Shown: positions 1 through 64,000 of the stretch, in pieces
How the letters are laid out: every line of letters starts with the position of its first letter
Position numbering within the stretch: position 1 is the first letter of the stretch
Assembly: GCA_001804285.1 (NCBI GenBank)
Contig: MHFR01000068.1
Location: 103,230-167,229 of the forward strand
Direction of reading: 5' to 3'
From: Candidatus Danuiimicrobium aquiferis
GTDB taxonomy: Bacteria; Omnitrophota; Omnitrophia; Omnitrophales; Danuiimicrobiaceae
Length of the DNA stretch: 64,000 nucleotides
Notes under the pieces: model-generated
What the model was told of the DNA's origin: nothing
What the model saw: only the letters and a program-made list of their open reading frames with translations
The model's database searches: none
Translations under genes and position numbers: made by a program

Positions 1-1
1 C

Positions 2-949
2 CGGCTTCAAATCAGCAATGTCCGGTTTATCAAACGTGCGGATCCGCCCATGTCTCCGAGCGGGCCCGACCGTAAGAAGCTTCTTCTCATTGTCGTTTTA
101 GGATACTTATTTGCCAGCAGTTTGATCGTTATTTTGTTGGATCAATTTGATGATCGGATTAAAGGGCAGGAAGATATTGAAAGATATTTGCATCTTCCGT
201 ATTTGGGACATCTGCCACTTATCCGGAAACAGGATGTAAAGTCGAATCAGGAAAGAGCGCTTTATTCGCATCACAAACCGGATTCGGAAGTGGCCGAAGC
301 GATTCGATATATTCGTGTTGGAATTAATTTTTCTGCGCCGCCTGAAATATTAAGATGCTTACTTGTAACCAGTTCACTTCCGCAGGAAGGAAAATCGTTT
401 ACGGCCGCGAATCTTGCGGTATCCATGGCGCTTGATGGCAATAAAGTGCTTTTAATTGATGCAGATTCGAGGCGACCGGTTGGGCATCGGATTTTTCAAC
501 TTCGTAACGAGGTCGGTTTGATTAATTTCTTAACTTCAAATATTTCATTCGAATCTGTCATCCAACCGTCCGGGGTGAATGAGCATTTGTTTGTTATGCC
601 AAGTGGGCCCACCTCACCCAATCCTTCCGAGCTTTTTGCATCGGGCCGAATGAAGGAACTTGTTCAGTTGGCCCGGACTCAATATGACCGTGTTGTGATT
701 GATGCGCCGCCTTTAACCGGCATTGGTGACGGGTTTGTTTTGGGCGGGGTGGTGGGGCATTTGATTCTTATCGTGATGGCGGGAAAGACAAGCCGTTATG
801 CGGTTTCTGCGATTAAACATCGATTAGTTGATTCCAATATTAAAATTGTCGGTGTGATACTCAACAGTTTGGATGTCGAGCGAGAGCGCTACGGCTATTA
901 TCGTTACCATTATTACACTTACCAGCGTTATTACGGGAAGAAAAAATAA
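2..949 (+). CDS. Wzc-like polysaccharide co-polymerase / BY-family tyrosine kinase, C-terminal part; the 5' end lies outside the window.
   Basis: The frame is open back to base 2. A transmembrane segment (LLLIVVLGYLFASSLIVILL) is followed by a Walker A-like SLPQEGKSFTAANLA motif and a Walker B-like VLLIDADSRRP motif. The C-terminus is a Tyr-rich tail (YGYYRYHYYTYQRYYGKKK), typical of BY-kinase autophosphorylation clusters. Confidence 0.8.
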   Translation, partial: RLQISNVRFIKRADPPMSPSGPDRKKLLLIVVLGYLFASSLIVILLDQFDDRIKGQEDIERYLHLPYLGHLPLIRKQDVKSNQERALYSHHKPDSEVAEAIRYIRVGINFSAPPEILRCLLVTSSLPQEGKSFTAANLAVSMALDGNKVLLIDADSRRPVGHRIFQLRNEVGLINFLTSNISFESVIQPSGVNEHLFVMPSGPTSPNPSELFASGRMKELVQLARTQYDRVVIDAPPLTGIGDGFVLGGVVGHLILIVMAGKTSRYAVSAIKHRLVDSNIKIVGVILNSLDVERERYGYYRYHYYTYQRYYGKKK

Positions 950-961
950 GCCAGGCTCTGT

Positions 962-1197
962 AAAACAAAACGACTTCGCTTTCGTCAGCAAGTTTTGTTT
1001 TGCCGTAATCTAACCCGCCTTTCTCATCGATTTTGTGAATCGACGAGAAAGGCGCTTTGGGCGCAATCAGTTGCGCCCAAAGTTTTGCGCCCTTGTTAAA
1101 TCAGGGCGCAAAAGATAAGCCCTGCGTCGCAAAGATGCAAATCATCTTTGCGCCACAGCTCTTGCGTGCGGAATTTCTCATTAGCGATGAGAAATCC
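962..1197. repeat. Cluster of six consecutive stem-loops in the wzc-ligase intergenic region (962-1001, 1018-1052, 1055-1082, 1084-1112, 1130-1152, 1171-1197).
   Basis: The inverted repeats were read directly, for example ctttgggcgcaa/ttgcgcccaaag, ttttgcgccc/gggcgcaaaa, cctttctcatcgat/atcgacgagaaagg and gcaaagatg/catctttgc. Confidence 0.55.
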
Positions 1198-1219
1198 GGG
1201 CTAAACTTCTCAATCACAT

Positions 1220-3223
1220 ATGTTTATTGAACGCCTATTGATCCATTTTGCATTATTCGAAATTTCCATTTTGATCTTGGTCCTCCCCATTTCTTATGGC
1301 TGGAATCATCTTTTCCGGCTTTCAATCACAAGCTTTATTTTAACTTTGCCGGCTTTTTTGTTGTGTCTCCGGATGGCTTTAAAGGGCAGGTTCCTTTGGT
1401 ATCGGTCTGCTTCAAATGTCTGGTTTACCTTACTTCTCATCGTTGGATTTTTTCAGCTGTCCGGGGCATTTATATTTCCTACGGGAACCAAGTGGTTTCC
1501 GGCATCCTTATATGCTGAAGCTACGGTTGTCGAAACGATAAAATGGTTTTCATTCGGCTCTTTGATTTTCCTTTTTTCAACGTGTTTGCGAGAACGAAAA
1601 GATATTCAGCAGCTTATTCGAGTTTTATATTTTTCAGCCTATGTGGTCGCTCTTATTTTTTTGCTGCAATTTATCGCAGGGAAGTCATTTGTTCGCGGAT
1701 GGGTCATCCAATATCCTTGGCTTTCGTTTTTTGGGATTCATTCCAACCGGAATTATTTAGCTGCTTATTTCGGAATGATGATTCCGATGGTTGTGTCGGG
1801 GTTGATTTATCGTATTCTTCGGCATGAGGATCGTTTGCACGCGGGGAGTTTGCATTATTTAGGCGATTCTAAATTGTTGTTTCAATTTTCGCTGCTGATT
1901 TTTCTCACGGCCTCATTTTTTCTGACGGGTTCCAGAACGTCAGTTTTCAGTTTTGTGATTATGGTTTTGTGTTTCGGGTTGCTGTCTGTTTTGAAAAAAC
2001 AAAAGAAAAAAAATATCGCCATTGTTTTGATGATTGGGGCAGTTTTGTGCTTTATTTTACTGTTGTGGCTCGGAAAGACTTTTTTGATTCAAAGTCATCG
2101 GATTTTAGGAGATCTCGATGCCTACCGACATTTGCATGGACGATTTCCGATATGGAATAATGCATTTCAATTGTTTAAAGTGTTTCCGGCATTTGGTGTG
2201 GGACTTGGTGTTTTTTCTTCAGCATTTTCCAACTTGCATATCATTCGATCCAATGTATTAACTCAGCATGTGTTAAACGATTACTTGGAAATTTTGACAG
2301 AAACAGGACTGATCGGTTTTTTGTGTATTGTATTTGGTTGTTTCTTTATGGTTGTGAAAGGGATTTTTGCTTTTCGGAAAACAGAAAGCCGGTTTAAAGG
2401 AATAATGGGAGCGGGTTGCTTGTTCAGCTTGATGATGTGTGCGATTCATGGCATGACCGTGTCGAATTTTTATGATTTAAATAATTCCTTTTTCATTTTA
2501 TTGATCTTATGCCTCTTTATGAATTTGCCCACGCTATCAAGACGTCCGATCAATGATGATTATGAAGTGGCGCAAAATAATGTACGGCATATCGATATTC
2601 CTTCCCGCGCGATGCGGGGAATCCTTTTAATTTTTCTTGTTGTAGGGTTTTGTTTTTTTTCTTACCAGGTTTTTAAGATTGGGGTGAGCGATTATTTTGT
2701 GAGCCGCGATACGATGGATGACTTAAAAAAAGCATCGCGAATTAATCATCATGATGCCGAAATTCCAGCGCGTATCGCAGAGAAATATTTTATCAAATCG
2801 AATTTGGCAGGGGGAATGCCCGAAGAAAAAAGCCGGAATTGTGCACTTGCGAGATCTTATTTCGAAGAAGCGCGAAAATTGAATCCGTATAATAGTCACT
2901 ATTGGTTCCGTGTTCTGGAAATGGATCGAGAGCTTGGACAGTTTGAAGTCGGCCTTATGGAGTTCGAAAAATATTTTCAACTGGTTCCGTTTGATGTGAA
3001 AGCGTATGTTGATTATGCAACAATGTGTTTTGCATATTCGTCAGGTTTGAATATTAAAGAGAATGAAAACGTTTATTTCGATAAAGGTCTCTGGGCTGTT
3101 CGCAAGGCTCTGAAGCTCGATGTGTCCCGCTCAATTTTATTTTTTAAAGATGTTTCGAATACATGGCCATCTGAGATTATGTCCCGAGTTCAGGAATTGA
3201 CACGGCTTAAAATTATGAGATAA
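1220..3223 (+). CDS. O-antigen ligase/polymerase (Wzy/WaaL-like) polytopic membrane protein with a C-terminal soluble TPR-like domain.
   Basis: The 667 aa ORF has about 12 hydrophobic helices in the first ~430 aa. The tail is hydrophilic with TPR-like helices (RSYFEEARKLNPYNSHYWFRVLE...). It sits in a glycan-biosynthesis locus. Confidence 0.65.
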   Translation: MFIERLLIHFALFEISILILVLPISYGWNHLFRLSITSFILTLPAFLLCLRMALKGRFLWYRSASNVWFTLLLIVGFFQLSGAFIFPTGTKWFPASLYAEATVVETIKWFSFGSLIFLFSTCLRERKDIQQLIRVLYFSAYVVALIFLLQFIAGKSFVRGWVIQYPWLSFFGIHSNRNYLAAYFGMMIPMVVSGLIYRILRHEDRLHAGSLHYLGDSKLLFQFSLLIFLTASFFLTGSRTSVFSFVIMVLCFGLLSVLKKQKKKNIAIVLMIGAVLCFILLLWLGKTFLIQSHRILGDLDAYRHLHGRFPIWNNAFQLFKVFPAFGVGLGVFSSAFSNLHIIRSNVLTQHVLNDYLEILTETGLIGFLCIVFGCFFMVVKGIFAFRKTESRFKGIMGAGCLFSLMMCAIHGMTVSNFYDLNNSFFILLILCLFMNLPTLSRRPINDDYEVAQNNVRHIDIPSRAMRGILLIFLVVGFCFFSYQVFKIGVSDYFVSRDTMDDLKKASRINHHDAEIPARIAEKYFIKSNLAGGMPEEKSRNCALARSYFEEARKLNPYNSHYWFRVLEMDRELGQFEVGLMEFEKYFQLVPFDVKAYVDYATMCFAYSSGLNIKENENVYFDKGLWAVRKALKLDVSRSILFFKDVSNTWPSEIMSRVQELTRLKIMR

Positions 3224-3254
3224 TAAGATCAAGAAATTTTGTTAATTTTGTAAG

Positions 3255-4199
3255 TTGTTGTCAATAAACAAGTTAAGATATTTCGCTCCTATAAAGTTAC
3301 CTCCAGAATTATATTTCCGGGGTTGTATGACTTCAAAATGTAAAGAAAAATTTATTACTAATCCACCGGATCTTCTTTCCGGTGTAAGATATATTGTTGC
3401 AGTCGCAAGCGGGAAGGGCGGCGTTGGTAAATCCACCGTAGCGTCAAATCTTGCGCTTGGCGTGTCGAAATTCGGCTCGAAAGTGGCGATTCTTGACTGT
3501 GATATTTATGGGCCTAGTATTCCCTTAATGTTTGGCTTATTGAATAGCTCGGTGAAAATGAATGCAGAACAAAAAATGTTTCCGCTGGAATCACACGGTG
3601 TTAAATTGATGTCACTGGGATTTGTTTCTAATGATCAGACCCCGATCATTTGGCGCGGGCCGATGGTTCACCAAATTCTTATTCAATTTCTATCGTCTAT
3701 TGTGTGGGGCGATTTGGATTATTTATTTTTGGATTTACCTCCCGGAACAGGCGATGCGCAATTGACGATTACGCAGTCAATCCGGTTGAGCGGGGCCGTT
3801 ATTGTAACAACGCCTCAAGAAGTGAGCCTGATTGATGCGCGGAAGGCTTTAAAAATGTTTCAGAAGGTGAATGTGCCGGTTTTGGGTTTGATTGAAAATA
3901 TGAGTTATTTTATTTGTCCAGATTGCGCAAAGACTTCTGAGATTTTCAAACGCGGCGGCGGCCGTCGAATTAGCGAAGAACTTCAAGTGCCTTTTCTCGG
4001 AGAAATTCCGATTGATTCTGAGGTTGTGAAATCGGGGGATGAGGGAACCCCGATAGTTGCCAAGCAACCCGATTCGGTGGTTTCGAAAAGATATTCAGAA
4101 ATTGGGATTGCGATCGGAATACAACTTAAAGTCATGGAGCGTAATCGTCATCGCGACAAGAATGATTTGGTCCAGATTGAAATGAAGAAAAATAAATAA
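3255..4199 (+). CDS. apbC: Mrp/ApbC/NBP35-family Fe-S cluster carrier ATPase. The likely true start is the ATG at 3327 (MTSKC...).
   Basis: It has a deviant Walker A (VAVASGKGGVGKST) and the CPDC metal-binding motif (ICPDCAKTSEIF). Confidence 0.88.
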   Translation: MLSINKLRYFAPIKLPPELYFRGCMTSKCKEKFITNPPDLLSGVRYIVAVASGKGGVGKSTVASNLALGVSKFGSKVAILDCDIYGPSIPLMFGLLNSSVKMNAEQKMFPLESHGVKLMSLGFVSNDQTPIIWRGPMVHQILIQFLSSIVWGDLDYLFLDLPPGTGDAQLTITQSIRLSGAVIVTTPQEVSLIDARKALKMFQKVNVPVLGLIENMSYFICPDCAKTSEIFKRGGGRRISEELQVPFLGEIPIDSEVVKSGDEGTPIVAKQPDSVVSKRYSEIGIAIGIQLKVMERNRHRDKNDLVQIEMKKNK

Positions 4200-4223
4200 A
4201 TCATATTTGACGAAGAGGGCACT

Positions 4224-4796
4224 ATGTCTGACGAAACGAATGAACTTAAAATAGAATCTTTAATCAAGGAAATGTTGGTTCAATTGGGAGAAAACCCGAA
4301 TCGTGAAGGATTGCTCAAAACGCCAAAGCGTGTTGCGGCCTCTTTCAAATATTTAACACGCGGGTATAGGCAAGATATTGATCAGGTGGTGAACGGCGCC
4401 ATTTTTCAGGAAAATTATGATGAAATGGTGCTCGTGAAAGAAATTGATCTTTTTAGTTTGTGTGAACATCATCTCCTTCCGTTTTATGGGAAAGTACATG
4501 TTGCGTATTTTCCGAATGGCAAAGTGATCGGACTGAGTAAAATCCCCCGGATTGTTGATGTTTTCGCCCAGAGGTTACAACTTCAAGAGCGGCTGACGAG
4601 TCAAATTGCAGACTGTCTGATGCATTATTTGAATCCCAAAGGGGTCGCAGTTGTGATTGAAGCTTACCATTTATGTATGGCCATGCGGGGGGTGGAGAAA
4701 AAGGATGCATTTTGTACGACGAGTGCCATGCTGGGTATGTTTCGCAAAGATCCGCGCTCGAGAGCGGAATTTTTGAATTTAATTGCGCGGAAATAA
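4224..4796 (+). CDS. folE: GTP cyclohydrolase I.
   Basis: It carries the FolE signatures [19 protein letters not shown] and [46 protein letters not shown]. Confidence 0.92.
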
Positions 4797-4815
4797 TTCT
4801 TAGGAAATCAACGGT

Positions 4816-5913
4816 TTATTGTTTTGTTTCTTCTTTTTTTAAATTTTCAATCTGTTTTTCAAGTTCTTCTACGCGTTTTTTGAGCTCCCTTACCGTTTGT
4901 GTTGTTTCTGCGATTCGGAGTTGTGCACCGACTTGTTTTCGCATTTCCTGATAAGGCCGGGCAGGTGTGCCGATCCATATTTGCTTGGGCGGGATTTTCT
5001 TTCCGGGCGGAACGCCGGATTCCGCTCCCAGCATGACTTGATCTCCGATTTCGACATGATCCGCTAAGCCGACACGGCCGCCCATGGTGACAAAATTTCC
5101 GACTTTCGAACTTCCTGCGATTCCGGTTTGAGCGGATAAACAACTGTGCTGACCGATCTCGACATTATGTGCGATTTGAACAAGGTTATCGATCTTTGTG
5201 CCCTTACCGATGATCGTTGAGCCGATCGTAGCGCGGTCGATTGTCACACAACCGCCGATTTCGACGTCGTCCTCAATAATTACATTACCTACTTGCGGAA
5301 CTTTTAAATGTTTTTGACCGTCAAAAACATAGCCAAACCCGTCTGTCCCAATCACTGTGCCCGCATGAATGGCAACGTTATGGCCAATCTTTGTGTTTGG
5401 ATATAGCACGACGCCGGGATGAATCACCGTATTTTTACCGATGGAAGTTCCTTCATCGATATACGAATGGGAGCGGATGACAGAATCCTCATCTATTGTC
5501 ACGTTTTCGCCGATATATGAAAATGGTTCAATCGTGACATTTTTACCGATTTTAGCGCTTTTAGCGATAAATGCTTGATTGGAAATGATTTTCGGAAATG
5601 TACGGGCTGGATTAAAAAGACCAAGCACAATAGCCCAAGCCACTTTTGGGTGAGGATGTTGGATAACAGGTTTTACGGTCGATTGAATTTCTGGAGGAAC
5701 AATTAAGGCCGCAAGACAGGTTTTCTCGATTTCAGATAGTTTTTTTGCATCCGTGATATAAGCAAGGCAACCTTCTTTAGGAGATTCAATGCTGGTGATG
5801 CCGATAATTTCGATATCACCATTACCGACAATGGTTCCTTTGATTAGGATAGCAATCTCATTTAATGTTTTTTCCATGAGGGACATTATAAAGGGCATGT
5901 TTCTTCTTGTCAA
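4816..5913 (-). CDS. lpxD: UDP-3-O-acylglucosamine N-acyltransferase.
   Basis: An N-terminal LpxD-type domain is followed by a long run of hexapeptide left-handed beta-helix repeats and a C-terminal coiled-coil tail. It is convergent with folE. Confidence 0.88.
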
Positions 5914-6097
5914 ATCCGGTCGGAAGCTAAGACGATCTGCGATTATATTGATTTTTAGCCAATTTCCGAGAAAAGAGAGGAAGAATTCAAGGGCGATACT
6001 GAAGATAATTTTTTGAAAGCGGAATGAAAATGTTTAATTTCAAGTGTTTGATAAATTTAAAAGCAACTTATAAATTGTATCATCCGGATGTTTTTAT

Positions 6098-7273
6098 ATG
6101 AAAAAAATTCTGGCTATTTTAGGGCGGGTCGGGACGACATATGGTGGTGCCGAACTTCATATGCTGGAACTCTGTTCGTTTTTGAAACTCAAGTACGAAA
6201 TAAGAGTAGCGGCGGAGTTTGTTCAAGATGAATATCGTCATGTATTTTCGAGCTTAGTGTTTCGTCGTCTAAAAATCACCTCATTTTTTTATTTTTTGCG
6301 CCAAAAACTGAAATTTCGTGGATTCGGAAGATTAGGCATGTGGGTTGATGCTTGCTATAAATTCTTTCAATTGATCAAATATAGCAAAGGTTCTGACGCG
6401 ATTATGACTCCCTATTATAGCTATGATAATTCATTGGTTTTAGCTGCTGTTTGGTTGTCGAAATTAATCAAGAAGCCCCTTATTTTACGGCTGTTTGCCC
6501 ATTTTTCAACTTTCGGAAGTGATGAATTCAAAAGAAGATCGAAAGCTTTTTGGGAAAGTTCATTTCTTAAATACATTTATAAGAATTCAAATTTTATTAT
6601 AGTTTGCACGCAAGCAGAGAAAAAGTGGCTTTCTCAATTTGTGTTGCCGTCGAAACTTGCTATCGTTGGAGTATCGCCCTATTTGGTTGAGTCGGGACAG
6701 CGTATTTCGGTTAGAAAAAAATTAAATATTGAGAAAGAGATGGTGCTGTTCATTGGCCGGAAACAGTTGTACAAAGGATTCGGGGTATTATTGGAAGCGG
6801 CTCAATTAGTCTGGAAATCATTCGATCGATGTTGTTTTGTTTTTATAGGGGCTGATACGGTTGATTCTCATTGTTTGTTTGAGAACGTTTGTGATACAAG
6901 GATTATCAATTTAGGTCTTGTGTCGCAAGAGGATAAACTTGCGGCATTATCCGAATGTGATATTTTTTGTATGCCTTCGCAAGCCGAGAGCTTCGGGATT
7001 GTCTTTTTGGAGGCATGGGCTTTTAAGAAGCCCGTTATTGCGGCTGAATTAGAGCCGTTACGTGATATCATTAAGCACCGAGAGAACGGTTTCCTAATTC
7101 AGCCTGACGCTGTGAGCGTTGCCAATGCGATCATAGAATTGCTTAAAGATTCCGGCTTGCGGAATCGACTGGGAGAAAACGGATATCGATTGTTTCACGA
7201 AGAATATTCTTCTGACGTTATTTCGCGAAAGTATTTGGCCTTGTTTGATGAATGGTTGAATAAGGAAAAGTAG
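6098..7273 (+). CDS. Glycosyltransferase family 1 (GT4-type).
   Basis: The C-terminal GT-B motif FCMPSQAESFGIVFLEAWAFKKPVIAAE is present. Confidence 0.8.
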   Translation: MKKILAILGRVGTTYGGAELHMLELCSFLKLKYEIRVAAEFVQDEYRHVFSSLVFRRLKITSFFYFLRQKLKFRGFGRLGMWVDACYKFFQLIKYSKGSDAIMTPYYSYDNSLVLAAVWLSKLIKKPLILRLFAHFSTFGSDEFKRRSKAFWESSFLKYIYKNSNFIIVCTQAEKKWLSQFVLPSKLAIVGVSPYLVESGQRISVRKKLNIEKEMVLFIGRKQLYKGFGVLLEAAQLVWKSFDRCCFVFIGADTVDSHCLFENVCDTRIINLGLVSQEDKLAALSECDIFCMPSQAESFGIVFLEAWAFKKPVIAAELEPLRDIIKHRENGFLIQPDAVSVANAIIELLKDSGLRNRLGENGYRLFHEEYSSDVISRKYLALFDEWLNKEK

Positions 7274-7411
7274 ATAATTCATAGAAAATGACGTGGTGCA
7301 AATGAAAAATATTCCAAAACAAGAAGTTTATTTACATTGAGGGAAATCGTATTCACAAAGGCGTAAAGCGTAGTTGCTCATGTCTTTTGAGGGAACACTT
7401 GGGTGTGAAGA

Positions 7412-8329
7412 ATGAAATTTAGTATTATTATTCCAGTTTATAATGGGCTTGATTTTTTGAAAGATGCTATCGATAGCGTTATTGAGCAGACATTTTCTGA
7501 CTATGAAATCATTATCGTCGATGATTTTTCAGAACAGGATATTGAGGAGTTCCTCAAAAGCAACTACTCTGAATTCCTTGCGAAACAGGCAGTCCGATAT
7601 TTCAGGAATTCAAAAAGGATGGAGCGGTCTTTTAGTCGTAATTGCGGTGTCGAATATGCGCGGGGAGAAATTTTGGCATTTCTTGATCACGATGACTGTT
7701 TTAAGAAAAATCATTTATCGGAAGTTTACGAGGCCTTTTTAAAATACCCCGACATAGAACTAGTTTATTCTGTCCTTGAAGAATTGATTGATTATTCAAA
7801 TCGCGTTGTGTCTTTTAGCCCACACAAATTCAAAGATCAAGATCTAATTCAAGCAGCTTTGCAAGCTTCGTTTATTACATCGGGTATTTCTATCAAAAAA
7901 AAATCTTTCTTTCGAATCGGCCGGTTCGAAGAACGTTTAACTCAAAGAGAAGATTATGAGTTGCTGTGCCGCGGATTGATGGAGTGCGACTTAAGGGTTA
8001 TGTTGTTATGGGGGAATTCAATTCAAGTCAGGAGAGTCAAAAAGCCGGGGCGGTCATCAAGGAAATACATTCCAGACGATCCGTATCTGGAAAATACAAA
8101 GTTAGCAAAAAAAATCATCGGACAATATCAGTTTATGCATGATTGCCAGAAAGCAAGGCACTATCTTCCATATTTATATTATGAAGTAGCGAACGTTTCC
8201 ATTACCTATCACGATTTGAGCTATGCTTTTAGGGTGATATTGAAATTAATAATGATGAAACCTTTTGGCTTCGGTTATATTAAACTTGTCATGCGCTGGC
8301 TATATCATCGATTAGCGTTAGAAGCCTAA
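7412..8329 (+). CDS. Glycosyltransferase family 2.
   Basis: The N-terminal GT-A signature KFSIIIPVYNGLDFLKDAIDSVIEQTFSDYEIIIVDDFS and a DHDD motif are present. Confidence 0.8.
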   Translation: MKFSIIIPVYNGLDFLKDAIDSVIEQTFSDYEIIIVDDFSEQDIEEFLKSNYSEFLAKQAVRYFRNSKRMERSFSRNCGVEYARGEILAFLDHDDCFKKNHLSEVYEAFLKYPDIELVYSVLEELIDYSNRVVSFSPHKFKDQDLIQAALQASFITSGISIKKKSFFRIGRFEERLTQREDYELLCRGLMECDLRVMLLWGNSIQVRRVKKPGRSSRKYIPDDPYLENTKLAKKIIGQYQFMHDCQKARHYLPYLYYEVANVSITYHDLSYAFRVILKLIMMKPFGFGYIKLVMRWLYHRLALEA

Positions 8330-8345
8330 TTGCCGATAAATAGTA

Positions 8346-8497
8346 TTTGTTTAGCGCTTTGAAGTGATTATCTATAAAAGGTCGTCCGCTTTTTTGTCAT
8401 TCCCGCGAAAGCGGGAATCCAGCAACTATGGATGCCCGCTTAAAGCATGCGGGCATGACACGAACTGGCGTGTTCACCACTTCAAAACGCTAAATAG
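8346..8497. mobile_element. MITE-like element. Imperfect ~17-bp terminal inverted repeats (8350-8366 and 8478-8494) flank two internal hairpins.
   Basis: The terminal inverted repeats were read directly. The core contains the GTCATTCCCGC-GCGGGAATCC hairpin (8396-8420) and a second hairpin, ATGCCCGC/GCGGGCAT (8430-8459). The same core recurs at 37281 inside the giant ORF. Confidence 0.5.
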
Positions 8498-8543
8498 ACA
8501 CGATAAATAAGGATTGTGGGTTTAAATAAGGAAAGAAAGGAAA

Positions 8544-10364
8544 TTGATGAGAAGACAGTATTACAGGCTAAAGAGGTATCTCCAATTTTTAAATTCTTTA
8601 TCAGTGAAACCCGTTTATTTTTTGATTCCTGCCTTTTTTGCTTTATTGGCTTCATTGTTTGAAGGGATTAGTGTCGGATTGCTTGTCCCTTTGGCTCAGT
8701 CAATTATTAGCAGAGATTTTGAATCTATCCAAAATATCCCCGTATTTTCTAATTTAATTAAACTAATTCCTTTTATTTCATTAAAACAGTCGTATTTATT
8801 TTCGTTTTTGATCGGGGTTATTTTAATTGCGGCAATATTTAAAAACATTTTGCAATACGGTTCAGTTGTGTCTGGCGCCTTTGTCGTTCGACGTTTTGCG
8901 AACAATCTTAGGAAGCTCATTTTTGGCCGTTATTTGAGTTTTGGAAAATTATTTTTTGATCGAAATAACACCGGCCAACTTCATCATATCCTCATGGCGT
9001 TCACACAGGAGATTGCGGCAAACTTGTTGGAATTGGTCCATATGCTTAATTCTTTATTTATGATGGTTGTATATTTAGTGATTATGTTTTTAATTTCTTG
9101 GAAATTAAGCTTGATTACTATATTTTTGTTTCCTGTTTTGCACTTTAGTTTGGAGTGGATTATCAAAAAAGTAAATATTGCTTCAGAGGCATATGCGCAG
9201 TCTCAGAAAGCGCTTAGTGAGAAGATTTATAATGTCCTCTCGTGTATCCCTCTCGTTAAATCGTATGCCTGTGAGGCGGATGAGTCGAAACGCTTTGGAG
9301 AAATGAGCAATTCAGTGGAATGCTTGCAATTGAATATCGATCGAAAACATAAGCTTATTCAACCTTTGCAGGAAATTATCATGTTATTGGCTTTTATTTT
9401 ATTAATCATTGGAATGGCTTTTATGATGATGACGAGGGCGGAACATCGTTCGATCGGTAGTTTTTTAATTTTCTTTTATGTGATTCGCCGAGCATCTAAT
9501 TGTTTTGGTGTGGTTGAACGGATGCGTTCCTCTATGGCTGTCGTTCGCGGTGCGCTATCTTCAGTCGCTAAAATATTTGACGATAAAGATAAACATTTTA
9601 TTCCCAACGGGACGGTGATTTTCGATGGAATTAAAAAGAATATGATGATTGAAAATTTAAATTTTGCTTATGATGAGAAAATCCCTATTTTAAAAGGGAT
9701 GAATCTTACGATTGAAAGAGGGAAAATGGCGGCGATTGTCGGCCCAACAGGTGTCGGGAAAACGACACTTATTCATTTGATGATGCGTTTTTATGATAGC
9801 ATGCCCGGCGAGATTAAAATTGATGATATAGACATACGCGAGTTCGATCTAAAGTCCCTCAGAAATAAGATTGCAATCGTAAGCCAGGACGTGCATTTAT
9901 TTAATGATACCATCCGAGCAAATTTAATTTACGGATTGCCACGGGAGGTAGGTGAGGATGAACTGGTTGAAGTAGCCAAAAAAGCAAGGCTTTATGAATT
10001 TATTGAAAAATTGCCACTGCAATTCAATTCATTCGTGGGTGACCGCGGAGTCCGTCTGTCAGGGGGTGAGAAACAGCGGGTTTCCATAGCCCGAGCGCTT
10101 TTAAAACACGCTGATATTCTCATTCTTGATGAAGCGACAAGTGCGCTGGATACCGCTACTGAGAAATTGATCCAACGAGCGATCGAAGAGTTGATCTGCG
10201 ATAGAACCACCATTGTTATTGCACATCGGCTTTCAACGATTAAGAATGCGGACAAGATAGTTGTGATGGAAGGTGGTGCTGTAGCTGAAGAAGGAACTCT
10301 TGAGGAATTGCTTAAGCGGAAAGAGAAATTTTATCGTTATTGGGAAGAACAAAAGTTTTATTAA
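8544..10364 (+). CDS. Fused TMD-NBD ABC exporter (MsbA/PglK-like), a candidate lipid-linked glycan flippase.
   Basis: Six N-terminal TM helices are followed by Walker A (GPTGVGKTT), the ABC signature (LSGGEKQRVSIARAL) and Walker B (ILILDEATSALD). The gene is embedded among glycosyltransferases. Confidence 0.88.
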   Translation: MMRRQYYRLKRYLQFLNSLSVKPVYFLIPAFFALLASLFEGISVGLLVPLAQSIISRDFESIQNIPVFSNLIKLIPFISLKQSYLFSFLIGVILIAAIFKNILQYGSVVSGAFVVRRFANNLRKLIFGRYLSFGKLFFDRNNTGQLHHILMAFTQEIAANLLELVHMLNSLFMMVVYLVIMFLISWKLSLITIFLFPVLHFSLEWIIKKVNIASEAYAQSQKALSEKIYNVLSCIPLVKSYACEADESKRFGEMSNSVECLQLNIDRKHKLIQPLQEIIMLLAFILLIIGMAFMMMTRAEHRSIGSFLIFFYVIRRASNCFGVVERMRSSMAVVRGALSSVAKIFDDKDKHFIPNGTVIFDGIKKNMMIENLNFAYDEKIPILKGMNLTIERGKMAAIVGPTGVGKTTLIHLMMRFYDSMPGEIKIDDIDIREFDLKSLRNKIAIVSQDVHLFNDTIRANLIYGLPREVGEDELVEVAKKARLYEFIEKLPLQFNSFVGDRGVRLSGGEKQRVSIARALLKHADILILDEATSALDTATEKLIQRAIEELICDRTTIVIAHRLSTIKNADKIVVMEGGAVAEEGTLEELLKRKEKFYRYWEEQKFY

Positions 10365-10369
10365 TTTAG

Positions 10370-11461
10370 ATGACCATGAAAATACTTGCGCTTGTGACGG
10401 ACGCTTTTGGCGGCGAATTCGGGATTGCAGAATACAATCGCTGTCTTTTAGAGGCGATGGCTGAGGTAAGTGAAGATGCTGAAGTTATTGTTTTGCCGAG
10501 GTTGAAACAGAGATTTGCGAGTGAAATTCCGGGGAGAATTTCGCAAAAAGATGTGATTTCGAATAAATTTCTTTATGTCATCAATGTCATAAAAGTACTT
10601 TGCTTGGACGGTCCATTTGACCTTGTTTTTTGCGGGCATATTCATCTATCTTCAACTTCAATGTTTATATCAAAAATTTTCAGAATTCCTTTTTGGATTC
10701 AACTGCACGGTGTTGAAGGATGGGAGAAACACGGCTTTTTTCAAAAACTTGCGGCGAATTGTGCCGATTTGATTTTATCGGTAAGTCAATATACGAAGGA
10801 GAGATTTTTACAGTCAGTTCCTATTAGCTCGGAAAAGGTCAGGGTTCTCCCAAACATGGTGAGAAAATGTTTTATTCCTGGGGTCAAGCCTGTTCAATTG
10901 CTCGAAAAATATGGCTTGAAAGATAAAAAAATTATTTTGACGGTCGCCCGGCTCGACCGGAAAGACCGCGACAAAGGAATTGCGCTTATGATTGAAATCC
11001 TTCCCGAGCTTATTAAGCATTTCCAGGACTTGGTTTATGTTGTTGTCGGCGATGGGGACGATCGTAGCTATTTGGAAAGCCTGTCAAGAAAGCATAATGT
11101 TTCAGCATGCGTTGTTTTCGCAGGGAAGATAACAGAAAGAAGTTTGCCCGATTTTTACCGGATGGCGGATCTTTTTGTTATGCCAAGTACCAAGGAAGGT
11201 TTTGGGATCGTCTACCTTGAATCGATGGCCTGCGGGATTCCTGCGATAGGGAGCGGGGTTGATGGGAGTCGCGACTTATTAAAGCATGGTTTAATAGCAG
11301 GATCTGCCGATCAAGGAGCTTTGTGCCGTTTGATTCTACAAAAATTAAGCGAAGGGCATTTGCCTGATTTTTTAATGTCGGAACGGATCCACCAGGAATT
11401 CGGAAGAGAACAATTTTTAAGCCGTGTAAAAAAAATATTCCATGAACAAAGGCTGATTTAA
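10370..11461 (+). CDS. Glycosyltransferase family 1.
   Basis: It has the GT-B C-terminal motif (FVMPSTKEGFGIVYLESMACGIPAIGS). Confidence 0.8.
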   Translation: MTMKILALVTDAFGGEFGIAEYNRCLLEAMAEVSEDAEVIVLPRLKQRFASEIPGRISQKDVISNKFLYVINVIKVLCLDGPFDLVFCGHIHLSSTSMFISKIFRIPFWIQLHGVEGWEKHGFFQKLAANCADLILSVSQYTKERFLQSVPISSEKVRVLPNMVRKCFIPGVKPVQLLEKYGLKDKKIILTVARLDRKDRDKGIALMIEILPELIKHFQDLVYVVVGDGDDRSYLESLSRKHNVSACVVFAGKITERSLPDFYRMADLFVMPSTKEGFGIVYLESMACGIPAIGSGVDGSRDLLKHGLIAGSADQGALCRLILQKLSEGHLPDFLMSERIHQEFGREQFLSRVKKIFHEQRLI

Positions 11462-11477
11462 TAGAATTGCCACTATC

Positions 11478-12977
11478 TTGTTTGATTGGAGCAATATGAG
11501 AATAAAAAAATACAAAATGTCGCAATTCATAACAACGATTATTATAGGGTTTTTGCTCAATATTATTTTCATTCGTTATGCGTCAAAGAACACGGGAGCG
11601 ATTAATAGTTCCAATCTGACAGAAATTCAGTTTCTATGTATTCTTGCCGCCATTGCTGCCATTTTTGGGGTTTGGAATTGGAGGCTTAATGTCAAGTTTG
11701 TGCTTTTCTTGTTGTTATTCGAGGGTGCGTTAAGAAAATGGGTTTTTTTATCTTATTCTTCGAGCATTTATATGGCAAAAGACATATTTATCATTTTAGC
11801 GTATTTGGGATATTTTTTCTCGTCTTTGAAAAATAAGAAAAAAATAAAGATAAAGATGAACTTGACAACATGGCGCATTTCAAATTATTTATTGGCCGTT
11901 TTTCTGCTTTATGGAATTGTTGAATTATTCAACCCGCGAACGCCTGTTTTATTAGGCCTATTTGGATTTAAGGCTTATTTTCTTTATATTCCATTAACAT
12001 GGTTAACATTTCAAATGTTTGAAACTTCGGAAGATCTCATCAATTTCTTGTATCAAATTCTGCTTCTTGCGATTCCAATGGGAGTTCTAGGCGGGATTCA
12101 GTTTTTTGAAAGTCCATTGCATCCATTGAATCGTTATGCGGCTGAGGGAGTGATCGCTACCTTTGGGGCCGGGGGAAAAGCGAGAGTTTCGGGCACGTTT
12201 GCTTTTGTGACGGGGAATGGCGTATTTTTCTTTTTTGTTTTTTGCCTTGTTATCGGATTCATTATTTATCGTAGGAATAAAAGCCTTAAGATGATTCCGA
12301 GTTTAATCGTATTAATATTTTCGGTCGGGAATATATTGATGACAGGGTATCGTGCCTATGTTTTACAATCGATTGTTGCAACAGTCTTTTTCTTGCTTTC
12401 GTTGATTGCCGGTTCGATAAAATTTATTCGGGCGCATTTCTTGAAAATGGTAATCGTCATTGCAGTCATTGGAATTTCTTTATCGCGTTTTTTTCCGAAC
12501 GCGCTTGAGATGTTTCAAATGCGGTTAGATAGCTTAGGTATGGAAGATCTATCGGATCGAGTGAAGGAGAGTACAAGATTTCCTTCGGAAGAAATGGAAT
12601 TGGCGGGTGGTATTGGGTTTGGGTTAGGTTCAACCCAGCATGGAAAGGACGCAATTTTAGATAAGATGGGAATAAGTACGGATATTATACCAACCGGCAT
12701 TGGATACGAAGAAGAACCGGAGCGAATTATGCTTGAATTAGGTTCGGTTGGTTTTTCGATTTATTATTTGTTCCGGGTATTTATATTAATTGGAATGTTT
12801 AATCTGCTCAAATTGCTTTTACGATGCGAGACTTATCCCATTGCCTTTGGTTTATTTATGTTCATGTTGTTGAATGGCTTGACGCCGCTTGTGTTTAATC
12901 ACATTTTTAATGTTTTATTTTGGTTCTCAGCAGGTGTGATTCTTGCCCTTTATCAATTTAATCAACAAAAAACCTGA
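11478..12977 (+). CDS. Polytopic membrane protein, possibly an oligosaccharide repeat-unit polymerase or ligase (Wzy-like).
   Basis: The 499 aa ORF has about 10-12 hydrophobic helices, sits in the glycan locus and carries no enzymatic motif I recognise. Confidence 0.5.
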   Translation: MFDWSNMRIKKYKMSQFITTIIIGFLLNIIFIRYASKNTGAINSSNLTEIQFLCILAAIAAIFGVWNWRLNVKFVLFLLLFEGALRKWVFLSYSSSIYMAKDIFIILAYLGYFFSSLKNKKKIKIKMNLTTWRISNYLLAVFLLYGIVELFNPRTPVLLGLFGFKAYFLYIPLTWLTFQMFETSEDLINFLYQILLLAIPMGVLGGIQFFESPLHPLNRYAAEGVIATFGAGGKARVSGTFAFVTGNGVFFFFVFCLVIGFIIYRRNKSLKMIPSLIVLIFSVGNILMTGYRAYVLQSIVATVFFLLSLIAGSIKFIRAHFLKMVIVIAVIGISLSRFFPNALEMFQMRLDSLGMEDLSDRVKESTRFPSEEMELAGGIGFGLGSTQHGKDAILDKMGISTDIIPTGIGYEEEPERIMLELGSVGFSIYYLFRVFILIGMFNLLKLLLRCETYPIAFGLFMFMLLNGLTPLVFNHIFNVLFWFSAGVILALYQFNQQKT

Positions 12978-12988
12978 TAAGTGAAAAT

Positions 12989-14158
12989 ATGAACGTCTTG
13001 CATGTGATCCCTTCCGCGGATATCCATCTGGGTGGGCCTGTTAATGTGATTAAACCAATGCTCGCCGCATTAATTTCGTTAGGGATTCGGATTGCGTTAG
13101 TTGCTACTTCGCCTGCAAGAGGAATTGACAACTGCTATCCTTGCGAAGTTAAATATCCAGTGTATAAGTTTCCGAGCATATTGGGGCATCAGTGGGGAAT
13201 TTCGCCGGGATGTGCAAAATGGTTAAATGAGCATGTCCAGGATTATGATTTGGTGCATATACATTCAATTTTTACTTTTACAACGTTAGCAACAAGTCAT
13301 GCCTGTCAAAAACGAAAAGTTCCCTATTTAATACGTCCTTGTGGGGTATTGAGTTATATTGGGCTCCATCAAAAACAATTTAAAAAGATGCTGTATATGA
13401 AATTGTTGGAGAGAAATAACTTAAACAAAGCATCTGCTATTCATTGCGCATCGGCATCCGAGGCTGAGGCTGTTTCGCGGTGGGTGCCCTGCCGGAAAGT
13501 TAAAATTGTTCCGCTGGGAACTGCCGAACCGCATCTCTTAGCCAGCCAAGCGACATCACCTTTTGAATCACTGAAAGCGGGTCGGAAACAACCGATTGTT
13601 TTTATGAGCAGAATTGCTCCCGGGAAGGGAGTTGAATTGTTAATAGAAACAGCAGATATTTTAAGAAAAAGACGTTCGGATTTTATTTTTGTCATTTGCG
13701 GAAGCCAAAACTCTCTTTATGAGAGGCGGCTAAAAAAGATGATTTATGATAAAGGTCTTTTAATGTACTTTAAATTTTTGGATTTTTTGGATGGCCCTTT
13801 GAAATCACGAGTATTACAGGACGCCGTATGTTTTGTATTGCCATCGATAAACGAAAGTTTTGGTGTTTCCGTTATTGAGGCAATGGCATGCGGGGCTCCG
13901 GTTGTTATATCAAAACAGGTTGGAATTGCTGAGCAAATCAGTGCTTCGGGGGCTGGGCTTGTCGTTGATTGTAATCCGAACGAGTTTGCGAATGCTGTCG
14001 AACTTTTGTTGGTTGATCCTCAAAAACGTTTATTGTTTGCAGACCGGGGGAAAACGTTGGTGAGTGAAAAGTTCCGTTGGGAAAAAGTAGCTCCTCAGAT
14101 AGTTGACATGTATCGCGAAATATTGAATGAAAAAGGCGGAAAGGTGACCGATGCCTGA
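12989..14158 (+). CDS. Glycosyltransferase family 1.
   Basis: It has the GT-B motif (FVLPSINESFGVSVIEAMACGAPVVIS). Confidence 0.8.
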   Translation: MNVLHVIPSADIHLGGPVNVIKPMLAALISLGIRIALVATSPARGIDNCYPCEVKYPVYKFPSILGHQWGISPGCAKWLNEHVQDYDLVHIHSIFTFTTLATSHACQKRKVPYLIRPCGVLSYIGLHQKQFKKMLYMKLLERNNLNKASAIHCASASEAEAVSRWVPCRKVKIVPLGTAEPHLLASQATSPFESLKAGRKQPIVFMSRIAPGKGVELLIETADILRKRRSDFIFVICGSQNSLYERRLKKMIYDKGLLMYFKFLDFLDGPLKSRVLQDAVCFVLPSINESFGVSVIEAMACGAPVVISKQVGIAEQISASGAGLVVDCNPNEFANAVELLLVDPQKRLLFADRGKTLVSEKFRWEKVAPQIVDMYREILNEKGGKVTDA

Positions 14159-15002
14159 CCTTTCGGTGATTGTAATTACCTATAATGAAGAAAAAAATAT
14201 TGAAGCGTGTTTGAAAAGTGTGCAAGGTTTGGCTTCGGAGATTTATATCGTTGATTCGTTCAGCAGCGATGGAACACTATCGATCGCAGAGAGATACAAG
14301 GCTAAGGTTTGCCGGCATGAATTCAAAACGCATGCGTGTCAGTGGCAGTGGGCCTTGCAACATTTACCGTTACAAACGGAATGGGTATTGGCGCTTGATG
14401 CCGATCAAAGATTGTCAAATGAGCTTCGGGATGAGATTTGTTTGTTTTTCAATCAAAACATTTCAGATTATGACGGGATCTATATTAACCGGCGCAATTA
14501 TTTTTTCGGTAAATGGATCCGGTATGGTGGATACTATCCAAAATATATGCTAAAACTTTTTCGGCGCAGCAAGGTTTTTATGGATCCATCTGAGTATGTT
14601 GATGCGCATTTTTATTTAAATTCCGGAAAAGTTCTGTGCCTTAAAAATGATTTAATCGAAGAAAATTTAAAAGACGATCGGTTAGCCGTATGGATTGATA
14701 AACATAAAAAATATGCCAAGTTGCAAGCCCGTGAAGAATATGAGGTCACATGTTCAGGGGGGCGGAAGTGGCCTGTTGAGCCCAGAATGGCTGGAAATCC
14801 AAATGAAAGGACCCTGTGGTTGAAAAAAGGGTGGTACGCATCACCGCGGTACTTGAGAGCATTTATATATTTTTTTTATAGATTTTTTATTCGATTGGGC
14901 TTCTTAGACGGTTTCGCTGGCGTTATTTTTCATGTTTTGCAGGGATTATGGTATCGGTTGCTTATTGATTATTATATTGGGCAAATAAAAAGAACATCTT
15001 AA
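14151..15002 (+). CDS. Glycosyltransferase family 2 with a C-terminal membrane anchor.
   Basis: The N-terminus reads MPDLSVIVITYNEEKNIEACLKSV. A DADQ motif is present and the C-terminus is hydrophobic. The start overlaps the upstream gene by 8 nt. Confidence 0.75.
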   Translation: MPDLSVIVITYNEEKNIEACLKSVQGLASEIYIVDSFSSDGTLSIAERYKAKVCRHEFKTHACQWQWALQHLPLQTEWVLALDADQRLSNELRDEICLFFNQNISDYDGIYINRRNYFFGKWIRYGGYYPKYMLKLFRRSKVFMDPSEYVDAHFYLNSGKVLCLKNDLIEENLKDDRLAVWIDKHKKYAKLQAREEYEVTCSGGRKWPVEPRMAGNPNERTLWLKKGWYASPRYLRAFIYFFYRFFIRLGFLDGFAGVIFHVLQGLWYRLLIDYYIGQIKRTS

Positions 15003-15015
15003 CAAAATTGATTTT

Positions 15016-16749
15016 ATGATTATTCTCGGTGTTAATATTTTTCATGGGGATGCGGCGGCTGTATTGTTGAAGGACGGCAAGCTGATTGCCGCGGCGGAAG
15101 AAGAACGGTTTACGCGAATTAAACACTATGCCGGATTTCCAACATACGCCATCCGATATTGTCTTCGGGAAGCAAATATTGATTTTAATGATATCGACTA
15201 CCTTGCTATTTCAAGAGATCCAAGTGCTCATTTAGCGAGTCGCATTTGGTTTAATTTAAAAAAGGCCATTCAAAATCAATCCCTCTCATGGGCTACTGAT
15301 CGTTTGCGTCAAGTCGTGAGATTATCAAACATAGCCGGATTGATCAGAAAATCGTTTAACCTGAAATCGATTAAAGCGAAAATACATTATGTTGAACATC
15401 ACCTTGCCCATGTCGCTAGCGCTTTTTATGCTTCTGGTTTTTCAGAAGCCGCCGTGATGTCTATAGATGCCTTTGGGGATTTTGTTAGCACAAAATGGGG
15501 GATCGGCAGCAAAGGGAAAATTCATATTCAGGGTGAAGTGACTTATCCTGATTCTCTCGGGATCGTTTATACGGCATTGACACAATTTCTCGGATTTCCT
15601 AATTACGGAGACGAATACAAAGTCATGGCATTAGCCTCTTACGGGAAACCTGTCTATGAAAAAGAATTTCAGACGATATTGAAACTGAAAGCAAACGGCC
15701 GTTTTTCAATAGGCTTGGATTGTTTCCGCCACCATTCCGAAGGGATTGAGATGGAGTGGGAAGACGGAGCTCCCGAACTTGGGAGAATTTATTCCGATAA
15801 ATTAATCGATTTGTTAGGGAAGCCAAGGAATCCGGAAGATCCAATAGAAAGAAGGCATCAAGATATTGCCGCTTCTTTGCAGTTCAGTGTGGAAAATGCG
15901 GTCTATCATTTACTTAATCATCTTCACAAAAAAACGGGAATGACTAAATTATGTTTGGCGGGCGGAGTGGCTTTTAATAGCGTTGCAAACGGGAAAATTT
16001 GCAAGCGCACGCCTTTTTGTGAGATTTTTATTCAGCCTGCGGCGGGTGATGCTGGTACGGCTTTAGGAGCAGCGCTATATACGTCCCATGAATTGTTACA
16101 TGCTCATCAGGGCTGGAGAATGGATCATGCTTATTGGGGGGCAAAATATTCGGCAAGGGATATTCAAGTTTATTTAGCTGAGAACGGTATTGAATTCCGG
16201 CAACTGAACGATGAAGAGCTTTTACCATGGCTAGCGGGAGAGCTTGCGGGTGGGAAAATGATTGGTTGGTTTCAGGGAAGAATGGAATGGGGACCGCGAG
16301 CGCTTGGTAATCGCAGTATTTTGATCGATCCGAGAAATGAGGTGTTGAAAGATGAATTAAATAGGCGAATTAAGAAACGGGAAACATTTCGTCCTTTTGC
16401 GCCGGCCGTTTTACAAGAACGGGCAAATGAATTTTTTGAAATGGATGTGTGGGGGTCGCCTTTTATGCTGGAAGTTTATCCCGTCCGTAAACAGATGCGC
16501 GAAAAAATCCCTGCGGTGACGCATATAGATGGGACCGCACGCGTTCAGACAGTTAATCATTATCAAAACCCACGCTTTTATGATTTGATTAAGAAATTCG
16601 GAGAAAAAACTGGAATTCCAGTTCTACTCAATACATCATTTAACGAAAATGAGCCGATCGTTGAAAATCCGGGTCAAGCGATTGCGTGTTTTAAACGGAA
16701 TGCCTTGGACATTCTTATTTTAGAAGATTGCGTTATTGAGAAAGTATGA
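15016..16749 (+). CDS. Carbamoyltransferase (NodU/CmcH family).
   Basis: The N-terminus (ILGVNIFHGDAAAVLLKDGKLIAAAEEERFTRIKHYAGFP) is characteristic of NodU-family O-carbamoyltransferases. The length is 577 aa. Confidence 0.88.
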   Translation: MIILGVNIFHGDAAAVLLKDGKLIAAAEEERFTRIKHYAGFPTYAIRYCLREANIDFNDIDYLAISRDPSAHLASRIWFNLKKAIQNQSLSWATDRLRQVVRLSNIAGLIRKSFNLKSIKAKIHYVEHHLAHVASAFYASGFSEAAVMSIDAFGDFVSTKWGIGSKGKIHIQGEVTYPDSLGIVYTALTQFLGFPNYGDEYKVMALASYGKPVYEKEFQTILKLKANGRFSIGLDCFRHHSEGIEMEWEDGAPELGRIYSDKLIDLLGKPRNPEDPIERRHQDIAASLQFSVENAVYHLLNHLHKKTGMTKLCLAGGVAFNSVANGKICKRTPFCEIFIQPAAGDAGTALGAALYTSHELLHAHQGWRMDHAYWGAKYSARDIQVYLAENGIEFRQLNDEELLPWLAGELAGGKMIGWFQGRMEWGPRALGNRSILIDPRNEVLKDELNRRIKKRETFRPFAPAVLQERANEFFEMDVWGSPFMLEVYPVRKQMREKIPAVTHIDGTARVQTVNHYQNPRFYDLIKKFGEKTGIPVLLNTSFNENEPIVENPGQAIACFKRNALDILILEDCVIEKV

Positions 16750-17954
16750 AAATTTTATTGATTAATCAGGTTTTTTATCCCGACTGTGTATCGACGGCGC
16801 AGCATTTGACGGATCTCGCACTTTACCTGGTTTCACACGGGCACGAGGTGACGGTTTTGTGCGGAAATAGGGCTTATGCTGACGAGAAAAAAAAATATTC
16901 AAAATTTGAAGTTTACCGAAAAATTAATATCCATCGCGTTTCTTATTTCCCTGTGCGAAAAAATGGGAAAATTCCCCGGATTGTAAGTTCCGTGAGTTTT
17001 ATATTAACTGCGATAGGTAAACTGCTATTCACGAATAAGCAGGATGTTGTTATCTGCCTCACTTCACCGCCTTTGATTGGATTAGCAGCTGTTTTATTCA
17101 GCCGTTTAAAAGGTGCAAAGTGTGTTGAATGGGTTATGGATTTAAATCCCGACGAGGCGATTGCAGCAGGCTGGATTCAGTCCGATTCGTTGCTCACCGT
17201 CTGGCTTCGACGGATGACACGTTTTATTTTTCGCAGTAGCCAAAAAATCATTGTGCTTGATCAGTTCATGAAAGAACGGCTTGCGGCAAGCGGTGTTCCG
17301 GAAAATAAAATTCAAATTATTTCACCCTGGGCACATGACGCAACAGTTCATCCGGTCAATCATGAGGAGAACCATTTTAGAAAACAATATCAACTCGAGA
17401 ATAAATTTGTGGTGATGTATTCCGGAAACCATAGTTTGTGTCATCCGTTGGATACCTTGCTTGGGGTGGCTTTGCGTTTGAGAAATGAGCCCGCTATTTT
17501 GTTTTATTTTATCGGTGGCGGCGCGAGAATATGTGATGTGCGTGATTTCAAATTGAAACACGGGCTTGATCATATCATTCAACTTGACTATCAGCCGATG
17601 GAAGGCTTGAGTGAATCGCTTTCCGCAGCTGATTTGCATGTTGTGACCATGGGGGATGAATTTGTAGGAATGGTCCACCCCTGTAAAATTTATGACATTT
17701 TAGCTGTTGGCCGGCCGTTTATTTTTATCGGGCCGTCGAAAAGCCACATTGGAGAAATAGTTTGTGAACATCGAATTGGATATCATGTTGAACACGGAAA
17801 TATCGACGGCCTTGTCCAAATTATTCAAAAAGTTCGCACATTAAGAATTGAAGAAAAAGCGGAAATCTTACGCACAAGTATGTCGATAATCAATAATAAA
17901 TTCAGCCAAAAAAAAATGTGTGAAACAATTGAAAATTTAATTCAACAAATATAA
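16746..17954 (+). CDS. Glycosyltransferase family 1 (WcaI-like).
   Basis: It has a GT-B architecture and its start overlaps the previous stop in an ATGA. Confidence 0.75.
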   Translation: MKILLINQVFYPDCVSTAQHLTDLALYLVSHGHEVTVLCGNRAYADEKKKYSKFEVYRKINIHRVSYFPVRKNGKIPRIVSSVSFILTAIGKLLFTNKQDVVICLTSPPLIGLAAVLFSRLKGAKCVEWVMDLNPDEAIAAGWIQSDSLLTVWLRRMTRFIFRSSQKIIVLDQFMKERLAASGVPENKIQIISPWAHDATVHPVNHEENHFRKQYQLENKFVVMYSGNHSLCHPLDTLLGVALRLRNEPAILFYFIGGGARICDVRDFKLKHGLDHIIQLDYQPMEGLSESLSAADLHVVTMGDEFVGMVHPCKIYDILAVGRPFIFIGPSKSHIGEIVCEHRIGYHVEHGNIDGLVQIIQKVRTLRIEEKAEILRTSMSIINNKFSQKKMCETIENLIQQI

Positions 17955-17975
17955 TTTCCCGGGATTTTTCTTTAC

Positions 17976-19004
17976 ATGGGTATAGACTTTCCGATTTTCT
18001 TATGCGTGGCTGCGGGCCTGTCAGCACTCTCAACCTATGGACTCATTTTGCTATTTCGAAAAAGGGGATTGCCCCGCCGCTTGACTGAAAAAACGGCATA
18101 TCGGAAAAAGAAAGTGATTCCTGCTTATGGCGGGATAGCGATTTATTTATCAGTATGGCTGACTTTGGGAATCATTTCATTAAAAAATGGTTTTTTTCCG
18201 CGCGAAATGATGGGGCTGTGGATTGCTTCCTCTTTGATTCTATTACTTGGAATTTGGGATGATACTTGTAAGGTGAATTATTTTATCAAGTTTATTTTTC
18301 AGATCTTTTCTGCGCTTATTCTTTATTGCTATGGTTTCCGCGCGGAATATTTTACGCATCCGTTTACCGGAGAATCAGTACCGTTGGGGTTTATGTCGAT
18401 TTTTGCTACGGTGTTTTGGTATCTTTTGATTATTAATGCGATTAATTTGATTGATGGATTGGATGGACTTGCAACCGGAGTTTCTGCCATTGCTTTTTGG
18501 GTGTTGAATGCTTTGAGCCATTTCGGAAATGTGATTACCGGTGTTCTTTTGGGAGCCCTGATTGGATTTCTACCGTTTAATTTTTTTCCTGCAAGAATAT
18601 TTTTAGGTGATACGGGCAGTCAACTGCTGGGATTGCTTCTTGCGGCGATGATTCTTCTCGGTTCTTTTAAGGCGTCGGTTTCGATTGCATTATCTATTCC
18701 GCTTTCCATCCTGATGATTCCGGTGATTAATACCCTATTAATTGCGATTGTCCGGGTCGGGCAGGGAAGGAATCCCTTTCAATCAAAAGGCGGTTTTCAT
18801 TTACATTATATGCTTATTCGCATGGGATTGACACACCGGCTGACGGTTCTGATTTTATATTTAGTTTCGCTCTTTTTCGGATATATCGCGTTGTGGATGC
18901 TCAGACATGCTTCGCGGCCGGTTTCGTTTTGGGTAACGGTTGCCAGTATTTTGTTGCTTGCGGTTGTGTATTTCGGAATTGATCGTGTAAGACAACGGCA
19001 TTAA
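17976..19004 (+). CDS. wecA: Undecaprenyl-phosphate alpha-N-acetylhexosaminyl-1-phosphate transferase (WecA/MraY family), the initiating enzyme of the glycan pathway.
   Basis: It has the MraY/WecA motifs IWDD and NLIDGLDGLA plus multiple TM helices. Confidence 0.85.
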   Translation: MGIDFPIFLCVAAGLSALSTYGLILLFRKRGLPRRLTEKTAYRKKKVIPAYGGIAIYLSVWLTLGIISLKNGFFPREMMGLWIASSLILLLGIWDDTCKVNYFIKFIFQIFSALILYCYGFRAEYFTHPFTGESVPLGFMSIFATVFWYLLIINAINLIDGLDGLATGVSAIAFWVLNALSHFGNVITGVLLGALIGFLPFNFFPARIFLGDTGSQLLGLLLAAMILLGSFKASVSIALSIPLSILMIPVINTLLIAIVRVGQGRNPFQSKGGFHLHYMLIRMGLTHRLTVLILYLVSLFFGYIALWMLRHASRPVSFWVTVASILLLAVVYFGIDRVRQRH

Positions 19005-19102
19005 ATGGCCGATATAAACTTGTTGAAATTATTTCTAAAATCGGCATAATTCGACCACTTAAGAAGATTAAACGAACATAAAGAGAGGGTTAAAGTAAAT
19101 AA

Positions 19103-19909
19103 ATGTCAAAACGAAATCATATTTCTTTTTTTCTTAGTAGATTAGTGCCTATTTTTATTCTAACGCCTATTTTATTATGGGGTTGTTCGGGATCCGGGGC
19201 TTATGCCCCACCTATCGGGCCTGAGCCAACTCAAATGGCAGCTCTTCCTGGACAGTATGGCGTTGCAGTTCAGCCGTTGGGTGACGTGTATCATGAAGTC
19301 GGACCGATGGAAACGATATGGCGGATCAGCAAAATGTATGGAGTTGAACAAGCCGATATTATGCGAGCGAACAATATTCAAAATGCGGGGAAACTCAAAA
19401 TTGGTCAGAAACTTTTGATTCCGCAAGCGGAAAGACCAAGGGATGTCGTTCCTCTCTATAATGTGCGTCCCTGGAGTTATATGATTGTTCATCACACGGC
19501 GACGGACATCGGAAATGCGAAACTGATAGATAAATCGCATCACAATCGCGGTTGGGTAGAGGGGTTGGGTTATCATTTTCTGATAGATAACGGAACGTTA
19601 GGAAAAGGCAATGGCCAGATTGAAGTGGGGCCGCGTTGGGTGAAACAAATGGATGGCGCGCACACAAAAGCCGGCAATATGAATTCAGTGGGAATTGGGG
19701 TTAGCGTGGTTGGGAATTTTTCTGAAGCGTATGTCTCGGAACAACAAATGCAATCATTGGTTTCGCTGATCAATATTCTCAGGAACCACTATCACATTCC
19801 ATTAAATCACGTGATGGGGCATAGAGATGTCCCCGGGGCTCAAACAGAATGTCCCGGCAAAATGTTTCCATGGTCCGAATTAATGCGAAGGTTGCGGAGT
19901 TCGCAATAA
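19103..19909 (+). CDS. Lipoprotein carrying a LysM domain and an N-acetylmuramoyl-L-alanine amidase (amidase_2/PGRP) domain.
   Basis: A lipobox (LLWGCSG) is followed by a LysM region (TIWRISKMYGVEQADIMRANNI...GQKLLIP). The amidase_2 domain reads IVHHTAT...GYHFLID...MGHRDVPGAQTECPG. Confidence 0.85.
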   Translation: MSKRNHISFFLSRLVPIFILTPILLWGCSGSGAYAPPIGPEPTQMAALPGQYGVAVQPLGDVYHEVGPMETIWRISKMYGVEQADIMRANNIQNAGKLKIGQKLLIPQAERPRDVVPLYNVRPWSYMIVHHTATDIGNAKLIDKSHHNRGWVEGLGYHFLIDNGTLGKGNGQIEVGPRWVKQMDGAHTKAGNMNSVGIGVSVVGNFSEAYVSEQQMQSLVSLINILRNHYHIPLNHVMGHRDVPGAQTECPGKMFPWSELMRRLRSSQ

Positions 19910-19937
19910 TTCAGCGAATTTCTCTTTAATGAACATT

Positions 19938-19967
19938 TTGACCTAACCAGCCTTCATGTAATATACT
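19938..19967 (+). promoter_or_regulatory. Candidate sigma70 promoter of the feoA operon.
   Basis: TTGACC (19938-19943) is followed by a 17-18 nt spacer and ATATAC/TATACT (19961-19967). It lies about 175 nt upstream of feoA. Confidence 0.4.
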
Positions 19968-20141
19968 CTTACCTTAAATTAACCGCGTTTTTTTTGCCAA
20001 GATCGGCTACCTATGGCAGAACTTATTGCGAAAATCTTTAATTTTTCACTTTTTCTGCCACACAGCGAAGCAGTGCTGCTTCGCAGGCAAGTTGTTGGCG
20101 GATCCGCCTCTGGCGGAAACTTTTTAGGGGCGAGTTAAACC

Positions 20142-20417
20142 ATGCCTATTCGAATCAATTTGAACAAAGAATTTCTTTCCCTCGACCAACTCAAACCGGG
20201 TGAAATCGGAATGATTCAAGATTATAAGGGGATGGGTGAGATTAGCGGTCGAATTAAAGAATTGGGTTTGATTCGGGGTTCTCTTGTACTGGTTAAAAAA
20301 TATGCACCTTTTAACGATCCATTAGAAATTGTTGTCCGAGGTTCTCATTTATCACTTCGAAAGAAAGAAGCTTCTCAAATTGTCGTTATCAAAGTCTTGC
20401 CGAAGATTGAGCCATGA
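20142..20417 (+). CDS. feoA: FeoA-domain protein.
   Basis: It is a small SH3-like protein (LKPGEIGMIQDYKGMGEISGRIKELGLIRGSLVLVKK) directly upstream of feoB and overlapping it. Confidence 0.85.
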   Translation: MPIRINLNKEFLSLDQLKPGEIGMIQDYKGMGEISGRIKELGLIRGSLVLVKKYAPFNDPLEIVVRGSHLSLRKKEASQIVVIKVLPKIEP

Positions 20418-22639
20418 TGAATAAACAACCGAAAATAAAGCGAAAAGAAATTGCACTGGTTGGTAATCCCAATTCGGGAAAAACAACGATTTTCAATGCG
20501 TTGACCGGATTGCGGCATAAAACTGCTAATTATCCCGGCGTGACAGTGGAGAAAAAAGAAGGGATTCTGGCTTTGCCATTAAGTCGCGAACAGGTGACCG
20601 TGATTGACTTGCCGGGGGCTTACAGCCTTACTCCTACTTCGACTGATGAAGAAATCGTTCACGAGGTATTGCTTGGAAGAGTAGTCGGGACCCCTCCGCC
20701 GGATCTTGTTGTGATTATCGTTGACGCAAGCAATTTGGAGCGGAATTTATTTTTTGCAGGGCAAGTTATCGAGACGAGCACGCGTGCGATTATGGTTCTC
20801 AATATGTGGGATTTGGCTTTGAAAAATGGGTTAGATATTGATCTTCAGCAATTATCACGGCGTTATGGAATTCCGGTCGTTCCGGCGATTGGCGGTCAAA
20901 AAGGAGGAATGGAGCGCTTGAAAGTTGCGATTGAAAAGCAACTTTCGCTTGAGCCCGCAAAGGCCAAAGTGAGCCCTGAAAATTGTCATCTACCGCTGCC
21001 GCTTGAAGTCAAAGATATGAGAGGAAGAATCGAACGGTTTATTAAATTTATGTTTAAGCATAATCCGCATGCTGCGCAAGGTGAGGCGTTAAGGTTAATC
21101 GGAGATAGTTATTTCCGGAGCCCTTTATTTCGGGAGATGGGTGAACAATTGAAACAGGTGGTGATAGCCGTACGCAAACGTCTTGAACATGTGCGCATAG
21201 ACTGGTCGTCAGTTGAAGCGGAAAACCGCTACGAATTTATCAAAGCGATTTATGACCAGGCGGTGCCGACGTCCGAAGTCAAGAGAGTCAAAACGTCTGA
21301 CCGGATTGATCGGATACTAACGCATCCTTTTTGGGGATTGATTTTTTTTGGTTTGATGATGGCCGCTATTTTTCAGGCCATTTTCTCGTGGGCGAATTAT
21401 CCCATGGAGATGATTTCCACTTGTATCACGAAGATGAGTGAATGGTTTGGGCAAATTCTTCCGGACGGACAGTTAAAAAGCCTTGCGATTGACGGAATTA
21501 TGGCGGGAGTCGGAGGGATTGTTATCTTTTTGCCGCAGATTCTTTTTTTATTTTTTTTTATTGCGTTATTTGAAGATTCCGGATACATGGCGCGCGCGGC
21601 GTTTCTGCTTGACCGGATTATGAGAAGTGTCGGGTTGAGCGGGAAATCATTTATTCCGCTTTTAAGTTCTTTCGCCTGTGCTGTTCCCGGAATTATGGCA
21701 ACACGAACGGTTGAAGATAAAAATGACCGGCTCGCGACCATTCTGGTTGTGCCGCTCATGAGCTGCAGTGCGAGGCTTCCCGTTTATACATTGATGATTG
21801 CTGCCTTTATTCCGCCGGCGAAAATATTAGGTATTTTTGATTTAAAAGGAGTGACGTTGTTTTCCTTGTATGTTTTAAGTGTTGTTGCGGGTTTAATAGC
21901 AGCTTGGATTTTTAGAAAAACAATTCTCAGGAAAAGTTTGACGCCATTTATTTTAGAATTGCCTCCGTATCGCATTCCGCAATGGAGAACCGTCCTGCAT
22001 CTGATGTGGGACCGGGCGAAAGTTTTTTTGAGCCGTGCCGGTACGATTATCTTTGCTTTTTCGATCATTTTATGGTTTTTGATCAGCTATCCGCGGAATC
22101 CGGCGGTGGAGCAACGTTTCGACTCTGCAAGAGTTGCTGCGAGCCAGACTCTTCAGGGTGATGAATTAGCACATCGGTTGTCTTATATTGATGCCGAACA
22201 AAAAGGCGAGGAAATTCGGATCAGTTTTGCGGGTTGGATCGGCCGCTCCATTGAGCCTGTTATCAAACCTCTTGGTTTCACTTGGGAAATAGGGATTGGG
22301 TTGGTCGCTTCTTTCGTCGCCCGAGAATTAATGGTGAGTACGCTTGCAATTTTAAATCATGTTGAAGATAAAAGTGGTGGTGAGTCGAGAGAGCTTGTTC
22401 AGGCGTTGCAAGAACAAGTGTCGATATCGAGCGGGAAACGGGTTTATACACCGCTTGTAGCGGTATCGCTGATGGTGTTTTTTCTTTTTGCATGCCAATG
22501 TATTTCAACGCTTGCGATTGTCAAACGTGAAACAAACGGTTGGCGTTGGCCCCTTTTTATGGTGGCTTATATGACGACGCTTGCGTGGGTGGCTTCTTTT
22601 CTTGTTTATCAAGGCGGTAAAATATTGGGGTTTGAATGA
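20414..22639 (+). CDS. feoB: Ferrous iron transporter B.
   Basis: An N-terminal G-domain (VGNPNSGKTTIFNALTG) is followed by a polytopic membrane domain. The length is 741 aa. Confidence 0.93.
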   Translation: MMNKQPKIKRKEIALVGNPNSGKTTIFNALTGLRHKTANYPGVTVEKKEGILALPLSREQVTVIDLPGAYSLTPTSTDEEIVHEVLLGRVVGTPPPDLVVIIVDASNLERNLFFAGQVIETSTRAIMVLNMWDLALKNGLDIDLQQLSRRYGIPVVPAIGGQKGGMERLKVAIEKQLSLEPAKAKVSPENCHLPLPLEVKDMRGRIERFIKFMFKHNPHAAQGEALRLIGDSYFRSPLFREMGEQLKQVVIAVRKRLEHVRIDWSSVEAENRYEFIKAIYDQAVPTSEVKRVKTSDRIDRILTHPFWGLIFFGLMMAAIFQAIFSWANYPMEMISTCITKMSEWFGQILPDGQLKSLAIDGIMAGVGGIVIFLPQILFLFFFIALFEDSGYMARAAFLLDRIMRSVGLSGKSFIPLLSSFACAVPGIMATRTVEDKNDRLATILVVPLMSCSARLPVYTLMIAAFIPPAKILGIFDLKGVTLFSLYVLSVVAGLIAAWIFRKTILRKSLTPFILELPPYRIPQWRTVLHLMWDRAKVFLSRAGTIIFAFSIILWFLISYPRNPAVEQRFDSARVAASQTLQGDELAHRLSYIDAEQKGEEIRISFAGWIGRSIEPVIKPLGFTWEIGIGLVASFVARELMVSTLAILNHVEDKSGGESRELVQALQEQVSISSGKRVYTPLVAVSLMVFFLFACQCISTLAIVKRETNGWRWPLFMVAYMTTLAWVASFLVYQGGKILGFE

Positions 22640-22818
22640 TGAAAACGGATTTATCAGAAATCATTGCACTGATGATTGTTGGCATTGCCGTTTATTTTGT
22701 GATTCGCAGGTTTGTATCAAAAAGAAAAAAAGGAAGCTGTTGTGACGAGGGTTGTCATCCGGCAAAGCAAAAAAATCCTGATGGCAAGTTATATCAAATA
22801 ATGGATAACGAATCATGA
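22636..22818 (+). CDS. FeoB-associated Cys-rich small membrane protein.
   Basis: The 60 aa ORF has one TM helix followed by CCDEGCH. Both its ends overlap the neighbouring genes in an ATGA. Confidence 0.65.
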   Translation: MMKTDLSEIIALMIVGIAVYFVIRRFVSKRKKGSCCDEGCHPAKQKNPDGKLYQIMDNES

Positions 22819-24266
22819 AACGGATTGTCATTGTCGGCGGTGGAATTTCCGGCCTCACGGTTGCTTACCGTTTGCACGAGCTCAGTTGCGAGAAAGAGAT
22901 CCCGATCGATATGACGCTTCTTGAGGGCAGAAGTCGATTGGGCGGGGTGATCGAAACGCAATCGAAGGATGGGTTTTTACTGGAATATGGTCCTGATGCT
23001 TTGATGACCGATAGACCTTGGAGTATCAATTTGTGTAAGCGGCTTGGAATAGAGTCCGAATTAATCGGAATGCAAAAAGAAGCCGATCATAGTTACATTG
23101 TTTGCAAAGGAAAGATGTGCAGGATTCCCACCGGCTTTTATCTGCTTGCACCTTCCAATATCAAAGCCTTGGTGCAAAGTCATTTCCTTAGCTCGGCGGG
23201 AAAATTGAGGCTTGCCGCAGAACTCTTTATCCCAAAAAGAAAAAGCAAAGATGACGAAAGTGTCGGATCTTTTATCAGAAGGCGTTTTGGACGTGAAGTC
23301 CTTGAGCGGTTAGGCGAACCGCTGCTCGCAGGAATTTATACGGCCCATCCGGACCAACTCAGTATGCAGGCAGTCCTTCCTCATTTTCGGGAAATGGAAT
23401 CCAAATATGGAAGTGTGACCCGCGGTTTGTGGGCGCTCAGGGAAAAGCATGGCATGAAGGATTGCACTGAAGAAAATTCGCGAAAAATGTTTGTAACTTT
23501 TAAAGATGGCATGAGACGACTCATTCATGCATTGATTGAAAATATGCCCGACGTTTCTTTCGCGACTTCTACACCCGTTGAAAAAATCGCTTTCGATCAT
23601 ATGCGTATATTAGAAGTGACAATTCAAGGCGGAGCTGTTATTGAAGCCGACGCGGTTTGCTTGGCCCTTCCGGCAATGCGTTCATCTGAAATTGTAAATT
23701 CATTTTCGCCCCGGCTTGCGGAAAAACTTGCCGATATAAAATATGAGTCCGTTGTGACGGTGAATGTTGCGTATGACGAGTTGGCATTCCCGAAACGGCT
23801 TGATGGGGCGGGTTTTGTCATTCCGTCTGTTGAAAACCGCCGCCTCGTTGGTTCTATTTTTTCGAGCATAAAATTTGACGGCCGTGCTCCGAAGGGAGCG
23901 GTTTTGATTCGCACTTTTCTTGGAAACGCGATTCAGCGAAATAATGTCGATTTGGATGATCAAGAAATGAGACAGCTTGTGACGGAAGAACTGAGGGACA
24001 TTCTTGGCGTAACTCGCGAGCCTCTTTTTATTGATATTCAGCGATATGAAATGTCGATACCGCAGTACGGGCTCAATTATCAGAAGCTTTTAAAAGCGAT
24101 AGAATCTGAACGGGCGGAATGTCCCGGCCTTTTTCTGACCGGGAATGCTTTTGCGGGCGTCGGATTAACATCTTGTATTCACCAGGCAGAGTTGATAGCC
24201 GAAAAAATGTTTTTACAATTCTGCGAAACAACCGAAAATCATGTGCAAACTGTCGGACAGGTCTAA
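22815..24266 (+). CDS. hemY: Protoporphyrinogen/coproporphyrinogen oxidase (HemY-type FAD amine-oxidase fold).
   Basis: An N-terminal FAD Rossmann motif (IVIVGGGISGLTVAYRL) is present and the length is 483 aa. Confidence 0.75.
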   Translation: MKRIVIVGGGISGLTVAYRLHELSCEKEIPIDMTLLEGRSRLGGVIETQSKDGFLLEYGPDALMTDRPWSINLCKRLGIESELIGMQKEADHSYIVCKGKMCRIPTGFYLLAPSNIKALVQSHFLSSAGKLRLAAELFIPKRKSKDDESVGSFIRRRFGREVLERLGEPLLAGIYTAHPDQLSMQAVLPHFREMESKYGSVTRGLWALREKHGMKDCTEENSRKMFVTFKDGMRRLIHALIENMPDVSFATSTPVEKIAFDHMRILEVTIQGGAVIEADAVCLALPAMRSSEIVNSFSPRLAEKLADIKYESVVTVNVAYDELAFPKRLDGAGFVIPSVENRRLVGSIFSSIKFDGRAPKGAVLIRTFLGNAIQRNNVDLDDQEMRQLVTEELRDILGVTREPLFIDIQRYEMSIPQYGLNYQKLLKAIESERAECPGLFLTGNAFAGVGLTSCIHQAELIAEKMFLQFCETTENHVQTVGQV

Positions 24267-24269
24267 GGG

Positions 24270-25223
24270 ATGTTAAAAAGAAGAATCCTTATCATTTTTC
24301 TGGTTCTATGTATTGCAGTGTTTTTTTTCTATATCTTATGGTCCTATGGTTTAATTTTAAAACCGAAAAGCGTGCCGAAAAATGGGGCTTCGCTAATGGC
24401 TACCGGACAGTTGAGCCGGATTGATTTTAACCAACCGGACGAATTGAAAAACTGGAAAGAATACAAGTCGAGCGGAAGTACGACCTATGAGATAAAACCG
24501 AATCCAGAAGGAGAAATGGTACTTTACGCCGAAAGTCACGGGAAATCATCGGCGCTTTGTAAAGAGATGCGTGTTTCGGTTCAGAGCAATCCGCAACTGA
24601 TTTGGGAGTGGCGGGCGCTGAAATTTCCGACGAATAAGGAAAATAAAACATTTGGCGCATCGAAAGATAGTGATTATGCGGGACGTGTGTATGTGATGTT
24701 TGATGGCTTGAATCCTTTATTTTCTGAGATCATTCAGTACATCTGGGATGACCATTTTCCCGAAGGAACGCAGACTTCAAGTCCTTATACAAAGAGGGTC
24801 AAGCTGCTTGTTGTGCGAAGTGGGCCGTCCAGTGAATGGAAGACAGAAAAGCGGGATATCGTCAGCGACTATAAAATGCTTTACGGGAAAACACCAAAAT
24901 CGAATATCCGGGGAATTGCGGTGATGACCGATTCGGATGATACGGGAACCGATTCCGCTCTTGAAGTGCGATATATCGGGATTGAGAAAAGCATGGAATA
25001 TTTAACGAAAGAAGCCGAAACCGAAGAGAAAAGAAAACATAAATTTGATTTTTTAATGAAAATCGTAGATACGGTAAAGGATATAAAACTGCCGAAAATA
25101 GAGATTCCCGCAGCATCGAAAATTTCTTTACCTGCAAATCCGTTTAAGGGGCTTTTTCGATCAAAACATACGACTCAAACTGAACTTTCCAGTCCAAGAT
25201 TACCCGAACCGTCAGAATCGTAG
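24270..25223 (+). CDS. Hypothetical membrane-anchored or secreted protein.
   Basis: An N-terminal TM or signal anchor is present. I recognise no catalytic motif. Confidence 0.55.
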   Translation: MLKRRILIIFLVLCIAVFFFYILWSYGLILKPKSVPKNGASLMATGQLSRIDFNQPDELKNWKEYKSSGSTTYEIKPNPEGEMVLYAESHGKSSALCKEMRVSVQSNPQLIWEWRALKFPTNKENKTFGASKDSDYAGRVYVMFDGLNPLFSEIIQYIWDDHFPEGTQTSSPYTKRVKLLVVRSGPSSEWKTEKRDIVSDYKMLYGKTPKSNIRGIAVMTDSDDTGTDSALEVRYIGIEKSMEYLTKEAETEEKRKHKFDFLMKIVDTVKDIKLPKIEIPAASKISLPANPFKGLFRSKHTTQTELSSPRLPEPSES

Positions 25224-25533
25224 GCTCTTCAACGGCAAATTGTGTGGGAAATAGATGTTTGTGCCAGCGAAATAAGACGTTGTTAGTCACGGGCTCAATA
25301 TCCATGGGAGGGCTTTTATAGGATTTTCCGTTTGCTGTGGTGTATTCAATCACTTCTTTATGAAAACGTTTGTCCTTCCGCCAACAGGTGATGACGTATA
25401 GTTGGTTGAAATAATGAGGGAATTGCGTAATATAAAGATTGCTTAAGACTCCCTCAACCGTGTATTGGTCTTGGTCTTTCTGCTGGAAATCTTTACAGAT
25501 GATAAATTGAAGAAGCTGGATTTCATTGTTCAT
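25144..25533 (-). CDS. Hypothetical small protein. It is convergent with, and overlaps by 80 nt, the 3' end of the upstream gene.
   Basis: The 129 aa ORF has non-repetitive composition and fills an otherwise ~450 bp gap. An AT-rich region lies upstream of its start. Confidence 0.4.
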   Translation of the reverse strand: MNNEIQLLQFIICKDFQQKDQDQYTVEGVLSNLYITQFPHYFNQLYVITCWRKDKRFHKEVIEYTTANGKSYKSPPMDIEPVTNNVLFRWHKHLFPTQFAVEEPTILTVRVILDWKVQFESYVLIEKAP

Positions 25534-25675
25534 AAGTTTATTATACTCAAAATTACGTTGGCTTCAACAGAGCTATTTTGATTGAATTTAGTTTTGAATG
25601 CATTACGAAAATAAGCATAATCAAGAGTCCATTATGCTATGATTAATAACGTGAATTTATTTAAGGAGTGTTATT

Positions 25676-27439
25676 TTGAAAAAGGTCATTGTTGTTTCAG
25701 GGATCATTTTTTTCCTCTTGATTGCGGCCATTGCAGCGTTTGTTTTAACTTTTAATGTTGATCGGTATCGTCCTTTGCTTTGCACAAAACTGGAATCCGT
25801 TTTAGGAAATCCTGTTCAGCTTGATTCTGTCAAATTGGGATTCAGGGGAGGGATCGCGCTTGAGCTGAAGGGGTTGAGGCTCTATCCCGGTTCTACGCAG
25901 AAGAGTCGTCCTTATTTTCAATTAAAAGCTTTAAGCGCCCGACTCAAGTTAGAACCCCTTTTGCGAAGAGAAATAAAGGTAGGTTCCGTTCTGCTGGATG
26001 AGCCGGTTTTTTCATTAGTCCGTCAAGGGGATGGAGGCGTAGAACCCTTGGACGGATATAAAGGTTATTCTGGTAATATAAGCAATACAAGTCATCCAAA
26101 AAACAATTCCAACAAGCCATTGGCGGTTTCACAGGCAGCTTCGCTATCGTTGTTTGTTGATGAAATTAAAATCAGAAATGGCATCGTTAGTTTTATTGAT
26201 TATTCTTCAAAGACTCCCGCCCCAATTACGATGGATCGTATCGACATTGACTTGGCAGACGTTTCCCTCATGCAACCGATACAGGCGAAAGGCAAAGCGG
26301 CATTTTACAGCACTGAACAAAATGTAAATGCTGAAGTTGAGATAGTGCTTAAGCTGGCTGAAAAAATGGTTGTGTTGCGTAATCTGAATGTCAAAAGCGA
26401 TTTGAAGAGTTTGAGCCTGGAAACATTAGCGGAACGGTTTCTGCCGGTTGAGAAGATGAGTTTGCGCGATCCCGTTGAAGGGGTGCTGACGATTGCTGCG
26501 AAAGAGATTCAAATTCCTTTTTCGGAAAAAGCAGATTTTAATTTGTTAGGACACCTTGCGGACGGAAAAATTGTTTCTAACTTGATTCAGTCACCGTTTA
26601 AACACGTGACGGCGGATTTCACCATTGATCCGCAACAAATTCATCTATCGCGCTTTTCCGGGGATTTTTCGCGGGGCTTGGTTCATGGAGAAGGAAGATT
26701 TTTCTATTCGGCGAAAGAACCAAGCGTCGCGATCGATTTAGCTGCTGAAAATATTGATATGAGCACATTGCTGCCGCCGTTTCCGGAAAATGCACCTCAA
26801 CTAAAAGGCGGTTTGTCGGTTTCGGTTCGAGGGATTGCCTCCTTGGCGGAAAATGCTACGATGGGCCAAGCTTTCGATGGGCAAGGGGTGATTTCTCTTC
26901 GAGATGGTGTTTTGACGAATTTCAACTTACTAAAAGAAGTATTCAGTAAGCTTTCGATTATTCCGGGAGTCGTGGACACTTTGAAATCCCGGTTAACGCC
27001 CGAATATGAACAAAAATTATCGGCGCGGGACACGGTTTTTTTACCGGTCGAATGGCCGTTCACATTGAATCAAGGCACATTTTCCTTTAAAGATGTCCGT
27101 CTGGAAACAGATTCCCTTGAATTGATCGGTTCCGGATTCTTTTCAACGAATTTATACCTCCAATTAACGAGCATTTTATTTATCGATCCGGAGCTTTCGC
27201 TTGCGATGATTAAGAGTGTTAATGAATTACAGACTCTTACGGATACGACCGGGCGGCTTAAAATTCCGGTTAAAATACAAGGCCAGGTTCCCCGTGTGAA
27301 GGTCGTTCCGGATGTCTCGTCGGTTGCGACCGCGCTTGTGGTGACAAAAGCACAGGATTTAATTGGGAATTTCCTGAAAAAAACCTTGGAAAAAGAAGGA
27401 ATAATTCAGAAGCAGGCTCAGGGAACTGCGCAAAGCTGA
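25676..27439 (+). CDS. AsmA-family protein (outer-membrane assembly / lipid transport).
   Basis: An N-terminal signal anchor is followed by the AsmA-like N-terminal region (LTFNVDRYRPLLCTKLESVLGNPVQLDSVKLGFRGGIALELKGLRLY). Confidence 0.7.
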   Translation: MKKVIVVSGIIFFLLIAAIAAFVLTFNVDRYRPLLCTKLESVLGNPVQLDSVKLGFRGGIALELKGLRLYPGSTQKSRPYFQLKALSARLKLEPLLRREIKVGSVLLDEPVFSLVRQGDGGVEPLDGYKGYSGNISNTSHPKNNSNKPLAVSQAASLSLFVDEIKIRNGIVSFIDYSSKTPAPITMDRIDIDLADVSLMQPIQAKGKAAFYSTEQNVNAEVEIVLKLAEKMVVLRNLNVKSDLKSLSLETLAERFLPVEKMSLRDPVEGVLTIAAKEIQIPFSEKADFNLLGHLADGKIVSNLIQSPFKHVTADFTIDPQQIHLSRFSGDFSRGLVHGEGRFFYSAKEPSVAIDLAAENIDMSTLLPPFPENAPQLKGGLSVSVRGIASLAENATMGQAFDGQGVISLRDGVLTNFNLLKEVFSKLSIIPGVVDTLKSRLTPEYEQKLSARDTVFLPVEWPFTLNQGTFSFKDVRLETDSLELIGSGFFSTNLYLQLTSILFIDPELSLAMIKSVNELQTLTDTTGRLKIPVKIQGQVPRVKVVPDVSSVATALVVTKAQDLIGNFLKKTLEKEGIIQKQAQGTAQS

Positions 27440-27510
27440 AGTCTATCTTCAACGCAGTCAGCAGAATCGGTTCCGGTTCGCACAACGGGCGAATAGGTTT
27501 GTTAATAAAT

Positions 27511-27555
27511 CCCCTCACCCCGCCCTCTCCCTGAGGGAGAGGGCGGGGTGAGGGG
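27511..27555. terminator. Perfect 21-bp-stem, GC-rich palindrome after the asmA-like gene. No U-tract follows, so it may be a REP-like or factor-dependent terminator.
   Basis: The sequence reads cccctcaccccgccctctccc-tga-gggagagggcggggtgagggg. Confidence 0.55.
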
Positions 27556-27611
27556 TGATAGGCAACTTCAGGACGCTAAATAGATGCGATTGATATTAAA
27601 ATAGAAATTTT

Positions 27612-28502
27612 ATGAAAAAAGAAAAATCCGGAAAAGTAAAACATAATATTGTAGCGCTGGTTTACGATTTCGACGGCACGCTTTCCCCGAACAATATGCA
27701 GGAAGACACGATTTTCAAAGCCTATAAAATCGATAAAAAGAAATTTTGGGAAAAAGCGCACAAATTAGTCGTCGAAAAAGGTTATGAACGAACGCTTGCT
27801 TATTTGAAACTGCTTATCTGGGATCCGGCTTTTCGGAAGAAGCCGATTCGGCAGGATGATTTGAGGAAACTTGCTTCGCAAATTGAATATTATCCGGGTG
27901 TTCAAGATTATTTCGACCGGATCGGAAATTTTGTCAAAAAGATTCCGGAAGTGCGCGAGTGGGATATTCAATTGGAACACTATATCGTATCCGGAGGAAT
28001 CAAAGACATATTGGATGGATGCGATATTATCAAACATTTCAAAAAAGTCTATGCCTGTGAGTATGAATATCAAAATGGAATCCCGGTTTTCCCTAAGCTC
28101 GTGATCAACGATACCAATAAAACGCAGTTTTTATTCCGGATCAATAAGGGGAAACTGAGTTTAAGTCAGAGTATCAATACCCATATGCCGGCGACGCAGC
28201 GGCGTATTCCATTCCGGAATATGATCTATATCGGAGATGGAATTACGGACGTTCCCTCGATGACGGTGACTCAAAAAAACGGCGGATCTGCTATTGCGGT
28301 GTTTGATCCGCGGAAGAAAGTTCCTTCAACGGTTCGGGATATGGTTCGGGAAAAACGTGCCGATCATTTCGCACCGGCCGATTTCCGCGAAGGAAGCCTT
28401 TTGATTAAAATTTTAAAACGGGCCATTCAGAAAGTCGTTCAACATATTTCTTATCAATCATCTGCGAATTTGTCCTACGACTGGGTGAGCCGGCACGGTT
28501 AG
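27612..28502 (+). CDS. HAD-superfamily hydrolase.
   Basis: Motif I (VYDFDGTL) and motif IV (IGDGITD) are present. Confidence 0.75.
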   Translation: MKKEKSGKVKHNIVALVYDFDGTLSPNNMQEDTIFKAYKIDKKKFWEKAHKLVVEKGYERTLAYLKLLIWDPAFRKKPIRQDDLRKLASQIEYYPGVQDYFDRIGNFVKKIPEVREWDIQLEHYIVSGGIKDILDGCDIIKHFKKVYACEYEYQNGIPVFPKLVINDTNKTQFLFRINKGKLSLSQSINTHMPATQRRIPFRNMIYIGDGITDVPSMTVTQKNGGSAIAVFDPRKKVPSTVRDMVREKRADHFAPADFREGSLLIKILKRAIQKVVQHISYQSSANLSYDWVSRHG

Positions 28503-28707
28503 CCCGGATTTCCCGTCGATTCACAAAATCGTTGAGAAAGTCGGGTTAAATGAAATCGTTGTGTTAATATAAAATATTTCTTTCGGTATAATGATATTTC
28601 CATTTTCTTATCGTTTACTGTAAGATAAAGCATAGAATTGATCAAACTTAAATCAAGGGGACGATTGATCAAAAATCATCTCCATTTATAATGACAGGGA
28701 AATAAAC

Positions 28708-30120
28708 ATGGAAGCAATACAAACTGAAATTGTCGTTATCGGTGCGGGGCCCGGCGGTTATTCGGCGGCGTTTTATGCCGCAGATCGGGGGAAAAAAGTT
28801 ATCCTCGTTGAACAAAATCAAAACTTGGGCGGTGTTTGTCTGAATTATGGTTGTATTCCGTCAAAAGCGTTTCTCTATGCCACGCAACTGATCCGTGACG
28901 CCAAAGAATCCAAGAACCGCGGGATTAGTTTTCAAGAACCAAGGATTGATCTAAGTCAACTGAATGCCTGGAAAGGTTCGGTTGTTTCAAAACTTTCTCA
29001 AGGGGTCACAAGCTTGGCTCAGAGAAGAAATATTCAGATGATTCACGGGACTGCCCGTTTCGAGCCGGACAATTTATTAAAAGTGGAAACGAGGGAAGGC
29101 GACAGGATGATTCAATTTCATAAAGCGATTATTGCCGTTGGATCCCGGCCGTCGCTTCCGAAGGCTTTTGATATCGGAAGCAAACGGGTGATGACGTCAA
29201 CGGAAGCTCTTGAAATGGCGGATATTCCCGCAGAACTTCTCATCGTCGGCGGCGGTTATATTGGAATGGAACTCGGGACGGTGTATGCGACGCTCGGAAG
29301 CCGGGTGGTAGTGGCGGAAGCGTTAAGTGACATTTTAGCCGGCGCGGATTCGGATATGGTGCGTTATGTTAAAAACAATGCGGAAAAAATATTTAAAGAA
29401 ATTCGGGTTAAAACAAAAGTGCTCGAGATGAGCCTTGCCGGAGAAAAGATTAAAGTGCTGATGGAAAAGGACGGTCAGAAGATTGACGAATTATATGACA
29501 AGGTTTTAGTTTCCGTAGGCAGGATGCCAAACGGGGACGAATTAGGTTTGGAGAATACAAAAGTGGTCCGTGATGAGAGAGGTTTCATTGAAGTGAATGA
29601 TCAACAGCGGACGGCGGAACCGTCCATTTATGCCATCGGGGATGTTGTGGGCGGAGTGCTTCTCGCGCATAAAGCTTCGAAAGAGGCAAGAATTGCGGTG
29701 GATGATATGTTGGGTGAGAATCATAGCCTGGAGGATTATGTAATTCCATCAGTTGTTTATACGGATCCCGAAATTGCGTGGTGCGGAATGACCGAAAATG
29801 AAGCGAAACAAAAAGGAATGAGAGTCGAAGTGGTCAAGTTCCCGTGGGCTGCATCAGGCCGGGCCATGACGCATGACCGGACGGACGGCGCGACGAAATT
29901 AATTGTGGAGCCGGGCACGGAACATATTTTGGGAATCGGAATTTGCGGACATGGCGCAGGGGAGTTGATTGGAGAAGCGGTGCTCGCGATGGAAATGGGT
30001 GCGTCTGCCAGAGACCTTGCGCAGACGATTCATGCGCATCCGACACTGTCAGAGACGTTAATGGAATGCGCAGAGTTGTATTATGGACATGCGACGCATG
30101 CGTTTGTAAGGAAAAGATAA
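28708..30120 (+). CDS. lpd: Dihydrolipoyl dehydrogenase.
   Basis: FAD binding (IGAGPGGY) and the redox-active disulfide motif (GGVCLNYGCIPSK) are present. The length is 470 aa. Confidence 0.93.
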   Translation: MEAIQTEIVVIGAGPGGYSAAFYAADRGKKVILVEQNQNLGGVCLNYGCIPSKAFLYATQLIRDAKESKNRGISFQEPRIDLSQLNAWKGSVVSKLSQGVTSLAQRRNIQMIHGTARFEPDNLLKVETREGDRMIQFHKAIIAVGSRPSLPKAFDIGSKRVMTSTEALEMADIPAELLIVGGGYIGMELGTVYATLGSRVVVAEALSDILAGADSDMVRYVKNNAEKIFKEIRVKTKVLEMSLAGEKIKVLMEKDGQKIDELYDKVLVSVGRMPNGDELGLENTKVVRDERGFIEVNDQQRTAEPSIYAIGDVVGGVLLAHKASKEARIAVDDMLGENHSLEDYVIPSVVYTDPEIAWCGMTENEAKQKGMRVEVVKFPWAASGRAMTHDRTDGATKLIVEPGTEHILGIGICGHGAGELIGEAVLAMEMGASARDLAQTIHAHPTLSETLMECAELYYGHATHAFVRKR

Positions 30121-30123
30121 TGA

Positions 30124-30684
30124 TTGGGGGGAACCATGGTTTCAAAGCGGCGTAAAGATAATATGATTTGGATTGATATGGAAATGACGGGACTTTTTCC
30201 CGAGAAACATCATATTATCGAAATGGCGACGATTGTGACGGATAAGGATTTGAGCATTCTTGCGGAAGGGCCTCATATTGCGATTTATCAGCCGCCTAAA
30301 ATTCTTGCGGACATGGATAGCTGGAACCGAAAACAGCACGGGAAATCGGGGTTGATTGATTTAATTCAAGAGTCGAAGATCGGTCTCGCAAAAGCGGAAG
30401 ATTTGACGCTTCAATTTTTGAAAAAGTATTGTTATTTCCACGAGTCCCCGCTCTGTGGTAATGCGGTTCACCACGACCGGCGGTTTATCAAAAAATACAT
30501 GCACCGCCTTGACCGGTTTCTTCATTACCGGCACGTTGATGTCAGTACCGTTAAGATATTGGTAAAAAACTGGTATCCGAAAATCAAAAAACGTCATTCG
30601 AAAAAAGATGCCCATCGCGCGCTCGATGATATTCGTGAATCCATTGAAGAATTGAAGTTCTACCGGAAACACTATTTTGTGTGA
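30124..30684 (+). CDS. orn: Oligoribonuclease.
   Basis: DEDDh exonuclease motifs are present (IWIDMEMTGL, the H of HRALDDI). The length is 186 aa. Confidence 0.9.
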   Translation: MGGTMVSKRRKDNMIWIDMEMTGLFPEKHHIIEMATIVTDKDLSILAEGPHIAIYQPPKILADMDSWNRKQHGKSGLIDLIQESKIGLAKAEDLTLQFLKKYCYFHESPLCGNAVHHDRRFIKKYMHRLDRFLHYRHVDVSTVKILVKNWYPKIKKRHSKKDAHRALDDIRESIEELKFYRKHYFV

Positions 30685-30723
30685 AATGACAAATATCAAA
30701 ATTGTTCAAGTTGAGCGCTTTGG

Positions 30724-30832
30724 TGTCATTCCCGCAAGCCGTAGGCGGGAATCTCATGCCTTTGGATTCCCGACTACCCCGGAAAAGCTGGGGCCGGCCC
30801 TTTCTTTCCCAAGGGAAGCATTCGGGAATGAC
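30724..30832. repeat. Structured palindromic element of the GTCATTCCCGC family, in the orn-helicase intergenic region.
   Basis: It has a local hairpin (attcccgc-aagccgtag-gcgggaat). It also has a long-range inverted repeat (gtcattcccg at 30724, cgggaatgac at 30823). Confidence 0.5.
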
Positions 30833-30910
30833 AAGAAAACATTGAATTTGTTTCATATTCTTTGTCATTTGCGCTTTGATATTGGTCATTTGGAATAAAG
30901 CGAACGATCC

Positions 30911-32845
30911 ATGTCCGACAAAATTGTCATCACAACCGAATCCGATCAATATTTTGACCGACTCACCGATCTTCTGCGTCTCGAAGAGGTAGAAGAAAAG
31001 CGTGAGTATGAAGAACAGTTTCTTAGAAAGAGTCCGGATCAGCGGGAAAAAGCGGGAAAGTCTCTTCTGAAATTAGTCGTCAGTGATATTCATTTTAGCG
31101 GCGGCGGACATCAATTGGTTTCATTCGGGTATGAAAATGGAAGGCCCCTCCCGATCTACTCGTTTGATGTCGGTGATGTTGTCAGTTTATCGCGAGAGCT
31201 GAAAGCGCTTGAAAATCTTCCGGTTGGAACGGTTTATGATAGAACATCGTCTGAAATCACACTTGCGTTCAACCGGCGGCTTCCCGATTGGATTAATGAC
31301 GAAAGCCTTTTCTATTTGAATGAAGCTTCTCCTCGGGAATCATTCCAAAAAATGTTCGATTCGATCAAAAGAGTGAAAGAAGCGCAGCATGATCGCTTGG
31401 CCTATTTTAGAAATTTAAGTTTCGGAGAAAAAAAACCGATGACGGGCGATCCGATTCCGATCGATCGCATCCGGTTTAATAATCCCGGTTTAAATCAGTG
31501 GCAAAAAATAGCGGTTCAAAAAGCGCTCGAGGCGTTGGATATAGCGGTGATCCACGGGCCGCCGGGAACCGGGAAGACAACGGTTCTCGTCGAGATTATT
31601 CGCCAGGCCGTCAGCGCCGAACAACTGATATTTGTGACAGCGCCCAGTAATACGGCTTGTGATCATCTTCTCAACTGCCTGGTTCGGAGTGGGATCAAGG
31701 CGGTTCGTTTAGGCCATCCTGCACGGATTATGGATCATCTTAAAGTACATACGCTTGATTTTAAACTCGCGAATCACGTTTATTCCAAAGTGGCAGACGA
31801 TCTACTCGGAGAGTTAAAAAGATTATTCAGGCAGAAGGCGCGGAAAAAAGAAAGGCGCCCGTTAACAACGGAAGAAAAAATTGAATTGGATGAGAAAATC
31901 CGGAGCACACGGAACGAAATTGATGCGCTCGAAGAAAATGTGTGGAGCCAGGTTGTTGACGGTGCTCAAGTATGGGTTGGAACGCATACGAGCGGCAATG
32001 ACCGGGTGTTTGAAAACAAAACATTTGATTTACTGGTGATTGATGAAGCGACGCAGGGCGTCGAGCCGAGCACCTGGATTCCGATGGCGAAAGCGAAGAA
32101 GGTCATTCTCGCCGGTGATCACAAACAACTTCCGCCGACGGTGATGTGCGAAGATGCGAAGCGGAAAGGTTTGGATGTGACGCTTTTTGAACGATTCAAA
32201 AAAATACTCGGACCTGATCATCAGATGATGCTCAAGCTTCAATACCGGATGCATGAGAAAATTATGAGCTTTTCATCGAAGAAGTTTTACGGCGGGGAGC
32301 TCGTTGCCGATGAATCTGTGCGTTTGCACACGCTCGCGGATTTAAGTGGAGTCAAGCGAACTCCTGAGATTGAACAACCGTTTGTTTTTCTGGATACAGT
32401 CGGACGCGGATTTGAAGAAAAATTAGAGCCGGGAAGCGGAAGTAAATTTAATATTGAAGAGGCAGCCTTTGTTGTCGGAGAATTAAACCGCTTAATTGAT
32501 GCGGGTGTAAAAGCGGAGGATATTGCCGTTATCAGTCCATATAGTGCGCAGGTCCGTCTGCTGGAAAGTCAGATACAAATTTCTGGTGTTGAAATCGCAA
32601 GCATCGACAGTTTCCAAGGCCGCGAAAAGGAAGCCGTCATTATTTCCCTTGTCCGGTCGAATACCGAAGGCAAAATGGGATTTCTTACGGATGTCCGGCG
32701 AATGAATGTGGCGCTGACCCGTGCGAGGCGAAAACTTTTTGTGGTCGGCGATAGCGGAACGCTCGCGACGATTCCGTTTTATAAAGCTTTTATTGAATAT
32801 GCCGAGGCTGTCGGCGGTTACAAGAGTTCGTGGGAAGAAGTATAA
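30911..32845 (+). CDS. Superfamily-1 helicase of the Upf1/IGHMBP2-like family (AAA_11/AAA_12).
   Basis: Walker A (IHGPPGTGKTT), Walker B (LLVIDEATQ) and C-terminal SF1 motifs (QGREKEAVIISLVRSN, VALTRARRKLFVVGD) are present. Confidence 0.85.
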   Translation: MSDKIVITTESDQYFDRLTDLLRLEEVEEKREYEEQFLRKSPDQREKAGKSLLKLVVSDIHFSGGGHQLVSFGYENGRPLPIYSFDVGDVVSLSRELKALENLPVGTVYDRTSSEITLAFNRRLPDWINDESLFYLNEASPRESFQKMFDSIKRVKEAQHDRLAYFRNLSFGEKKPMTGDPIPIDRIRFNNPGLNQWQKIAVQKALEALDIAVIHGPPGTGKTTVLVEIIRQAVSAEQLIFVTAPSNTACDHLLNCLVRSGIKAVRLGHPARIMDHLKVHTLDFKLANHVYSKVADDLLGELKRLFRQKARKKERRPLTTEEKIELDEKIRSTRNEIDALEENVWSQVVDGAQVWVGTHTSGNDRVFENKTFDLLVIDEATQGVEPSTWIPMAKAKKVILAGDHKQLPPTVMCEDAKRKGLDVTLFERFKKILGPDHQMMLKLQYRMHEKIMSFSSKKFYGGELVADESVRLHTLADLSGVKRTPEIEQPFVFLDTVGRGFEEKLEPGSGSKFNIEEAAFVVGELNRLIDAGVKAEDIAVISPYSAQVRLLESQIQISGVEIASIDSFQGREKEAVIISLVRSNTEGKMGFLTDVRRMNVALTRARRKLFVVGDSGTLATIPFYKAFIEYAEAVGGYKSSWEEV

Positions 32846-32976
32846 GCGAAGAGCGTCAAGCCGTACATTTGGTACGGGGTACCGGGTTATGTTATAAATC
32901 AGTGCATCGCAATATGCCGGACACTTTATTGTGGGCCATTTAATGCTACCTTAACAACGGGTGGAAAAATAGCGGT

Positions 32977-34482
32977 ATGGCAAGATATAAACTGCGGAAA
33001 TTGATGGTTTATCTTTTTATTTTTATTGCGATGGGATACCTTTTTTTTGTCAAAGGATTACCGTGGGTGGAAGCGGATTATCAGCTTACAGTCGCAAAAA
33101 ATTTTGTGCAAGGAAAGTCCTTTTTACTTGCTGAGAAGTTTTCGGACATTGCCGTTCAACACGGTAATGAATGGGGCGATTTTCATGGTTTGGTTAATGT
33201 GCTGTCGTTTATTCCGTTTGCATTCATCGATCATGGGTTGCCGAAAAATTTCATTTCGAATCATGACCAACTTATTTCATTCCTCGTTGCCTTATCGGGC
33301 GTATTTATCAATGCAGCGACATGTGTCGTGTACTTCCGGTTTTTAGTGGTTATTTTTGGGGTGGCAGTGCCCCGGTCGGTTTACAGTGCGTTGGCGCTTG
33401 CTTTTCTTACCATTTTATTTCCATATGCATCGACAAATTACGAAGGAAATTGGGAAACTTTGTTTCTGCTGTGTGCTACGTATTATCTTTTTTCGTATCA
33501 CAGGGATCTCAAATTATCAAAAGCGGTTAAGCTTGGAATCATGCTTGGCGTGCTCCTTAATACCCGGGAGACGGCGCTCATTTTTGTTCCCATATGTGCA
33601 ATTTGTTTTCTTTTTAACGCATTTCACGAGAAAAGAACAAATCACAGTATAGGGTGGGTGCTTGGCTGCGCTCCAGGGGTCGTACTTTGGTTGTATTATA
33701 ATTGGGCCAGAACGGGAAATGCATTTTTATCACCGCTGATGGATGGAATTATTTTTCACAAGCCATTGGTGCAGGCGCGGATGCCGACCTCTCATATTTT
33801 TCGAGGGTTTTTTGGGATTTTGTTAAGCCCGGGTGGAAGCATGTTTATTTATTCTCCTATCTTTTTAGTTGCGCTGATGGGCTGGAAGAACTTAATGATG
33901 CGATTTAAATTTGAGACCTTCTTTATCCTCAGCTATGTTTTATTTTCCATCGTCTGCAATGCTTCTGTCAAAGAATGGTTTGGTTTGTTTGGATGGGGGC
34001 CGCGTTACACGTTACATTTGACGCCGCTCGTCATGTTAGCACTGCCGTTTGCTCTTCATTATTTCATGAGTCAGGTATTGAGAAAGCTCATTTTGATAAT
34101 GATAAGCATATCCGCGGTTGTCATCCAATTAGCGGGAGTATTAACAAACTGGCACGCCAGGCTGGGGCTTTTGCTTGCCCGGTGCGGCGAGAAGGATTTA
34201 TTTTACACGGTAGCATGTTCTCAATGGTGGGACAGTGTGAAGATTCTTTTTATCAATGTGTGGAATTTATGGTTCGGCCGGTTGTTGTTTTTTAAAAGCC
34301 CCGAATACGACAGTCATTTGTCTTGGGTGAGTTTGCAAACATCCCAAACAGTAAGCGCCTGGTGGAACCGACTGATGGTCATGGGCGTTGATCCGCGAGG
34401 AGTAGGTTTTTTGATGTTGGTTGGAGCTTTTATTTTTGTGATTTGCTGGGTTCGAATTTCTTATTTGATAAGAAGCGAATAA
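32977..34482 (+). CDS. Polytopic membrane protein, possibly a GT-C-like glycosyltransferase.
   Basis: The 501 aa ORF has at least 10 hydrophobic helices and no soluble-enzyme motif. Confidence 0.5.
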   Translation: MARYKLRKLMVYLFIFIAMGYLFFVKGLPWVEADYQLTVAKNFVQGKSFLLAEKFSDIAVQHGNEWGDFHGLVNVLSFIPFAFIDHGLPKNFISNHDQLISFLVALSGVFINAATCVVYFRFLVVIFGVAVPRSVYSALALAFLTILFPYASTNYEGNWETLFLLCATYYLFSYHRDLKLSKAVKLGIMLGVLLNTRETALIFVPICAICFLFNAFHEKRTNHSIGWVLGCAPGVVLWLYYNWARTGNAFLSPLMDGIIFHKPLVQARMPTSHIFRGFFGILLSPGGSMFIYSPIFLVALMGWKNLMMRFKFETFFILSYVLFSIVCNASVKEWFGLFGWGPRYTLHLTPLVMLALPFALHYFMSQVLRKLILIMISISAVVIQLAGVLTNWHARLGLLLARCGEKDLFYTVACSQWWDSVKILFINVWNLWFGRLLFFKSPEYDSHLSWVSLQTSQTVSAWWNRLMVMGVDPRGVGFLMLVGAFIFVICWVRISYLIRSE

Positions 34483-34636
34483 GAGCGAGAGGTGTTACTG
34501 TGGGTACCACGCTGATGTGAAAAAGTAAAAACAGCCTGGCACTTGATAGTAACGCCGCCAACCATTATGTAAGCAAAGAGCGTTAAGCGTATAGCGGATA
34601 GATGTGGAAAAGAAATCTTTCCGGCCATGATTTTTC

Positions 34637-35617
34637 CTAAACGCTATCCACTGCCGGTTCAAATTCCTCGAGAAATTTACTTATATCTGCTGCTGAATGA
34701 GCGCGGTTGACTTTGTCCCGGAGACGCGCGATGCCCGGTGTTTTTTTGAAATACCAGGTTACGAGTTTTCTTGCGAGAAGTACGCCGATCCGATCACCCA
34801 TCGTTTCTATTTCCAATTTAAAATGATCGAGTGCTGCTTTCTTTTGTTCCGCGAATGACGGAGCCGGGGGGATCGGGCGTTTGTTAAGTGCCGCATCAAT
34901 CGCTTTATAAATCCACGGATTTCCGAGAGCTCCCCGTCCGATCATAATGGCATCACAGCCGCTGATATCAGTGATTTTGATCGCATCTTGCGGAGTGATC
35001 ACGTCTCCGTTTCCGATGACCGGAATTTTGACAGCTTCTTTCACGTGCCGAATCGCTTGCCAATCGGCCTTGCCGGTATATCCTTGCGATTGAGTTCTGC
35101 CGTGAACGGTAATTGCTGCGAGTCCGGAGTGTTCAGCGATTTTCGCAATGTGGACCGCTTCTTTTCCCGTCGGATCTTTGAAGCCAATCCGCATTTTGCA
35201 GGTGACCGGAACCCGTTTGACGCTTTTGACGACTGCTTCAAAAAGTTTCTCTGATAGATCCGGTTGCGCGAGCAGTGCCGAACCTTCGCCTCTTCTGACC
35301 ACCTTTTTAACAGGGCAACCAAGATTAAGATCGACAACTTCGAACCCCATTTCTTCAAGCAGGCATGCCGCGATTGCCATCGACTCAGGGTCTTTTCCGA
35401 TTAACTGAGCGCCGAGCGGAGAGTCACCGGGTACTGTTTTTAAAACCTCAAAGGTTTTTCTGTGCCGTTTGGCAAGAGGCGTTGCATGCACCATTTCCAG
35501 AAAAGCGAATTCCATCCCGTAATGGCGGGCAATCAGGCGAAACGCTAAGTCGGTGCATCCGGCCATCGGCGCCTGAATCACTTTTGATTTGAGTTTTAAA
35601 GTTCCTATTTTAAACAT
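34637..35617 (-). CDS. dus: tRNA-dihydrouridine synthase.
   Basis: The N-terminus (LKSKVIQAPMAGCTDLAFRLIARHYG) and a TIM-barrel FMN-binding pattern identify it. Confidence 0.9.
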   Translation of the reverse strand: MFKIGTLKLKSKVIQAPMAGCTDLAFRLIARHYGMEFAFLEMVHATPLAKRHRKTFEVLKTVPGDSPLGAQLIGKDPESMAIAACLLEEMGFEVVDLNLGCPVKKVVRRGEGSALLAQPDLSEKLFEAVVKSVKRVPVTCKMRIGFKDPTGKEAVHIAKIAEHSGLAAITVHGRTQSQGYTGKADWQAIRHVKEAVKIPVIGNGDVITPQDAIKITDISGCDAIMIGRGALGNPWIYKAIDAALNKRPIPPAPSFAEQKKAALDHFKLEIETMGDRIGVLLARKLVTWYFKKTPGIARLRDKVNRAHSAADISKFLEEFEPAVDSV

Positions 35618-35857
35618 AACTCAAATAGTATATCATGTAGTGGGTAAACACGCGTCAAAACCCCAATAGTCAATTACGCAATGACCAAATAAATCCCAAA
35701 CGGAATAATTCCCAATTGTGATTTGACAACTTGAAACTTTCTTGGTCATTGCCTGCCCGCCATGTTTTTTGGCGGGGGATTTGGTCATTGAAATTTTCTG
35801 TATATTACCAATAATAAATGATAGCAACATAATTATTTTTCAAGTAAAGGACCCCTT

Positions 35858-36163
35858 ATGAAACCTATTGATCTTAAAAATGATGTGAAATATTCCAAAA
35901 ATTCAATTGTCAGCAAAACATTGGTTGATAAAAAGGCGGGAACGCTCACATTATTTGCCTTTGATGTCGGGCAAGGGCTAAGTGAACATAAAGCTCCGTA
36001 CGATGCTATTGTCCAAGTTGTGGACGGAAAAGGTGAATTTTTTATCGCAAATAAGAAGACAGAGGTAACGGCCGGCGAGTTGATGATTATGCCAGCTAAT
36101 ATACCCCATTCCGTTCGAGCCAAAGAAAAGTTTAAGATGTTGCTGACAATGATTAGGTCTTAA
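35858..36163 (+). CDS. Cupin-domain protein.
   Basis: The 101 aa ORF carries a cupin_2-like G(X)5HXH...E motif region (GQGLSEHKAPYDAIVQVVDGKGEF). Confidence 0.7.
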   Translation: MKPIDLKNDVKYSKNSIVSKTLVDKKAGTLTLFAFDVGQGLSEHKAPYDAIVQVVDGKGEFFIANKKTEVTAGELMIMPANIPHSVRAKEKFKMLLTMIRS

Positions 36164-36243
36164 AGCCATAAGTTGTTTGCCTGATTATAATTAAGATAAA
36201 AAAGGAATTAGGCAAAAAAACACCTAAAATATAGCCCGTTCCA

Positions 36244-36272
36244 TTGCAAAATAACACCTTATCTGGTATACT
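36244..36272 (+). promoter_or_regulatory. Candidate sigma70 promoter of the giant gene.
   Basis: TTGCAA (36244-36249) is followed by a 17 nt spacer and TATACT (36267-36272). It lies about 147 nt upstream of the ATG at 36419. Confidence 0.4.
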
Positions 36273-36418
36273 TTCTTCACGCCTTTAAAAAGGCTCACGC
36301 CAAGGTTTAAAAAAGGGTTATCAAAATTATTAATTTCTCACAGGGGGAAATTTTTTTACTTTTTTATTGTTTATTGGGTGAAGAATTTAACGAAAGGACT
36401 ATTTTGTAAATATCCTTC

Positions 36419-39400
36419 ATGGCAGGTTCGACGAAACAGTTTATCTTAAGAATTATTGCGGGCGTTACATTATTGGCATTTTCAGTCAACCAAATTGGTT
36501 ATTCCAACCCAAGCCCGACTAATTTTTCAGCCCAACCGGTTACAGAGGTTCCGCTTCCGAATCCGGGATTCCAATTTTCGATTCCTCCAGAATTGGGGAC
36601 CGTTCAAAACCTGACATCCGGGTCGGGCGGCACGATCGTTCACATTCAAACCGCGCACGGAAATTACGAAGCCGAGAAACAAATTCAAGCGATTCTTCAG
36701 CATCTTCATGATCATTACGGATTTAATCTTTTACTTCTTGAAGGCGCCGGTGTCAAACTGAAACCGGAATTACTTCAATTTTTTCCTCAGAACAAAATCA
36801 AGACGTTTGAGCTTGCCGACAAGTTAACACACAAATCGCTCATGAAGGGTGCTGAACTATTTCTCATGCGGGCAAAGCGCGCGAAAGCATTCGGAATCGA
36901 AGACCTTAAAATATACCGGAGGAACCGGCGCGCCTTTTCGAGAGTCATGATGCGGAAAAAAGAAGCCGACGGGTTTTTGGAACAAATTGACCGGGGGATT
37001 AAACATTTTTCAGCTTTGTATTTGAATAAAGAACTGAGGACATTTTTAAATGAGTCGGAAGATTATGAAATGGGCAAGACGCCGCTTTTAGCATGGATCC
37101 GGTCGCTACAAAAAAATGCGGAGATTTTTTTAGATCTGGATTTATCCGATCCGAAAAATCAATTTCATTGGCCGATGACGCTTCGCCTGTTGAAATTGCA
37201 GGAGCTTGAGTCAAAGATTGATACGGAAAAGCTGGCGGAGGAGAAACGGAATTTTTTAAAGAAAATAAAACCTTTATTTGTGTCATTCCCGCAAAAGCGG
37301 GAATCCAGAATGATGGATCCCCACTTTCGTGGGGATGACAAGCAGTCTCGGATTGCATCGCCAATGTCCGGGACGACGGCTCGCAATGACGGCCGTCAGA
37401 ATAGGGGACAGGCAGTTCATCTGCCTGTCCCCTATTCTGGCCTGTACACCCAAATCGAATCCTTGCTCACGTCTCCCGCAAATATCCAGAATGAATTACC
37501 GGATCCCGAAACCGGACTTCTGTTCGAGAGGATGGCATCAAAACTTCCGAGGAATTTTAATTATCGCATGTACCCAAACCTGAATTATTTCATCGGCCGG
37601 TTAATTCTCCAAAGTGAAATTAAGGGGGAACTGTTACTTGCGGAAACCAATCATCTCGAAGAGTTGATTGTGAACCGCTTAGCGCAAAAAGAAGACGAAA
37701 AACAGCTTATGGAATTGCTCCGCGATTTTCATCTTTTAAAACGGTTATTCGCTTTAGCGCTTACGCCGGAAGATTACGAACAAATGACGAGCGATATCGT
37801 CCGTCATCCTGAGCCCCCAAAGGGCGAAGGATATGAGGAAAAGAGATTCTTCGCACTTCGCGCTCAAAATGACAGATTTCGTCCGAGAAACATGCTGCAA
37901 TCTTTTAACGCTTTAAACAAGGATAATCATGTTCAGAATTTACAAGTTGCTGGAATAAAAGATATCGATCTGCTCTATGAATCGGCTCTCGAATTTTATC
38001 GAATAGCGAAAAACCGTGATTGGGAAATGCTCGAAAATATTCAGAAGCGGATGAATCGGCTCGGTGAACGAAAAGCGATTGTCATTACTGGCGGTTTTCA
38101 TGCAACACCCTTCAAGAATTTCTTTTCTGAACACGGATATAGCTATGCGCAGGTTCGCCCCAAAATTTCCTCAACGGACGGATTCCAATCCTACATCGAC
38201 GCCATGCTTCAAAAATCCACGCTCGAGTCCCCGTATGTTTTCAGTATTCCGCCGGCAGAATGGATAAGGCACGGAATCAATCCAAGTTGGGTGAGACAAC
38301 AATTTTCTGCTGCGATGCGGGGGATGGCGGAGCGAAATCGGTCTGAAACGCGAAACAAAACAGGTTTACAAAAAGGGGACAGGCAATTGCTCAACAGGAG
38401 TCATATGCCTGTCCCCTTTTTGACTGACCAAAGCGCGCAAGAGTCCTCGATACGTTCCAAGGAGCATGTATCGAGGGCCGAAGCGCGCGGAAGAGAAGTC
38501 ACCAGTCGCCAGTCACTGGTCAATAGTGTTCCAGTGTCTAGTGATTTAGTATTTCAGGTAAGGGCTGAAGATTCCCGCCAGGGGCATGCGGGAATGACAG
38601 TAGAGCTCCATCGCAATGACGGTGCGTCAAGGGCCGAAGTCCGTCAGACGAAACAGGCGGAAATTGATACCCCGGCGTTTTATGCGGAATTGCCTAAAGC
38701 GCAATTAAGAAAAGTGGCATTTGCAATTCAGTTTTTGTTTGAAGATTCGTTTGCATGGCTTCCTCACGAAAAAACAGACATCAGCATCCCCAATATTGAG
38801 TCCGAACTGAAACGTTTACCGAATTACAAACTTAGGAACGAAGAAGAACTCGAGCGGATGCTTCCCAAACTGCGCCTCACAAACAGGGCAGCGCTTGTAC
38901 AATTTCTGGCGGTGTTAGTTGCATTGTTTGACAAAAAGGATGAAGAACGTGAGGCGGCGGAAAAGGCTGTGACGGAAACGGCTGAGGTGAAAAGCATAGA
39001 TGCTTCTACAGATGTTTCTCCTGAAGCGAAAAAATCGAAGTTATTCCATTTCGCTTTGCGTTTTATGGGGTTGGAAGAGCTTGTGCGATTTCGGACGATG
39101 AGGCGGACGAGCGGAGCGAGTAAGGAAGAGGAGAGGGCAGAAGATAAAAAAACGGATGCTTCGGTTGAAGCAGGTGAAGGAAAAGAACCGGATCAACCCG
39201 TTGACCGGCGGCCAACGAACGAAAAAGACGCTGCATTTTATACTCGAGATCTATATTTAACAGGCGGGCTGTCCCATCAAAACGCCTTGTCTAAAATTCT
39301 TGCATATCTTAAGGCCGGAATCGGTGATGTTGAAAGTGATTTGTTAAGGCAGCCGGTGTCGGATGTCCTTAAAACCTATGAGGATGATTTTCATCAGCGG

Positions 39401-42400
39401 GTTTTGAGCAGGGAGAAAATGCCATATTTTCAGGAAGTGGTTCCGGGTTTTGAGTGGCGCACTACCGTCCGGGATTTTCTTACATTGCATTGGAACCGGA
39501 TTCATTGGCCCGTTGTTTTATATCGTTTTATAGGATCGGATCCGGGCCGTTTTTTATTTTCAGCGCCTGTTTGGTTCATGATCGGTTCCTTTATCGGAGG
39601 GCTGACTGTCGCCGCTGCCTTTGCCGTCATTGTCAGGTATGTCTTGCGGCCGCTCTATGAAGGCGTGCTGTTTAACTTGGAAGCCAAAGCGATGAAACGC
39701 TATCGCGCAATGGCGTATGAGCCTTTTCCATACGGCCCGCATTTTATTTTTCAAGGAGATGATCTTTGGCGGAATGTCCGTCAAACCTATTTTCAAAGTG
39801 AATCGCTGATGCTTCCTAATGAGAAAAGTAATTCAGTCTTGAAGCTTTATGCGTTGGAACATGTATTGAAAAAATATCCTGGAACAAGGAAATATCGCTC
39901 CATTGTCCGTCGAGTGCGTGAGAGATTGTCATCCTCGTCTGAGTGGCCTGATATTCATGATGCGTGGACGATGGTTCATAATGCTGCAGTGCGCCAACGA
40001 ATTCAGATGAGTGATCCGGGCGTTAAGCTTATTCTTTATGTTCTTGAATTACCGGTAAGAGCGCCGCCGGCGACAGAAGCCCAAAGTCCACAAGGAAGGC
40101 GCAATTTTTATCAGCGATTGGTGCTGTTGATCCGCCGTTTGATTTTGATTGCTATTCAAAATGCAATTCTTCAACCCTTCCGGATATTGAGATCGTCTGT
40201 CTACTCTTTGAATTTGCGCGCAACTGCCCGGTTGATTGAGAAAATCGAAAATCGCATTAAAGCGTTTTTTAAATATCCTATCCGGGAATATTCAAGTGAA
40301 ATGTTCTCAAGCCGCAGCAATACGCAGGTTAAGAGTGTCATGGGCCTCCCTGATGAAGAGAAACGAAAACAAGAACTCATTCAATACTTAAAACAATTCA
40401 ACATTTCCGAGCTTGATCCTTTGATTGCGGAAATAGATCAAAGGCTCCATCTGAAATTCGACCGGTTTTTTGACAAGGAATGGTTCTCTCAAGCATTTTG
40501 GAATACGTTAACGGGGAACAGAGTTGTTTCCAATAAGAAAAGGAAAAATAAGAGCGAGGAAGCTATTGCTGAAAAACTTAGAGTTTTAAACGCACAATAT
40601 GAGTTTGATTTAGCCAATCACACGGTACTCCTCAATACCGAAATGCCGCTTTTTCTGAATGCGTTCATTTTGGTCAAGTTGGCCTCTCAACTTTATCAAC
40701 ACCATGTTGTGCGCGGAGAACGGGAAAATATCCATCTTCCTCCCGAAGAGTTGGAAAGCATTCCGAAGAAAATGTTGATGAAACTTTTCTGGGATGCGTT
40801 TAGAAACGGTAAGAAATATTTTAGTGACACGAAACAGCCGTATATGGGCAACTTGGCGATTTTTATCCTGATGATGGTGAAAGCGTGGGGTTGTAAAGTT
40901 TACTCATCGAATGACAAGCCGGGGATTCTTTACATTAAAACACATCGCATTACGATGCGTGCCATGATCAAGGCTAAAGAAGGGTTTGTTATCGGGAGCC
41001 ATTATCTTTTAGGAAAACGTTATCTTGGGATTACAAATCAAAAAAATTATCCTTTGGCAGAAAAAAAACACGGAGTTAGCAAGAAATTAAGTGCCGTATA
41101 TTCTATCCTTAAACCATTTTTTCCGATCCTCTCACAATTTGCCTGGATGCTGGGCTATTTGACTGCGGTGGTTGCGCTATTTAGCGGATTTTTTCTGCAC
41201 CTTGATTTAAGTTTCGTGATGCACTATTTGGATCAACTTATTCAGTGGCTGTCCACCATTGATTTTTTTGATATTGGGCCGATGATTGCGGCGATCTGGC
41301 ATTCAATTCAATCTGCGTACCATGATCTTGCGGCTGCGTTCAGCCAGATCCTTCATTATTTATTCGATATTGATCTGACATGGCTGAAACAGTTTTTCCA
41401 TGACCTGTGGCAAAGCCTTGAGCCTGTCCGTGCGTTTGTTGAAGATTATCTGGTGCCGTTTTTTTATCAATTTCTCGTACCCGCCCTGATTTTTGGATGG
41501 GGAATGATTTCCGGATTTCTTGCTTATAAAGTGCAATTAAGACAAAGGTTAATTCAAGTGGGAGATTACTTTATCTCTTTCGGAGCTCCAAAGTTGATTG
41601 CCTGGTTCATAACGGTTCCCGCTGTAATAGCTGCAACAACCCTGAATTTGAATACGGATAAAATTTTTGAATTTCGGGAACGGATTGAATCCGCACTTCA
41701 GACGAAATACATCGTTAAACCATTAAGTTTGATTTGGCATATGTTGGCCAATCTATTGTATGCAGGTTCTTTTCTCTTCGGCGTTGGTCTTTACTTTTTT
41801 ATGATGTGGCTGATTATTGATCCACAGCTTGGATTGTCGGGTTTAGCGGGCGGATTGCAGAGCTTAGGTTTGCCGGTACCGCCGATTGTGTTAATTGCCT
41901 ATGTGGCCGGCGTTGTTAGTCTTCCTTTTTCTTTTGTGTATGTTGTCTCGGATTTATTGATGAAAAAATTACCGGAACGCGGATTGTTTTCGGGCCGGCG
42001 AACTGTGTGGGGAATGATTGCGTTTTTGGGCGTGTTTGCCGTGATTACGCCGGTGGCTTTGAATTATACATTTCGTTCAAATTGGATGCGGTCAGATTAC
42101 GTTGCGAAAGAAAAGGCCAGGACGCTTTATGCAAAGCCGAGTATGGTTTATCACTATAGTTTGATGGGCAAAGAAGAGGCAAAGTTGAAAATTGAAGAAA
42201 TGAAAAAGGAACAAACTCAAAAAATTGAAGAAGTGAAAAAGGAACAAACTCAAAAAATCGAAGCGTTTAAAGCACAAATAGAACAAGCAGCGAGTCAACC
42301 GGCATATCCGTCAACGATAAGCCGGTTTAAGAAAAAAATAGAAGAGTTTTTTAAGCAGGACGACAAGAAAAAAAAGGTGAACGCGGTTGAAAGCAATAAA

Positions 42401-45400
42401 ACCGCAGAAGATATGCAAGCCTTCGTCCATTTCTTTTTCGAACGATTTTATCGATTTCAGAAGTATAAGGGTATGGAAAATATTGTTGATCCGGAAAACG
42501 GCATCCTGCTGGTCAAGACTATAGACGAGTTGAAATTGCATAAACAGGATATTTTGACAGCGATACAAAATAAGAATCGCGCAGTATATGGCAATATGCT
42601 TTTTTGGGAAGGACTATTCCGAACATTTGCTGTAAACGGTCCTGGTTTTTATGATGCGTTTACACCTGACGAATGGAAAACCGTTCTCAATCATGTTTTT
42701 GATGTGTTGGAGGGGAAAGTGCATTATCGGCATTTTCGCCAGCGTTATTTTGAAGAGAGGAAAGCACTCAATGTTATTGATTATTTTCTGTGGGGTAATT
42801 TATCGAGCTTGCACCGATTGCATCTTTATTTTGAGGGTGTTGGGACGGTGAAAGGCGATTTTCAGAAAGTATCCATTCTCTATCTAATGATGGCTGATAG
42901 TCCGTGGGGGTATGTTTTCCCAAGTGCGGATCATTTTACCGTATTAGATCCCGATCGTTCGGGTCTATATCTATCATTTTTTGAAGATCCGTCGATTGCG
43001 GTGGGGATTCCGGAAAATCCTTGGGCAAAATCCAATTCTAAGGGGGGGCTTCCTACTGCAAAAGCACCGCGTGTTGCCGTAAACGTTTCACCGGAAATTC
43101 GGAGTTTAATGGTTGAAACGATTGAGCGCCTTGTCAAAACAAAAACAGGGGATCAAGATGTTCAGTCTTTTATTTATTCCAGAAACCTTTGGTTTAATGG
43201 ACACAATACTGCCGATTTTTTGAAATCAGATCTGTTAAAGCAGGCTGCTCCGGTGAGGCCGAAACCGCTCAGCACAAAACCTTACACAACAACCAAGCCG
43301 GCAGAACGATCCGGAAACGTTCAGAGCCAGGGGCGGGCTGAAGTGCGCAATGTCACGCCAAAAACGGGGACAGGTTCTGTATCAGTGAAACCAGAACCTG
43401 TCCCCGTTCTGGCGAGGGCTGAAACTCGCGACGAAGCGTTGGGAGGGCGAGTGAGCGTGAAGGAAGAAGATGTCTTTAAAGGATCGAAACTTCTTAAATG
43501 GCTTGGTGCCGCGTTTTGGGGGTTGGGTTGTGCGGCGTTTCTTTATGGCGCATACGGCGTTATTTCGCTTTCGGATCTTTTTGTTTCCTACTTGCCGGTG
43601 CTTCTTGAGGGCTGGCTTATTATTGGAACTGCCGTGCTTGTCAGCCATTACAAAAATCAGTTGCAATATTGGACGCGGCTTTCATTGATGACCGGTGCAA
43701 CCGTGTCCGTTTTCTTGCTCTTTCACAAACTCGCCGCTTACTACTGGCCGGTGTTTGGTTTGAATCCCGACATAAAGCTGTCAACAAGCATGATCGTCCG
43801 CTTGCCATCTATCTTTTGCGGAGTTTTTATCAACGAGTTGATTCGGGTAAAAAGATTTTTTAATTTCGAATTCAAATTAGGCTGGGAAGAAGCGAAGCCC
43901 CATTTTATCAAGGCATTTAAATGGGCGATTTCTTACGGAGCGATTACGGGATATTATTTTTATGTTGTTTTGTACGGCTTTATCGGACCGTATATTCCAC
44001 AGGCGAATTATTTTCCGATGATGACACCTGATATGGGGACGGCGATGATGAAAATGTTTTTTGACCTCGCGGTGACGACGCCCCTTGTCAATATTTGGAC
44101 CGTAAGTGCGGTTAGTGTGGCCTTCGGAGAAGAGGTGGATGTTGCCCAAAATTGGAGAAACCAGCTGGAGGGTTTTCTGTTATTTTATCCTTTAACATCT
44201 CTTTATTGGATGGTCGCGCTTTCTATATCATGGTTTCTCTTCCCGGATGGCCTGGATGGTTTTCAGGCCTCTCATGCGCTTTTTTCCACTCTTTGGCAGA
44301 TAGCATTGCCGGTATTTATTGTTAAGTTTTATATCGGAAACGGAAAACGCGGCAAGTTGACCGGTCAAAAGCCTGCTCCGGTTCCTCATCTCATATGGGA
44401 AAACCAATCGGTTTCCGCAATATCCCGCAGAGTGGACGTGCGTCCCAAGAACGCAAACACAGGAATTACGGTAAACCGCAGCCATCTTCGTGCTTTGGCA
44501 ATCAATATGGTATTTGCCGGAGGAGCTGTGGCGGATAAAGCGGCTCAATGGGCGCTGAGTAAAACATTGCCTGTAGCGGCGAAATTGCTTTGGCCCGGAA
44601 AACCGCGGCGATCAAAGACGTCAGACCGTTCCGAAGTTCGCAACAATGAAAATAATGCCAAAACGATTGTTGATCGAGGCGAACAAGAGTCCTCGATACG
44701 TAGAGGGCTTGTATCGAGGGCCGAAGCGCGGCAGGAGGAATATGAAGTCGCGAGTCAACCGGCGGCTCCACATATCAGGAATTTGAAGCAAGTAGTCACT
44801 GATGTTCAAACAGCGGTTTCCGAACTCAATATTCGCGGCCTGGAGGTTTTTGTTTTCGGTTCGCGGGCAAATGGGAAACCAAGGGATGGTAGCGACTTGG
44901 ATTTGATCGTTTTAGTTTCCGAGACCATGGATCAGGCTGCTGCCATGGCGATTATTTGGCAAAATGATGAAATTGAAAAACGACTTTCAGAAAAGCTTAA
45001 AACAAAAAGAGATTACCGTGTGCAATTTCACGATATTAATCCGGCAACCCGGCGGCACTATTTTTATTTGTGGAAGACTCGACAGTTTTTTAAAAAAAAT
45101 ACCTATCTTTGGTTTGTTCAGGCAAATTCAATTCAAGGGTTTGAATTGCATGCAGATGGAGTTGTTCCGGTGGATCTTGATCGACTGGAAAGTTTAACGC
45201 CGCTGCCGATCAATCTTGCGAACGATATAGCAGGCTTATCTCCTGAACAATCTCGGAGTGAAACGCGGCAAATGGGATTCGCAGAAGAGGACGAGGAAGA
45301 CTCTGACGATGACTTCATGCTCGATGGTGAAGACCTGGATATAATGCCTGGCGAATTTTCAGTGAAGCCCCAACCGCCTTCCGGGGCTGCCAATCAATTG

Positions 45401-48400
45401 AGTGGCGGCAAAGAAGAAAAAAATAAGGGAAAAAGATTTCCAGCGGCGCGTCCTGATGATTATCCCTCTCCGGTTCGATCCATCATTTCCAGTGGACTTA
45501 AAATTGACGAGGACACCTCGCTTCCTTCTGCCCGACGGTCCGAAGTTCGCCTCAAAAAAGATAGTACAGAAGCGATGCTTCATCAAGGCGCACGAGTGTC
45601 CTCGATACATCCCAAGGGGCCTGTATCGAGATCCGAAGCGCGCAACATTTTACAAAAAGGGGACAGGCATATGACTCCTATTGAACAATTGCCTGTCCCC
45701 TTTTTGACTGACCAAAGCGAACGAGAGTCCTCGCAGTTGCGGCGAGGGCCAAAGGATGCCGCTGCGAGGGCCGAAGTTCGGTCGGATTTCAACAACGCGA
45801 CAGATGAACAAATCATGACTGCGCTAAAACAAATCGGGTTATCCGAGCGGCAAACCCGGAACCTTTCCACTTATCTTTCGAAAATCAAACGCGTTTTGGC
45901 ATCGGGCCGGCGGTTTCGATCGCATGAAGAACTCCGCGTATTCATGGCGGGTGTTTTGGGGGTGCCTGAATTGGCGGCGAAATTCGCAGATCATTTCTTT
46001 GAAAAGTCTGCTTCTCAGCCTGCGGCAAAGCCCAACAAAGCTCCTTCAAAATCATTTCAATTTAATAGAACAGTTGAACAGGTGATCGGCAAGATGCCTT
46101 TTAGCGTGAATGTTTTGTCAGGTCCGAACAGGAAAAAACTTTATGACGGAAAATACGTTCCCAATGTTGTTCAGGTTGCCAGCCTTGGCGTGAGAGAAAG
46201 AATAGCAGCAAGGCACATCGTCTATTCTAAATTTCTTGATGTGTTGGAAGAGTATACACACCTGACAGAAGCAGAATTGCTTCATATGGGTTTTGTCTAC
46301 AGGCAGGGACCTTCATCTTTATATCTTTCAGAAGTGGTTCGTCCTATTCTCCAATCAACCGGAGCAAGTCATGAAGCGCAATCGGCTTTGGCTCCGGCTA
46401 TTCTGGAAATTGCCAAAAGCATGCGCGAAGCCAAAGCGCTCAGCGGGGATGAAGTGCTTAAAGCCATTTTTTCTAATTTGGGTGGGATCGATGGACAATT
46501 CAGCCAGCTCATCGCCTATTTGAACCACATTCAATTTAACAAAGGGAAAAATCCGCGGCTGAAAGTGCCGGATGAGAAAGTACAAGAAATAAAATCCATT
46601 GGTGAAGTGGAAGAGATAACGATTTGGTTTGTTAAAGCCGGGTTCCTTACGAGTGTCGCAATGGCAGAAGTTAAATTCAAAAGTAGTACAAATCGAGCGC
46701 CCATTCGTTTTGCGATTAATGTCGCTAACGATAGAACGATTTCCGCGGAGAAAGTGAGGAATGCATATCGTCATATGCGAGCTGATTATGATTTAGATTC
46801 CCGGTTTGTTGCTGAACCGATTGGGTTGGGAACCGAGATTGCGCCGGTGATCATCAGTGAGTGGGTCGAACAGAGTGACGAACTTCATTTGTATGCGGAT
46901 ACCGGATTTCAGCAATTCCAGGTTTGGAGCGGCCAAAATATGCACAACAACCAAAAAGTTTCGCTTCAGGACTCCCGGAAAATTTGGCGACAAATTATTC
47001 AGATACAAACGATGTATTCCGGGGTGAGGCCTGACGGTGCCGGGATGTCACGGCCATGGATCAATCGCGGGGATTTTGTGCTGACGCGTGATTCGCAAGG
47101 GGAACCGCGTGTTGTATTAATTTGGGATGACAGAAGTAATCTTGTTACGGGACAGAAGATTCCGTGGGACGCTATTGATAGCGTTGTCAACAGTTTGATT
47201 TGGGGGGAAGTTGACCCGGACAGCGGAAAATATATTTGGGCAGATGATCCGGAATTAGCGATTCGAGCGATTGAAGACGGGTATTTAGAGCATAGGCAAG
47301 ATAAGATGGAGGCGAAAGCTGAACTGATCGAAATTCTTAAGATGGTCTATAGAAATAGACTTCCTGAAATTATTAGGCAGCCTTCTGTCATTTCGGCGGG
47401 TTTTGATGATTTTGATCCTGCTGAACTGGATCATTTTATTTCTGTCGCTAAGCATGCACACAAAGTGCTGGGCGAATTTTTGCAGCAACGTTCTGAAGTT
47501 CGGGAAGAATCTTTTGCGGTTGACGGTGAAAAAGACCTCACCATTGAAGAAATCGATGCGCAAATGAAGACGGACGGCTTTCCGGAAATGGAATGGTTAT
47601 GGAAGACATTCAAAGGGATGAAAATATGGAAGGGCGTAAAACTCCGGCGTATCAACTTAGCCGATATTGATCCCGGAAAAATTCAAGAGATGCGCACCAG
47701 GCATATGGGCGGTTTATTGGCGCGTCCTTTGGTCATGGCTTTGATGTCGGTTTCCATTATGTGTATTGCACTGTCCGTTTTTATGCTTTCCGTTTCTGCT
47801 CTGCAAGATGTCATGCTTTCGCTGCAGGGCTATCCTGTGGGTGATTGGCATAGTTTCTGGAAGAATAATGTCGAACCGATTTTTCGGATGTTTCGCAATC
47901 CGCTGATATGGATGGCGCTTTTATTTTCAACGCCGGTGGTTTTTTTGCCGGCAACGGCAATCAAGCGGGCGTTTCTGCTGTCCTGGAAGAAAATTTCCGC
48001 ATTGGACCTTGCGTTTATGTTAAGCAAACGGAATTACCGGGAATGGTTCGAGCAGACGCCGGGGGCGCAACAAACGGTCGCCAAACTTCGCGGCATGGGA
48101 ATCAATGAAAACTTTGATAATCCTGATTATGCTCGCCGCTATCGCGCCACGACCAAAGGTGTTGTGGAAGTGCCGATTCCTGCTGTCCCCAACGTTCATG
48201 CCGTTCTGAAGGAGGTACTCGGGGAAGTGCGTGATGGAAAATACGAGCGGGGCAACTACACGACCAGTCTAAAACACGGAAGGAAATCCGTGACGGCTTT
48301 TGTCGCGCAGAATAAAAGGGAGGTTGAGCTCAGCAAGCCGCCGAGGCCCAGGTATGCGTGGCCTATCCCTACGTTCATCGGCTTGCTCATGGGTTTTTAT

Positions 48401-51400
48401 TCGATCGTTTATTTCCCGAGGACGCCTATGTGGGGTCTTTATTTGGTCGTGATGTCCATTATAGCGCCCGGAATATATTTTGTAAGTACTGCGCTTAACA
48501 TTGCTCCCGGAATTTTATATTACAAAAGAACGCGAACCTACTTGTCTCAAATCATTGCGGGAAACCGCCCCAAGTCTGGAATTGAAATTAACATGGAACA
48601 ATTGGGGATTAATGTTCTGGAATATGAAAAAGAAAAAGTGTATGAAAATCGCGAAGCAGGGACGCGAATTGTTATCAGAAATAAGAAGACATTGGAAGGA
48701 GCCGTTAAATTTTTAACTTCGAGTGAGGATATCGGCAACTGTATTGCGCTTCATAATTTTGTGTCATGGGTCCTTCCGACTTTACTTGATGATGATGGCA
48801 TTCAACTGGCCGACATCTATTTCAAAGGGACGCACGATGTTTATACTCATCGGGCCCAAATGTGGATGGTCGCGGCGCAGGAAAATGGGGTTCCCGTATT
48901 AACGGTGAATAGTTTTGAATTCAATAATGACGGTTCCACACACATTAACCGCTTAATGCCGGAAGCGATTAAGGCGTTACAAGATGTTGCGGTAAGGACA
49001 GGGTTCAAGAAGCACATTTATGTGGGAATTTCAGAATTTGGGCGCGAATATCTGGATAGTCATTTTCCCCAGGGCAAAACACAGAATGACATTGAAAAGA
49101 TTCATCATCCTGACGCCGGCTACAGATACTATTTCGATTCCTATGCGTTGAGGGGATTTCCTTGGGGCCATAGGCGATATGTGTTTTTGAAAGAGAGAAG
49201 TCTGACTAAACGAATTTACGCGGTTATCTTTGGCATCATTGAGGTGTTTAAAGGAAATTTTTCAAAGGCCAAAGCATTTATTAGCAGCGCAAAAAACGTT
49301 CATAATTTCTGGGAAATTCCGGTGGAGAATGCTGGCCAAGCCATTAAAGAAACTGAAGAGGCTCGTTCTGAAGTGAGAACGCAAAGGCTGCTGGATGATA
49401 TTGGCCAGAATTCCGGAGATATTGTTCAGCGTTTGCATGACAGCCAGATCAGATATTTGGAGAAACAGGGTGTTGAAAAAAATTTTCTTGAAAGAGTCTC
49501 AAGGCTGCCGGTCGATGAATTGTTTTCCGAAGCAATTAATTATTTATTGGCGAGGGAAATCAAAAAAACAGGGGTCCGGCTCCTTCCTCAAGCCGAAGAA
49601 ATAGTTGATTTCATTTTACGGCAGAATCTTCCCGTGTTGATGATGACAGGGACACCGCATGACTATGTGAATTTGAGAATTGCCCATCATCCTCTTGCTA
49701 AGCGGATAGCCGAAAGTGCGGGGATTTGGGGCGCTCATGAAGACGAAATTCGTATGGGTTATCCCGGTAATAAACTTGGCGGCATACGGGCCTTATCCAG
49801 GGATCCGAAATACGGGGCGGGAAGAATTCTGAGTATCGGTGACGGCGAAGCGGAGAAACAGGCGGCAAGCAAGACAGGGAATCCGTTCGTTTTGATTGAT
49901 CCTTTGGTGCAGGAAAATATGACCGCGGTGCTTCCCGAAAAACCCATGATCGTTCACGATCTCGCCCGGTGGCGCGAATGGCTTCCAAATTTATTGGAAA
50001 AGCAGAATATTAAAATTGTGGTTTTTGATTGGGATGGAACATTGTCTGACAGTCAGTCGGCCGTTGAAGAAGTTCAGACAAGGCTTCTTTACGGGATATG
50101 GAAAGGTTTCAATGATGAAGCTTTAGAAGAACCCGAAATCATAGCAGAACTTTATGAAACATCTTTTGGGAGAGAAGCTCTGCGGATGATGCAAAGTATC
50201 CGCGGACTTTCAGCGCAACGAAGTTTCAGCGAATATTTTATGCCGTTGCTGATCAAACCCGCCCGTGCCGAGGTTCGGGAAAATGAAAATGAGTTACCTG
50301 AGGTGCCTGAACCGCCATTAGAGTTGGAATTAACGGGGAGTGCTTCGGTTTCCGATGAGACAGTGATTCTTCCTCCTGATGTGACTTCTTCACAAGGTGA
50401 ACAGCCGGAAGATGTAAAATCGGCGGAAGATCAGGTCCGGTTTGAAGACGAGGTTATCGAACCGGATGGCCAGATAGATACTGAAAAGTTAAATATTCAC
50501 ACTGCGATCTACGAACCAACCGGGAGTGGCTTACTTGATGAAGTTGATGAACAACGGGAATCAGTGGCGCCCGGAAATAATGATACGGTGGTGTTGGCAA
50601 GCCCTGTTTTGGATTTGTCGGGCGATTTGCCTGCGACATCGTTGAATATTGAAAATTTTATTAAAGCAGATCTTAAGCTGGGGATGCTTTCCGACAATTT
50701 AAAACAGTATGAAATTAGACATCATCAATCGGATTGGCTGATTGAACATGAGATTCGTGTGGCGGTGCTTGTGTTTCAACTCGGCAAACAATTGAAATGG
50801 GATCCGGACGAGTTAAGAGAACTTGTTTTTGCCGCGAGATTTCATGACATCGGAAAAACCGATTCGTCTATCAATCCGCTTATTGTTAATAAACCGGAAG
50901 CATTGACGCCATCTGAGAGAGACTTGATGCGTCGGCATCCGCTTTATGGCGCCAGGATTCTGGAAGAAGCCGGTGTCGATTCCAAACAGATTTTAGATGC
51001 GATGTATATGCATCACGAGGCGCTCGACGGAACGGGTTATCCGAGCCAGCTTAAAGGAGATTTGATTGATCGGGGCGGAAGAATTCTAAAAATCGCAGAT
51101 TCATTTGACGCAATGGCATTTGCCCGCCCTTATTCACAGCCGAAATCGCTCGAAACCATTTTGAAGGAATTAGAATCCGACCGCGGTTCACATTTCGATC
51201 CGGATTTGGTTAGGGAATTTGTGAAATTGGAAACTTTCCCCGCAGGTGGACGTGCCGAAGTACGTGACATGACGCCCAAAACTGGGACAGGCAATCGTTT
51301 CCTTTTCATTGGATTGTCAGACCAAAAAGGGGACAGGCATATGACTCCTGTTGAGCAATTGCCTGTCCCCTTTTTGACTGCCAAAGAGCTTGTATCAAGG

Positions 51401-54400
51401 TCTGAAGCGCGGCAGGACCATGTTGCAGATGAAATAAGGGCTGAGTTCCAAACTATCGTAGCTGTCGCGAAAGGGAAACCGAAAAGAATCAAAGGATTGA
51501 GTTCTATTGTTGATTTTGAAAGCGGACGGCTCAGGGCCAATTTCCCGAGGCCAATCGGTGATACCGTTGGAAAGACGAAAACGATCGGCCCCGTCAAAAA
51601 CCTTGCTGATTTGGAACTTGAAATTTTCAACCTTGCGACCGGCGAATTCCGGATGGATTTCTATTATAAGAAAACCGGTGAGAAGAAATTTGAGAAGGAT
51701 CCTTTGAGGATGTATTGGGTTCCTGAAAAGAAAGCGTTTCTTGTTGAGCGTGAATATCAGCTGGAAAGAGTCAACGCGGCTTTCCGCCGGCTGCGCGAAA
51801 CGAAACAAAAGGGTACTGAAGAAATCAGAGAAACAATAGGTGACATTAGCGCGTTTATGAATTTACAGGTTGGTGGCACTCCGGAAGCATTTCAGACGCC
51901 GGATGGCGAGTCCGTGGAAAAACCATTTTTTACCGGTGCGGGTGTCGATCTCGACAGGATGTCGCTTGTGATTGTCAAGGAATCGCAGGACCGCTATCGG
52001 TTGGAATTTGGTTATGTGTATACGGTTGAGGATGAAGAAAGCCATGAAAAAATAAAAAAAGAGGGTATTGCGGTTGTCTTATGGGAACGAAACAAGAAAG
52101 CAGATGATTATAAAGGCTACATCCGCCGAAAAGATAAACAAATTGAAGAACTTCGGAATGCGTTCAAAGAATTATTAAATCCCGCATTGCCGGTTGGTTC
52201 TGCCCGCGATATAGAGGATGTGCGGGAGCTTTTTCACTTGCCGACGGGCCTCATGCAGATCGCTTTCCCGACACCCGACGGAGGAAATATTGGTGGCGGA
52301 AAATCTGAAGAGGAAGGCAGGAGAGGCATCGGGGCGTCTGCGGACCTGGAATTTATTTCGGCGCGTGTTGTTAAAACGGCCGATGAACAGCTGCGGGTTG
52401 ATTTTTATTATAAGACTCGGAAAGACAAAATTATCCGCGAGGAACCGGCAAGCATTGCTTGGGACGGACTCAGTTACATATTCCCATCGGATGACATGGG
52501 GTTGACGGACAAGGAATTTCGCATGCGTGTTCTCAAAGGGCGTATTCTCGAAGAACTTTTATATCGATTTTTTGCGAAAAAGCAGAGCGACACAATGTCA
52601 TCCTCCGGCTTGACCGGAGGATCCATGGATTCCCGCTTGCGCGGGAATGACAGAGGATCGCGGATAGAATTCGAAAGAGAGTTTCTTGTAGATGAGTTTA
52701 CGAAAGAGTACCGTTACCCGACTTTTTTTGTGGAAGGTGAGTTTGTCGGCGCCTGCAAATGGGGTCGCAGCGCACATAGCATTGTTGAGACGGTCCTGAA
52801 ATTATCCCGGCTCCAGAAGTTGAGCGGGCGCACGGAGCCCATTCGGTTGATTGTGTTTGATGCCGCGAAAGTGGACGAAGCCATGGAGGCGCTCAGAGCT
52901 ACGCAAATCAACGGAATTCCGTACGAAATTATTCCTGCCAGTGAGTTGCTGAAACGGACCGGCCCGCCGAATGGCGATGCTGTTTCGATGCTCGAGACAT
53001 TAAAGGATGTCCGTCAGAAAGAGCTTGCAGGCGATGAAACAGGTCTTGAGAAAATGTATGCGTCGTTACGTGAAGAAAGTGGTGCTCCGGTCCGCCGTTA
53101 CAAAAAAGGGCTTCAACTTCAGCATGAGGCCGACTGGCAAAGTCATTTGATCAATCATTATATCGAGGAAGGGCCGGAGAAAATTCTTTCTGTGCTTGAT
53201 TCCATTCAAGAACATCAGTCCCCATACTGGGAATGGGCCTACCATTTGCGCTTAATTGCGTTTCTTTCTTATTTGTATCAAAAAGTTGAAGACGGCCGCG
53301 TGAGAAAGCGGATTCTGGAAATTTATCCTGATATTGAAAAAGATCCCGGCGCATGGCAGAAGATCGTTCAATATTACAAACTGCGGGAATATGGCCCCGA
53401 CGCCGAGGCGCGGATTCATGCGCTTATTCGGACGCAAGAACTCGATGAGAGTGAAGACATAGAAGAGGCTGAAGAAGTTCCGGCGCCCGCGGCCGAAAGA
53501 AAATCGCGGATGACTCATGCGGCTGCGTTTGATTTTGGAAGGTTTGAAGTGACCGTTGATCGAACGATCAGCCGGCAGATGAAGCGGCACCACATCACTG
53601 ATTTAGATAAGGCCGTTCCGGCGGTCGATATGGCAGTCACGCCGGATGTCAAGGCTGCCACACTTTTGGAGACCATTGCCGAATTCCGGAAGTTATTTGC
53701 AAGAGTGACCGACCCTTACGACCCCTTCCAGCGGATGAGCCTCTTTTTGTCGCAAAAGAAGGAAGACCTCAAAGATATTCCGGCGGCCGAGAGGCATGCT
53801 TTGTTACGGCAAGTTGTGCAGGCGTTTGTCATGTATTTTATCGATGTGAAGCGGTTTAATGACAGCCGGTATAAATTTTTTACGGGATATAAAGGCGGTT
53901 TGGGGAATGTCGGATTCGGGGACTTCTTACGGTCTCTTGATGCCACCGGCAATCTTATTTTGGTCGAAGATGATTTTGGGCCCGGCGTGAGCGGCTCTCG
54001 TTTGTTAAACGAATTCGAAACCTTTGCCAAAACGCTTGGTATCCCAGTCCCTCGTCTAAGTTTCGATCCGCATGCAGCTGCAGCTTCGGGAAATGTTCCG
54101 ATTCCGGCAGCTGTTTTCTTTGCTGATGAAATTATCCGGAGAGCCGATCGCGGCAAACTTGTAAGAACACCGGAGGATCGAAGGGTGATCCTCGATTTTA
54201 TCGGGGCGATTAAAAGCGATCAACAGCGAGTGGTTAAACTTGCGGCGGCGGCAAAAGGCGGAGTCAATACGAATCAAGTCGGTTTTAATGAAGCGGTGGT
54301 CAAAGATCTCCACGATCAAGTAAAACGGACAGGACCTCAAAGTTTTCCCGAGAAGTTGGAAGAGAGAATCGTAAAGTTTGCTCAAGGGATTATTCAAATA

Positions 54401-57400
54401 TTTTCGCATGAAGGGTTGGCGCAGCCTTCGATGTACAATGCGGCGAACAATGCTTTGGATCTCCGGGTGAAAAACATAGCGCGCATGAAAGAGCTTCTGC
54501 ATGCGATTCCTCAGGATGAAATTGATGAGAAGGAACTGGAAATTCTTCTCCAGGTTTACATTGCGTCTGTCTCGACGATCTTCGGGGTGGCGTTTGGAAA
54601 AGCCTGGGACCGGGAAGATTTCGATCAACTAAAAGTACTGCTTGACGGCAAAGGGATTATTTCACGAAAAGTACTGGATCAGCTTGGTGCGGAGGGAAAT
54701 GTCCGGCCTGTCAAAGAAGCGATCCCGATCGCCGCGCTCAATGAAAGGTCCTTTGAATTTTCGCTTTCCTATTTCTTTCCCGAATTATCACCCGAACGCG
54801 TTTTGCATCTCGCGGTTTTGGGTTACGAGCTTTTTGATCGCATTGCCCGGGAAAACGTGATCGCCAACCGCACGTATGATGCCTGGCTGCTATTGAATAT
54901 GGTTTCAAGCCGTTCCTTTGATTCAAACAAAAATGTGAGAAATCACAGGGGGCTGATTAACAACCGTTTTCACACCGCGCCGATGGTTAAGGCGCTTGAT
55001 GATCTTCACGCCTGGCTGAAAAAACAAAATATAGATACCTCAACGGTAACGTATCCATTTTCCGGAACGGATTTGACCACAGCGCTTTTACTGACGGATG
55101 CATCAACTATCAGAATGTATGATGCGCTTCCGTTTGGAATGGATATGAATCCGCGTGACTATGAAGCCTATAAAATTTCCTATGTCGCGCATAAAGCGGC
55201 AAGCGGAATTATTCTCGACAATGTGGCGAGCGCGATCGGACACGCAAAAACGCCGCTCTTATGGGAGCTCGAGGCGATCGGGGCAAAAGACATTAAGATC
55301 GAGTTGGACGATGAAGACGTGAATATGTACCGCATTCATTTCAAATGGGCCTACGACAAAGATTCCCCTCTCAAGGAGCGGGTAATTGAATACCGGGAAT
55401 GGATTTTTGAAGAGCAGGAAGACTTTGACGGGGCCGTGGATCCGAAACGCGATACCGTTTATTTGCATAAAGGAACGATGGCAAGCGGGATTTATAGTTC
55501 CAAACTTCCGAACGTGATTATTTCTTTCGGCGGTGAGACCGTCAAGGGTTATCAAAAGATTCCGGTAAAGCGGATTATCCAAATTCCGGACCCGAAAAAG
55601 TTGGCGCCTGCCCACACATTCCGGTATCCCCAAATTTCGGAAGCGGCTGTGCTTATCAAATCAAAAGTTCCCCTTGAGCTTGCTTTACGCCCGGAAGAGG
55701 AAGAGGGAATTCAACCGCTGACAGCCGAGGAAAAGGACGCGATCCAAAAAAGCATTTCAATTTCTAACGGTGTCGCTGAGGTTTTGCGGGAAGACAAAGG
55801 AAGTATTTTGTTAACGGGTGAAACCGATTCGGCCCATCTTTTTGGAAAACGCCTGCAGTATCGCCAGATACCGGATGATTTAAAAGTTTCTGCGGTTCCG
55901 GCCGAATTGTACAAAGGCAAAAATGTTTTGGTGGTGCCCGGATATGGAAATCTTCCGTTCACATTAAAAGAATTGGGCGCCAGAAGTGTTGTAGCCATAG
56001 ATAAAGATCCGGGTGTTATAGCGTGGCAGCGAGCCAAACAGATTTACGCGGGCGATCCTTCAGTCCAAGCGATGAACCGCGATGAGGCCAAAGATCCGAA
56101 TGAATCACTGGAACGGCTTCACGAACTGGTCATGACGGACGCTGAGCCGATTGAGCCTGTGGACGGAATCCGTTTTGCAGCTGCTGATCTGACAGAAAGA
56201 CTACCGATTGAAGACGACAGCATGGATTTGATTGTCGTTCCTTATTTGTTTGGATTTGAGCGCGGGATTACGACGGTGGATGGTTTCGAACGCGGCCTTG
56301 CCGAAATTTTGCGCGTCGCGAAGCCGGATGCTACGATTATCATTTTGCCTTCCGGACTTTCAGACGAAGCGCAGTATGTGAAGGGAAGTAAACTTCCTGA
56401 ATTTTGTCGCTGGCTTCGGGCACAGCAGGGATTAGTCATTCAGGAAAGCGCGCCAATCCCGCTCTATAATTATTTAGATGATCCGGCACGGCAGACTACG
56501 CCGCCGCTCGGCCATTACGCGGCGATTTCCAATCAAGGGCCTTCTATTTTTTATGGAGACACCTACGGAAAGTTAACGCCTTCTGCAGGATCCTTTTTCA
56601 GGTCATTAAATCAGGAAATCGGCGGCTATCACAGCAAATTTCCGCAATATTACCGTGACCACATTGCAAACAGCCATGGTCAGATTCTGAAAGGTGCGGA
56701 AGGCTTGTCAGGGATGGCTGTGGTGCTGGGCCTCGGGAATGGAATCGATATTCCGTTGAAATTGTTGGCAAAGCAGTTTGACCGCGTCATTGTAATTGAT
56801 TTAGACGCGGAAACGGTGAAACAGACCGTGGCGAAATTGGACGAAAATCTGCGGCGCAAAATCGAAATCAGGGTGGACGACCTTTCCGGGATTCTGCCGG
56901 AATTCTCGCACGAGGTGGATAAAATTGTAGCAGAGGCTCCGAGTCCGGAGTCGGCGAGGGAACGCATTCTATCGTTGGCGAAATCGATAGAAATCAGGAA
57001 GAACGCTCTGGCGGGCGTTAAAGCATCTTATGTTACGTCGTCTGTTGTTCTTTCACAGCTTATTTTTACTGCGCATCAATATGCGGTGGATCAAATGCGA
57101 AAGCGGTTTAGCGTTGATGAATCGTTTCTGACCAGCTTTCTGGATTATCGAAAAGCATTCTTGTATGACTTAATGGTCAAGGTGGCGTCTCATTATTTGA
57201 GCAGCATTCATGGAACTGTTCAGCCTTCCGGACGTGTTTATTTTGCGGACGGGCTTCACGAAACACCCGTTGAGGAAAATGCTATAGGCGTCAGGCGCGG
57301 GCTTGCTCAGCCTGAGCCAAAGATTCCGGTTACGGTTTTTGAACTGATCGAACAATGGTTTACAAGGGACATTGCTCAGCACACGTATTGGGTGTGGGAC

Positions 57401-60400
57401 AATAAACCGCCTAAAGTAACCCAAGATCACAAGGGCTCTGTTTTGCAGGAAGTAAGCGATATCCTTTTGCCGAAACCCGCGGGCAGAACACAAACGACAT
57501 TGATCTATTCGCCTCCGGGGGGTGTTGATCGCAGCAGTGATCCCGCTTGGCAGAGTCTTAAGAAGAAAGCTGATTTGTATATTCATCTTTGGGACGAGCC
57601 GCTGGTCAAGAAATTTCAGCGTTTGAAACCGGAGCGTCTTGCGCCGACGGGCCGGAATTATTCTCATCATGACTATTCGCCCAATGTTTTTGGGGCGGAA
57701 GAAGAGAGAATCCATAAAGAGGCCATCCGGTATACGGAGAAAGGCGTGACTTTTTCAGAGGATTTTCAAGGCTCGGCCTTTGTTCTCATGGAACCGGGCG
57801 AAAATGATGTGATAGCGACGGCCATTGAACAGCCCGGTTTTGATGATCCTGAGATTGCTTTTATCGGAGAGAAAAACGGAAAATTAGTTGTCGGCGGAAC
57901 GCAATATTTTAATCCATTGTACTACCGGTACGATGACTTTCTGAAATTTCTATTAACAATGATTCAGGATCAGGGGATCCAATTGAAAGGACTCATGATC
58001 GGACATGAGGATTCGCCGAAACAGGATAACGCTGCCCGGCATTTTGTTGAAGAAGTGACTCGAATGGGAATTCCAACTGTCAGTTTTCCGCCCAGAAAAG
58101 AACCCGGTACGATTTTAGTGACGAAAGAGGGGATTGCGCGGCTTCACTTCAAAAAACGGGAGCATGCCCAGACTGTGCGAGGACCGAAAGCGGATCAAAG
58201 CGATGCTCGTTTGGAATTAGAGGTGGATCGATCGGCTACGGATCTCCGTTTGTGGAAAGATTTATTTCCTGAAGAGAAGACTTCTGACACACAACCGGTG
58301 AAACGTGACGTCTCGGGCGATGATTTGGTCAGAAAACGTTATTTGGAACTTCTCGATGACATGGAAAAAAGATTAGCTGAGCCGGTTGAATCTGAGAAGA
58401 CGTTACAGGCGCGGCTGGTCCGGGATGAAAATGAATTATCGCTTCGCGTGACCTATCAAAGAGAAGATCGCGTGTCTCATGTCGTTGTACGGTTTGATCG
58501 GCAGAAAGAGAAGGCGGAGGTGCGCGGATTTGCGGAATTGGTCGGTGAAGAGGACGTGACAGCCGCCGGAGTTAGAGGACGCATTGGCGTTCCGCTCGGT
58601 GAAGTGGATATTTTAGCGGCACGATACCGATTTGAGGGGGAAGTATCCCTGAGTGAAAGTGAAAGCAATTTTCGTAAGGGTTTAATGGACATCCTTCGGG
58701 CTGCAAGAGTAAAGGTGCTGGCGCATCTCTATCCGGAATTATCCCGCCCGCAGGATCGAACGGTAAAAGACAGTTCAGAACAGCCGAGATATCCTGTGCC
58801 TGGGAAAGAAGAAATCATCGAATTTTATGAAAAGCATGGCGATGATGGTTTTATCTATTTACCAAACGGTGCAAAGGTTCCGGTCGGAATTTATCAGCTG
58901 GATGACAAGACGCTGACGTGGTACCGGGGTTTGATTAATGAGTTCGGAAGGAATCTTAAAATTCTTTCCTTGGGTTCCGGCCGCGGAAAATTGGAATCAT
59001 TGCTCAAAGAAGACGGTCATCAAGTGACGGCCGTCGATTTAAGTCCTAAGAATGCGAGATACGCCGAAAAAGTGGGAGTTGAAACCGTCCTTGCCGATGC
59101 ACATCACCTGTCGCTTCCCGAAAAGGATTATGATTTGGTGATCGTTGTGGATTCTCTTGGTCAAATGGATCCGCCCGTCATTTTCCAACGGGCCAAAGAG
59201 CATCTCAAGGCCGGCGGATGGCTCTTTGTGACGATGGTGAGAACGGAAGCGAAACAGACACGGGAGGGATACGAAGTGACCAAATATATTCTCTACCCCC
59301 GGGGGTATCTCAATCATGAACTCACGAAAGCCGGTTTTGCCCCGACGTCAGAAGGGATGCTTCCGACGTTTGGTGATCCGCGCGGAATTACGTTTGAGTA
59401 TCACAATGCCGTGTATCAGCCTGCCCGTTCCGAAGCGCGGGCGCTTAAGCCGTTTTCCAACCTTTTTTGGTGGAGGAGTGAAAGCAATAAAAGGTTGAGA
59501 GAAGTGAAACATCAATGGAGTCGCCTTGAGCGGTTACTTATCAAGAAAGGAGCTAAACTTCAGGTTCAATTGGCGAGTTTTTGGCATGAAGAAGGCGAGC
59601 ATACGGATTTGCCGGATATGGATGTTTTGGCAGTGAAAAGTCTTTACAGCGGAACTGCTTTTGCGAGCTTTGAACTGCCGCAAGGCGCAATTACACATTT
59701 TTTGAAGGACGAAGAAACCTCGCTTGTCGCGAGGGGAAATCCGTTTTGGGCAAAATTTATGAGAGTCGCGAATGAAACTGTTTCTGAAAAAATGTTTGGG
59801 GTTGACGATTTTCGGGAAGCGTGGCGGACATTGAGAAGGTTGCGGCTCGAATATCGAAGGAAGGAAAAAAAGGAGCCGGTGCCTTTTAAAGTCAATCTTG
59901 CCGATCCGGTCATTTCCTACCGGAGTCTTGGTGTCGAATCAGATGGTTCAATTCGTCGCGATGATTTATTTGATTACTTAAAGCTCTCCGATAAACAAAG
60001 AGAGGAATTGGCCAGATATAAGATCGTCGAGATTTCTTCCGAGCAAAATCCGTCGGGCCGGGGAAAACTGATTTTATATTATCCCGTTAGCGCGGAAACG
60101 AAGAAATTAATCGAGAGGATCAAATCGCGATATAAAGAAGATTTGCGACAGCTTGGTTTTGCGGGCGGAGAAGCGGCGGATGAATTTATTCTTGAGCAAT
60201 TTCTTACGCCGGTGTTGATTGCTTTACGGGATGTGGTTCAAGTCCGCAAGCTTGCGGATGTGATTGCGCGGTATTTAAATGAACAAGGCAGTTCGAAAAT
60301 GCCGAAGGAGATGAAGGTCGTTCATGTCGGCGGGCTTTATCATTATCGAAGCTTGCAGAAAATTCTGGAGGCAACGGGGCTTTTCGAAGACGGATTGGTT

Positions 60401-63400
60401 TTTGAATTACTTGATCCTATTTTTGAATCGCGCGAACATATTCCGGATTCTGAAAAAGGAGTGCAGTTTTTTGCGGATCGAATTCCGGACTTAATTGATC
60501 ATACGTCATCAAATGGCAGTGAAATCCTTTTTGGCGATGCGTATTTTCTCAAGTTGTTCGGCGACTTCCTTAGAGAAACGGATTTTTGGTATTATCTGGG
60601 CGTTCTCAATCTGAAAGATAAACAATACGCGGCCTCCGTGAAAGCATTTGAAAAAGCGTTAGAACTTCACCCCGACGATCCGAGGATCCGGCAAGTGACG
60701 AAGACCTTCAAAAGGGCTGCTCCTGCATTCCACAACCTCGCGTTTATCGAACAAAGCCGGAAAGATTTCATCTTAGCGGCCGGTCATTATCGAACAGCCG
60801 TGGCTTTAGATCCTTCTTTGTTTCACGCATGGTTTAATCTGGGCAGAAGTTTGGGAAAATTAGAAAGGTTTCTCGATGCTGCGGAAGCGTTTCAGAATGG
60901 GTTGCGAGCTCTCAATGATCGCGAAAAAGAAGATCAAAAATTAGCAAGAGACTTTTGGGAACATCTTGCGGATGCCTATTCCCGGGCCGGAAAAGTGAAA
61001 GCAAAGGATTACATTTTAAATGAAGTACTCCGAAAGAGAACGCAACTTCCCACTAAACAAGAGTTGTCAGTCTTGTTTGAGAAATTAAATACTGTCGGCG
61101 AAAAACGTGCCGAAGTGCGTCACAATGAAAATAATGCCGAAGGGATCATTGACCAAAACGCACGAGTGTCCTCGATACGCTCCAAAGGGCCTGTATCGAG
61201 GGCCGAAGTGCGTTCGCACGCTCCTTATATTCCTATTTTTTCTACACGAACTGAAATTGCCCGTGCTCATGCTGTGATTAAACGGAGTACGGCCCGGAAT
61301 AAAAAAGTAAAAGAATCGAAAGCGATGATGGTATTGCTGCCGACAAAAGACGGGGGTGATAAGCTTCCTCTTTGGTTTGAAAGAACGATGGCGGATTTGA
61401 ATAAATTAAAAGGCTACCATATTGAATTGATGATTGCGTCGAACGGGTCCAGTCCCACGGATAACGCTCATGAAGTGATTAAAAATATAGCAGCGCAATA
61501 TATTCCCGAAGGAATTCCTGTTACATATATCCATATCGAACCGGACGTTGGCAAAAACGCCACTATTAATGTTCTGTATGAAGAAGCGTTAAAACGTTAT
61601 CAGGAAATTAAAGCGGAAAAACAAGCAGCAAAAAGTAAAAAGGGAACTTCTGATTTCAAAATGTTTCTTCATTTCCTTGATGACGATGTTTATTTTGGTC
61701 AAGACACCGAGTCGCAAATCGGAAAGAATATCAAACTTTTGGAGGATCCTGAATTCGCGCAGAAACGTACTGGTGTTGTTCCGAAGATTGTTAGTACAAC
61801 GCCTGTTTCACCGGTTATTCGCGGTGGGTGGAGTTTGTTGGACACTTGGAAATATTATTTTCAGCGCATGACGAATATCCGGAAGCAAGCTTTGGGCATT
61901 CCGCTTGTGCAAATTTACGGGCAATCATACACTATTGATATCGAAGATTTTCCCAAGAGCGGTATTCCTGACGTGCTGAGTTATGAAGACGCTTATTTAT
62001 CGGCGTTCTTTTATCCACATATGGTGACCAATCCTGATGCTACTCATGAACACGCTGAGCCTGCGACATGGGGCGTTTTTATGTCCCGTTATTTGAGGGA
62101 CGTCCGTCATCGTGCCGAATTAGGAAAGTTTTTTAGTTATGATCCGGCATTGAAAGAAAATTTTGACCGGTTTATCGAAGAGAGAAGAAAAAGCCATCGT
62201 GTACTGACCGAGGCATTAAAGCAGAAATTTCAGTTTTCTCCGATTGATCGAATGTTACTCAAGCTGAATTTGGGGTTGAAACATAGGCTTGACAAAATTT
62301 ATGCACAAGGGAAGGCGGAAAAATATTTGGAGCAAGAAGGGCCAATGATCAGAGGGACGAATGTGGGCAATGTGGACTTGATTAGCGTGAATCCAAAAAC
62401 CTATGGAATTGCCACGAAAGAAGGTGTGATTTATACGGAGCCCGAGCAGTTATGGAATACGGTTGTCGCGATGGGGCTTGATACGGATTTGAACAGACGT
62501 CTAAACATGGGCGAAGTTTTGAAAACGATTGCCGACAACCGAAATTTAAGCGAGGAAGATAAAGTTCATTTGAAGCAAACATTGGAAGAAATTTGGCAAA
62601 GCTTTGGAAGAACACCCGCGGAGGAATTGACAATTGAGGAATTTGCCGTATTTCTTAATGATCAGCGAAACCTTGGTCCGGGAGCACGGTTTCTTACCGA
62701 ATATTTAATTAATCAAAAATTATTTTTGCTTTATCATGCCAGCCATCAACGTGATGATTGGTTGCTTGCCTATTCTGCCATGATTAAATTGATCGGTTTT
62801 ATCCGTGAAGAGGCAACGATTGAAGATTTGCGTGAATTGCTTCGGATTGCAAGAAAATCAAATATTCCGATCGCATATAGATTATTGGCAGAAGTGATGG
62901 ATCGGGTCATGCAATTGGAGGAACCTATCGAAATAGCGGGACAATCTTATCGAGTCATGGAAAAAATAGAAGGCGGATTTGTGCTGGCCGATGGTGATCC
63001 TCAAAAGTTTGAGCCGACTAGGTATTATGTGGCGAGTCATATTGTTCCTGCTGAACATGCCCGGTTACAGCGGATGAGCGAATTGGAGCCCGTTCATTTT
63101 GTAAAACCCATTGTTTATGATGAAGTACTCCGAATTCAGGTGGCAGACAGAGTGAACGGTCAGGGGTTTAATGATTATGTGAATCGCTGGCACCGCGTAT
63201 GCAGCTGGCTGGAAATTGCTATTCAGATCACCAAATCGGCAATCGCTATGCATCAGCAAGGATATGTTCATGGTGATCTCGCGCGGCCGTATGGTGTTGT
63301 TACTTTGGATCCGGAGCAATCGGATCAAGTGGTGTTGACAAATACCGGTCTGGCCGAATGGGCCGGGCATTTATCCGAGCGGGCGGATGTTTATGGAATT

Positions 63401-64000
63401 GGAAGCCTGCTTTACTATGGATTTACTTACCGGTATCCGATCCTTGGAGGAGTATATCAATCAATTACGTTAGTCCCTCCGATCGTCAACGAAATTCTCA
63501 GAAAGGCGCTTGAACAGAAATCGAACGATCCCGCCGGCAAGTATGAATCTATGACAGCGTTGCTTTCAGATCTCGAAGCTGCGCAAAAAGAAATCACAGA
63601 ATGGCGAAAACAAGAGCCGGTATATACCCAGAAGCTTGTAAATCAATTTAAGAGAAATCTGGATATTTCTTTTGATGTCCGGTTTGATCGTAAAATATAT
63701 GAAATTAGTTTTTTACGTGAAAATGAAAGATTTTCTGACAGGGACCTTGATTATTTGTTGTCGATTCAAAATGATGCGTTTTGGGCTGAAAGCCGGTTTG
63801 CGGTCAGAATGCTTGTTCAATATGTTAAAGATTTCCCTTCGGAAATAGGCCGTATCATGGAAAGAGCGGTGTCGCAGCGGATACCTCTTCATGCTGAAAT
63901 TGTCAGGGATATTTTACTCAGTGCTTTTAAATCAAAAATAGAAATTACTATTAATGGGCATCGATACAGGTTAACTGAAAAAGAAACAAGATGGGCTTAT
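36419..64000 (+). CDS. Giant multidomain membrane protein of at least 9,194 codons. It is partial: the frame is still open at the window end.
   Basis: The ATG at 36419 directly follows an in-frame TAA at 36407-36409. No stop occurs in this frame up to 64000. The ORF track lists no M-to-stop ORF in this frame in the interval, and every + strand ORF listed here lies in another frame. Hand translation gives a signal-like N-terminus (MAGSTKQFILRIIAGVTLLAFSV). Recognisable domains at 41138, 44831, 50720, 58958 and 63221 all read in the same frame. Confidence 0.85.
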   Translation, partial: MAGSTKQFILRIIAGVTLLAFSVNQIGYSNPSPTNFSAQPVTEVPLPNPGFQFSIPPELGTVQNLTSGSGGTIVHIQTAHGNYEAEKQIQAILQHLHDHYGFNLLLLEGAGVKLKPELLQFFPQNKIKTFELADKLTHKSLMKGAELFLMRAKRAKAFGIEDLKIYRRNRRAFSRVMMRKKEADGFLEQIDRGIKHFSALYLNKELRTFLNESEDYEMGKTPLLAWIRSLQKNAEIFLDLDLSDPKNQFHWPMTLRLLKLQELESKIDTEKLAEEKRNFLKKIKPLFVSFPQKRESRMMDPHFRGDDKQSRIASPMSGTTARNDGRQNRGQAVHLPVPYSGLYTQIESLLTSPANIQNELPDPETGLLFERMASKLPRNFNYRMYPNLNYFIGRLILQSEIKGELLLAETNHLEELIVNRLAQKEDEKQLMELLRDFHLLKRLFALALTPEDYEQMTSDIVRHPEPPKGEGYEEKRFFALRAQNDRFRPRNMLQSFNALNKDNHVQNLQVAGIKDIDLLYESALEFYRIAKNRDWEMLENIQKRMNRLGERKAIVITGGFHATPFKNFFSEHGYSYAQVRPKISSTDGFQSYIDAMLQKSTLESPYVFSIPPAEWIRHGINPSWVRQQFSAAMRGMAERNRSETRNKTGLQKGDRQLLNRSHMPVPFLTDQSAQESSIRSKEHVSRAEARGREVTSRQSLVNSVPVSSDLVFQVRAEDSRQGHAGMTVELHRNDGASRAEVRQTKQAEIDTPAFYAELPKAQLRKVAFAIQFLFEDSFAWLPHEKTDISIPNIESELKRLPNYKLRNEEELERMLPKLRLTNRAALVQFLAVLVALFDKKDEEREAAEKAVTETAEVKSIDASTDVSPEAKKSKLFHFALRFMGLEELVRFRTMRRTSGASKEEERAEDKKTDASVEAGEGKEPDQPVDRRPTNEKDAAFYTRDLYLTGGLSHQNALSKILAYLKAGIGDVESDLLRQPVSDVLKTYEDDFHQRVLSREKMPYFQEVVPGFEWRTTVRDFLTLHWNRIHWPVVLYRFIGSDPGRFLFSAPVWFMIGSFIGGLTVAAAFAVIVRYVLRPLYEGVLFNLEAKAMKRYRAMAYEPFPYGPHFIFQGDDLWRNVRQTYFQSESLMLPNEKSNSVLKLYALEHVLKKYPGTRKYRSIVRRVRERLSSSSEWPDIHDAWTMVHNAAVRQRIQMSDPGVKLILYVLELPVRAPPATEAQSPQGRRNFYQRLVLLIRRLILIAIQNAILQPFRILRSSVYSLNLRATARLIEKIENRIKAFFKYPIREYSSEMFSSRSNTQVKSVMGLPDEEKRKQELIQYLKQFNISELDPLIAEIDQRLHLKFDRFFDKEWFSQAFWNTLTGNRVVSNKKRKNKSEEAIAEKLRVLNAQYEFDLANHTVLLNTEMPLFLNAFILVKLASQLYQHHVVRGERENIHLPPEELESIPKKMLMKLFWDAFRNGKKYFSDTKQPYMGNLAIFILMMVKAWGCKVYSSNDKPGILYIKTHRITMRAMIKAKEGFVIGSHYLLGKRYLGITNQKNYPLAEKKHGVSKKLSAVYSILKPFFPILSQFAWMLGYLTAVVALFSGFFLHLDLSFVMHYLDQLIQWLSTIDFFDIGPMIAAIWHSIQSAYHDLAAAFSQILHYLFDIDLTWLKQFFHDLWQSLEPVRAFVEDYLVPFFYQFLVPALIFGWGMISGFLAYKVQLRQRLIQVGDYFISFGAPKLIAWFITVPAVIAATTLNLNTDKIFEFRERIESALQTKYIVKPLSLIWHMLANLLYAGSFLFGVGLYFFMMWLIIDPQLGLSGLAGGLQSLGLPVPPIVLIAYVAGVVSLPFSFVYVVSDLLMKKLPERGLFSGRRTVWGMIAFLGVFAVITPVALNYTFRSNWMRSDYVAKEKARTLYAKPSMVYHYSLMGKEEAKLKIEEMKKEQTQKIEEVKKEQTQKIEAFKAQIEQAASQPAYPSTISRFKKKIEEFFKQDDKKKKVNAVESNKTAEDMQAFVHFFFERFYRFQKYKGMENIVDPENGILLVKTIDELKLHKQDILTAIQNKNRAVYGNMLFWEGLFRTFAVNGPGFYDAFTPDEWKTVLNHVFDVLEGKVHYRHFRQRYFEERKALNVIDYFLWGNLSSLHRLHLYFEGVGTVKGDFQKVSILYLMMADSPWGYVFPSADHFTVLDPDRSGLYLSFFEDPSIAVGIPENPWAKSNSKGGLPTAKAPRVAVNVSPEIRSLMVETIERLVKTKTGDQDVQSFIYSRNLWFNGHNTADFLKSDLLKQAAPVRPKPLSTKPYTTTKPAERSGNVQSQGRAEVRNVTPKTGTGSVSVKPEPVPVLARAETRDEALGGRVSVKEEDVFKGSKLLKWLGAAFWGLGCAAFLYGAYGVISLSDLFVSYLPVLLEGWLIIGTAVLVSHYKNQLQYWTRLSLMTGATVSVFLLFHKLAAYYWPVFGLNPDIKLSTSMIVRLPSIFCGVFINELIRVKRFFNFEFKLGWEEAKPHFIKAFKWAISYGAITGYYFYVVLYGFIGPYIPQANYFPMMTPDMGTAMMKMFFDLAVTTPLVNIWTVSAVSVAFGEEVDVAQNWRNQLEGFLLFYPLTSLYWMVALSISWFLFPDGLDGFQASHALFSTLWQIALPVFIVKFYIGNGKRGKLTGQKPAPVPHLIWENQSVSAISRRVDVRPKNANTGITVNRSHLRALAINMVFAGGAVADKAAQWALSKTLPVAAKLLWPGKPRRSKTSDRSEVRNNENNAKTIVDRGEQESSIRRGLVSRAEARQEEYEVASQPAAPHIRNLKQVVTDVQTAVSELNIRGLEVFVFGSRANGKPRDGSDLDLIVLVSETMDQAAAMAIIWQNDEIEKRLSEKLKTKRDYRVQFHDINPATRRHYFYLWKTRQFFKKNTYLWFVQANSIQGFELHADGVVPVDLDRLESLTPLPINLANDIAGLSPEQSRSETRQMGFAEEDEEDSDDDFMLDGEDLDIMPGEFSVKPQPPSGAANQLSGGKEEKNKGKRFPAARPDDYPSPVRSIISSGLKIDEDTSLPSARRSEVRLKKDSTEAMLHQGARVSSIHPKGPVSRSEARNILQKGDRHMTPIEQLPVPFLTDQSERESSQLRRGPKDAAARAEVRSDFNNATDEQIMTALKQIGLSERQTRNLSTYLSKIKRVLASGRRFRSHEELRVFMAGVLGVPELAAKFADHFFEKSASQPAAKPNKAPSKSFQFNRTVEQVIGKMPFSVNVLSGPNRKKLYDGKYVPNVVQVASLGVRERIAARHIVYSKFLDVLEEYTHLTEAELLHMGFVYRQGPSSLYLSEVVRPILQSTGASHEAQSALAPAILEIAKSMREAKALSGDEVLKAIFSNLGGIDGQFSQLIAYLNHIQFNKGKNPRLKVPDEKVQEIKSIGEVEEITIWFVKAGFLTSVAMAEVKFKSSTNRAPIRFAINVANDRTISAEKVRNAYRHMRADYDLDSRFVAEPIGLGTEIAPVIISEWVEQSDELHLYADTGFQQFQVWSGQNMHNNQKVSLQDSRKIWRQIIQIQTMYSGVRPDGAGMSRPWINRGDFVLTRDSQGEPRVVLIWDDRSNLVTGQKIPWDAIDSVVNSLIWGEVDPDSGKYIWADDPELAIRAIEDGYLEHRQDKMEAKAELIEILKMVYRNRLPEIIRQPSVISAGFDDFDPAELDHFISVAKHAHKVLGEFLQQRSEVREESFAVDGEKDLTIEEIDAQMKTDGFPEMEWLWKTFKGMKIWKGVKLRRINLADIDPGKIQEMRTRHMGGLLARPLVMALMSVSIMCIALSVFMLSVSALQDVMLSLQGYPVGDWHSFWKNNVEPIFRMFRNPLIWMALLFSTPVVFLPATAIKRAFLLSWKKISALDLAFMLSKRNYREWFEQTPGAQQTVAKLRGMGINENFDNPDYARRYRATTKGVVEVPIPAVPNVHAVLKEVLGEVRDGKYERGNYTTSLKHGRKSVTAFVAQNKREVELSKPPRPRYAWPIPTFIGLLMGFYSIVYFPRTPMWGLYLVVMSIIAPGIYFVSTALNIAPGILYYKRTRTYLSQIIAGNRPKSGIEINMEQLGINVLEYEKEKVYENREAGTRIVIRNKKTLEGAVKFLTSSEDIGNCIALHNFVSWVLPTLLDDDGIQLADIYFKGTHDVYTHRAQMWMVAAQENGVPVLTVNSFEFNNDGSTHINRLMPEAIKALQDVAVRTGFKKHIYVGISEFGREYLDSHFPQGKTQNDIEKIHHPDAGYRYYFDSYALRGFPWGHRRYVFLKERSLTKRIYAVIFGIIEVFKGNFSKAKAFISSAKNVHNFWEIPVENAGQAIKETEEARSEVRTQRLLDDIGQNSGDIVQRLHDSQIRYLEKQGVEKNFLERVSRLPVDELFSEAINYLLAREIKKTGVRLLPQAEEIVDFILRQNLPVLMMTGTPHDYVNLRIAHHPLAKRIAESAGIWGAHEDEIRMGYPGNKLGGIRALSRDPKYGAGRILSIGDGEAEKQAASKTGNPFVLIDPLVQENMTAVLPEKPMIVHDLARWREWLPNLLEKQNIKIVVFDWDGTLSDSQSAVEEVQTRLLYGIWKGFNDEALEEPEIIAELYETSFGREALRMMQSIRGLSAQRSFSEYFMPLLIKPARAEVRENENELPEVPEPPLELELTGSASVSDETVILPPDVTSSQGEQPEDVKSAEDQVRFEDEVIEPDGQIDTEKLNIHTAIYEPTGSGLLDEVDEQRESVAPGNNDTVVLASPVLDLSGDLPATSLNIENFIKADLKLGMLSDNLKQYEIRHHQSDWLIEHEIRVAVLVFQLGKQLKWDPDELRELVFAARFHDIGKTDSSINPLIVNKPEALTPSERDLMRRHPLYGARILEEAGVDSKQILDAMYMHHEALDGTGYPSQLKGDLIDRGGRILKIADSFDAMAFARPYSQPKSLETILKELESDRGSHFDPDLVREFVKLETFPAGGRAEVRDMTPKTGTGNRFLFIGLSDQKGDRHMTPVEQLPVPFLTAKELVSRSEARQDHVADEIRAEFQTIVAVAKGKPKRIKGLSSIVDFESGRLRANFPRPIGDTVGKTKTIGPVKNLADLELEIFNLATGEFRMDFYYKKTGEKKFEKDPLRMYWVPEKKAFLVEREYQLERVNAAFRRLRETKQKGTEEIRETIGDISAFMNLQVGGTPEAFQTPDGESVEKPFFTGAGVDLDRMSLVIVKESQDRYRLEFGYVYTVEDEESHEKIKKEGIAVVLWERNKKADDYKGYIRRKDKQIEELRNAFKELLNPALPVGSARDIEDVRELFHLPTGLMQIAFPTPDGGNIGGGKSEEEGRRGIGASADLEFISARVVKTADEQLRVDFYYKTRKDKIIREEPASIAWDGLSYIFPSDDMGLTDKEFRMRVLKGRILEELLYRFFAKKQSDTMSSSGLTGGSMDSRLRGNDRGSRIEFEREFLVDEFTKEYRYPTFFVEGEFVGACKWGRSAHSIVETVLKLSRLQKLSGRTEPIRLIVFDAAKVDEAMEALRATQINGIPYEIIPASELLKRTGPPNGDAVSMLETLKDVRQKELAGDETGLEKMYASLREESGAPVRRYKKGLQLQHEADWQSHLINHYIEEGPEKILSVLDSIQEHQSPYWEWAYHLRLIAFLSYLYQKVEDGRVRKRILEIYPDIEKDPGAWQKIVQYYKLREYGPDAEARIHALIRTQELDESEDIEEAEEVPAPAAERKSRMTHAAAFDFGRFEVTVDRTISRQMKRHHITDLDKAVPAVDMAVTPDVKAATLLETIAEFRKLFARVTDPYDPFQRMSLFLSQKKEDLKDIPAAERHALLRQVVQAFVMYFIDVKRFNDSRYKFFTGYKGGLGNVGFGDFLRSLDATGNLILVEDDFGPGVSGSRLLNEFETFAKTLGIPVPRLSFDPHAAAASGNVPIPAAVFFADEIIRRADRGKLVRTPEDRRVILDFIGAIKSDQQRVVKLAAAAKGGVNTNQVGFNEAVVKDLHDQVKRTGPQSFPEKLEERIVKFAQGIIQIFSHEGLAQPSMYNAANNALDLRVKNIARMKELLHAIPQDEIDEKELEILLQVYIASVSTIFGVAFGKAWDREDFDQLKVLLDGKGIISRKVLDQLGAEGNVRPVKEAIPIAALNERSFEFSLSYFFPELSPERVLHLAVLGYELFDRIARENVIANRTYDAWLLLNMVSSRSFDSNKNVRNHRGLINNRFHTAPMVKALDDLHAWLKKQNIDTSTVTYPFSGTDLTTALLLTDASTIRMYDALPFGMDMNPRDYEAYKISYVAHKAASGIILDNVASAIGHAKTPLLWELEAIGAKDIKIELDDEDVNMYRIHFKWAYDKDSPLKERVIEYREWIFEEQEDFDGAVDPKRDTVYLHKGTMASGIYSSKLPNVIISFGGETVKGYQKIPVKRIIQIPDPKKLAPAHTFRYPQISEAAVLIKSKVPLELALRPEEEEGIQPLTAEEKDAIQKSISISNGVAEVLREDKGSILLTGETDSAHLFGKRLQYRQIPDDLKVSAVPAELYKGKNVLVVPGYGNLPFTLKELGARSVVAIDKDPGVIAWQRAKQIYAGDPSVQAMNRDEAKDPNESLERLHELVMTDAEPIEPVDGIRFAAADLTERLPIEDDSMDLIVVPYLFGFERGITTVDGFERGLAEILRVAKPDATIIILPSGLSDEAQYVKGSKLPEFCRWLRAQQGLVIQESAPIPLYNYLDDPARQTTPPLGHYAAISNQGPSIFYGDTYGKLTPSAGSFFRSLNQEIGGYHSKFPQYYRDHIANSHGQILKGAEGLSGMAVVLGLGNGIDIPLKLLAKQFDRVIVIDLDAETVKQTVAKLDENLRRKIEIRVDDLSGILPEFSHEVDKIVAEAPSPESARERILSLAKSIEIRKNALAGVKASYVTSSVVLSQLIFTAHQYAVDQMRKRFSVDESFLTSFLDYRKAFLYDLMVKVASHYLSSIHGTVQPSGRVYFADGLHETPVEENAIGVRRGLAQPEPKIPVTVFELIEQWFTRDIAQHTYWVWDNKPPKVTQDHKGSVLQEVSDILLPKPAGRTQTTLIYSPPGGVDRSSDPAWQSLKKKADLYIHLWDEPLVKKFQRLKPERLAPTGRNYSHHDYSPNVFGAEEERIHKEAIRYTEKGVTFSEDFQGSAFVLMEPGENDVIATAIEQPGFDDPEIAFIGEKNGKLVVGGTQYFNPLYYRYDDFLKFLLTMIQDQGIQLKGLMIGHEDSPKQDNAARHFVEEVTRMGIPTVSFPPRKEPGTILVTKEGIARLHFKKREHAQTVRGPKADQSDARLELEVDRSATDLRLWKDLFPEEKTSDTQPVKRDVSGDDLVRKRYLELLDDMEKRLAEPVESEKTLQARLVRDENELSLRVTYQREDRVSHVVVRFDRQKEKAEVRGFAELVGEEDVTAAGVRGRIGVPLGEVDILAARYRFEGEVSLSESESNFRKGLMDILRAARVKVLAHLYPELSRPQDRTVKDSSEQPRYPVPGKEEIIEFYEKHGDDGFIYLPNGAKVPVGIYQLDDKTLTWYRGLINEFGRNLKILSLGSGRGKLESLLKEDGHQVTAVDLSPKNARYAEKVGVETVLADAHHLSLPEKDYDLVIVVDSLGQMDPPVIFQRAKEHLKAGGWLFVTMVRTEAKQTREGYEVTKYILYPRGYLNHELTKAGFAPTSEGMLPTFGDPRGITFEYHNAVYQPARSEARALKPFSNLFWWRSESNKRLREVKHQWSRLERLLIKKGAKLQVQLASFWHEEGEHTDLPDMDVLAVKSLYSGTAFASFELPQGAITHFLKDEETSLVARGNPFWAKFMRVANETVSEKMFGVDDFREAWRTLRRLRLEYRRKEKKEPVPFKVNLADPVISYRSLGVESDGSIRRDDLFDYLKLSDKQREELARYKIVEISSEQNPSGRGKLILYYPVSAETKKLIERIKSRYKEDLRQLGFAGGEAADEFILEQFLTPVLIALRDVVQVRKLADVIARYLNEQGSSKMPKEMKVVHVGGLYHYRSLQKILEATGLFEDGLVFELLDPIFESREHIPDSEKGVQFFADRIPDLIDHTSSNGSEILFGDAYFLKLFGDFLRETDFWYYLGVLNLKDKQYAASVKAFEKALELHPDDPRIRQVTKTFKRAAPAFHNLAFIEQSRKDFILAAGHYRTAVALDPSLFHAWFNLGRSLGKLERFLDAAEAFQNGLRALNDREKEDQKLARDFWEHLADAYSRAGKVKAKDYILNEVLRKRTQLPTKQELSVLFEKLNTVGEKRAEVRHNENNAEGIIDQNARVSSIRSKGPVSRAEVRSHAPYIPIFSTRTEIARAHAVIKRSTARNKKVKESKAMMVLLPTKDGGDKLPLWFERTMADLNKLKGYHIELMIASNGSSPTDNAHEVIKNIAAQYIPEGIPVTYIHIEPDVGKNATINVLYEEALKRYQEIKAEKQAAKSKKGTSDFKMFLHFLDDDVYFGQDTESQIGKNIKLLEDPEFAQKRTGVVPKIVSTTPVSPVIRGGWSLLDTWKYYFQRMTNIRKQALGIPLVQIYGQSYTIDIEDFPKSGIPDVLSYEDAYLSAFFYPHMVTNPDATHEHAEPATWGVFMSRYLRDVRHRAELGKFFSYDPALKENFDRFIEERRKSHRVLTEALKQKFQFSPIDRMLLKLNLGLKHRLDKIYAQGKAEKYLEQEGPMIRGTNVGNVDLISVNPKTYGIATKEGVIYTEPEQLWNTVVAMGLDTDLNRRLNMGEVLKTIADNRNLSEEDKVHLKQTLEEIWQSFGRTPAEELTIEEFAVFLNDQRNLGPGARFLTEYLINQKLFLLYHASHQRDDWLLAYSAMIKLIGFIREEATIEDLRELLRIARKSNIPIAYRLLAEVMDRVMQLEEPIEIAGQSYRVMEKIEGGFVLADGDPQKFEPTRYYVASHIVPAEHARLQRMSELEPVHFVKPIVYDEVLRIQVADRVNGQGFNDYVNRWHRVCSWLEIAIQITKSAIAMHQQGYVHGDLARPYGVVTLDPEQSDQVVLTNTGLAEWAGHLSERADVYGIGSLLYYGFTYRYPILGGVYQSITLVPPIVNEILRKALEQKSNDPAGKYESMTALLSDLEAAQKEITEWRKQEPVYTQKLVNQFKRNLDISFDVRFDRKIYEISFLRENERFSDRDLDYLLSIQNDAFWAESRFAVRMLVQYVKDFPSEIGRIMERAVSQRIPLHAEIVRDILLSAFKSKIEITINGHRYRLTEKETRWAY
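37281..37340. repeat. Class A palindromic element (GTCATTCCCGC-aaaa-GCGGGAATCC plus ATCCCCAC/GTGGGGAT hairpin), in frame within the giant ORF.
   Basis: The core is near-identical to the intergenic copy at 8396-8459, with compensatory changes in the second stem. Confidence 0.7.
37401..37435. repeat. Class B hairpin (ataGGGGACAGGCAg-ttcat-cTGCCTGTCCCCtat), in frame within the giant ORF.
   Basis: A perfect 15-nt inverted repeat was read directly. Confidence 0.7.
38371..38420. repeat. Class B hairpin (AAAAGGGGACAGGCA-20 nt-TGCCTGTCCCCTTTT). The loop is in inverted orientation relative to the copies at 45654 and 51324.
   Basis: The loop caattgctcaacaggagtcatatg is the reverse complement of the loop in the other two copies. 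Confidence 0.7.
38444..38477. repeat. Class C hairpin (TCCTCGATAC-14 nt-GTATCGAGG) followed by GCCGAAGCGCG (RAEAR).
   Basis: Read directly from the sequence. Confidence 0.7.
38571..38599. repeat. Class A hairpin (ATTCCCGC-caggggcat-GCGGGAATGACA), in frame.
   Basis: Read directly from the sequence. Confidence 0.65.
42187..42252 (+). repeat. 33-nt direct tandem repeat, two full copies plus a partial third. It encodes KIEE[MV]KKEQTQ heptad-like repeats.
   Basis: The units are aaaattgaagaaatgaaaaaggaacaaactcaa and aaaattgaagaagtgaaaaaggaacaaactcaa. Confidence 0.8.
43363..43408. repeat. Class B-variant hairpin (AACGGGGACAGGTTCTG-12 nt-CAGAACCTGTCCCCGTT), preceded by RAEVRNVTPKTGTG.
   Basis: A 17-nt perfect inverted repeat. 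Confidence 0.65.
44689..44718. repeat. Class C hairpin (GTCCTCGATAC-gtagagggctt-GTATCGAGGGCCGAAGCGCG).
   Basis: Read directly. It is part of a ~115-nt module that begins with TCCGAAGTTCGCAACAATGAAAATAATGCC at 44626. Confidence 0.7.
44790..45120 (+). other. Nucleotidyltransferase (pol-beta superfamily, MNT-like) domain inside the giant protein.
   Basis: The motif LEVFVFGSRANGKPRDGSDLDLIVLV matches the hG[GS]x9-13DhD signature. Confidence 0.6.
45598..45630. repeat. Class C hairpin (GTCCTCGATAC-atcccaaggggcct-GTATCGAG).
   Basis: Read directly from the sequence. Confidence 0.7.
45654..45705. repeat. Class B hairpin (AAAAAGGGGACAGGCA-tatgactcctattgaacaattg-CCTGTCCCCTTTTT).
   Basis: Read directly from the sequence. 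Confidence 0.7.
45727..45770. repeat. Class C variant hairpin in which both stem halves are changed (TCCTCGCAG ... CTGCGAGG).
   Basis: Compensatory substitution of the stem relative to TCCTCGATAC/GTATCGAGG. The position relative to the class B element is the same as at 38444. Confidence 0.6.
50023..50060 (+). other. HAD motif I (VVFDWDGTLSD) inside the giant protein. A GDG motif-IV-like segment (SIGDGEAE) lies about 200 nt upstream.
   Basis: Read from the translation. Confidence 0.45.
50714..51240 (+). other. HD-GYP domain (candidate c-di-GMP phosphodiesterase module) inside the giant protein.
   Basis: It shows H...FHDIGK...RRHPLYG...MYMHHEALDGTGYP...KIADSFDAMAFARPY. Confidence 0.75.
51324..51375. 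repeat. Class B hairpin (AAAAAGGGGACAGGCA-tatgactcctgttgagcaattg-CCTGTCCCCTTTTT).
   Basis: Read directly. It is preceded by RAEVRDMTPKTGTG (51250-51290), as the 43363 copy is. Confidence 0.7.
52629..52652. repeat. Class A hairpin (ATTCCCGC-ttgc-GCGGGAATGACA), in frame; it encodes DSRLRGNDR.
   Basis: Read directly from the sequence. Confidence 0.65.
58958..59255 (+). other. Class I SAM-dependent methyltransferase-like domain inside the giant protein.
   Basis: Motif I (KILSLGSGRGKL), motif II (VTAVDLSP), motif III (YDLVIVVDSL) and GGWLFVT are present. Two further Rossmann MTase-like segments lie at ~55900-56400 and ~56700-56900. Confidence 0.65.
60570..60960 (+). other. TPR-repeat region inside the giant protein.
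   Basis: It contains AFEKALELHPDDP, HYRTAVALDPSLFHAWFNLGRSLGKLERFLDAAEAFQNGL. Confidence 0.55.
61168..61202. repeat. Class C hairpin (GTCCTCGATAC-gctccaaagggcct-GTATCGAGGGCCGAAGTGCG).
   Basis: Read directly. It is part of a ~115-nt module starting at 61106 (GCCGAAGTGCGTCACAATGAAAATAATGCC) that parallels the one at 44626. Confidence 0.7.
61325..61710 (+). other. GT-A fold (family-2-like) glycosyltransferase domain inside the giant protein.
   Basis: It shows MMVLLPTKDGGDKL...LMIASNGS...FLDDDVYF with a DxD-type motif. Confidence 0.5.
63020..63590 (+). other. Protein-kinase-like catalytic-fold domain (possibly degenerate) at the C-terminal end of the visible part of the giant protein.
   Basis: HQQGYVHGDLARPYGVV is HRD-like, ADVYGIGSLLYYGF resembles the kinase DVYS(L/F)G region and KYESMTALLSDLEAA resembles the kinase C-lobe. 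Confidence 0.45.

Follow-up and report, generated by a model that had tools for sequence, protein, structure and literature searches.

A giant Omnitrophota gene with enzyme modules delimited by a strict pentapeptide, a candidate processing site

Introduction

Giant open reading frames (ORFs), 10,000 to 147,000 codons long, characterise the Omnitrophota. Whether the product of such a giant works as one chain or is cut into pieces is an openly stated question: for the 'Archaeovorin' type, defined by glycosyltransferases and methyltransferases, the cleavage points are unknown, which blocked the authors' analysis (West-Roberts et al. 2023, bioRxiv 10.1101/2023.11.21.568195). Multi-enzyme giants have since been described as a class of Omnitrophota long proteins, with a Module 1 core of PF08241 methyltransferase, HAD hydrolases and HD-domain regulators (Nielsen & Lui 2026, bioRxiv 10.64898/2026.06.07.730766). 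The locus analysed here raises the same question. It lies in a stretch of 64,000 nucleotides (the window), in which an initial annotation had pointed to a giant polypeptide with an unusual enzymatic toolkit, read as a surface or envelope-spanning machine, a delivered effector or a polyprotein. The locus is no new kind of gene; it carries a motif that bears on the question of one chain or many.

Extent of the giant open reading frame

A scan of the window found frame +2 without a stop codon from 36410 to 64000, with the first ATG, at 36419, right after an in-frame TAA; the remaining five frames each have 263-617 stops over the same stretch. The ORF therefore starts 8.4 kb upstream of 44790, where the polypeptide had been taken to begin, and it runs past the window end rather than stopping at 63590, although its reading as a single multifunctional ORF stands. 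In record MHFE01000007.1 the gene, of ~47 kb, is called at 15,706 aa with a start that maps to 36419, which places it among the Omnitrophota giants of at least 10,000 aa. The part in the window (36419..64000, on the + strand like every feature below) comprises the first 9,193 codons, the N-terminal 58% of the gene, and the other 6,513 aa (42%) lie beyond. About 85% of the window part belongs to no recognisable family.

A conserved head before variable cargo

A query consisting of the first 5,000 aa matches 86 proteins of 2,756-7,830 aa, essentially within aa 1-640 only, and alignment coverage drops steeply past aa ~600-650. The named relatives are Candidatus Omnitrophota/Omnitrophica, plus one named Verrucomicrobiae. 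The matching segment is a conserved head module (36419..38338) with a signal-peptide-like segment at aa 8-26 and the motifs QTAHG, LEGA and ITGGFH; in the head alignment (A6), H80, E108, R533 and H561 are invariant. Behind the head, the Pfam content of the 86 relatives is highly varied. The family plan is a conserved signal-peptide head of ~640 aa followed by variable cargo, which points to the head as the mechanism-defining part.

The head might be a hydrolase with kinship to the erythromycin-esterase/ChaN (Tiki) families. The likeness to erythromycin esterase, ChaN and DUF5694 consists of the His motifs QTAHG and GGFH, a conserved Glu and a conserved Arg. Among head members, the weak Pfam matches to DUF5694 (three members), Erythro_esteras (one) and Cofac_haem_bdg (one) all lie under the curated cut-offs, and the head profile gave no match to solved structures. 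TraB/PrgY and GumN are further members of the Tiki superfamily, to which the Pfam description assigns Cofac_haem_bdg.

Membrane segments and predicted topology

Topology was judged by a crude procedure, a hand-made Kyte-Doolittle hydropathy plot with a positive-inside count, which gives a signal peptide (the segment at aa 8-26) and about 19 helices (1+6+8+4) within the first 4,025 aa. The membrane region (39578..44335) has a helix at aa 1054-1072 and clusters at aa 1570-1881 (about 6) and aa 2364-2639 (about 8). The last membrane block (47732..48484) has four hydrophobic helices, at aa 3772, 3830, 3981 and 4004, and the soluble part that follows it (aa ~3971-4302) shares 63% identity with a module of relative P0004. 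Hydropathy places no helices between the HAD and HD-GYP modules, nor between the methyltransferase, TPR, GT-A and kinase-like modules. The membrane blocks once proposed to separate the domains thus reduce to the one at nt 47732-48484 and an isolated hydrophobic candidate at nt 54542-54598 (aa 6042-6060, H = 1.84). That segment, if a real helix, would flip everything downstream.

The helix-parity and positive-inside count puts the nucleotidyltransferase and the stretch of aa 4,023-9,193 on the cytoplasmic side. With at most one doubtful hydrophobic segment between them, the modules from HAD to kinase-like are probably cytoplasmic rather than surface-exposed, and the envelope-spanning machine of the initial annotation is not favoured. 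The enzymes would also need cytoplasmic cofactors, namely SAM, NTP, UDP-sugar and cyclic dinucleotide; to our knowledge, none of these is available outside the cell.

Enzyme modules

The first enzyme module is a Polβ-type nucleotidyltransferase (NTase; 44810..44983) with the signature GSRANG...DLDL, which matches Pfam NTP_transf_2 (E 9e-7, 29.6 bits vs a cut-off of 21) and an NCBIfam MntA-like family (E 2e-5). A HAD-superfamily module follows at 49367..50266, bracketed by RSEVR (49364) and RAEVR (50264), and scores 37.7 bits with Pfam Hydrolase (cut-off 26.4). The module is permuted, in that its upstream half aligns with profile positions 40-136 and its downstream half with positions 1-65; motifs II-IV precede motif I, and motif I itself (VVFDWDGT, of the DxDxT type) falls in the downstream half, at nt ~50009-50200. 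Three HAD-like repeats of relative P0002 match this module. The HD-GYP domain (50726..51208) has the HD motif and the HHExxDGxGYP signature (HDIGK ... HHEALDGTGYP) together with matches to Pfam HD_5 (E 4e-30) and HD (E 9e-14) and to an NCBIfam c-di-GMP phosphodiesterase family (E 4e-24). Beyond it lie three internal repeats of ~115 aa each (51410..52465), similar to three repeats in P0001.

Class I SAM-methyltransferase (MTase) domains are found at two places. The first (56027..56344) matches Methyltransf_11 (E 2.5e-6, 28.5 bits vs 21.2) and shares 37% identity with a module of P0003, a protein for which the precomputed Pfam list names methyltransferase families. The other (58964..59230) matches Methyltransf_11 at E 7e-21 (75 bits) and Methyltransf_25 at E 1e-18, and RSEAR at 59426 closes its module. 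Between them, a Rossmann-like segment (56726..56932; VLGLGNG ... VIDLD) reaches only E 0.011 with Methyltransf_25, below the cut-off. Its motif is kept in two relatives, its AF2 model has a pLDDT of 41, and a profile search against solved structures gave weak KsgA and MTase matches (E 0.04-0.7).

TPR repeats (60551..60880; Pfam TPR_1 E 2e-11, TPR_2 E 2.5e-9) precede a module at 61202..62338 for which a GT-A, GT2-like glycosyltransferase fold is supported by structural modelling. The direct Pfam match is below the cut-off (E 0.004). A Foldseek comparison of the AF2 model (pLDDT 76, pTM 0.77) with solved structures puts only GT2/GT-A glycosyltransferases in the top 50 (best E 3.8e-9), the top matches of a profile search against solved structures are GT2, and in the alignment of the module (A2) the DDD (DxD) motif has D160 and D162 invariant and D161 nearly so.

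The last domain within the window is protein-kinase-like (62969..63601; alignment A1). It has no direct Pfam match and an NCBIfam Bud32 match at E 0.003; its family profile matches bacterial Ser/Thr kinase structures at E 1.6e-22, and relative P0006 carries Pkinase (E 2e-15). In the copy studied here the alignment shows no Lys at the expected β3 position, a catalytic loop (HGDLARPYG) without Asn, and NTG at the DFG position. Without the β3 Lys, loop Asn and DFG Asp, the domain lacks residues of an active eukaryotic-like protein kinase and is probably a pseudokinase. A second kinase-like unit seems to begin at the window end.

The gene combines many families: NTP_transf_2, Hydrolase, HD_5, two copies of Methyltransf_11, TPR, a GT2 fold and a kinase-like fold. 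Of the domains first read by eye from the translation, all of these survive profile and fold comparison, the HAD in permuted order and the kinase as a fold without catalytic residues, and only the middle 'MTase-like' segment (56700-56900) is not confirmed; HD-GYP and SAM-MTase, the assignments whose failure would have refuted the initial reading, have the profile support given above. The toolkit is not unusual for its class, because multi-enzyme Omnitrophota giants had already been described: PF08241, HAD and HD are the Module 1 core (Nielsen & Lui 2026). Profile searches of the 9,193 aa found no glycoside hydrolase, peptidase, adhesin, dockerin or lectin domain, and no SecA_DEAD, HEAT or NUDIX domain.

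A strict pentapeptide delimits the modules

A pentapeptide, R-[SA]-E-Φ-R, in which Φ is V, A, L, M, I or T, marks the modules off from one another. It occurs 19 times in the 9,193 aa of the gene; a count over the six frames of the whole window gives 22, so that only three sites fall elsewhere. The 445,732 aa of the 86 relatives contain 876 sites, where composition predicts 10.3 (85-fold). Control motifs in the same proteins (permuted order, K for R, D for E) give 5-35 sites, so that both Arg and the Glu are required, and the six-frame background is 43 sites in 638 kb of other loci.

In the median, the first site of the 86 relatives stands at aa 626, where conservation of the head stops, and successive sites are 221 aa apart. 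In this gene, the NTase, HAD, HD-GYP, MTase and GT-A modules lie between such sites; an MTase of P0088 likewise has one site 54 aa ahead of it and another 51 aa behind. Copies also occur in tandem, 20-45 aa apart, and the flanks are disordered, low-information linkers rich in Ser/Ala/Pro and in Glu. A recurrent, specific site at module boundaries, one mark of a polyprotein, is therefore present in the gene and throughout most of its family: the motif is absent from 15 of the 86 relatives and also from the large relatives P0004, P0008 and P0009, and in the gene itself the 2,366 aa from aa 4999 to 7364, which include several modules, have no site.

From these features of sequence, the pentapeptide is a candidate processing site of the giant proteins. 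We know of no protease specific for it, and profile searches found no protease domain in the 9,193-aa window part.

Linkers colonised by in-frame palindromes

The first linker cluster (38339..38644) directly follows the head and contains RSETR, RAEAR and RAEVR with in-frame palindromes: a hairpin at 38369-38422, a two-stem hairpin at 38437-38490 and a GGGAATGAC element near 38571-38598. Inside the membrane region, a hairpin stands between RAEVR and RAETR (43334-43429). Just upstream of the NTase, RSEVR and RAEAR enclose a 25-aa hairpin-encoded peptide (NNENNAKTIVDRGEQESSIRRGLVS; 44627..44731; repeat family D1). Downstream of it (45254..45781), RSETR and an acidic stretch (45269-45340; 13 of 24 residues D/E) lead into a second cluster of RSEVR, RSEAR, a hairpin (45653-45706) and RAEVR. 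The linker between HAD and HD-GYP (50270..50640) is acidic, proline-rich and of low complexity, with 32 D/E vs 5 K/R in 124 aa; both acidic stretches had been noticed in the initial annotation and are borne out by these counts. After HD-GYP (51251..51412) come RAEVR, a degenerate half-hairpin, a hairpin (51323-51376) and RSEAR; this hairpin is the exact reverse complement of the copy at 38369-38422 (54 nt, 100% complementary; repeat I1). Ahead of the GT-A module, two RAEVR copies enclose another hairpin-encoded peptide (HNENNAEGIIDQNARVSSIRSKGPVS; 61106..61213).

The same kind of repeat is found between genes. A palindromic insertion in the head (37281..37439, aa ~289-341) includes a perfect 19-bp stem at 37397-37439 and a GTCATTCCCGC...GGGAATCCA element whose family also has intergenic copies at 8396-8459 and 30725-30832; the copies within the ORF are at 37282, 38588 and 52641. 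The homologous heads in L086 and L005 lack this insertion. A GGATTCCCGC...GCGGGAATGAC palindrome (52626..52652; repeat I3) is read in frame as MDSRLRGND, and this peptide is inserted elsewhere, at another position, in the L086 homologue. In the head alignment, too, in-frame palindromes are insertions specific to one or another homologue. One repeat family is thus intergenic and, in frame, intragenic, present or absent between homologues, and several linkers are colonised by in-frame palindromic repeats as found between genes of the same genome. With such insertion polymorphisms, the hairpins appear to have colonised permissive linkers secondarily.

A 17-bp GGGGACAGGCA hairpin, with an A-tract, a stem and a T-tract, is shaped like a bidirectional terminator and is found at more than 95 loci of many phyla, mostly at gene ends.

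Proposed mechanism and alternatives

With moderate confidence we read the locus as the N-terminal 58% of a genuine 15,706-aa gene of an Omnitrophota family of giant, membrane-anchored multi-enzyme proteins, a polyprotein-like carrier recognised at the pentapeptide. The head would lie outside the inner membrane and the enzyme chain in the cytoplasm. The cargo begins with the roughly 19 hydrophobic helices and continues as more than 5,000 aa nearly free of membrane segments, bearing protein-sized modules (NTase, HAD, HD-GYP, SAM-MTases, TPR, GT2 and probable pseudokinase). From one message, the membrane would then be supplied with envelope-modifying and nucleotide-signalling enzymes in a fixed set, and the pentapeptide would be where processing, or at the least recognition, of the individual modules takes place. 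The polyprotein, once just one of several options, gains from the family-wide enrichment of a strict motif at module boundaries, while cleavage itself is what we infer. More speculatively, and with a good deal of doubt, the pentapeptide may be the missing processing site of true bacterial polyproteins, in which the head leads a train of enzymes that is cut or handed over per module and the linkers are hot spots of palindrome insertion and module exchange.

The strongest competitor, itself somewhat doubtful, is a giant scaffold that stays uncleaved: a single membrane-anchored chain that fixes stoichiometry and proximity, with the motif serving some other purpose, for example to dock a partner or a repeat domain, to contact a chaperone or translocon, or to pause translation. 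The ORF stays open for at least 27.6 kb through all linkers and repeat insertions, as selection on a single chain would ensure, but a polyprotein also requires an open frame, so that the intact frame favours neither reading. Peptides of the 39,678-aa ORF of V. archaeovorus have been detected, and the lack of an identified protease and the 15 relatives without the motif also speak for the scaffold. Against it stand the strictness of the motif, its disordered flanks, domain-sized spacing and tandem copies, which are typical of enzyme recognition sites with excisable spacers.

A display of the modules on the outside, or their delivery to prey whose envelope they would modify or degrade, is unlikely; this is the surface-machine reading of the initial annotation and the attachment and cell-wall-degradation reading of related proteins (West-Roberts et al. 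2023). The signal peptide and many hydrophobic helices, the GT2 module and TPR repeats, and an upstream neighbourhood formed by a surface-polysaccharide gene cluster with a LysM-amidase would suit such a role. Predictors likewise place most detected domains of such proteins outside, although the study that reports these predictions doubts them (West-Roberts et al. 2023). The location count and the cofactors discussed above point to the cytoplasm instead, the degradative and adhesive domains sought in the 9,193 aa are missing, and type II secretion genes were not found within the window. We also found no evidence of an effector delivered to a host cell.

Less likely still is a signal in nucleic acid, whereby hairpins and motif act on the 47-kb transcript or its DNA (RNase processing, stabilisation, intragenic termination on uncoupling of translation, or module-shuffling recombination) and the peptide would be no more than their translation. 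About half of the motif copies in the window do make up the 3' arm of a hairpin with two stems, in which 9 of 23 pairs show compensatory changes, the linker RNA folds far better than its shuffles (-110 kcal/mol for 45524-45790, z = -5.9), and the terminator shape and gene-end position of the GGGGACAGGCA hairpin fit such a signal. However, the motif codons vary synonymously in three genes, through all the synonymous families (R as CGN/AGR, S as TCN/AGT, E as GAA/GAG), and selection therefore acts on the peptide. Many sites, such as those at 47489, 49364 and 59426, have no hairpin nearby, none of 101 GGGGACAGGCA hairpins in other genomes adjoins the motif, and the hairpins have no Rfam match.

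That the contig is misassembled or chimeric, joined at repeated palindromes, or that adjacent genes were wrongly fused, can be set aside as highly improbable: the contig stems from a metagenome assembly (judging by its accession series), near-identical repeats of 54-63 nt have three copies within the gene and the independent contigs located span only the first ~300-350 aa, but random joins cannot yield an open frame of 9,193 codons beside frames so dense in stops, the frame persists across every repeat, and head, motif-punctuated cargo and in-frame palindromes recur in the 86 proteins from many assemblies and in L086.

A strict, simple motif that splits giants into protein-sized units can be searched for in every giant ORF. 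If it is a cut site, structure and function of the giants could be predicted module by module. Through the insertion of in-frame palindromes into linkers, such genes may gain length and be reshuffled.

Comparison with known systems

The gene belongs to the described giant multi-enzyme membrane proteins of Omnitrophota (West-Roberts et al. 2023; Nielsen & Lui 2026). With the multi-enzyme class and its Module 1 it shares a length above 10 kaa, many Pfam families with none dominant, all three of PF08241, HAD hydrolase and HD domain, a signal peptide with TM helices, and a sequence nearly unique outside short regions. It differs in standing at the short end of the size range and in having 85% without a family match. 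Nielsen & Lui (2026) do not mention cleavage, linkers, palindromes or polyproteins, and the sections consulted do not describe a shared N-terminal head; the head, the pentapeptide and the in-frame palindromic linkers are new in that they were not found in West-Roberts et al. (2023) or in Nielsen & Lui (2026).

The Archaeovorin type resembles the gene in its Omnitrophota origin, numerous TM regions, its complement of glycosyltransferases, methyltransferases and TPR repeats, an N-terminus that bears no annotated domains, and the question whether the product is cleaved. In contrast, the type was set at more than 30,000 aa and genes of more than 90 kb, and the present gene, at ~47 kb, falls short of that size; SecA_DEAD, HEAT, glycoside hydrolase, peptidase and NUDIX domains of Archaeovorin are all missing from the 9,193 aa, the 58% of the gene in the window.

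Like viral and eukaryotic polyproteins or multi-copy precursors, the gene encodes protein-sized units in one ORF, set apart by a short and strict motif that is at times repeated in tandem around short spacers that could be excised; the likeness is a functional analogy only. Such polyproteins and precursors have repeated short processing sites, an example being the yeast alpha-factor precursor with its KR-EAEA spacers. We know of no precedent for a bacterial polyprotein at such a scale.

The repeats, finally, recall the Rickettsia palindromic elements, which are reportedly in-frame selfish repeats in protein-coding genes. Both are short palindromes found between genes and within ORFs, where they keep the frame, add peptide segments and are present or absent between homologues. 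Lineage and sequence are unrelated, however, and the repeats here are shorter (about 40-110 nt) and concentrated in the inter-module linkers of one giant gene; one of them, the GGGGACAGGCA hairpin, is common to many phyla.

Extent and surroundings of the giant gene

In frame +2, no stop codon occurs between 36410 and the last base of the window. The first start codon is the ATG at 36419, which lies immediately after an in-frame TAA, and the N-terminus of the resulting giant ORF is a signal-peptide-like segment, MAGSTKQFILRIIAGVTLLAFSVNQ. Since the remaining five frames carry 263-617 stops apiece over the same 27.6 kb, the open frame is not due to chance. A gene call of 15,706 aa in MHFE01000007.1 (GCA_001805325.1) has a start corresponding to position 36419, so that the enzyme array at 44790-63590 is an internal part of a longer gene, which starts 8.4 kb before the array and ends ∼19.5 kb past the window. 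The analysis of domains, motifs and topology covers the N-terminal 9,193 of the 15,706 aa (36419..64000, + strand), the C-terminal 42% lying beyond the window. About 15% of these 9,193 aa can be assigned to a known family, and eight further ORF segments (including aa 746-2300, 4023-4315 and 5420-6440) gave nothing above the Pfam threshold. In the protein database the longest match was 7,830 aa, and a self-match to the 15,706-aa protein was not found.

The genes upstream are ordinary and share the (+) orientation of the giant gene. They comprise a gene cluster for surface polysaccharide (Wzy_C, four GT1, two GT2, an ABC exporter, a carbamoyltransferase and GT4), a set made up of LysM-amidase, FeoB, amine oxidase, DUF3047 and AsmA, and genes for a helicase, RNase T, Dus and a small cupin. 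The 64-kb window has no genes for type II secretion.

A conserved head with variable cargo

Searching with the first 5,000 aa as query returned 86 proteins of 2,756-7,830 aa, the named members of which are almost all Candidatus Omnitrophota. When mapped back, their overlap with the giant gene is essentially limited to aa 1-640 (36419..38338), here called the head. Behind it, the Pfam content of the relatives varies widely, taking in sugar-phosphate enzymes, dehydrogenases, kinases, HEAT repeats, methyltransferases, radical SAM proteins and others. The head itself has the invariant residues H80, E108, R533 and H561 and the motifs QTAHG, LEGA and GGFH. A significant match between the head profile and solved structures was not found. 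Single members give sub-threshold matches to DUF5694, erythromycin esterase and the ChaN family (Pfam label ‘Tiki superfamily’), a lead that the head may be a hydrolase of this Tiki-labelled superfamily.

Nearly all apparently complete relatives (the 86 together with P0003, P0004 and P0009) terminate in ...[SA]-A-COOH, in variants such as KSA, SAA, IAA, VSA, RAA, TAA, ASA and others, often preceded by a hydrophobic or Ala-rich stretch. Such a terminus has the appearance of a conserved C-terminal signal and resembles the ssrA tag, which ends in Ala-Ala.

A pentapeptide at the module boundaries

Module ends in the translated giant ORF repeatedly carry R-[AS]-E-[VAT]-R. The general pentapeptide is R-[SA]-E-Φ-R. 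Of the 22 occurrences of its strict form, R-[SA]-E-[VATILM]-R, across the six frames of the window, 19 are in the giant ORF, and the six-frame scan found none in the other genes of the window. In the giant gene the sites mark the end of the head and lie on either side of the NTase, HAD, HD-GYP, third MTase and GT-A modules. In one head relative (P0088), an MTase is likewise flanked by sites 54 aa ahead and 51 aa behind. Two more large genes with DNA, L005/P0003 and L006/P0001, carry an equally frame-specific motif, the codons of which vary freely (Arg CGN/AGR, Ser TCN/AGT, Glu GAA/GAG), which places selection at the level of the peptide. The DNA pattern CGNNCCGAAGYNCG as a general explanation of the pentapeptide is rejected, because other genes use all synonymous codons.

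Across the 86 head relatives there are 876 motif sites in 445,732 aa, compared with 10.3 expected by composition. Controls in the same proteins (permuted order, Lys for Arg, Asp for Glu) give 5-35 sites, and in 638 kb of unrelated loci, translated in six frames, the background is 43. The motif is present in 71 of the 86 and some relatives lack it, such as the other 15. The first site falls at a median of aa 626 (IQR 571-675), the exact end of head conservation, and the median spacing is 221 aa. Upstream flanks are Ser/Ala/Pro-rich and downstream flanks Glu-rich, with otherwise little information.

Such properties are those of short linear recognition motifs within disordered linkers. Read most economically, the pentapeptide is a candidate processing site, which would make the giant genes polyproteins, a possibility that the initial annotation had also raised. 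Domain searches over the 9,193 aa within the window identified no protease. The terms ‘linker’, ‘palindrom’ and ‘polyprotein’ are absent from the text of West-Roberts et al. 2023 (bioRxiv 10.1101/2023.11.21.568195) and from that of Nielsen & Lui 2026 (bioRxiv 10.64898/2026.06.07.730766). A full-text literature search with the motif strings yielded nothing relevant, only unrelated alginate-lyase papers.

Enzyme modules

Pfam searches were run on both ORF halves and afterwards on separate segments. They detect, all on the + strand, an NTase at 44810-44983 (NTP_transf_2, 29.6 bits vs a cut-off of 21), an HAD module at 49367-50266 (Hydrolase, 37.7 bits vs 26.4), an HD-GYP module at 50726-51208 (HD_5, E 4e-30, with HHEALDGTGYP present in the translation), methyltransferases at 56027-56344 (Methyltransf_11, 28.5 bits vs 21.2) and 58964-59230 (Methyltransf_11, E 7e-21), and TPR repeats at 60551-60880. 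NCBIfam is concordant, with a c-di-GMP phosphodiesterase family, an MntA-like adenylyltransferase, several methyltransferases and a weak Bud32 kinase match. One open frame encoding multiple enzyme domains with profile support bears out the proposal of a multifunctional giant protein, and the NTase, HD-GYP and TPR assignments stand, as does the profile support for HAD. Of the three Rossmann/MTase-like segments proposed, the first and third hold as Methyltransf_11; the middle one (56700-56900) gives weak matches, with Methyltransf_25 at E 0.011. Two relatives of this middle segment were found, both of which keep GLGNG...D.D; an AF2 model from two input sequences was unusable (pLDDT 41), and the three-sequence profile gave methyltransferase matches to solved structures, all weak.

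The order within the HAD module is swapped, profile positions 40-136 lying upstream of 1-65, the latter bearing motif I, FDWDGT. The cap and motifs II-IV thus stand at the front of 49367-50266 and motif I at its end. This suggests a circular permutation, or a unit taken out of register from an array of tandem HAD domains such as the three repeats of P0002, a related protein.

For the GT-A/kinase region, aa 8262-9193, only 14 relatives were found by HMMER among 1.84 billion representatives, some of them separate proteins 900-1,200 aa long. In one relative, P0016, GT2 is matched above the cut-off; in another, P0006, Pkinase is matched at E 2e-15. Direct phmmer searches of the GT-A/kinase and MTase regions against solved structures gave only matches with E > 0.1. 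An AF2 model of the GT-A module built from a ten-sequence alignment (pLDDT 76, pTM 0.77) has GT2/GT-A glycosyltransferases as all of its best 50 Foldseek matches among solved structures (top E 3.8e-9), and its DDD motif is invariant or almost so in the alignment. The GT-A assignment is thus supported, as is the kinase-like fold, a seven-sequence profile matching bacterial Ser/Thr kinases at E 1.6e-22. In the alignment, the copy in the window has HGDLARPYG as its catalytic loop, NTG at the DFG site and no Lys at the expected β3 position; with these catalytic features missing, the module is best called a putative pseudokinase. P0006 has two kinase-like units in tandem, and the final ∼100 aa encoded in the window (63700-64000) align with the helical region ahead of its kinase-like domain; a second unit probably lies beyond the window end.

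The 4,993 aa behind aa 4200 match only four proteins at E <= 1e-10, each of which has one module in common with the giant gene. The soluble segment aa 4023-4315 (48485-49363), behind the last membrane block, shares 63% identity over 336 aa with P0004, a protein of 3,119 aa with zero R-[SA]-E-Φ-R sites, and is by far the best-conserved cargo module. Three tandem ∼115-aa repeats at 51410-52465, with a mutual identity of 23-25%, are similar to a three-fold repeat in P0001, an SNF2-helicase-containing protein of 3,079 aa.

Membrane segments and sidedness

Hydropathy scans detect the N-terminal segment, one helix (aa 1054) and three helix clusters (aa 1570-1881, 2364-2639 and 3772-4022). Past aa 4022 there is a single isolated hydrophobic candidate. 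The acidic linkers between the modules are as first described; the membrane-spanning blocks said to separate the domains are found around 47732-48484 and not elsewhere in the array. Behind the first transmembrane cluster, at aa ∼1918-1958 (42170-42290), lies a short coiled-coil-like direct repeat, KIEEMKKEQTQKIEEVKKEQTQKIEAFKAQIEQ.

Sidedness was estimated crudely from helix parity (1+6+8+4) and the positive-inside rule. On this basis the first ∼1,000 aa would lie outside the inner membrane, and the NTase and the whole chain after aa 4022 would lie inside, a cytoplasmic placement that agrees with the cofactor needs of the enzymes. Helix parity, the positive-inside count and the cofactor needs do not favour a surface machine, as had been suggested, for these modules. 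The isolated candidate, aa 6042-6060 (54542-54598), is ILLQVYIASVSTIFGVAFG, uncharged (H = 1.84) and surrounded by an enzyme chain that is soluble elsewhere. Were it a membrane-spanning segment, HAD and HD-GYP would be on one side and the MTase, GT and kinase modules on the other.

In-frame palindromes

Several linkers of the giant gene consist of perfect or near-perfect inverted repeats that are read in frame. The palindrome CAAAAAGGGGACAGGCA-N20-TGCCTGTCCCCTTTTTG occurs at 38369-38422, 45653-45706 and 51323-51376 (+ strand), the copies at 38369 and 51323 being exact reverse complements of each other. Also in frame on the + strand are a related stem of 17 bp (43363) and a stem of 19 bp (37397). 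Elements of the GTCATTCCCGC...GCGGGAATCCA type lie at 37282, 38588 and 52641 in the ORF and at 8396-8459 and 30725-30832 between genes. The genome is generally rich in palindromic elements: the spacer of the first two genes (962-1152) contains five successive perfect stems of 10-12 bp, and a 21-bp perfect stem, CCCCTCACCCCGCCCTCTCCC with its complement, follows the AsmA-like gene at 27511-27555.

The GGGGACAGGCA hairpin is found at more than 95 loci of species-representative genomes, mostly at gene ends among the matches listed. The scan used the exact pattern AAAAGGGGACAGGCA-N(3-30)-TGCCTGTCCCCTTTT, with a 15-nt stem, represented in the window by the copies at 38369-38422, 45653-45706 and 51323-51376, and gave at least 95 loci (L007-L101), with multiple copies in some genomes. 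The listed genomes belong to widely separated phyla and comprise Omnitrophota, Collinsella tanakaei, Desulfoscipio geothermicus, a Clostridium, Deltaproteobacteria, Acidobacteriota, Nitrospiraceae, Gemmatales and others. A link between this hairpin and the pentapeptide is rejected: the 101 hairpins listed from other genomes all lack a motif site within ∼150 nt, and hairpin and motif are therefore independent features.

The hairpins may have a role at the RNA level. A two-stem hairpin, the 3' arm of which encodes ...AE[VA]R, is present in five copies, with pairing maintained by compensatory changes in 9 of 23 pairs; the linker at 45524-45790 has an RNA folding z of -5.9 vs shuffles; and the GGGGACAGGCA hairpin, with A-tract, stem and T-tract, has the form of a bidirectional terminator. 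Rfam gave zero matches at gathering thresholds over the whole window, and in a consensus promoter/terminator scan of 36000-55999, the list of which does not include long-loop hairpins, counts were not above shuffles. The hairpins are treated here as probable secondary colonists of permissive linkers. When the head is aligned with two homologues, the palindrome peptides are insertions, present in one protein and missing in others, at differing places. Rickettsia palindromic elements, in-frame insertions present or absent between homologues, are known to behave likewise. In a homologue from another assembly (L086, 219-8000), the head contains three EKG(T/I)G...LPVPFS hairpin peptides and an MDSRFRGND element and is closed by R-S-E-A-R at aa 688; its open frame exceeds 2,594 codons and reaches the end of the locus.

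Relation to known giant proteins

Giant ORFs are an established trait of Omnitrophota (Seymour et al. 2023). The ‘Archaeovorins’ combine GTs, MTases, TPR and numerous transmembrane regions, and the cleavage points of such proteins were stated to be unknown (West-Roberts et al. 2023). A family-wide punctuation motif and a head-plus-cargo layout are what give the present gene its interest, both making the cleavage question directly testable. The catalogue of Nielsen & Lui 2026 comprises 916 proteins of at least 10 kaa, ∼39% of them ‘signal peptide plus TM’. One class described there is the ‘multi-enzyme metabolic cluster’, and one co-occurrence module has PF08241 methyltransferases, HAD hydrolases and HD domains at its centre. 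The giant gene matches this description of the class, with an MTase of PF08241, HAD, HD, a signal peptide and helices. The toolkit, initially called unusual, is therefore typical of its class as described there, and the gene belongs to an already known kind of Omnitrophota giant protein.

Follow-up and report, generated by a model that had tools for sequence, protein, structure and literature searches.

The segment at positions 50714 to 51240 of the window, the whole stretch of 64,000 nucleotides that was analyzed, was confirmed as a genuine HD-GYP domain by profile, fold, and residue comparison. It forms part of a self-contained module spanning residues 4621 to 4944 of a giant open reading frame (ORF), its metal-binding and catalytic core is intact, and, to judge from the residues retained, it is apparently competent for catalysis. 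From these features we infer a functional binuclear phosphodiesterase, a reading that is on balance probable; it would likely act on a cyclic dinucleotide, as a cytoplasmic module that would be either tethered to the giant protein or released from it. What is unusual is the setting alone, not the type of enzyme, which is ordinary.

The ORF belongs to "Ca. Danuiimicrobium aquiferis," an uncultured Omnitrophota bacterium, and continues beyond the end of the window. From 36410 to 64000 its frame comprises 9,197 codons with zero stops, and the gene call of the source record (MHFE01000007.1) gives a start at 36419 and a product of 15,706 amino acids (aa). Residues are numbered here from that ATG; scans of the giant protein within the window span residues 1 to 9193, the remaining 6,513 lying beyond it, at positions 167219 to 186757 of the record (record numbering equals window numbering plus 103218). 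Over that range the Pfam domains NTP_transf_2, HAD, HD_5, Methyltransf_11, and TPR were found, so that the product, with more than 10,000 residues, an Omnitrophota host, signal-like and transmembrane (TM) segments, and many enzyme domains, is a giant multienzyme protein. No GGDEF, EAL, or PilZ domain was detected in residues 1 to 9193 or in the 26 upstream ORFs, and profile searches of the same residues revealed no SecA-DEAD, peptidase, or other protease domain. The N-terminal domain of ∼600 aa, which is common to P0144 and P0141, was considered as a protease and rejected, as it gave only a weak match to DUF5694 (E value, 0.026). Word-indexed protein searches with the window end and with the conserved core block returned nothing or only an 887-aa fragment that is 99% identical (P0137). 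Among JGI metagenome contigs, the 499 aa encoded at the end of the window gave only weak kinase-like matches (23 to 26%).

The preliminary description had placed a complete, ordered set of HD-GYP motifs about 4,760 residues into the protein. Each of those motifs was found exactly once on translating the forward strand of the segment, which starts at residue 4766, and the reverse strand proved rich in stops. Pfam HD_5 (PF13487) matched above its cutoff over the whole domain (E value, 3.2e-32; 112 bits versus a cutoff of 27.2; profile positions 11 to 170 of 170), and Pfam HD (PF01966) scored 58.7 bits versus a cutoff of 22. Agreement at this level greatly exceeds what chance would give. Most close relatives reach 128 to 161 bits with HD_5. 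The NCBIfam NosR-family phosphodiesterase equivalog (91.7 bits versus a cutoff of 400) and HDIG (27.3 versus 27.6) were rejected, their scores reflecting similarity at the domain level only. When the segment was compared with PDB sequences by phmmer, the best matches were all HD-GYP domains, namely, V-cGAP3 (5z7c; 6.7e-24), PmGH (4mcw; 2.3e-23), DvhD, PA4781, and Bd1817. The AlphaFold2 model, with block-mean pLDDT values of 82 to 95 across module residues 161 to 320, gave the same picture: the top 15 Foldseek matches in the PDB were all HD-GYP proteins (DvhD, PmGH, PA4781, Bd1817, and V-cGAP3), and PgpH, a non-GYP HD enzyme, ranked only below them. Thus, the segment did not fit a noncatalytic HD family better, and none of the ligands named in the preliminary description was substituted. 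The features discussed here are listed in Table 1.

Table 1. Location of the HD-GYP module, its active-site motifs, and its surroundings in the window
Feature	Position	Strand	Residues	Remarks
Giant ORF	36419..64000	+		ATG at 36419; continues beyond window end
Last predicted TM helix before module	48428..48508	+	4004-4030	Kyte-Doolittle scan; followed by YYKRTRTY
Junction RAEVR	50264..50278	+	4616-4620	Opens HD-GYP module
Acidic, Pro-rich linker	50279..50698	+	4621-4760	In place of the usual sensor domain
HD-GYP domain	50717..51238	+	4767-4940	Pfam HD_5, AlphaFold2 model, Foldseek
N-terminal loop S4771-D4772-W4773	50729..50737	+	4771-4773	Ser at PmGH D183 position; Trp at E185 position
His4777	50747..50749	+	4777	First metal ligand (PmGH H189), in IEHEIRV; invariant column; 4mcw alignment
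FHDIGK	50840..50857	+	4808-4813	Ligands His4809 and Asp4810; Lys4813 equivalent to PmGH K225
RRHPLYG	50930..50950	+	4838-4844	Ligand His4840 (PmGH H250)
MHHEALDGTGYP	51008..51043	+	4864-4875	Ligands His4865 and His4866, then Glu4867, GYP loop, Tyr4874
KIADSFDAMAF	51089..51121	+	4891-4901	Ligand Asp4894 (PmGH D305); Asp4897 structural (D308)
RPYS, variant RxY[K/R] motif	51125..51136	+		Arg4903 kept; Ser4906 replaces guanine-contacting Lys/Arg
Junction RAEVR	51251..51265	+	4945-4949	Closes module shortly after the last helix of the domain
Perfect palindrome AAAAAGGGGACAGGCA-N17-TGCCTGTCCCCTTTTT	51325..51374	+		In frame, in linker after module; encodes QKGDRH..LPVPFL
Junction RSEAR	51398..51412	+	4994-4998	Opens next block, the one conserved in related giants

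To study the active site, the domain was aligned with 39 close homologues, which provided the column counts, and with a wider set of 353 domains, for which frequencies are given among the 241 with intact ligands. All seven core ligands of PmGH (H189, H221, D222, H250, H276, H277, and D305) are present; their counterparts, H4777, H4809, D4810, H4840, H4865, H4866, and D4894, align to 4mcw and occupy columns that are invariant in the 39 homologues. Lys4813, Glu4867, Tyr4874, Ile4883, Asp4897, Arg4903, and Tyr4905 are also kept, and the extended GYP loop (MHHEALDGTGYPSQLKGDLI) has E4867, D4870, G4871, G4873, Y4874, P4875, and I4883. The Tyr of this loop hydrogen-bonds the substrate phosphate, and replacement of K225 or D308 of PmGH, whose equivalents K4813 and D4897 are kept, by Ala renders the enzyme inactive (Bellini et al., PMC4159591). 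Most of the kept core residues sit in columns that are invariant in homologues only 25 to 35% identical overall, a pattern that speaks for selection still acting on the active site.

Several positions depart from this pattern. The position of D183 in PmGH, the proposed general acid whose replacement in the D183A mutant inactivates the enzyme (Bellini et al., PMC4159591), is Asp in 39 of the 39 close homologues and Ser4771 here, with Asp4772 adjacent; this Asp may or may not stand in for the missing one. The position of E185, the Glu that binds the third metal, is Trp4773, a residue found there in 8 of the 241 intact domains. There is thus no Glu or Asp of the kind that marks the trinuclear (E/D-T-G) subfamily, and Trp4773 places the domain in the binuclear (Tyr/Phe/Trp) subfamily, the Tyr/Phe type having been predicted to be binuclear (Galperin & Chou; Bellini et al., PMC4159591). 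Ser4906 lies at the K317 (RxxK) position, where Ser occurs in only 7 of the 241 intact domains; the Lys or Arg of this motif contacts guanine O6, and its replacement by Gln or Asn switches the preference to cGAMP (Galperin & Chou). With R4903-P-Y4905-S4906 for RxY[K/R] and KPE for KPG, the domain lacks the signature of c-di-GMP-specific enzymes. Finally, HDIGK is followed by a 2-aa insertion, and the flanking loops no longer have their conserved Gly, Asp, and Pro. Ser at the D183 position was seen in 20 of the 241 intact domains, among them a KSPWTxGHSERV subgroup in which the S-x-W loop recurs, all ligands are kept, and identity to the module is 41 to 43%, among the highest found. Since the loop recurs in ligand-intact, sensor-linked homologues, it is, on this comparison, no sign of decay. 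Taken together, the deviations at Ser4771, Trp4773, and Ser4906 leave c-di-GMP specificity and full activity plausible but not assured.

The architecture of the module is uncommon. HD-GYP domains usually lie C terminal to a sensor, whereas here more than 10,000 further residues follow, and profile searches detected no REC, GAF, PAS, HAMP, or DUF3391 sensor or receiver with the domain. Homologues align only with the C-terminal half of the module. The preceding linker (34 Asp plus Glu, 6 Lys plus Arg, and 12 Pro) gave no family match in profile searches, and it is predicted to be disordered, with pLDDT values below 50 for module residues 1 to 89 and 95 to 111. The module is bounded by pentapeptides of the class R[AS]E[VAT]R, of which the giant ORF contains 19 sites versus 0.074 expected from shuffles. 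Junctions of this class also occur in P0142 and P0184, and other giants have junction peptides of their own, [SA]GFG[AV] in P0138 and P0139 and ASSLG in P0144. For P0138 and P0139, the points at which homology between related giants breaks off fall on the enriched pentapeptides. A separately expressed gene was rejected, as the forward strand from 49300 to 51600 has no promoter-like or terminator-like site; the sole ATG within the module (50685) lacks a spaced Shine-Dalgarno sequence.

The linker that follows the module carries a perfect palindrome of the D2 repeat family, whose copies (38369, 45653, and 51323) are confined within the window to the giant ORF. The linker palindromes, 76 to 94% identical to one another, look like a dispersed repeat. 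The RNA fold of the region from 51241 to 51430 has an energy of -79.3 kcal/mol (z = -5.0), and at Rfam gathering thresholds no known RNA element was found in the linkers. That the palindromes are relic intergenic terminators was rejected, since none occur among the ordinary genes that fill the 36 kb upstream.

The preliminary description had assigned the domain to an envelope protein, a claim that stands only in part. A Kyte-Doolittle hydropathy scan of residues 1 to 9193 predicted membrane anchoring, with an N-terminal signal-like segment and about 15 to 20 TM helices in clusters reaching residue 4030. From residue 4031 to 9193, however, the scan gave no further convincing TM segment, with one borderline case at residues 6040 to 6061, which puts the module over 700 aa past the last predicted helix, in a TM-free stretch of over 5,000 aa. 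The simplest reading of this stretch is a cytoplasmic one. Basic residues follow the last helix and suggest that side by the positive-inside rule, and a cytoplasmic location is favored by the S-adenosylmethionine (SAM)-methyltransferase, nucleotidyltransferase-type, and kinase-like domains of the same stretch, which use cytoplasmic cofactors.

The searches yielded no orthologue of the module; among 1.84 billion representatives, the best match was 46% identical. A GTDB scan with one genome per species, which also missed the source contig, recovered only an unrelated HD-GYP of Solirubrobacterales (37%). A word-indexed protein search with the module returned only ordinary HD-GYP proteins of 215 to 452 aa, and the HD-GYP matches of 1.2 to 2.0 kaa found by exhaustive search are classic GAF/GGDEF/HD-GYP signaling proteins, not giants. 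Sampled members of the KSPWT subgroup and other close matches are HD-GYP proteins linked to GGDEF, PAS/HAMP, GAF, or substrate-binding (SBP) domains. The giants most closely related to this one, P0138 and P0139, have the adjacent block of ∼2,250 aa (47 to 48% identity) and no HD-GYP anywhere along their length. Compared with the tandem HADs of P0184, the HAD module just upstream is arranged as a C-terminal half plus an N-terminal half; as this neighbor looks rearranged, some modules of the giant ORF may be relics. The GC content (0.455) and the codon-position profile of the module are the same as those of neighboring modules, which argues against a sequencing artifact and led us to reject a recent foreign insert. 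The HD-GYP domain is one exchangeable module of the giant protein.

The preferred explanation is therefore framed as follows. The domain would be a metal-dependent phosphodiesterase of the binuclear (Tyr/Phe/Trp) subfamily, with a cyclic dinucleotide as its most likely substrate; by default, it would be expected to convert c-di-GMP to pGpG. Having no sensor, it would hang on the 140-aa acidic disordered tether, between two copies of R[AS]E[VAT]R, and it could work either as a membrane-tethered local messenger sink beside the other enzymes of the giant or, if the junctions are processing sites, as a soluble enzyme of ∼36 kDa. This explanation is weakened by the substitutions Ser4771 and Ser4906, the insertion and lost loop residues, the HD_5 score below those of relatives, the lack of a sensor and of GGDEF, EAL, and PilZ domains in the 9,193 aa and 26 upstream ORFs, the lack of an orthologue, the rearranged look of the neighboring HAD module, and a topology drawn from a hydropathy scan of 9,193 of the 15,706 residues. 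Some of these points would also suit an active phosphodiesterase whose substrate is not c-di-GMP but 3′3′-cGAMP or another cyclic or linear oligonucleotide, a reading that we consider unlikely. It draws on Ser4906 at the RxxK lysine, where other replacements shift specificity toward cGAMP, on KPE in place of KPG, on the cGAMP-specific V-cGAP3 as the best PDB sequence match, and on the lack of GGDEF or PilZ in the window. Nevertheless, Arg4903 and Tyr4874 are retained, an RxxS enzyme, HdgA of S. venezuelae, reportedly still hydrolyzes c-di-GMP (personal communication in Galperin & Chou), the K317A mutant of PmGH mostly remains active (Bellini et al., PMC4159591), and Omnitrophota giants are generally associated with GGDEF and PilZ.

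The Ser at the D183 position, at which PmGH does not tolerate Ala, and the altered loops after HDIGK and ahead of the final ligand could also denote a dead or very slow domain acting as a c-di-GMP receptor or interaction module, like DvhD, RpfG of X. campestris, or HnoD. Regulatory inactive HD-GYPs are well documented, and Foldseek ranks DvhD, a c-di-GMP-bound receptor, first; in such a case the domain would provide a regulatory input to the giant protein, not messenger degradation. The chances of this are rather low, as the known inactive or receptor forms lack residues of HD or HHE, whereas every ligand is intact here, and Ser at the D183 position recurs in intact domains, a coherent subgroup of sensor proteins among them. 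That the domain is an evolutionary passenger, picked up as a cassette by a mosaic giant gene and now of little or no function, would agree with its absence from P0138 and P0139 despite the shared adjacent block, with the rearranged HAD halves, and with the dispersed repeats in the linkers; we hold it to be improbable in view of a frame intact over at least 27.6 kb, catalytic residues all kept at more than 50% divergence from any relative, and a composition equal to that of the host gene. That the module is exposed beyond the cytoplasmic membrane in a cell-surface "coat" and hydrolyzes environmental or prey nucleotides there, the literal sense of an envelope protein, appears very improbable. 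The signal-like segment and the TM helices would allow it, and the literature proposes that Omnitrophota giants form surface coats and act on prey, but the basic residues after the last helix and the alternating basic loops between paired helices fit an inside location, and the neighboring domains require SAM or nucleoside triphosphates. Moreover, the literature classes HD-GYP as an intracellular signal transduction output fused to N-terminal sensors, and its Fe2+-dependent chemistry is oxidation sensitive (Galperin & Chou).

A broader reading, which we regard as conceivable but doubtful, treats the giant ORF as a polyprotein or cassette array of a bacterial kind, whose short, lineage-specific junction peptides mark module boundaries and are sites of exchange between giants and/or of cutting. 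If so, the module would be an accessory cassette, a released sensor-less phosphodiesterase of ∼36 kDa with an acidic tail, and, for a polyprotein, the junctions would be the "cleavage points," which are unknown according to West-Roberts et al.

By sequence the domain is one more, divergent HD-GYP phosphodiesterase, and its value lies in the context. Published surveys of Omnitrophota giant genes report diguanylate cyclase (GGDEF) domains inside the giants, genes for c-di-GMP-binding PilZ beside them, and no enzyme that degrades the messenger. The presence of an intact HD-GYP in one giant suggests that such proteins can incorporate both production and degradation of c-di-GMP, which may then exert local control over them. 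The module also lends itself well to testing, being a well-understood enzyme type with a simple assay, flanked by two junction motifs, and could probe whether giants act as one chain or are cut, a question left open by both giant-gene papers.

Among known systems, the ORF as a whole resembles the multienzyme giants of Omnitrophota, both those of class 1 (Nielsen & Lui 2026) and the Archaeovorin type (West-Roberts et al. 2023), in its host phylum, its length above 10 kaa, and its signal-like N terminus plus TM helices. It also shares with them the "module 1" Pfam set, with methyltransferase (PF08241), HAD, HD, nucleotidyltransferase, and TPR on one chain; the SecA-DEAD-like and GGDEF features of the Archaeovorin type were not detected in residues 1 to 9193. 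Many Omnitrophota giants contain GGDEF, with small pilZ genes just downstream (West-Roberts et al.), and "HD-domain regulators" are listed with methyltransferase and HAD domains in giants (Nielsen & Lui). Neither paper mentions HD-GYP, a phosphodiesterase, or c-di-GMP degradation, and neither describes recurring junction pentapeptides.

As for the domain itself, the very closest matches are sensor linked, P0204 (GGDEF-HD-GYP) and P0228 (SBP-HD-GYP), with 45 to 46% identity. The uncharacterized metagenomic sensor proteins with the KSPWTxGH loop (P0220, HAMP-PAS-HD-GYP; P0226, HAMP-HD-GYP; and P0254, PAS-GAF-HD-GYP) likewise have Ser at the D183 position and Trp at the E185 position, and their metal ligands are all intact. 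However, they are only 370 to 720 aa long and carry HD-GYP at the C terminus, behind the sensors, whereas the present domain lies midchain in 15.7 kaa, and most of them retain Arg or Lys at the K317 position, which is Ser here. V-cGAP3 of Vibrio cholerae (PDB 5Z7C), a 3′3′-cGAMP-specific HD-GYP phosphodiesterase, is likewise of the binuclear-type subfamily and has Tyr at the E185 position; in contrast to the module, it is a tandem HD-GYP with a degenerate N-terminal domain, and core identity is ∼25% (Foldseek). The best structural match, the HD-GYP of DvhD from Desulfovibrio vulgaris (PDB 9RBZ; Foldseek E value, 1.2e-11; TM-score, 0.79 normalized to the target), has lost the HD dyad (NLSQVGK for HDIGK) and one His of HHE, whereas the module keeps all of them. 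PmGH, the GAF-HD-GYP of Persephonella marina (PDB 4MCW/4MDZ) and an active c-di-GMP phosphodiesterase, has the same fold (Foldseek E value, 1e-10; 32% identity), and besides the seven core ligands, the equivalents of its K225, D308, Y285, I294, and R314 are found in the module. The module differs in having Ser at the D183 and K317 positions and no GAF sensor. With Trp4773 in place of Glu185 of PmGH, a binuclear center would be expected, and pGpG, not GMP, would be the likely end product.

Translation of positions 50714-51240 on the forward strand yielded a single open peptide of 175 residues, and the reverse strand contained stops throughout. All the motifs listed in the preliminary description were found in this peptide, and its placement about 4,760 residues into the giant protein was accurate, the segment beginning at residue 4766 counted from the ATG at 36419. 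The frame of the giant ORF is stop-free from 36410 to the end of the window (9,197 codons), and the product of the gene starting at 36419 has been called as 15,706 aa in record MHFE01000007.1 (GCA_001805325.1). In NCBI and UniRef, proteins of neighbouring genes bear the names Omnitrophica bacterium RIFCSP... and Candidatus Danuiimicrobium aquiferis (phylum Omnitrophota). The segment encodes an HD-GYP domain, an identity borne out by the profile search: Pfam HD_5 matched with an E value of 3.2e-32 and 112 bits (cutoff, 27.2) over profile positions 11-170 of 170, and Pfam HD scored 58.7 bits. The PDB sequence matches, namely V-cGAP3, PmGH (the active c-di-GMP phosphodiesterase of Persephonella marina), DvhD, PA4781 and Bd1817, were every one HD-GYP. 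An AlphaFold2 model of the entire module (aa 4621-4944), built with 39 homologues, was disordered at module residues 1-89 and 95-111 and confident at residues 161-320 (block-mean pLDDT, 82-95). When this model was compared with the PDB by Foldseek, the best 15 matches were all HD-GYP structures, and the non-GYP HD enzyme PgpH ranked only after them. The NCBIfam equivalog for NosR-family phosphodiesterases scored 91.7 bits, and since this is under its cutoff of 400, the giant protein was not assigned to that family, the similarity being at the domain level only.

Coordinates of motifs, repeats and junction peptides in the giant ORF (nucleotide positions of the window, or residues from the ATG at 36419)
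Feature	Position	Strand	Remarks
HD-GYP motif His	H4777	+	translation
FHDIGK	aa 4808-4813	+	translation
RRHPLYG	aa 4838-4844	+	translation
MHHEALDGTGYP	aa 4864-4875	+	translation
KIADSFDAMAF	aa 4891-4901	+	translation
Perfect palindrome AAAAAGGGGACAGGCA-N17-TGCCTGTCCCCTTTTT	38369-38431, 45653-45715, 51323-51385; short copy 37400-37436		in frame, stop-free
Second linker-repeat family, 74-108 nt	38425-38493, 44627-44736, 45536-45648, 61106-61218		internal palindrome CCTCGATAC...GTATCGAGG
Short hairpins ATTCCCGC-N4-GCGGGAAT	37283-37339, 38582-38623, 52625-52660		in frame
R[AS]E[VAT]R	19 sites within 38339-61213, e.g. 50264-50278, 51251-51265, 51398-51412		at module boundaries

In an alignment with 39 homologues (25-35% identical overall), the window domain carried the family residue at every invariant column. 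These columns include the metal-binding residues claimed in the preliminary description, all seven of which are kept (H4777, H4809, D4810, H4840, H4865, H4866 and D4894), as well as K4813, E4867, G4871, G4873, Y4874, I4883, R4903 and Y4905; the nearly invariant D4870, P4875 and D4897 were also matched. The PmGH equivalents kept are H189, H221, D222, H250, H276, H277, D305, K225, Y285, I294, D308 and R314, whose roles and alanine-mutant phenotypes have been described (Bellini et al., PMC4159591). Three positions deviate from PmGH. Ser4771, adjoined by Asp4772, stands at the position of D183, which is Asp in 39 of 39 homologues and is the proposed general acid, its alanine mutant being inactive (PMC4159591). 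Trp4773 occupies the position of E185, the ligand of the third metal and the hallmark of the trinuclear E/D-T-G subfamily; domains with an aromatic residue instead make up the other HD-GYP subfamily, predicted to be binuclear and usually halting at pGpG (Galperin & Chou; PMC4159591). Ser4906 takes the place of K317 in RxY[K/R], the guanine-reading motif; Gln or Asn at this position shifts specificity toward cGAMP, and an RxxS enzyme is reported to hydrolyse c-di-GMP nonetheless (Galperin & Chou). The 39-homologue alignment also revealed a 2-aa insertion after HDIGK, followed by the loss of a conserved Gly and Asp, and the loss of Pro from a conserved Ile-Pro pair.

Decay of the domain was checked with our own profile, on which 353 HD-GYP domains drawn from all retrieved proteins were aligned, 241 of them intact (all ligands plus K225). 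Among the intact domains, the residues at the D183 position included Asp (184), His (22) and Ser (20), those at the E185 position Tyr (186) and Trp (8), and those at the K317 position Arg (175), Lys (23) and Ser (7). A coherent subgroup has the same Ser and Trp pair, in the form K-S-P-W-T-x-G-H-S-E-R-V; it is among the most similar relatives of the window domain (41-43% identity), and the members sampled proved to be sensor-linked HD-GYP proteins of the ordinary kind (HAMP-PAS-, HAMP- and PAS-GAF-linked). Further close matches were GGDEF-, GAF- and SBP-linked. Because the pair recurs in this sensor-linked subgroup, the odd S-x-W loop appears to be a trait natural to a subfamily rather than a mark of inactivation. 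We give somewhat better than even chances to the domain being an active binuclear phosphodiesterase that would cleave a cyclic dinucleotide, by default c-di-GMP to pGpG, at the cytoplasmic face, where it would be tethered via the acidic linker or, alternatively, set free should the junctions be cleaved. Ser4906 brings real uncertainty as to the substrate, and the RxxS precedent favours the default; action on a different nucleotide is unlikely but deserves the most weight among the alternatives. A non-catalytic role as a receptor or interaction domain, to which Ser4771 might point, seems slightly less likely again, the complete ligand set and the intact relatives with the same Ser speaking for catalysis.

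The location of the domain was addressed by a simple hydropathy scan, in which a signal-like segment was found at the N-terminus, with clusters of transmembrane (TM) helices as far as aa 4004-4030, and no TM helix was found beyond aa 4030 up to aa 9193. The last four helices form two hairpins, with Lys/Arg-rich connecting and trailing segments and YYKRTRTY trailing the final helix; because of these segments, the positive-inside rule would make the stretch that follows cytoplasmic. Also in this stretch are a HAD-like module, SAM-dependent methyltransferase domains, TPR repeats and a Bud32-like kinase signature, with a nucleotidyltransferase domain in the soluble region preceding it; the chemistries of these enzyme domains need cytoplasmic cofactors. 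The earlier designation as an envelope protein thus stands as regards the TM helices but not for the HD-GYP stretch, which the scan and the neighbouring domains would place in the cytoplasm. An extracytoplasmic enzyme, which the signal-like segment might suggest, is very improbable on these grounds. Whereas HD-GYP domains usually lie C-terminal behind a sensor, this one follows an acidic linker, and no sensor domain was found at the module in Pfam and NCBIfam searches. The 140 residues before the domain (34 acidic, 6 basic, 12 proline) are predicted to be disordered. A separate gene was rejected, the module having neither a promoter-like or terminator-like site nor a credible internal start. 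An exhaustive HMMER search with aa 4316-5500 against 1.84 billion representatives gave no orthologue of the module, the nearest HD-GYP sequence being ≤46% identical. A passenger cassette without function would be compatible with the absence of HD-GYP from the closest related giants; the module shares its GC and codon-position composition with the neighbouring modules and keeps its invariant residues, and we consider such a passenger improbable.

Neither GGDEF, EAL nor PilZ was detected in the visible 9,193 aa of the giant ORF or in 26 upstream ORFs. Window positions 1-35617 carry ordinary genes, nearly all on the + strand, with no c-di-GMP genes among them. They comprise a surface-polysaccharide cluster (Wzy_C ligase-like protein, GT1/GT2/GT4 glycosyltransferases, carbamoyltransferase, ABC exporter and LpxD-like protein) and genes for LysM amidase, FeoB, protoporphyrinogen oxidase (haem synthesis), AsmA/YhdP, Lpd, RNase T, a helicase, a PMT_2-like protein, Dus and a cupin.

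In the visible giant ORF there are 19 copies of the pentapeptide R[AS]E[VAT]R, compared with 0.074 in shuffles and none in 10,837 aa of other ORFs; all 19 copies are in the reading frame of the giant ORF, with ≤1 in any other frame. No pentapeptides of the protein are more frequent than RAEVR and RSEVR. None of the five positions has a fixed codon, Ser being written TCN or AGT and Arg CGN or AGR, an argument for constraint on the peptide itself, and the sites are candidates for junctions or for processing. The HD-GYP module lies between two copies, at aa 4616-4620 and, shortly past the last helix of the domain, at aa 4945-4949. In the HMMER search, the giants P0138 (5,942 aa) and P0139 (7,439 aa) matched only a block downstream of the module. 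By BLASTP, window aa 5109-7345, between RSEAR 4994 and RSEAR 7670, are 47-48% identical to one block in each. The block as shared between P0138 and P0139 starts in both about 5 residues before one [SA]GFG[AV] motif and ends at another (1917-4204 versus motifs at 1922 and 4202; 2888-5183 versus motifs at 2893 and 5181); the two proteins carry 8 and 10 copies of the motif. Two other long relatives, P0184 and P0142, have 11 copies each of [RK][ASPT]E[VALIMT]R, while ASSLG is found 6 times in P0144. Regex and profile searches found no HD-GYP domain in P0138, P0139 or seven other long relatives. Because relatives share the adjacent block but lack HD-GYP, we hypothesize, from six proteins, that the module is an accessory cassette adjoining a conserved core, and that these giants form a mosaic family in which lineage-specific junction peptides would delimit the modules.

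Other parts of the giant ORF showed features of their own. Behind the signal-like segment, an N-terminal domain of about 600 aa (36419-38338, aa 1-640) has conserved counterparts in the giants P0144 (26% identity over 608 aa) and P0141; HxxxH...EG and ITGGFH motifs are common to all three, and the only Pfam match was a weak one to DUF5694 (E 0.026). Compared with the tandem HAD units of P0184, in which a junction motif lies between whole units, the HAD-like module upstream of HD-GYP (49379-50263, aa 4321-4615) has its C-terminal half first and its N-terminal half, with DWDGT, second; it looks like a circular permutation or truncated remnant. Positions 51413-52500 (aa ~4999-5350) contain internal repeats of about 110 aa (FPTPDG ... 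RxDFYYK), present in 4-12 copies in other long proteins (P0140-P0144) and without a family match. The AAAAAGGGGACAGGCA-N17-TGCCTGTCCCCTTTTT palindromes (76-94% mutual identity), confined to the giant ORF, translate to QKGDRH..LPVPFL and resemble either bidirectional terminators or a repeat dispersed within coding sequence; the one that follows the HD-GYP module is part of a 190-nt stretch folding at -79.3 kcal/mol (z = -5). The second linker-repeat family opens and closes with the codon block of the junction motif (RSEVR ... RAEAR), an arrangement that recalls an element with a duplicated target on either side. The short hairpins translate to SFPQKRESR..DPHFRGDD, GHAGMT and MDSRLRGNDRG, strings which we take to be typical of a widespread palindromic repeat found in many spurious ORF calls; here they belong to a real ORF.

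Giant ORFs are common in Omnitrophota (Seymour et al., PMC10066038; West-Roberts et al., bioRxiv 10.1101/2023.11.21.568195). The suspicion of proteolytic processing was raised by West-Roberts et al., who state that the cleavage points are not known, report that many giants contain GGDEF domains, with small pilZ genes immediately downstream, and make no mention of a phosphodiesterase (bioRxiv 10.1101/2023.11.21.568195). The junction-motif and cassette pattern is a more novel lead than the HD-GYP domain itself. Nielsen & Lui, in whose paper HD-GYP, c-di-GMP, linkers and cleavage go unmentioned, define a "multi-enzyme" giant class and a Pfam co-occurrence module containing methyltransferase PF08241, HAD and "HD-domain regulators," and interpret this module as inner-membrane anchored with cytoplasmic enzymes (bioRxiv 10.64898/2026.06.07.730766). 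The giant protein of the window fits this class, so that the HD-GYP identification refines a catalogue entry and overturns nothing: the domain adds a new and divergent member to a well-known family, and its setting had already been catalogued in outline.
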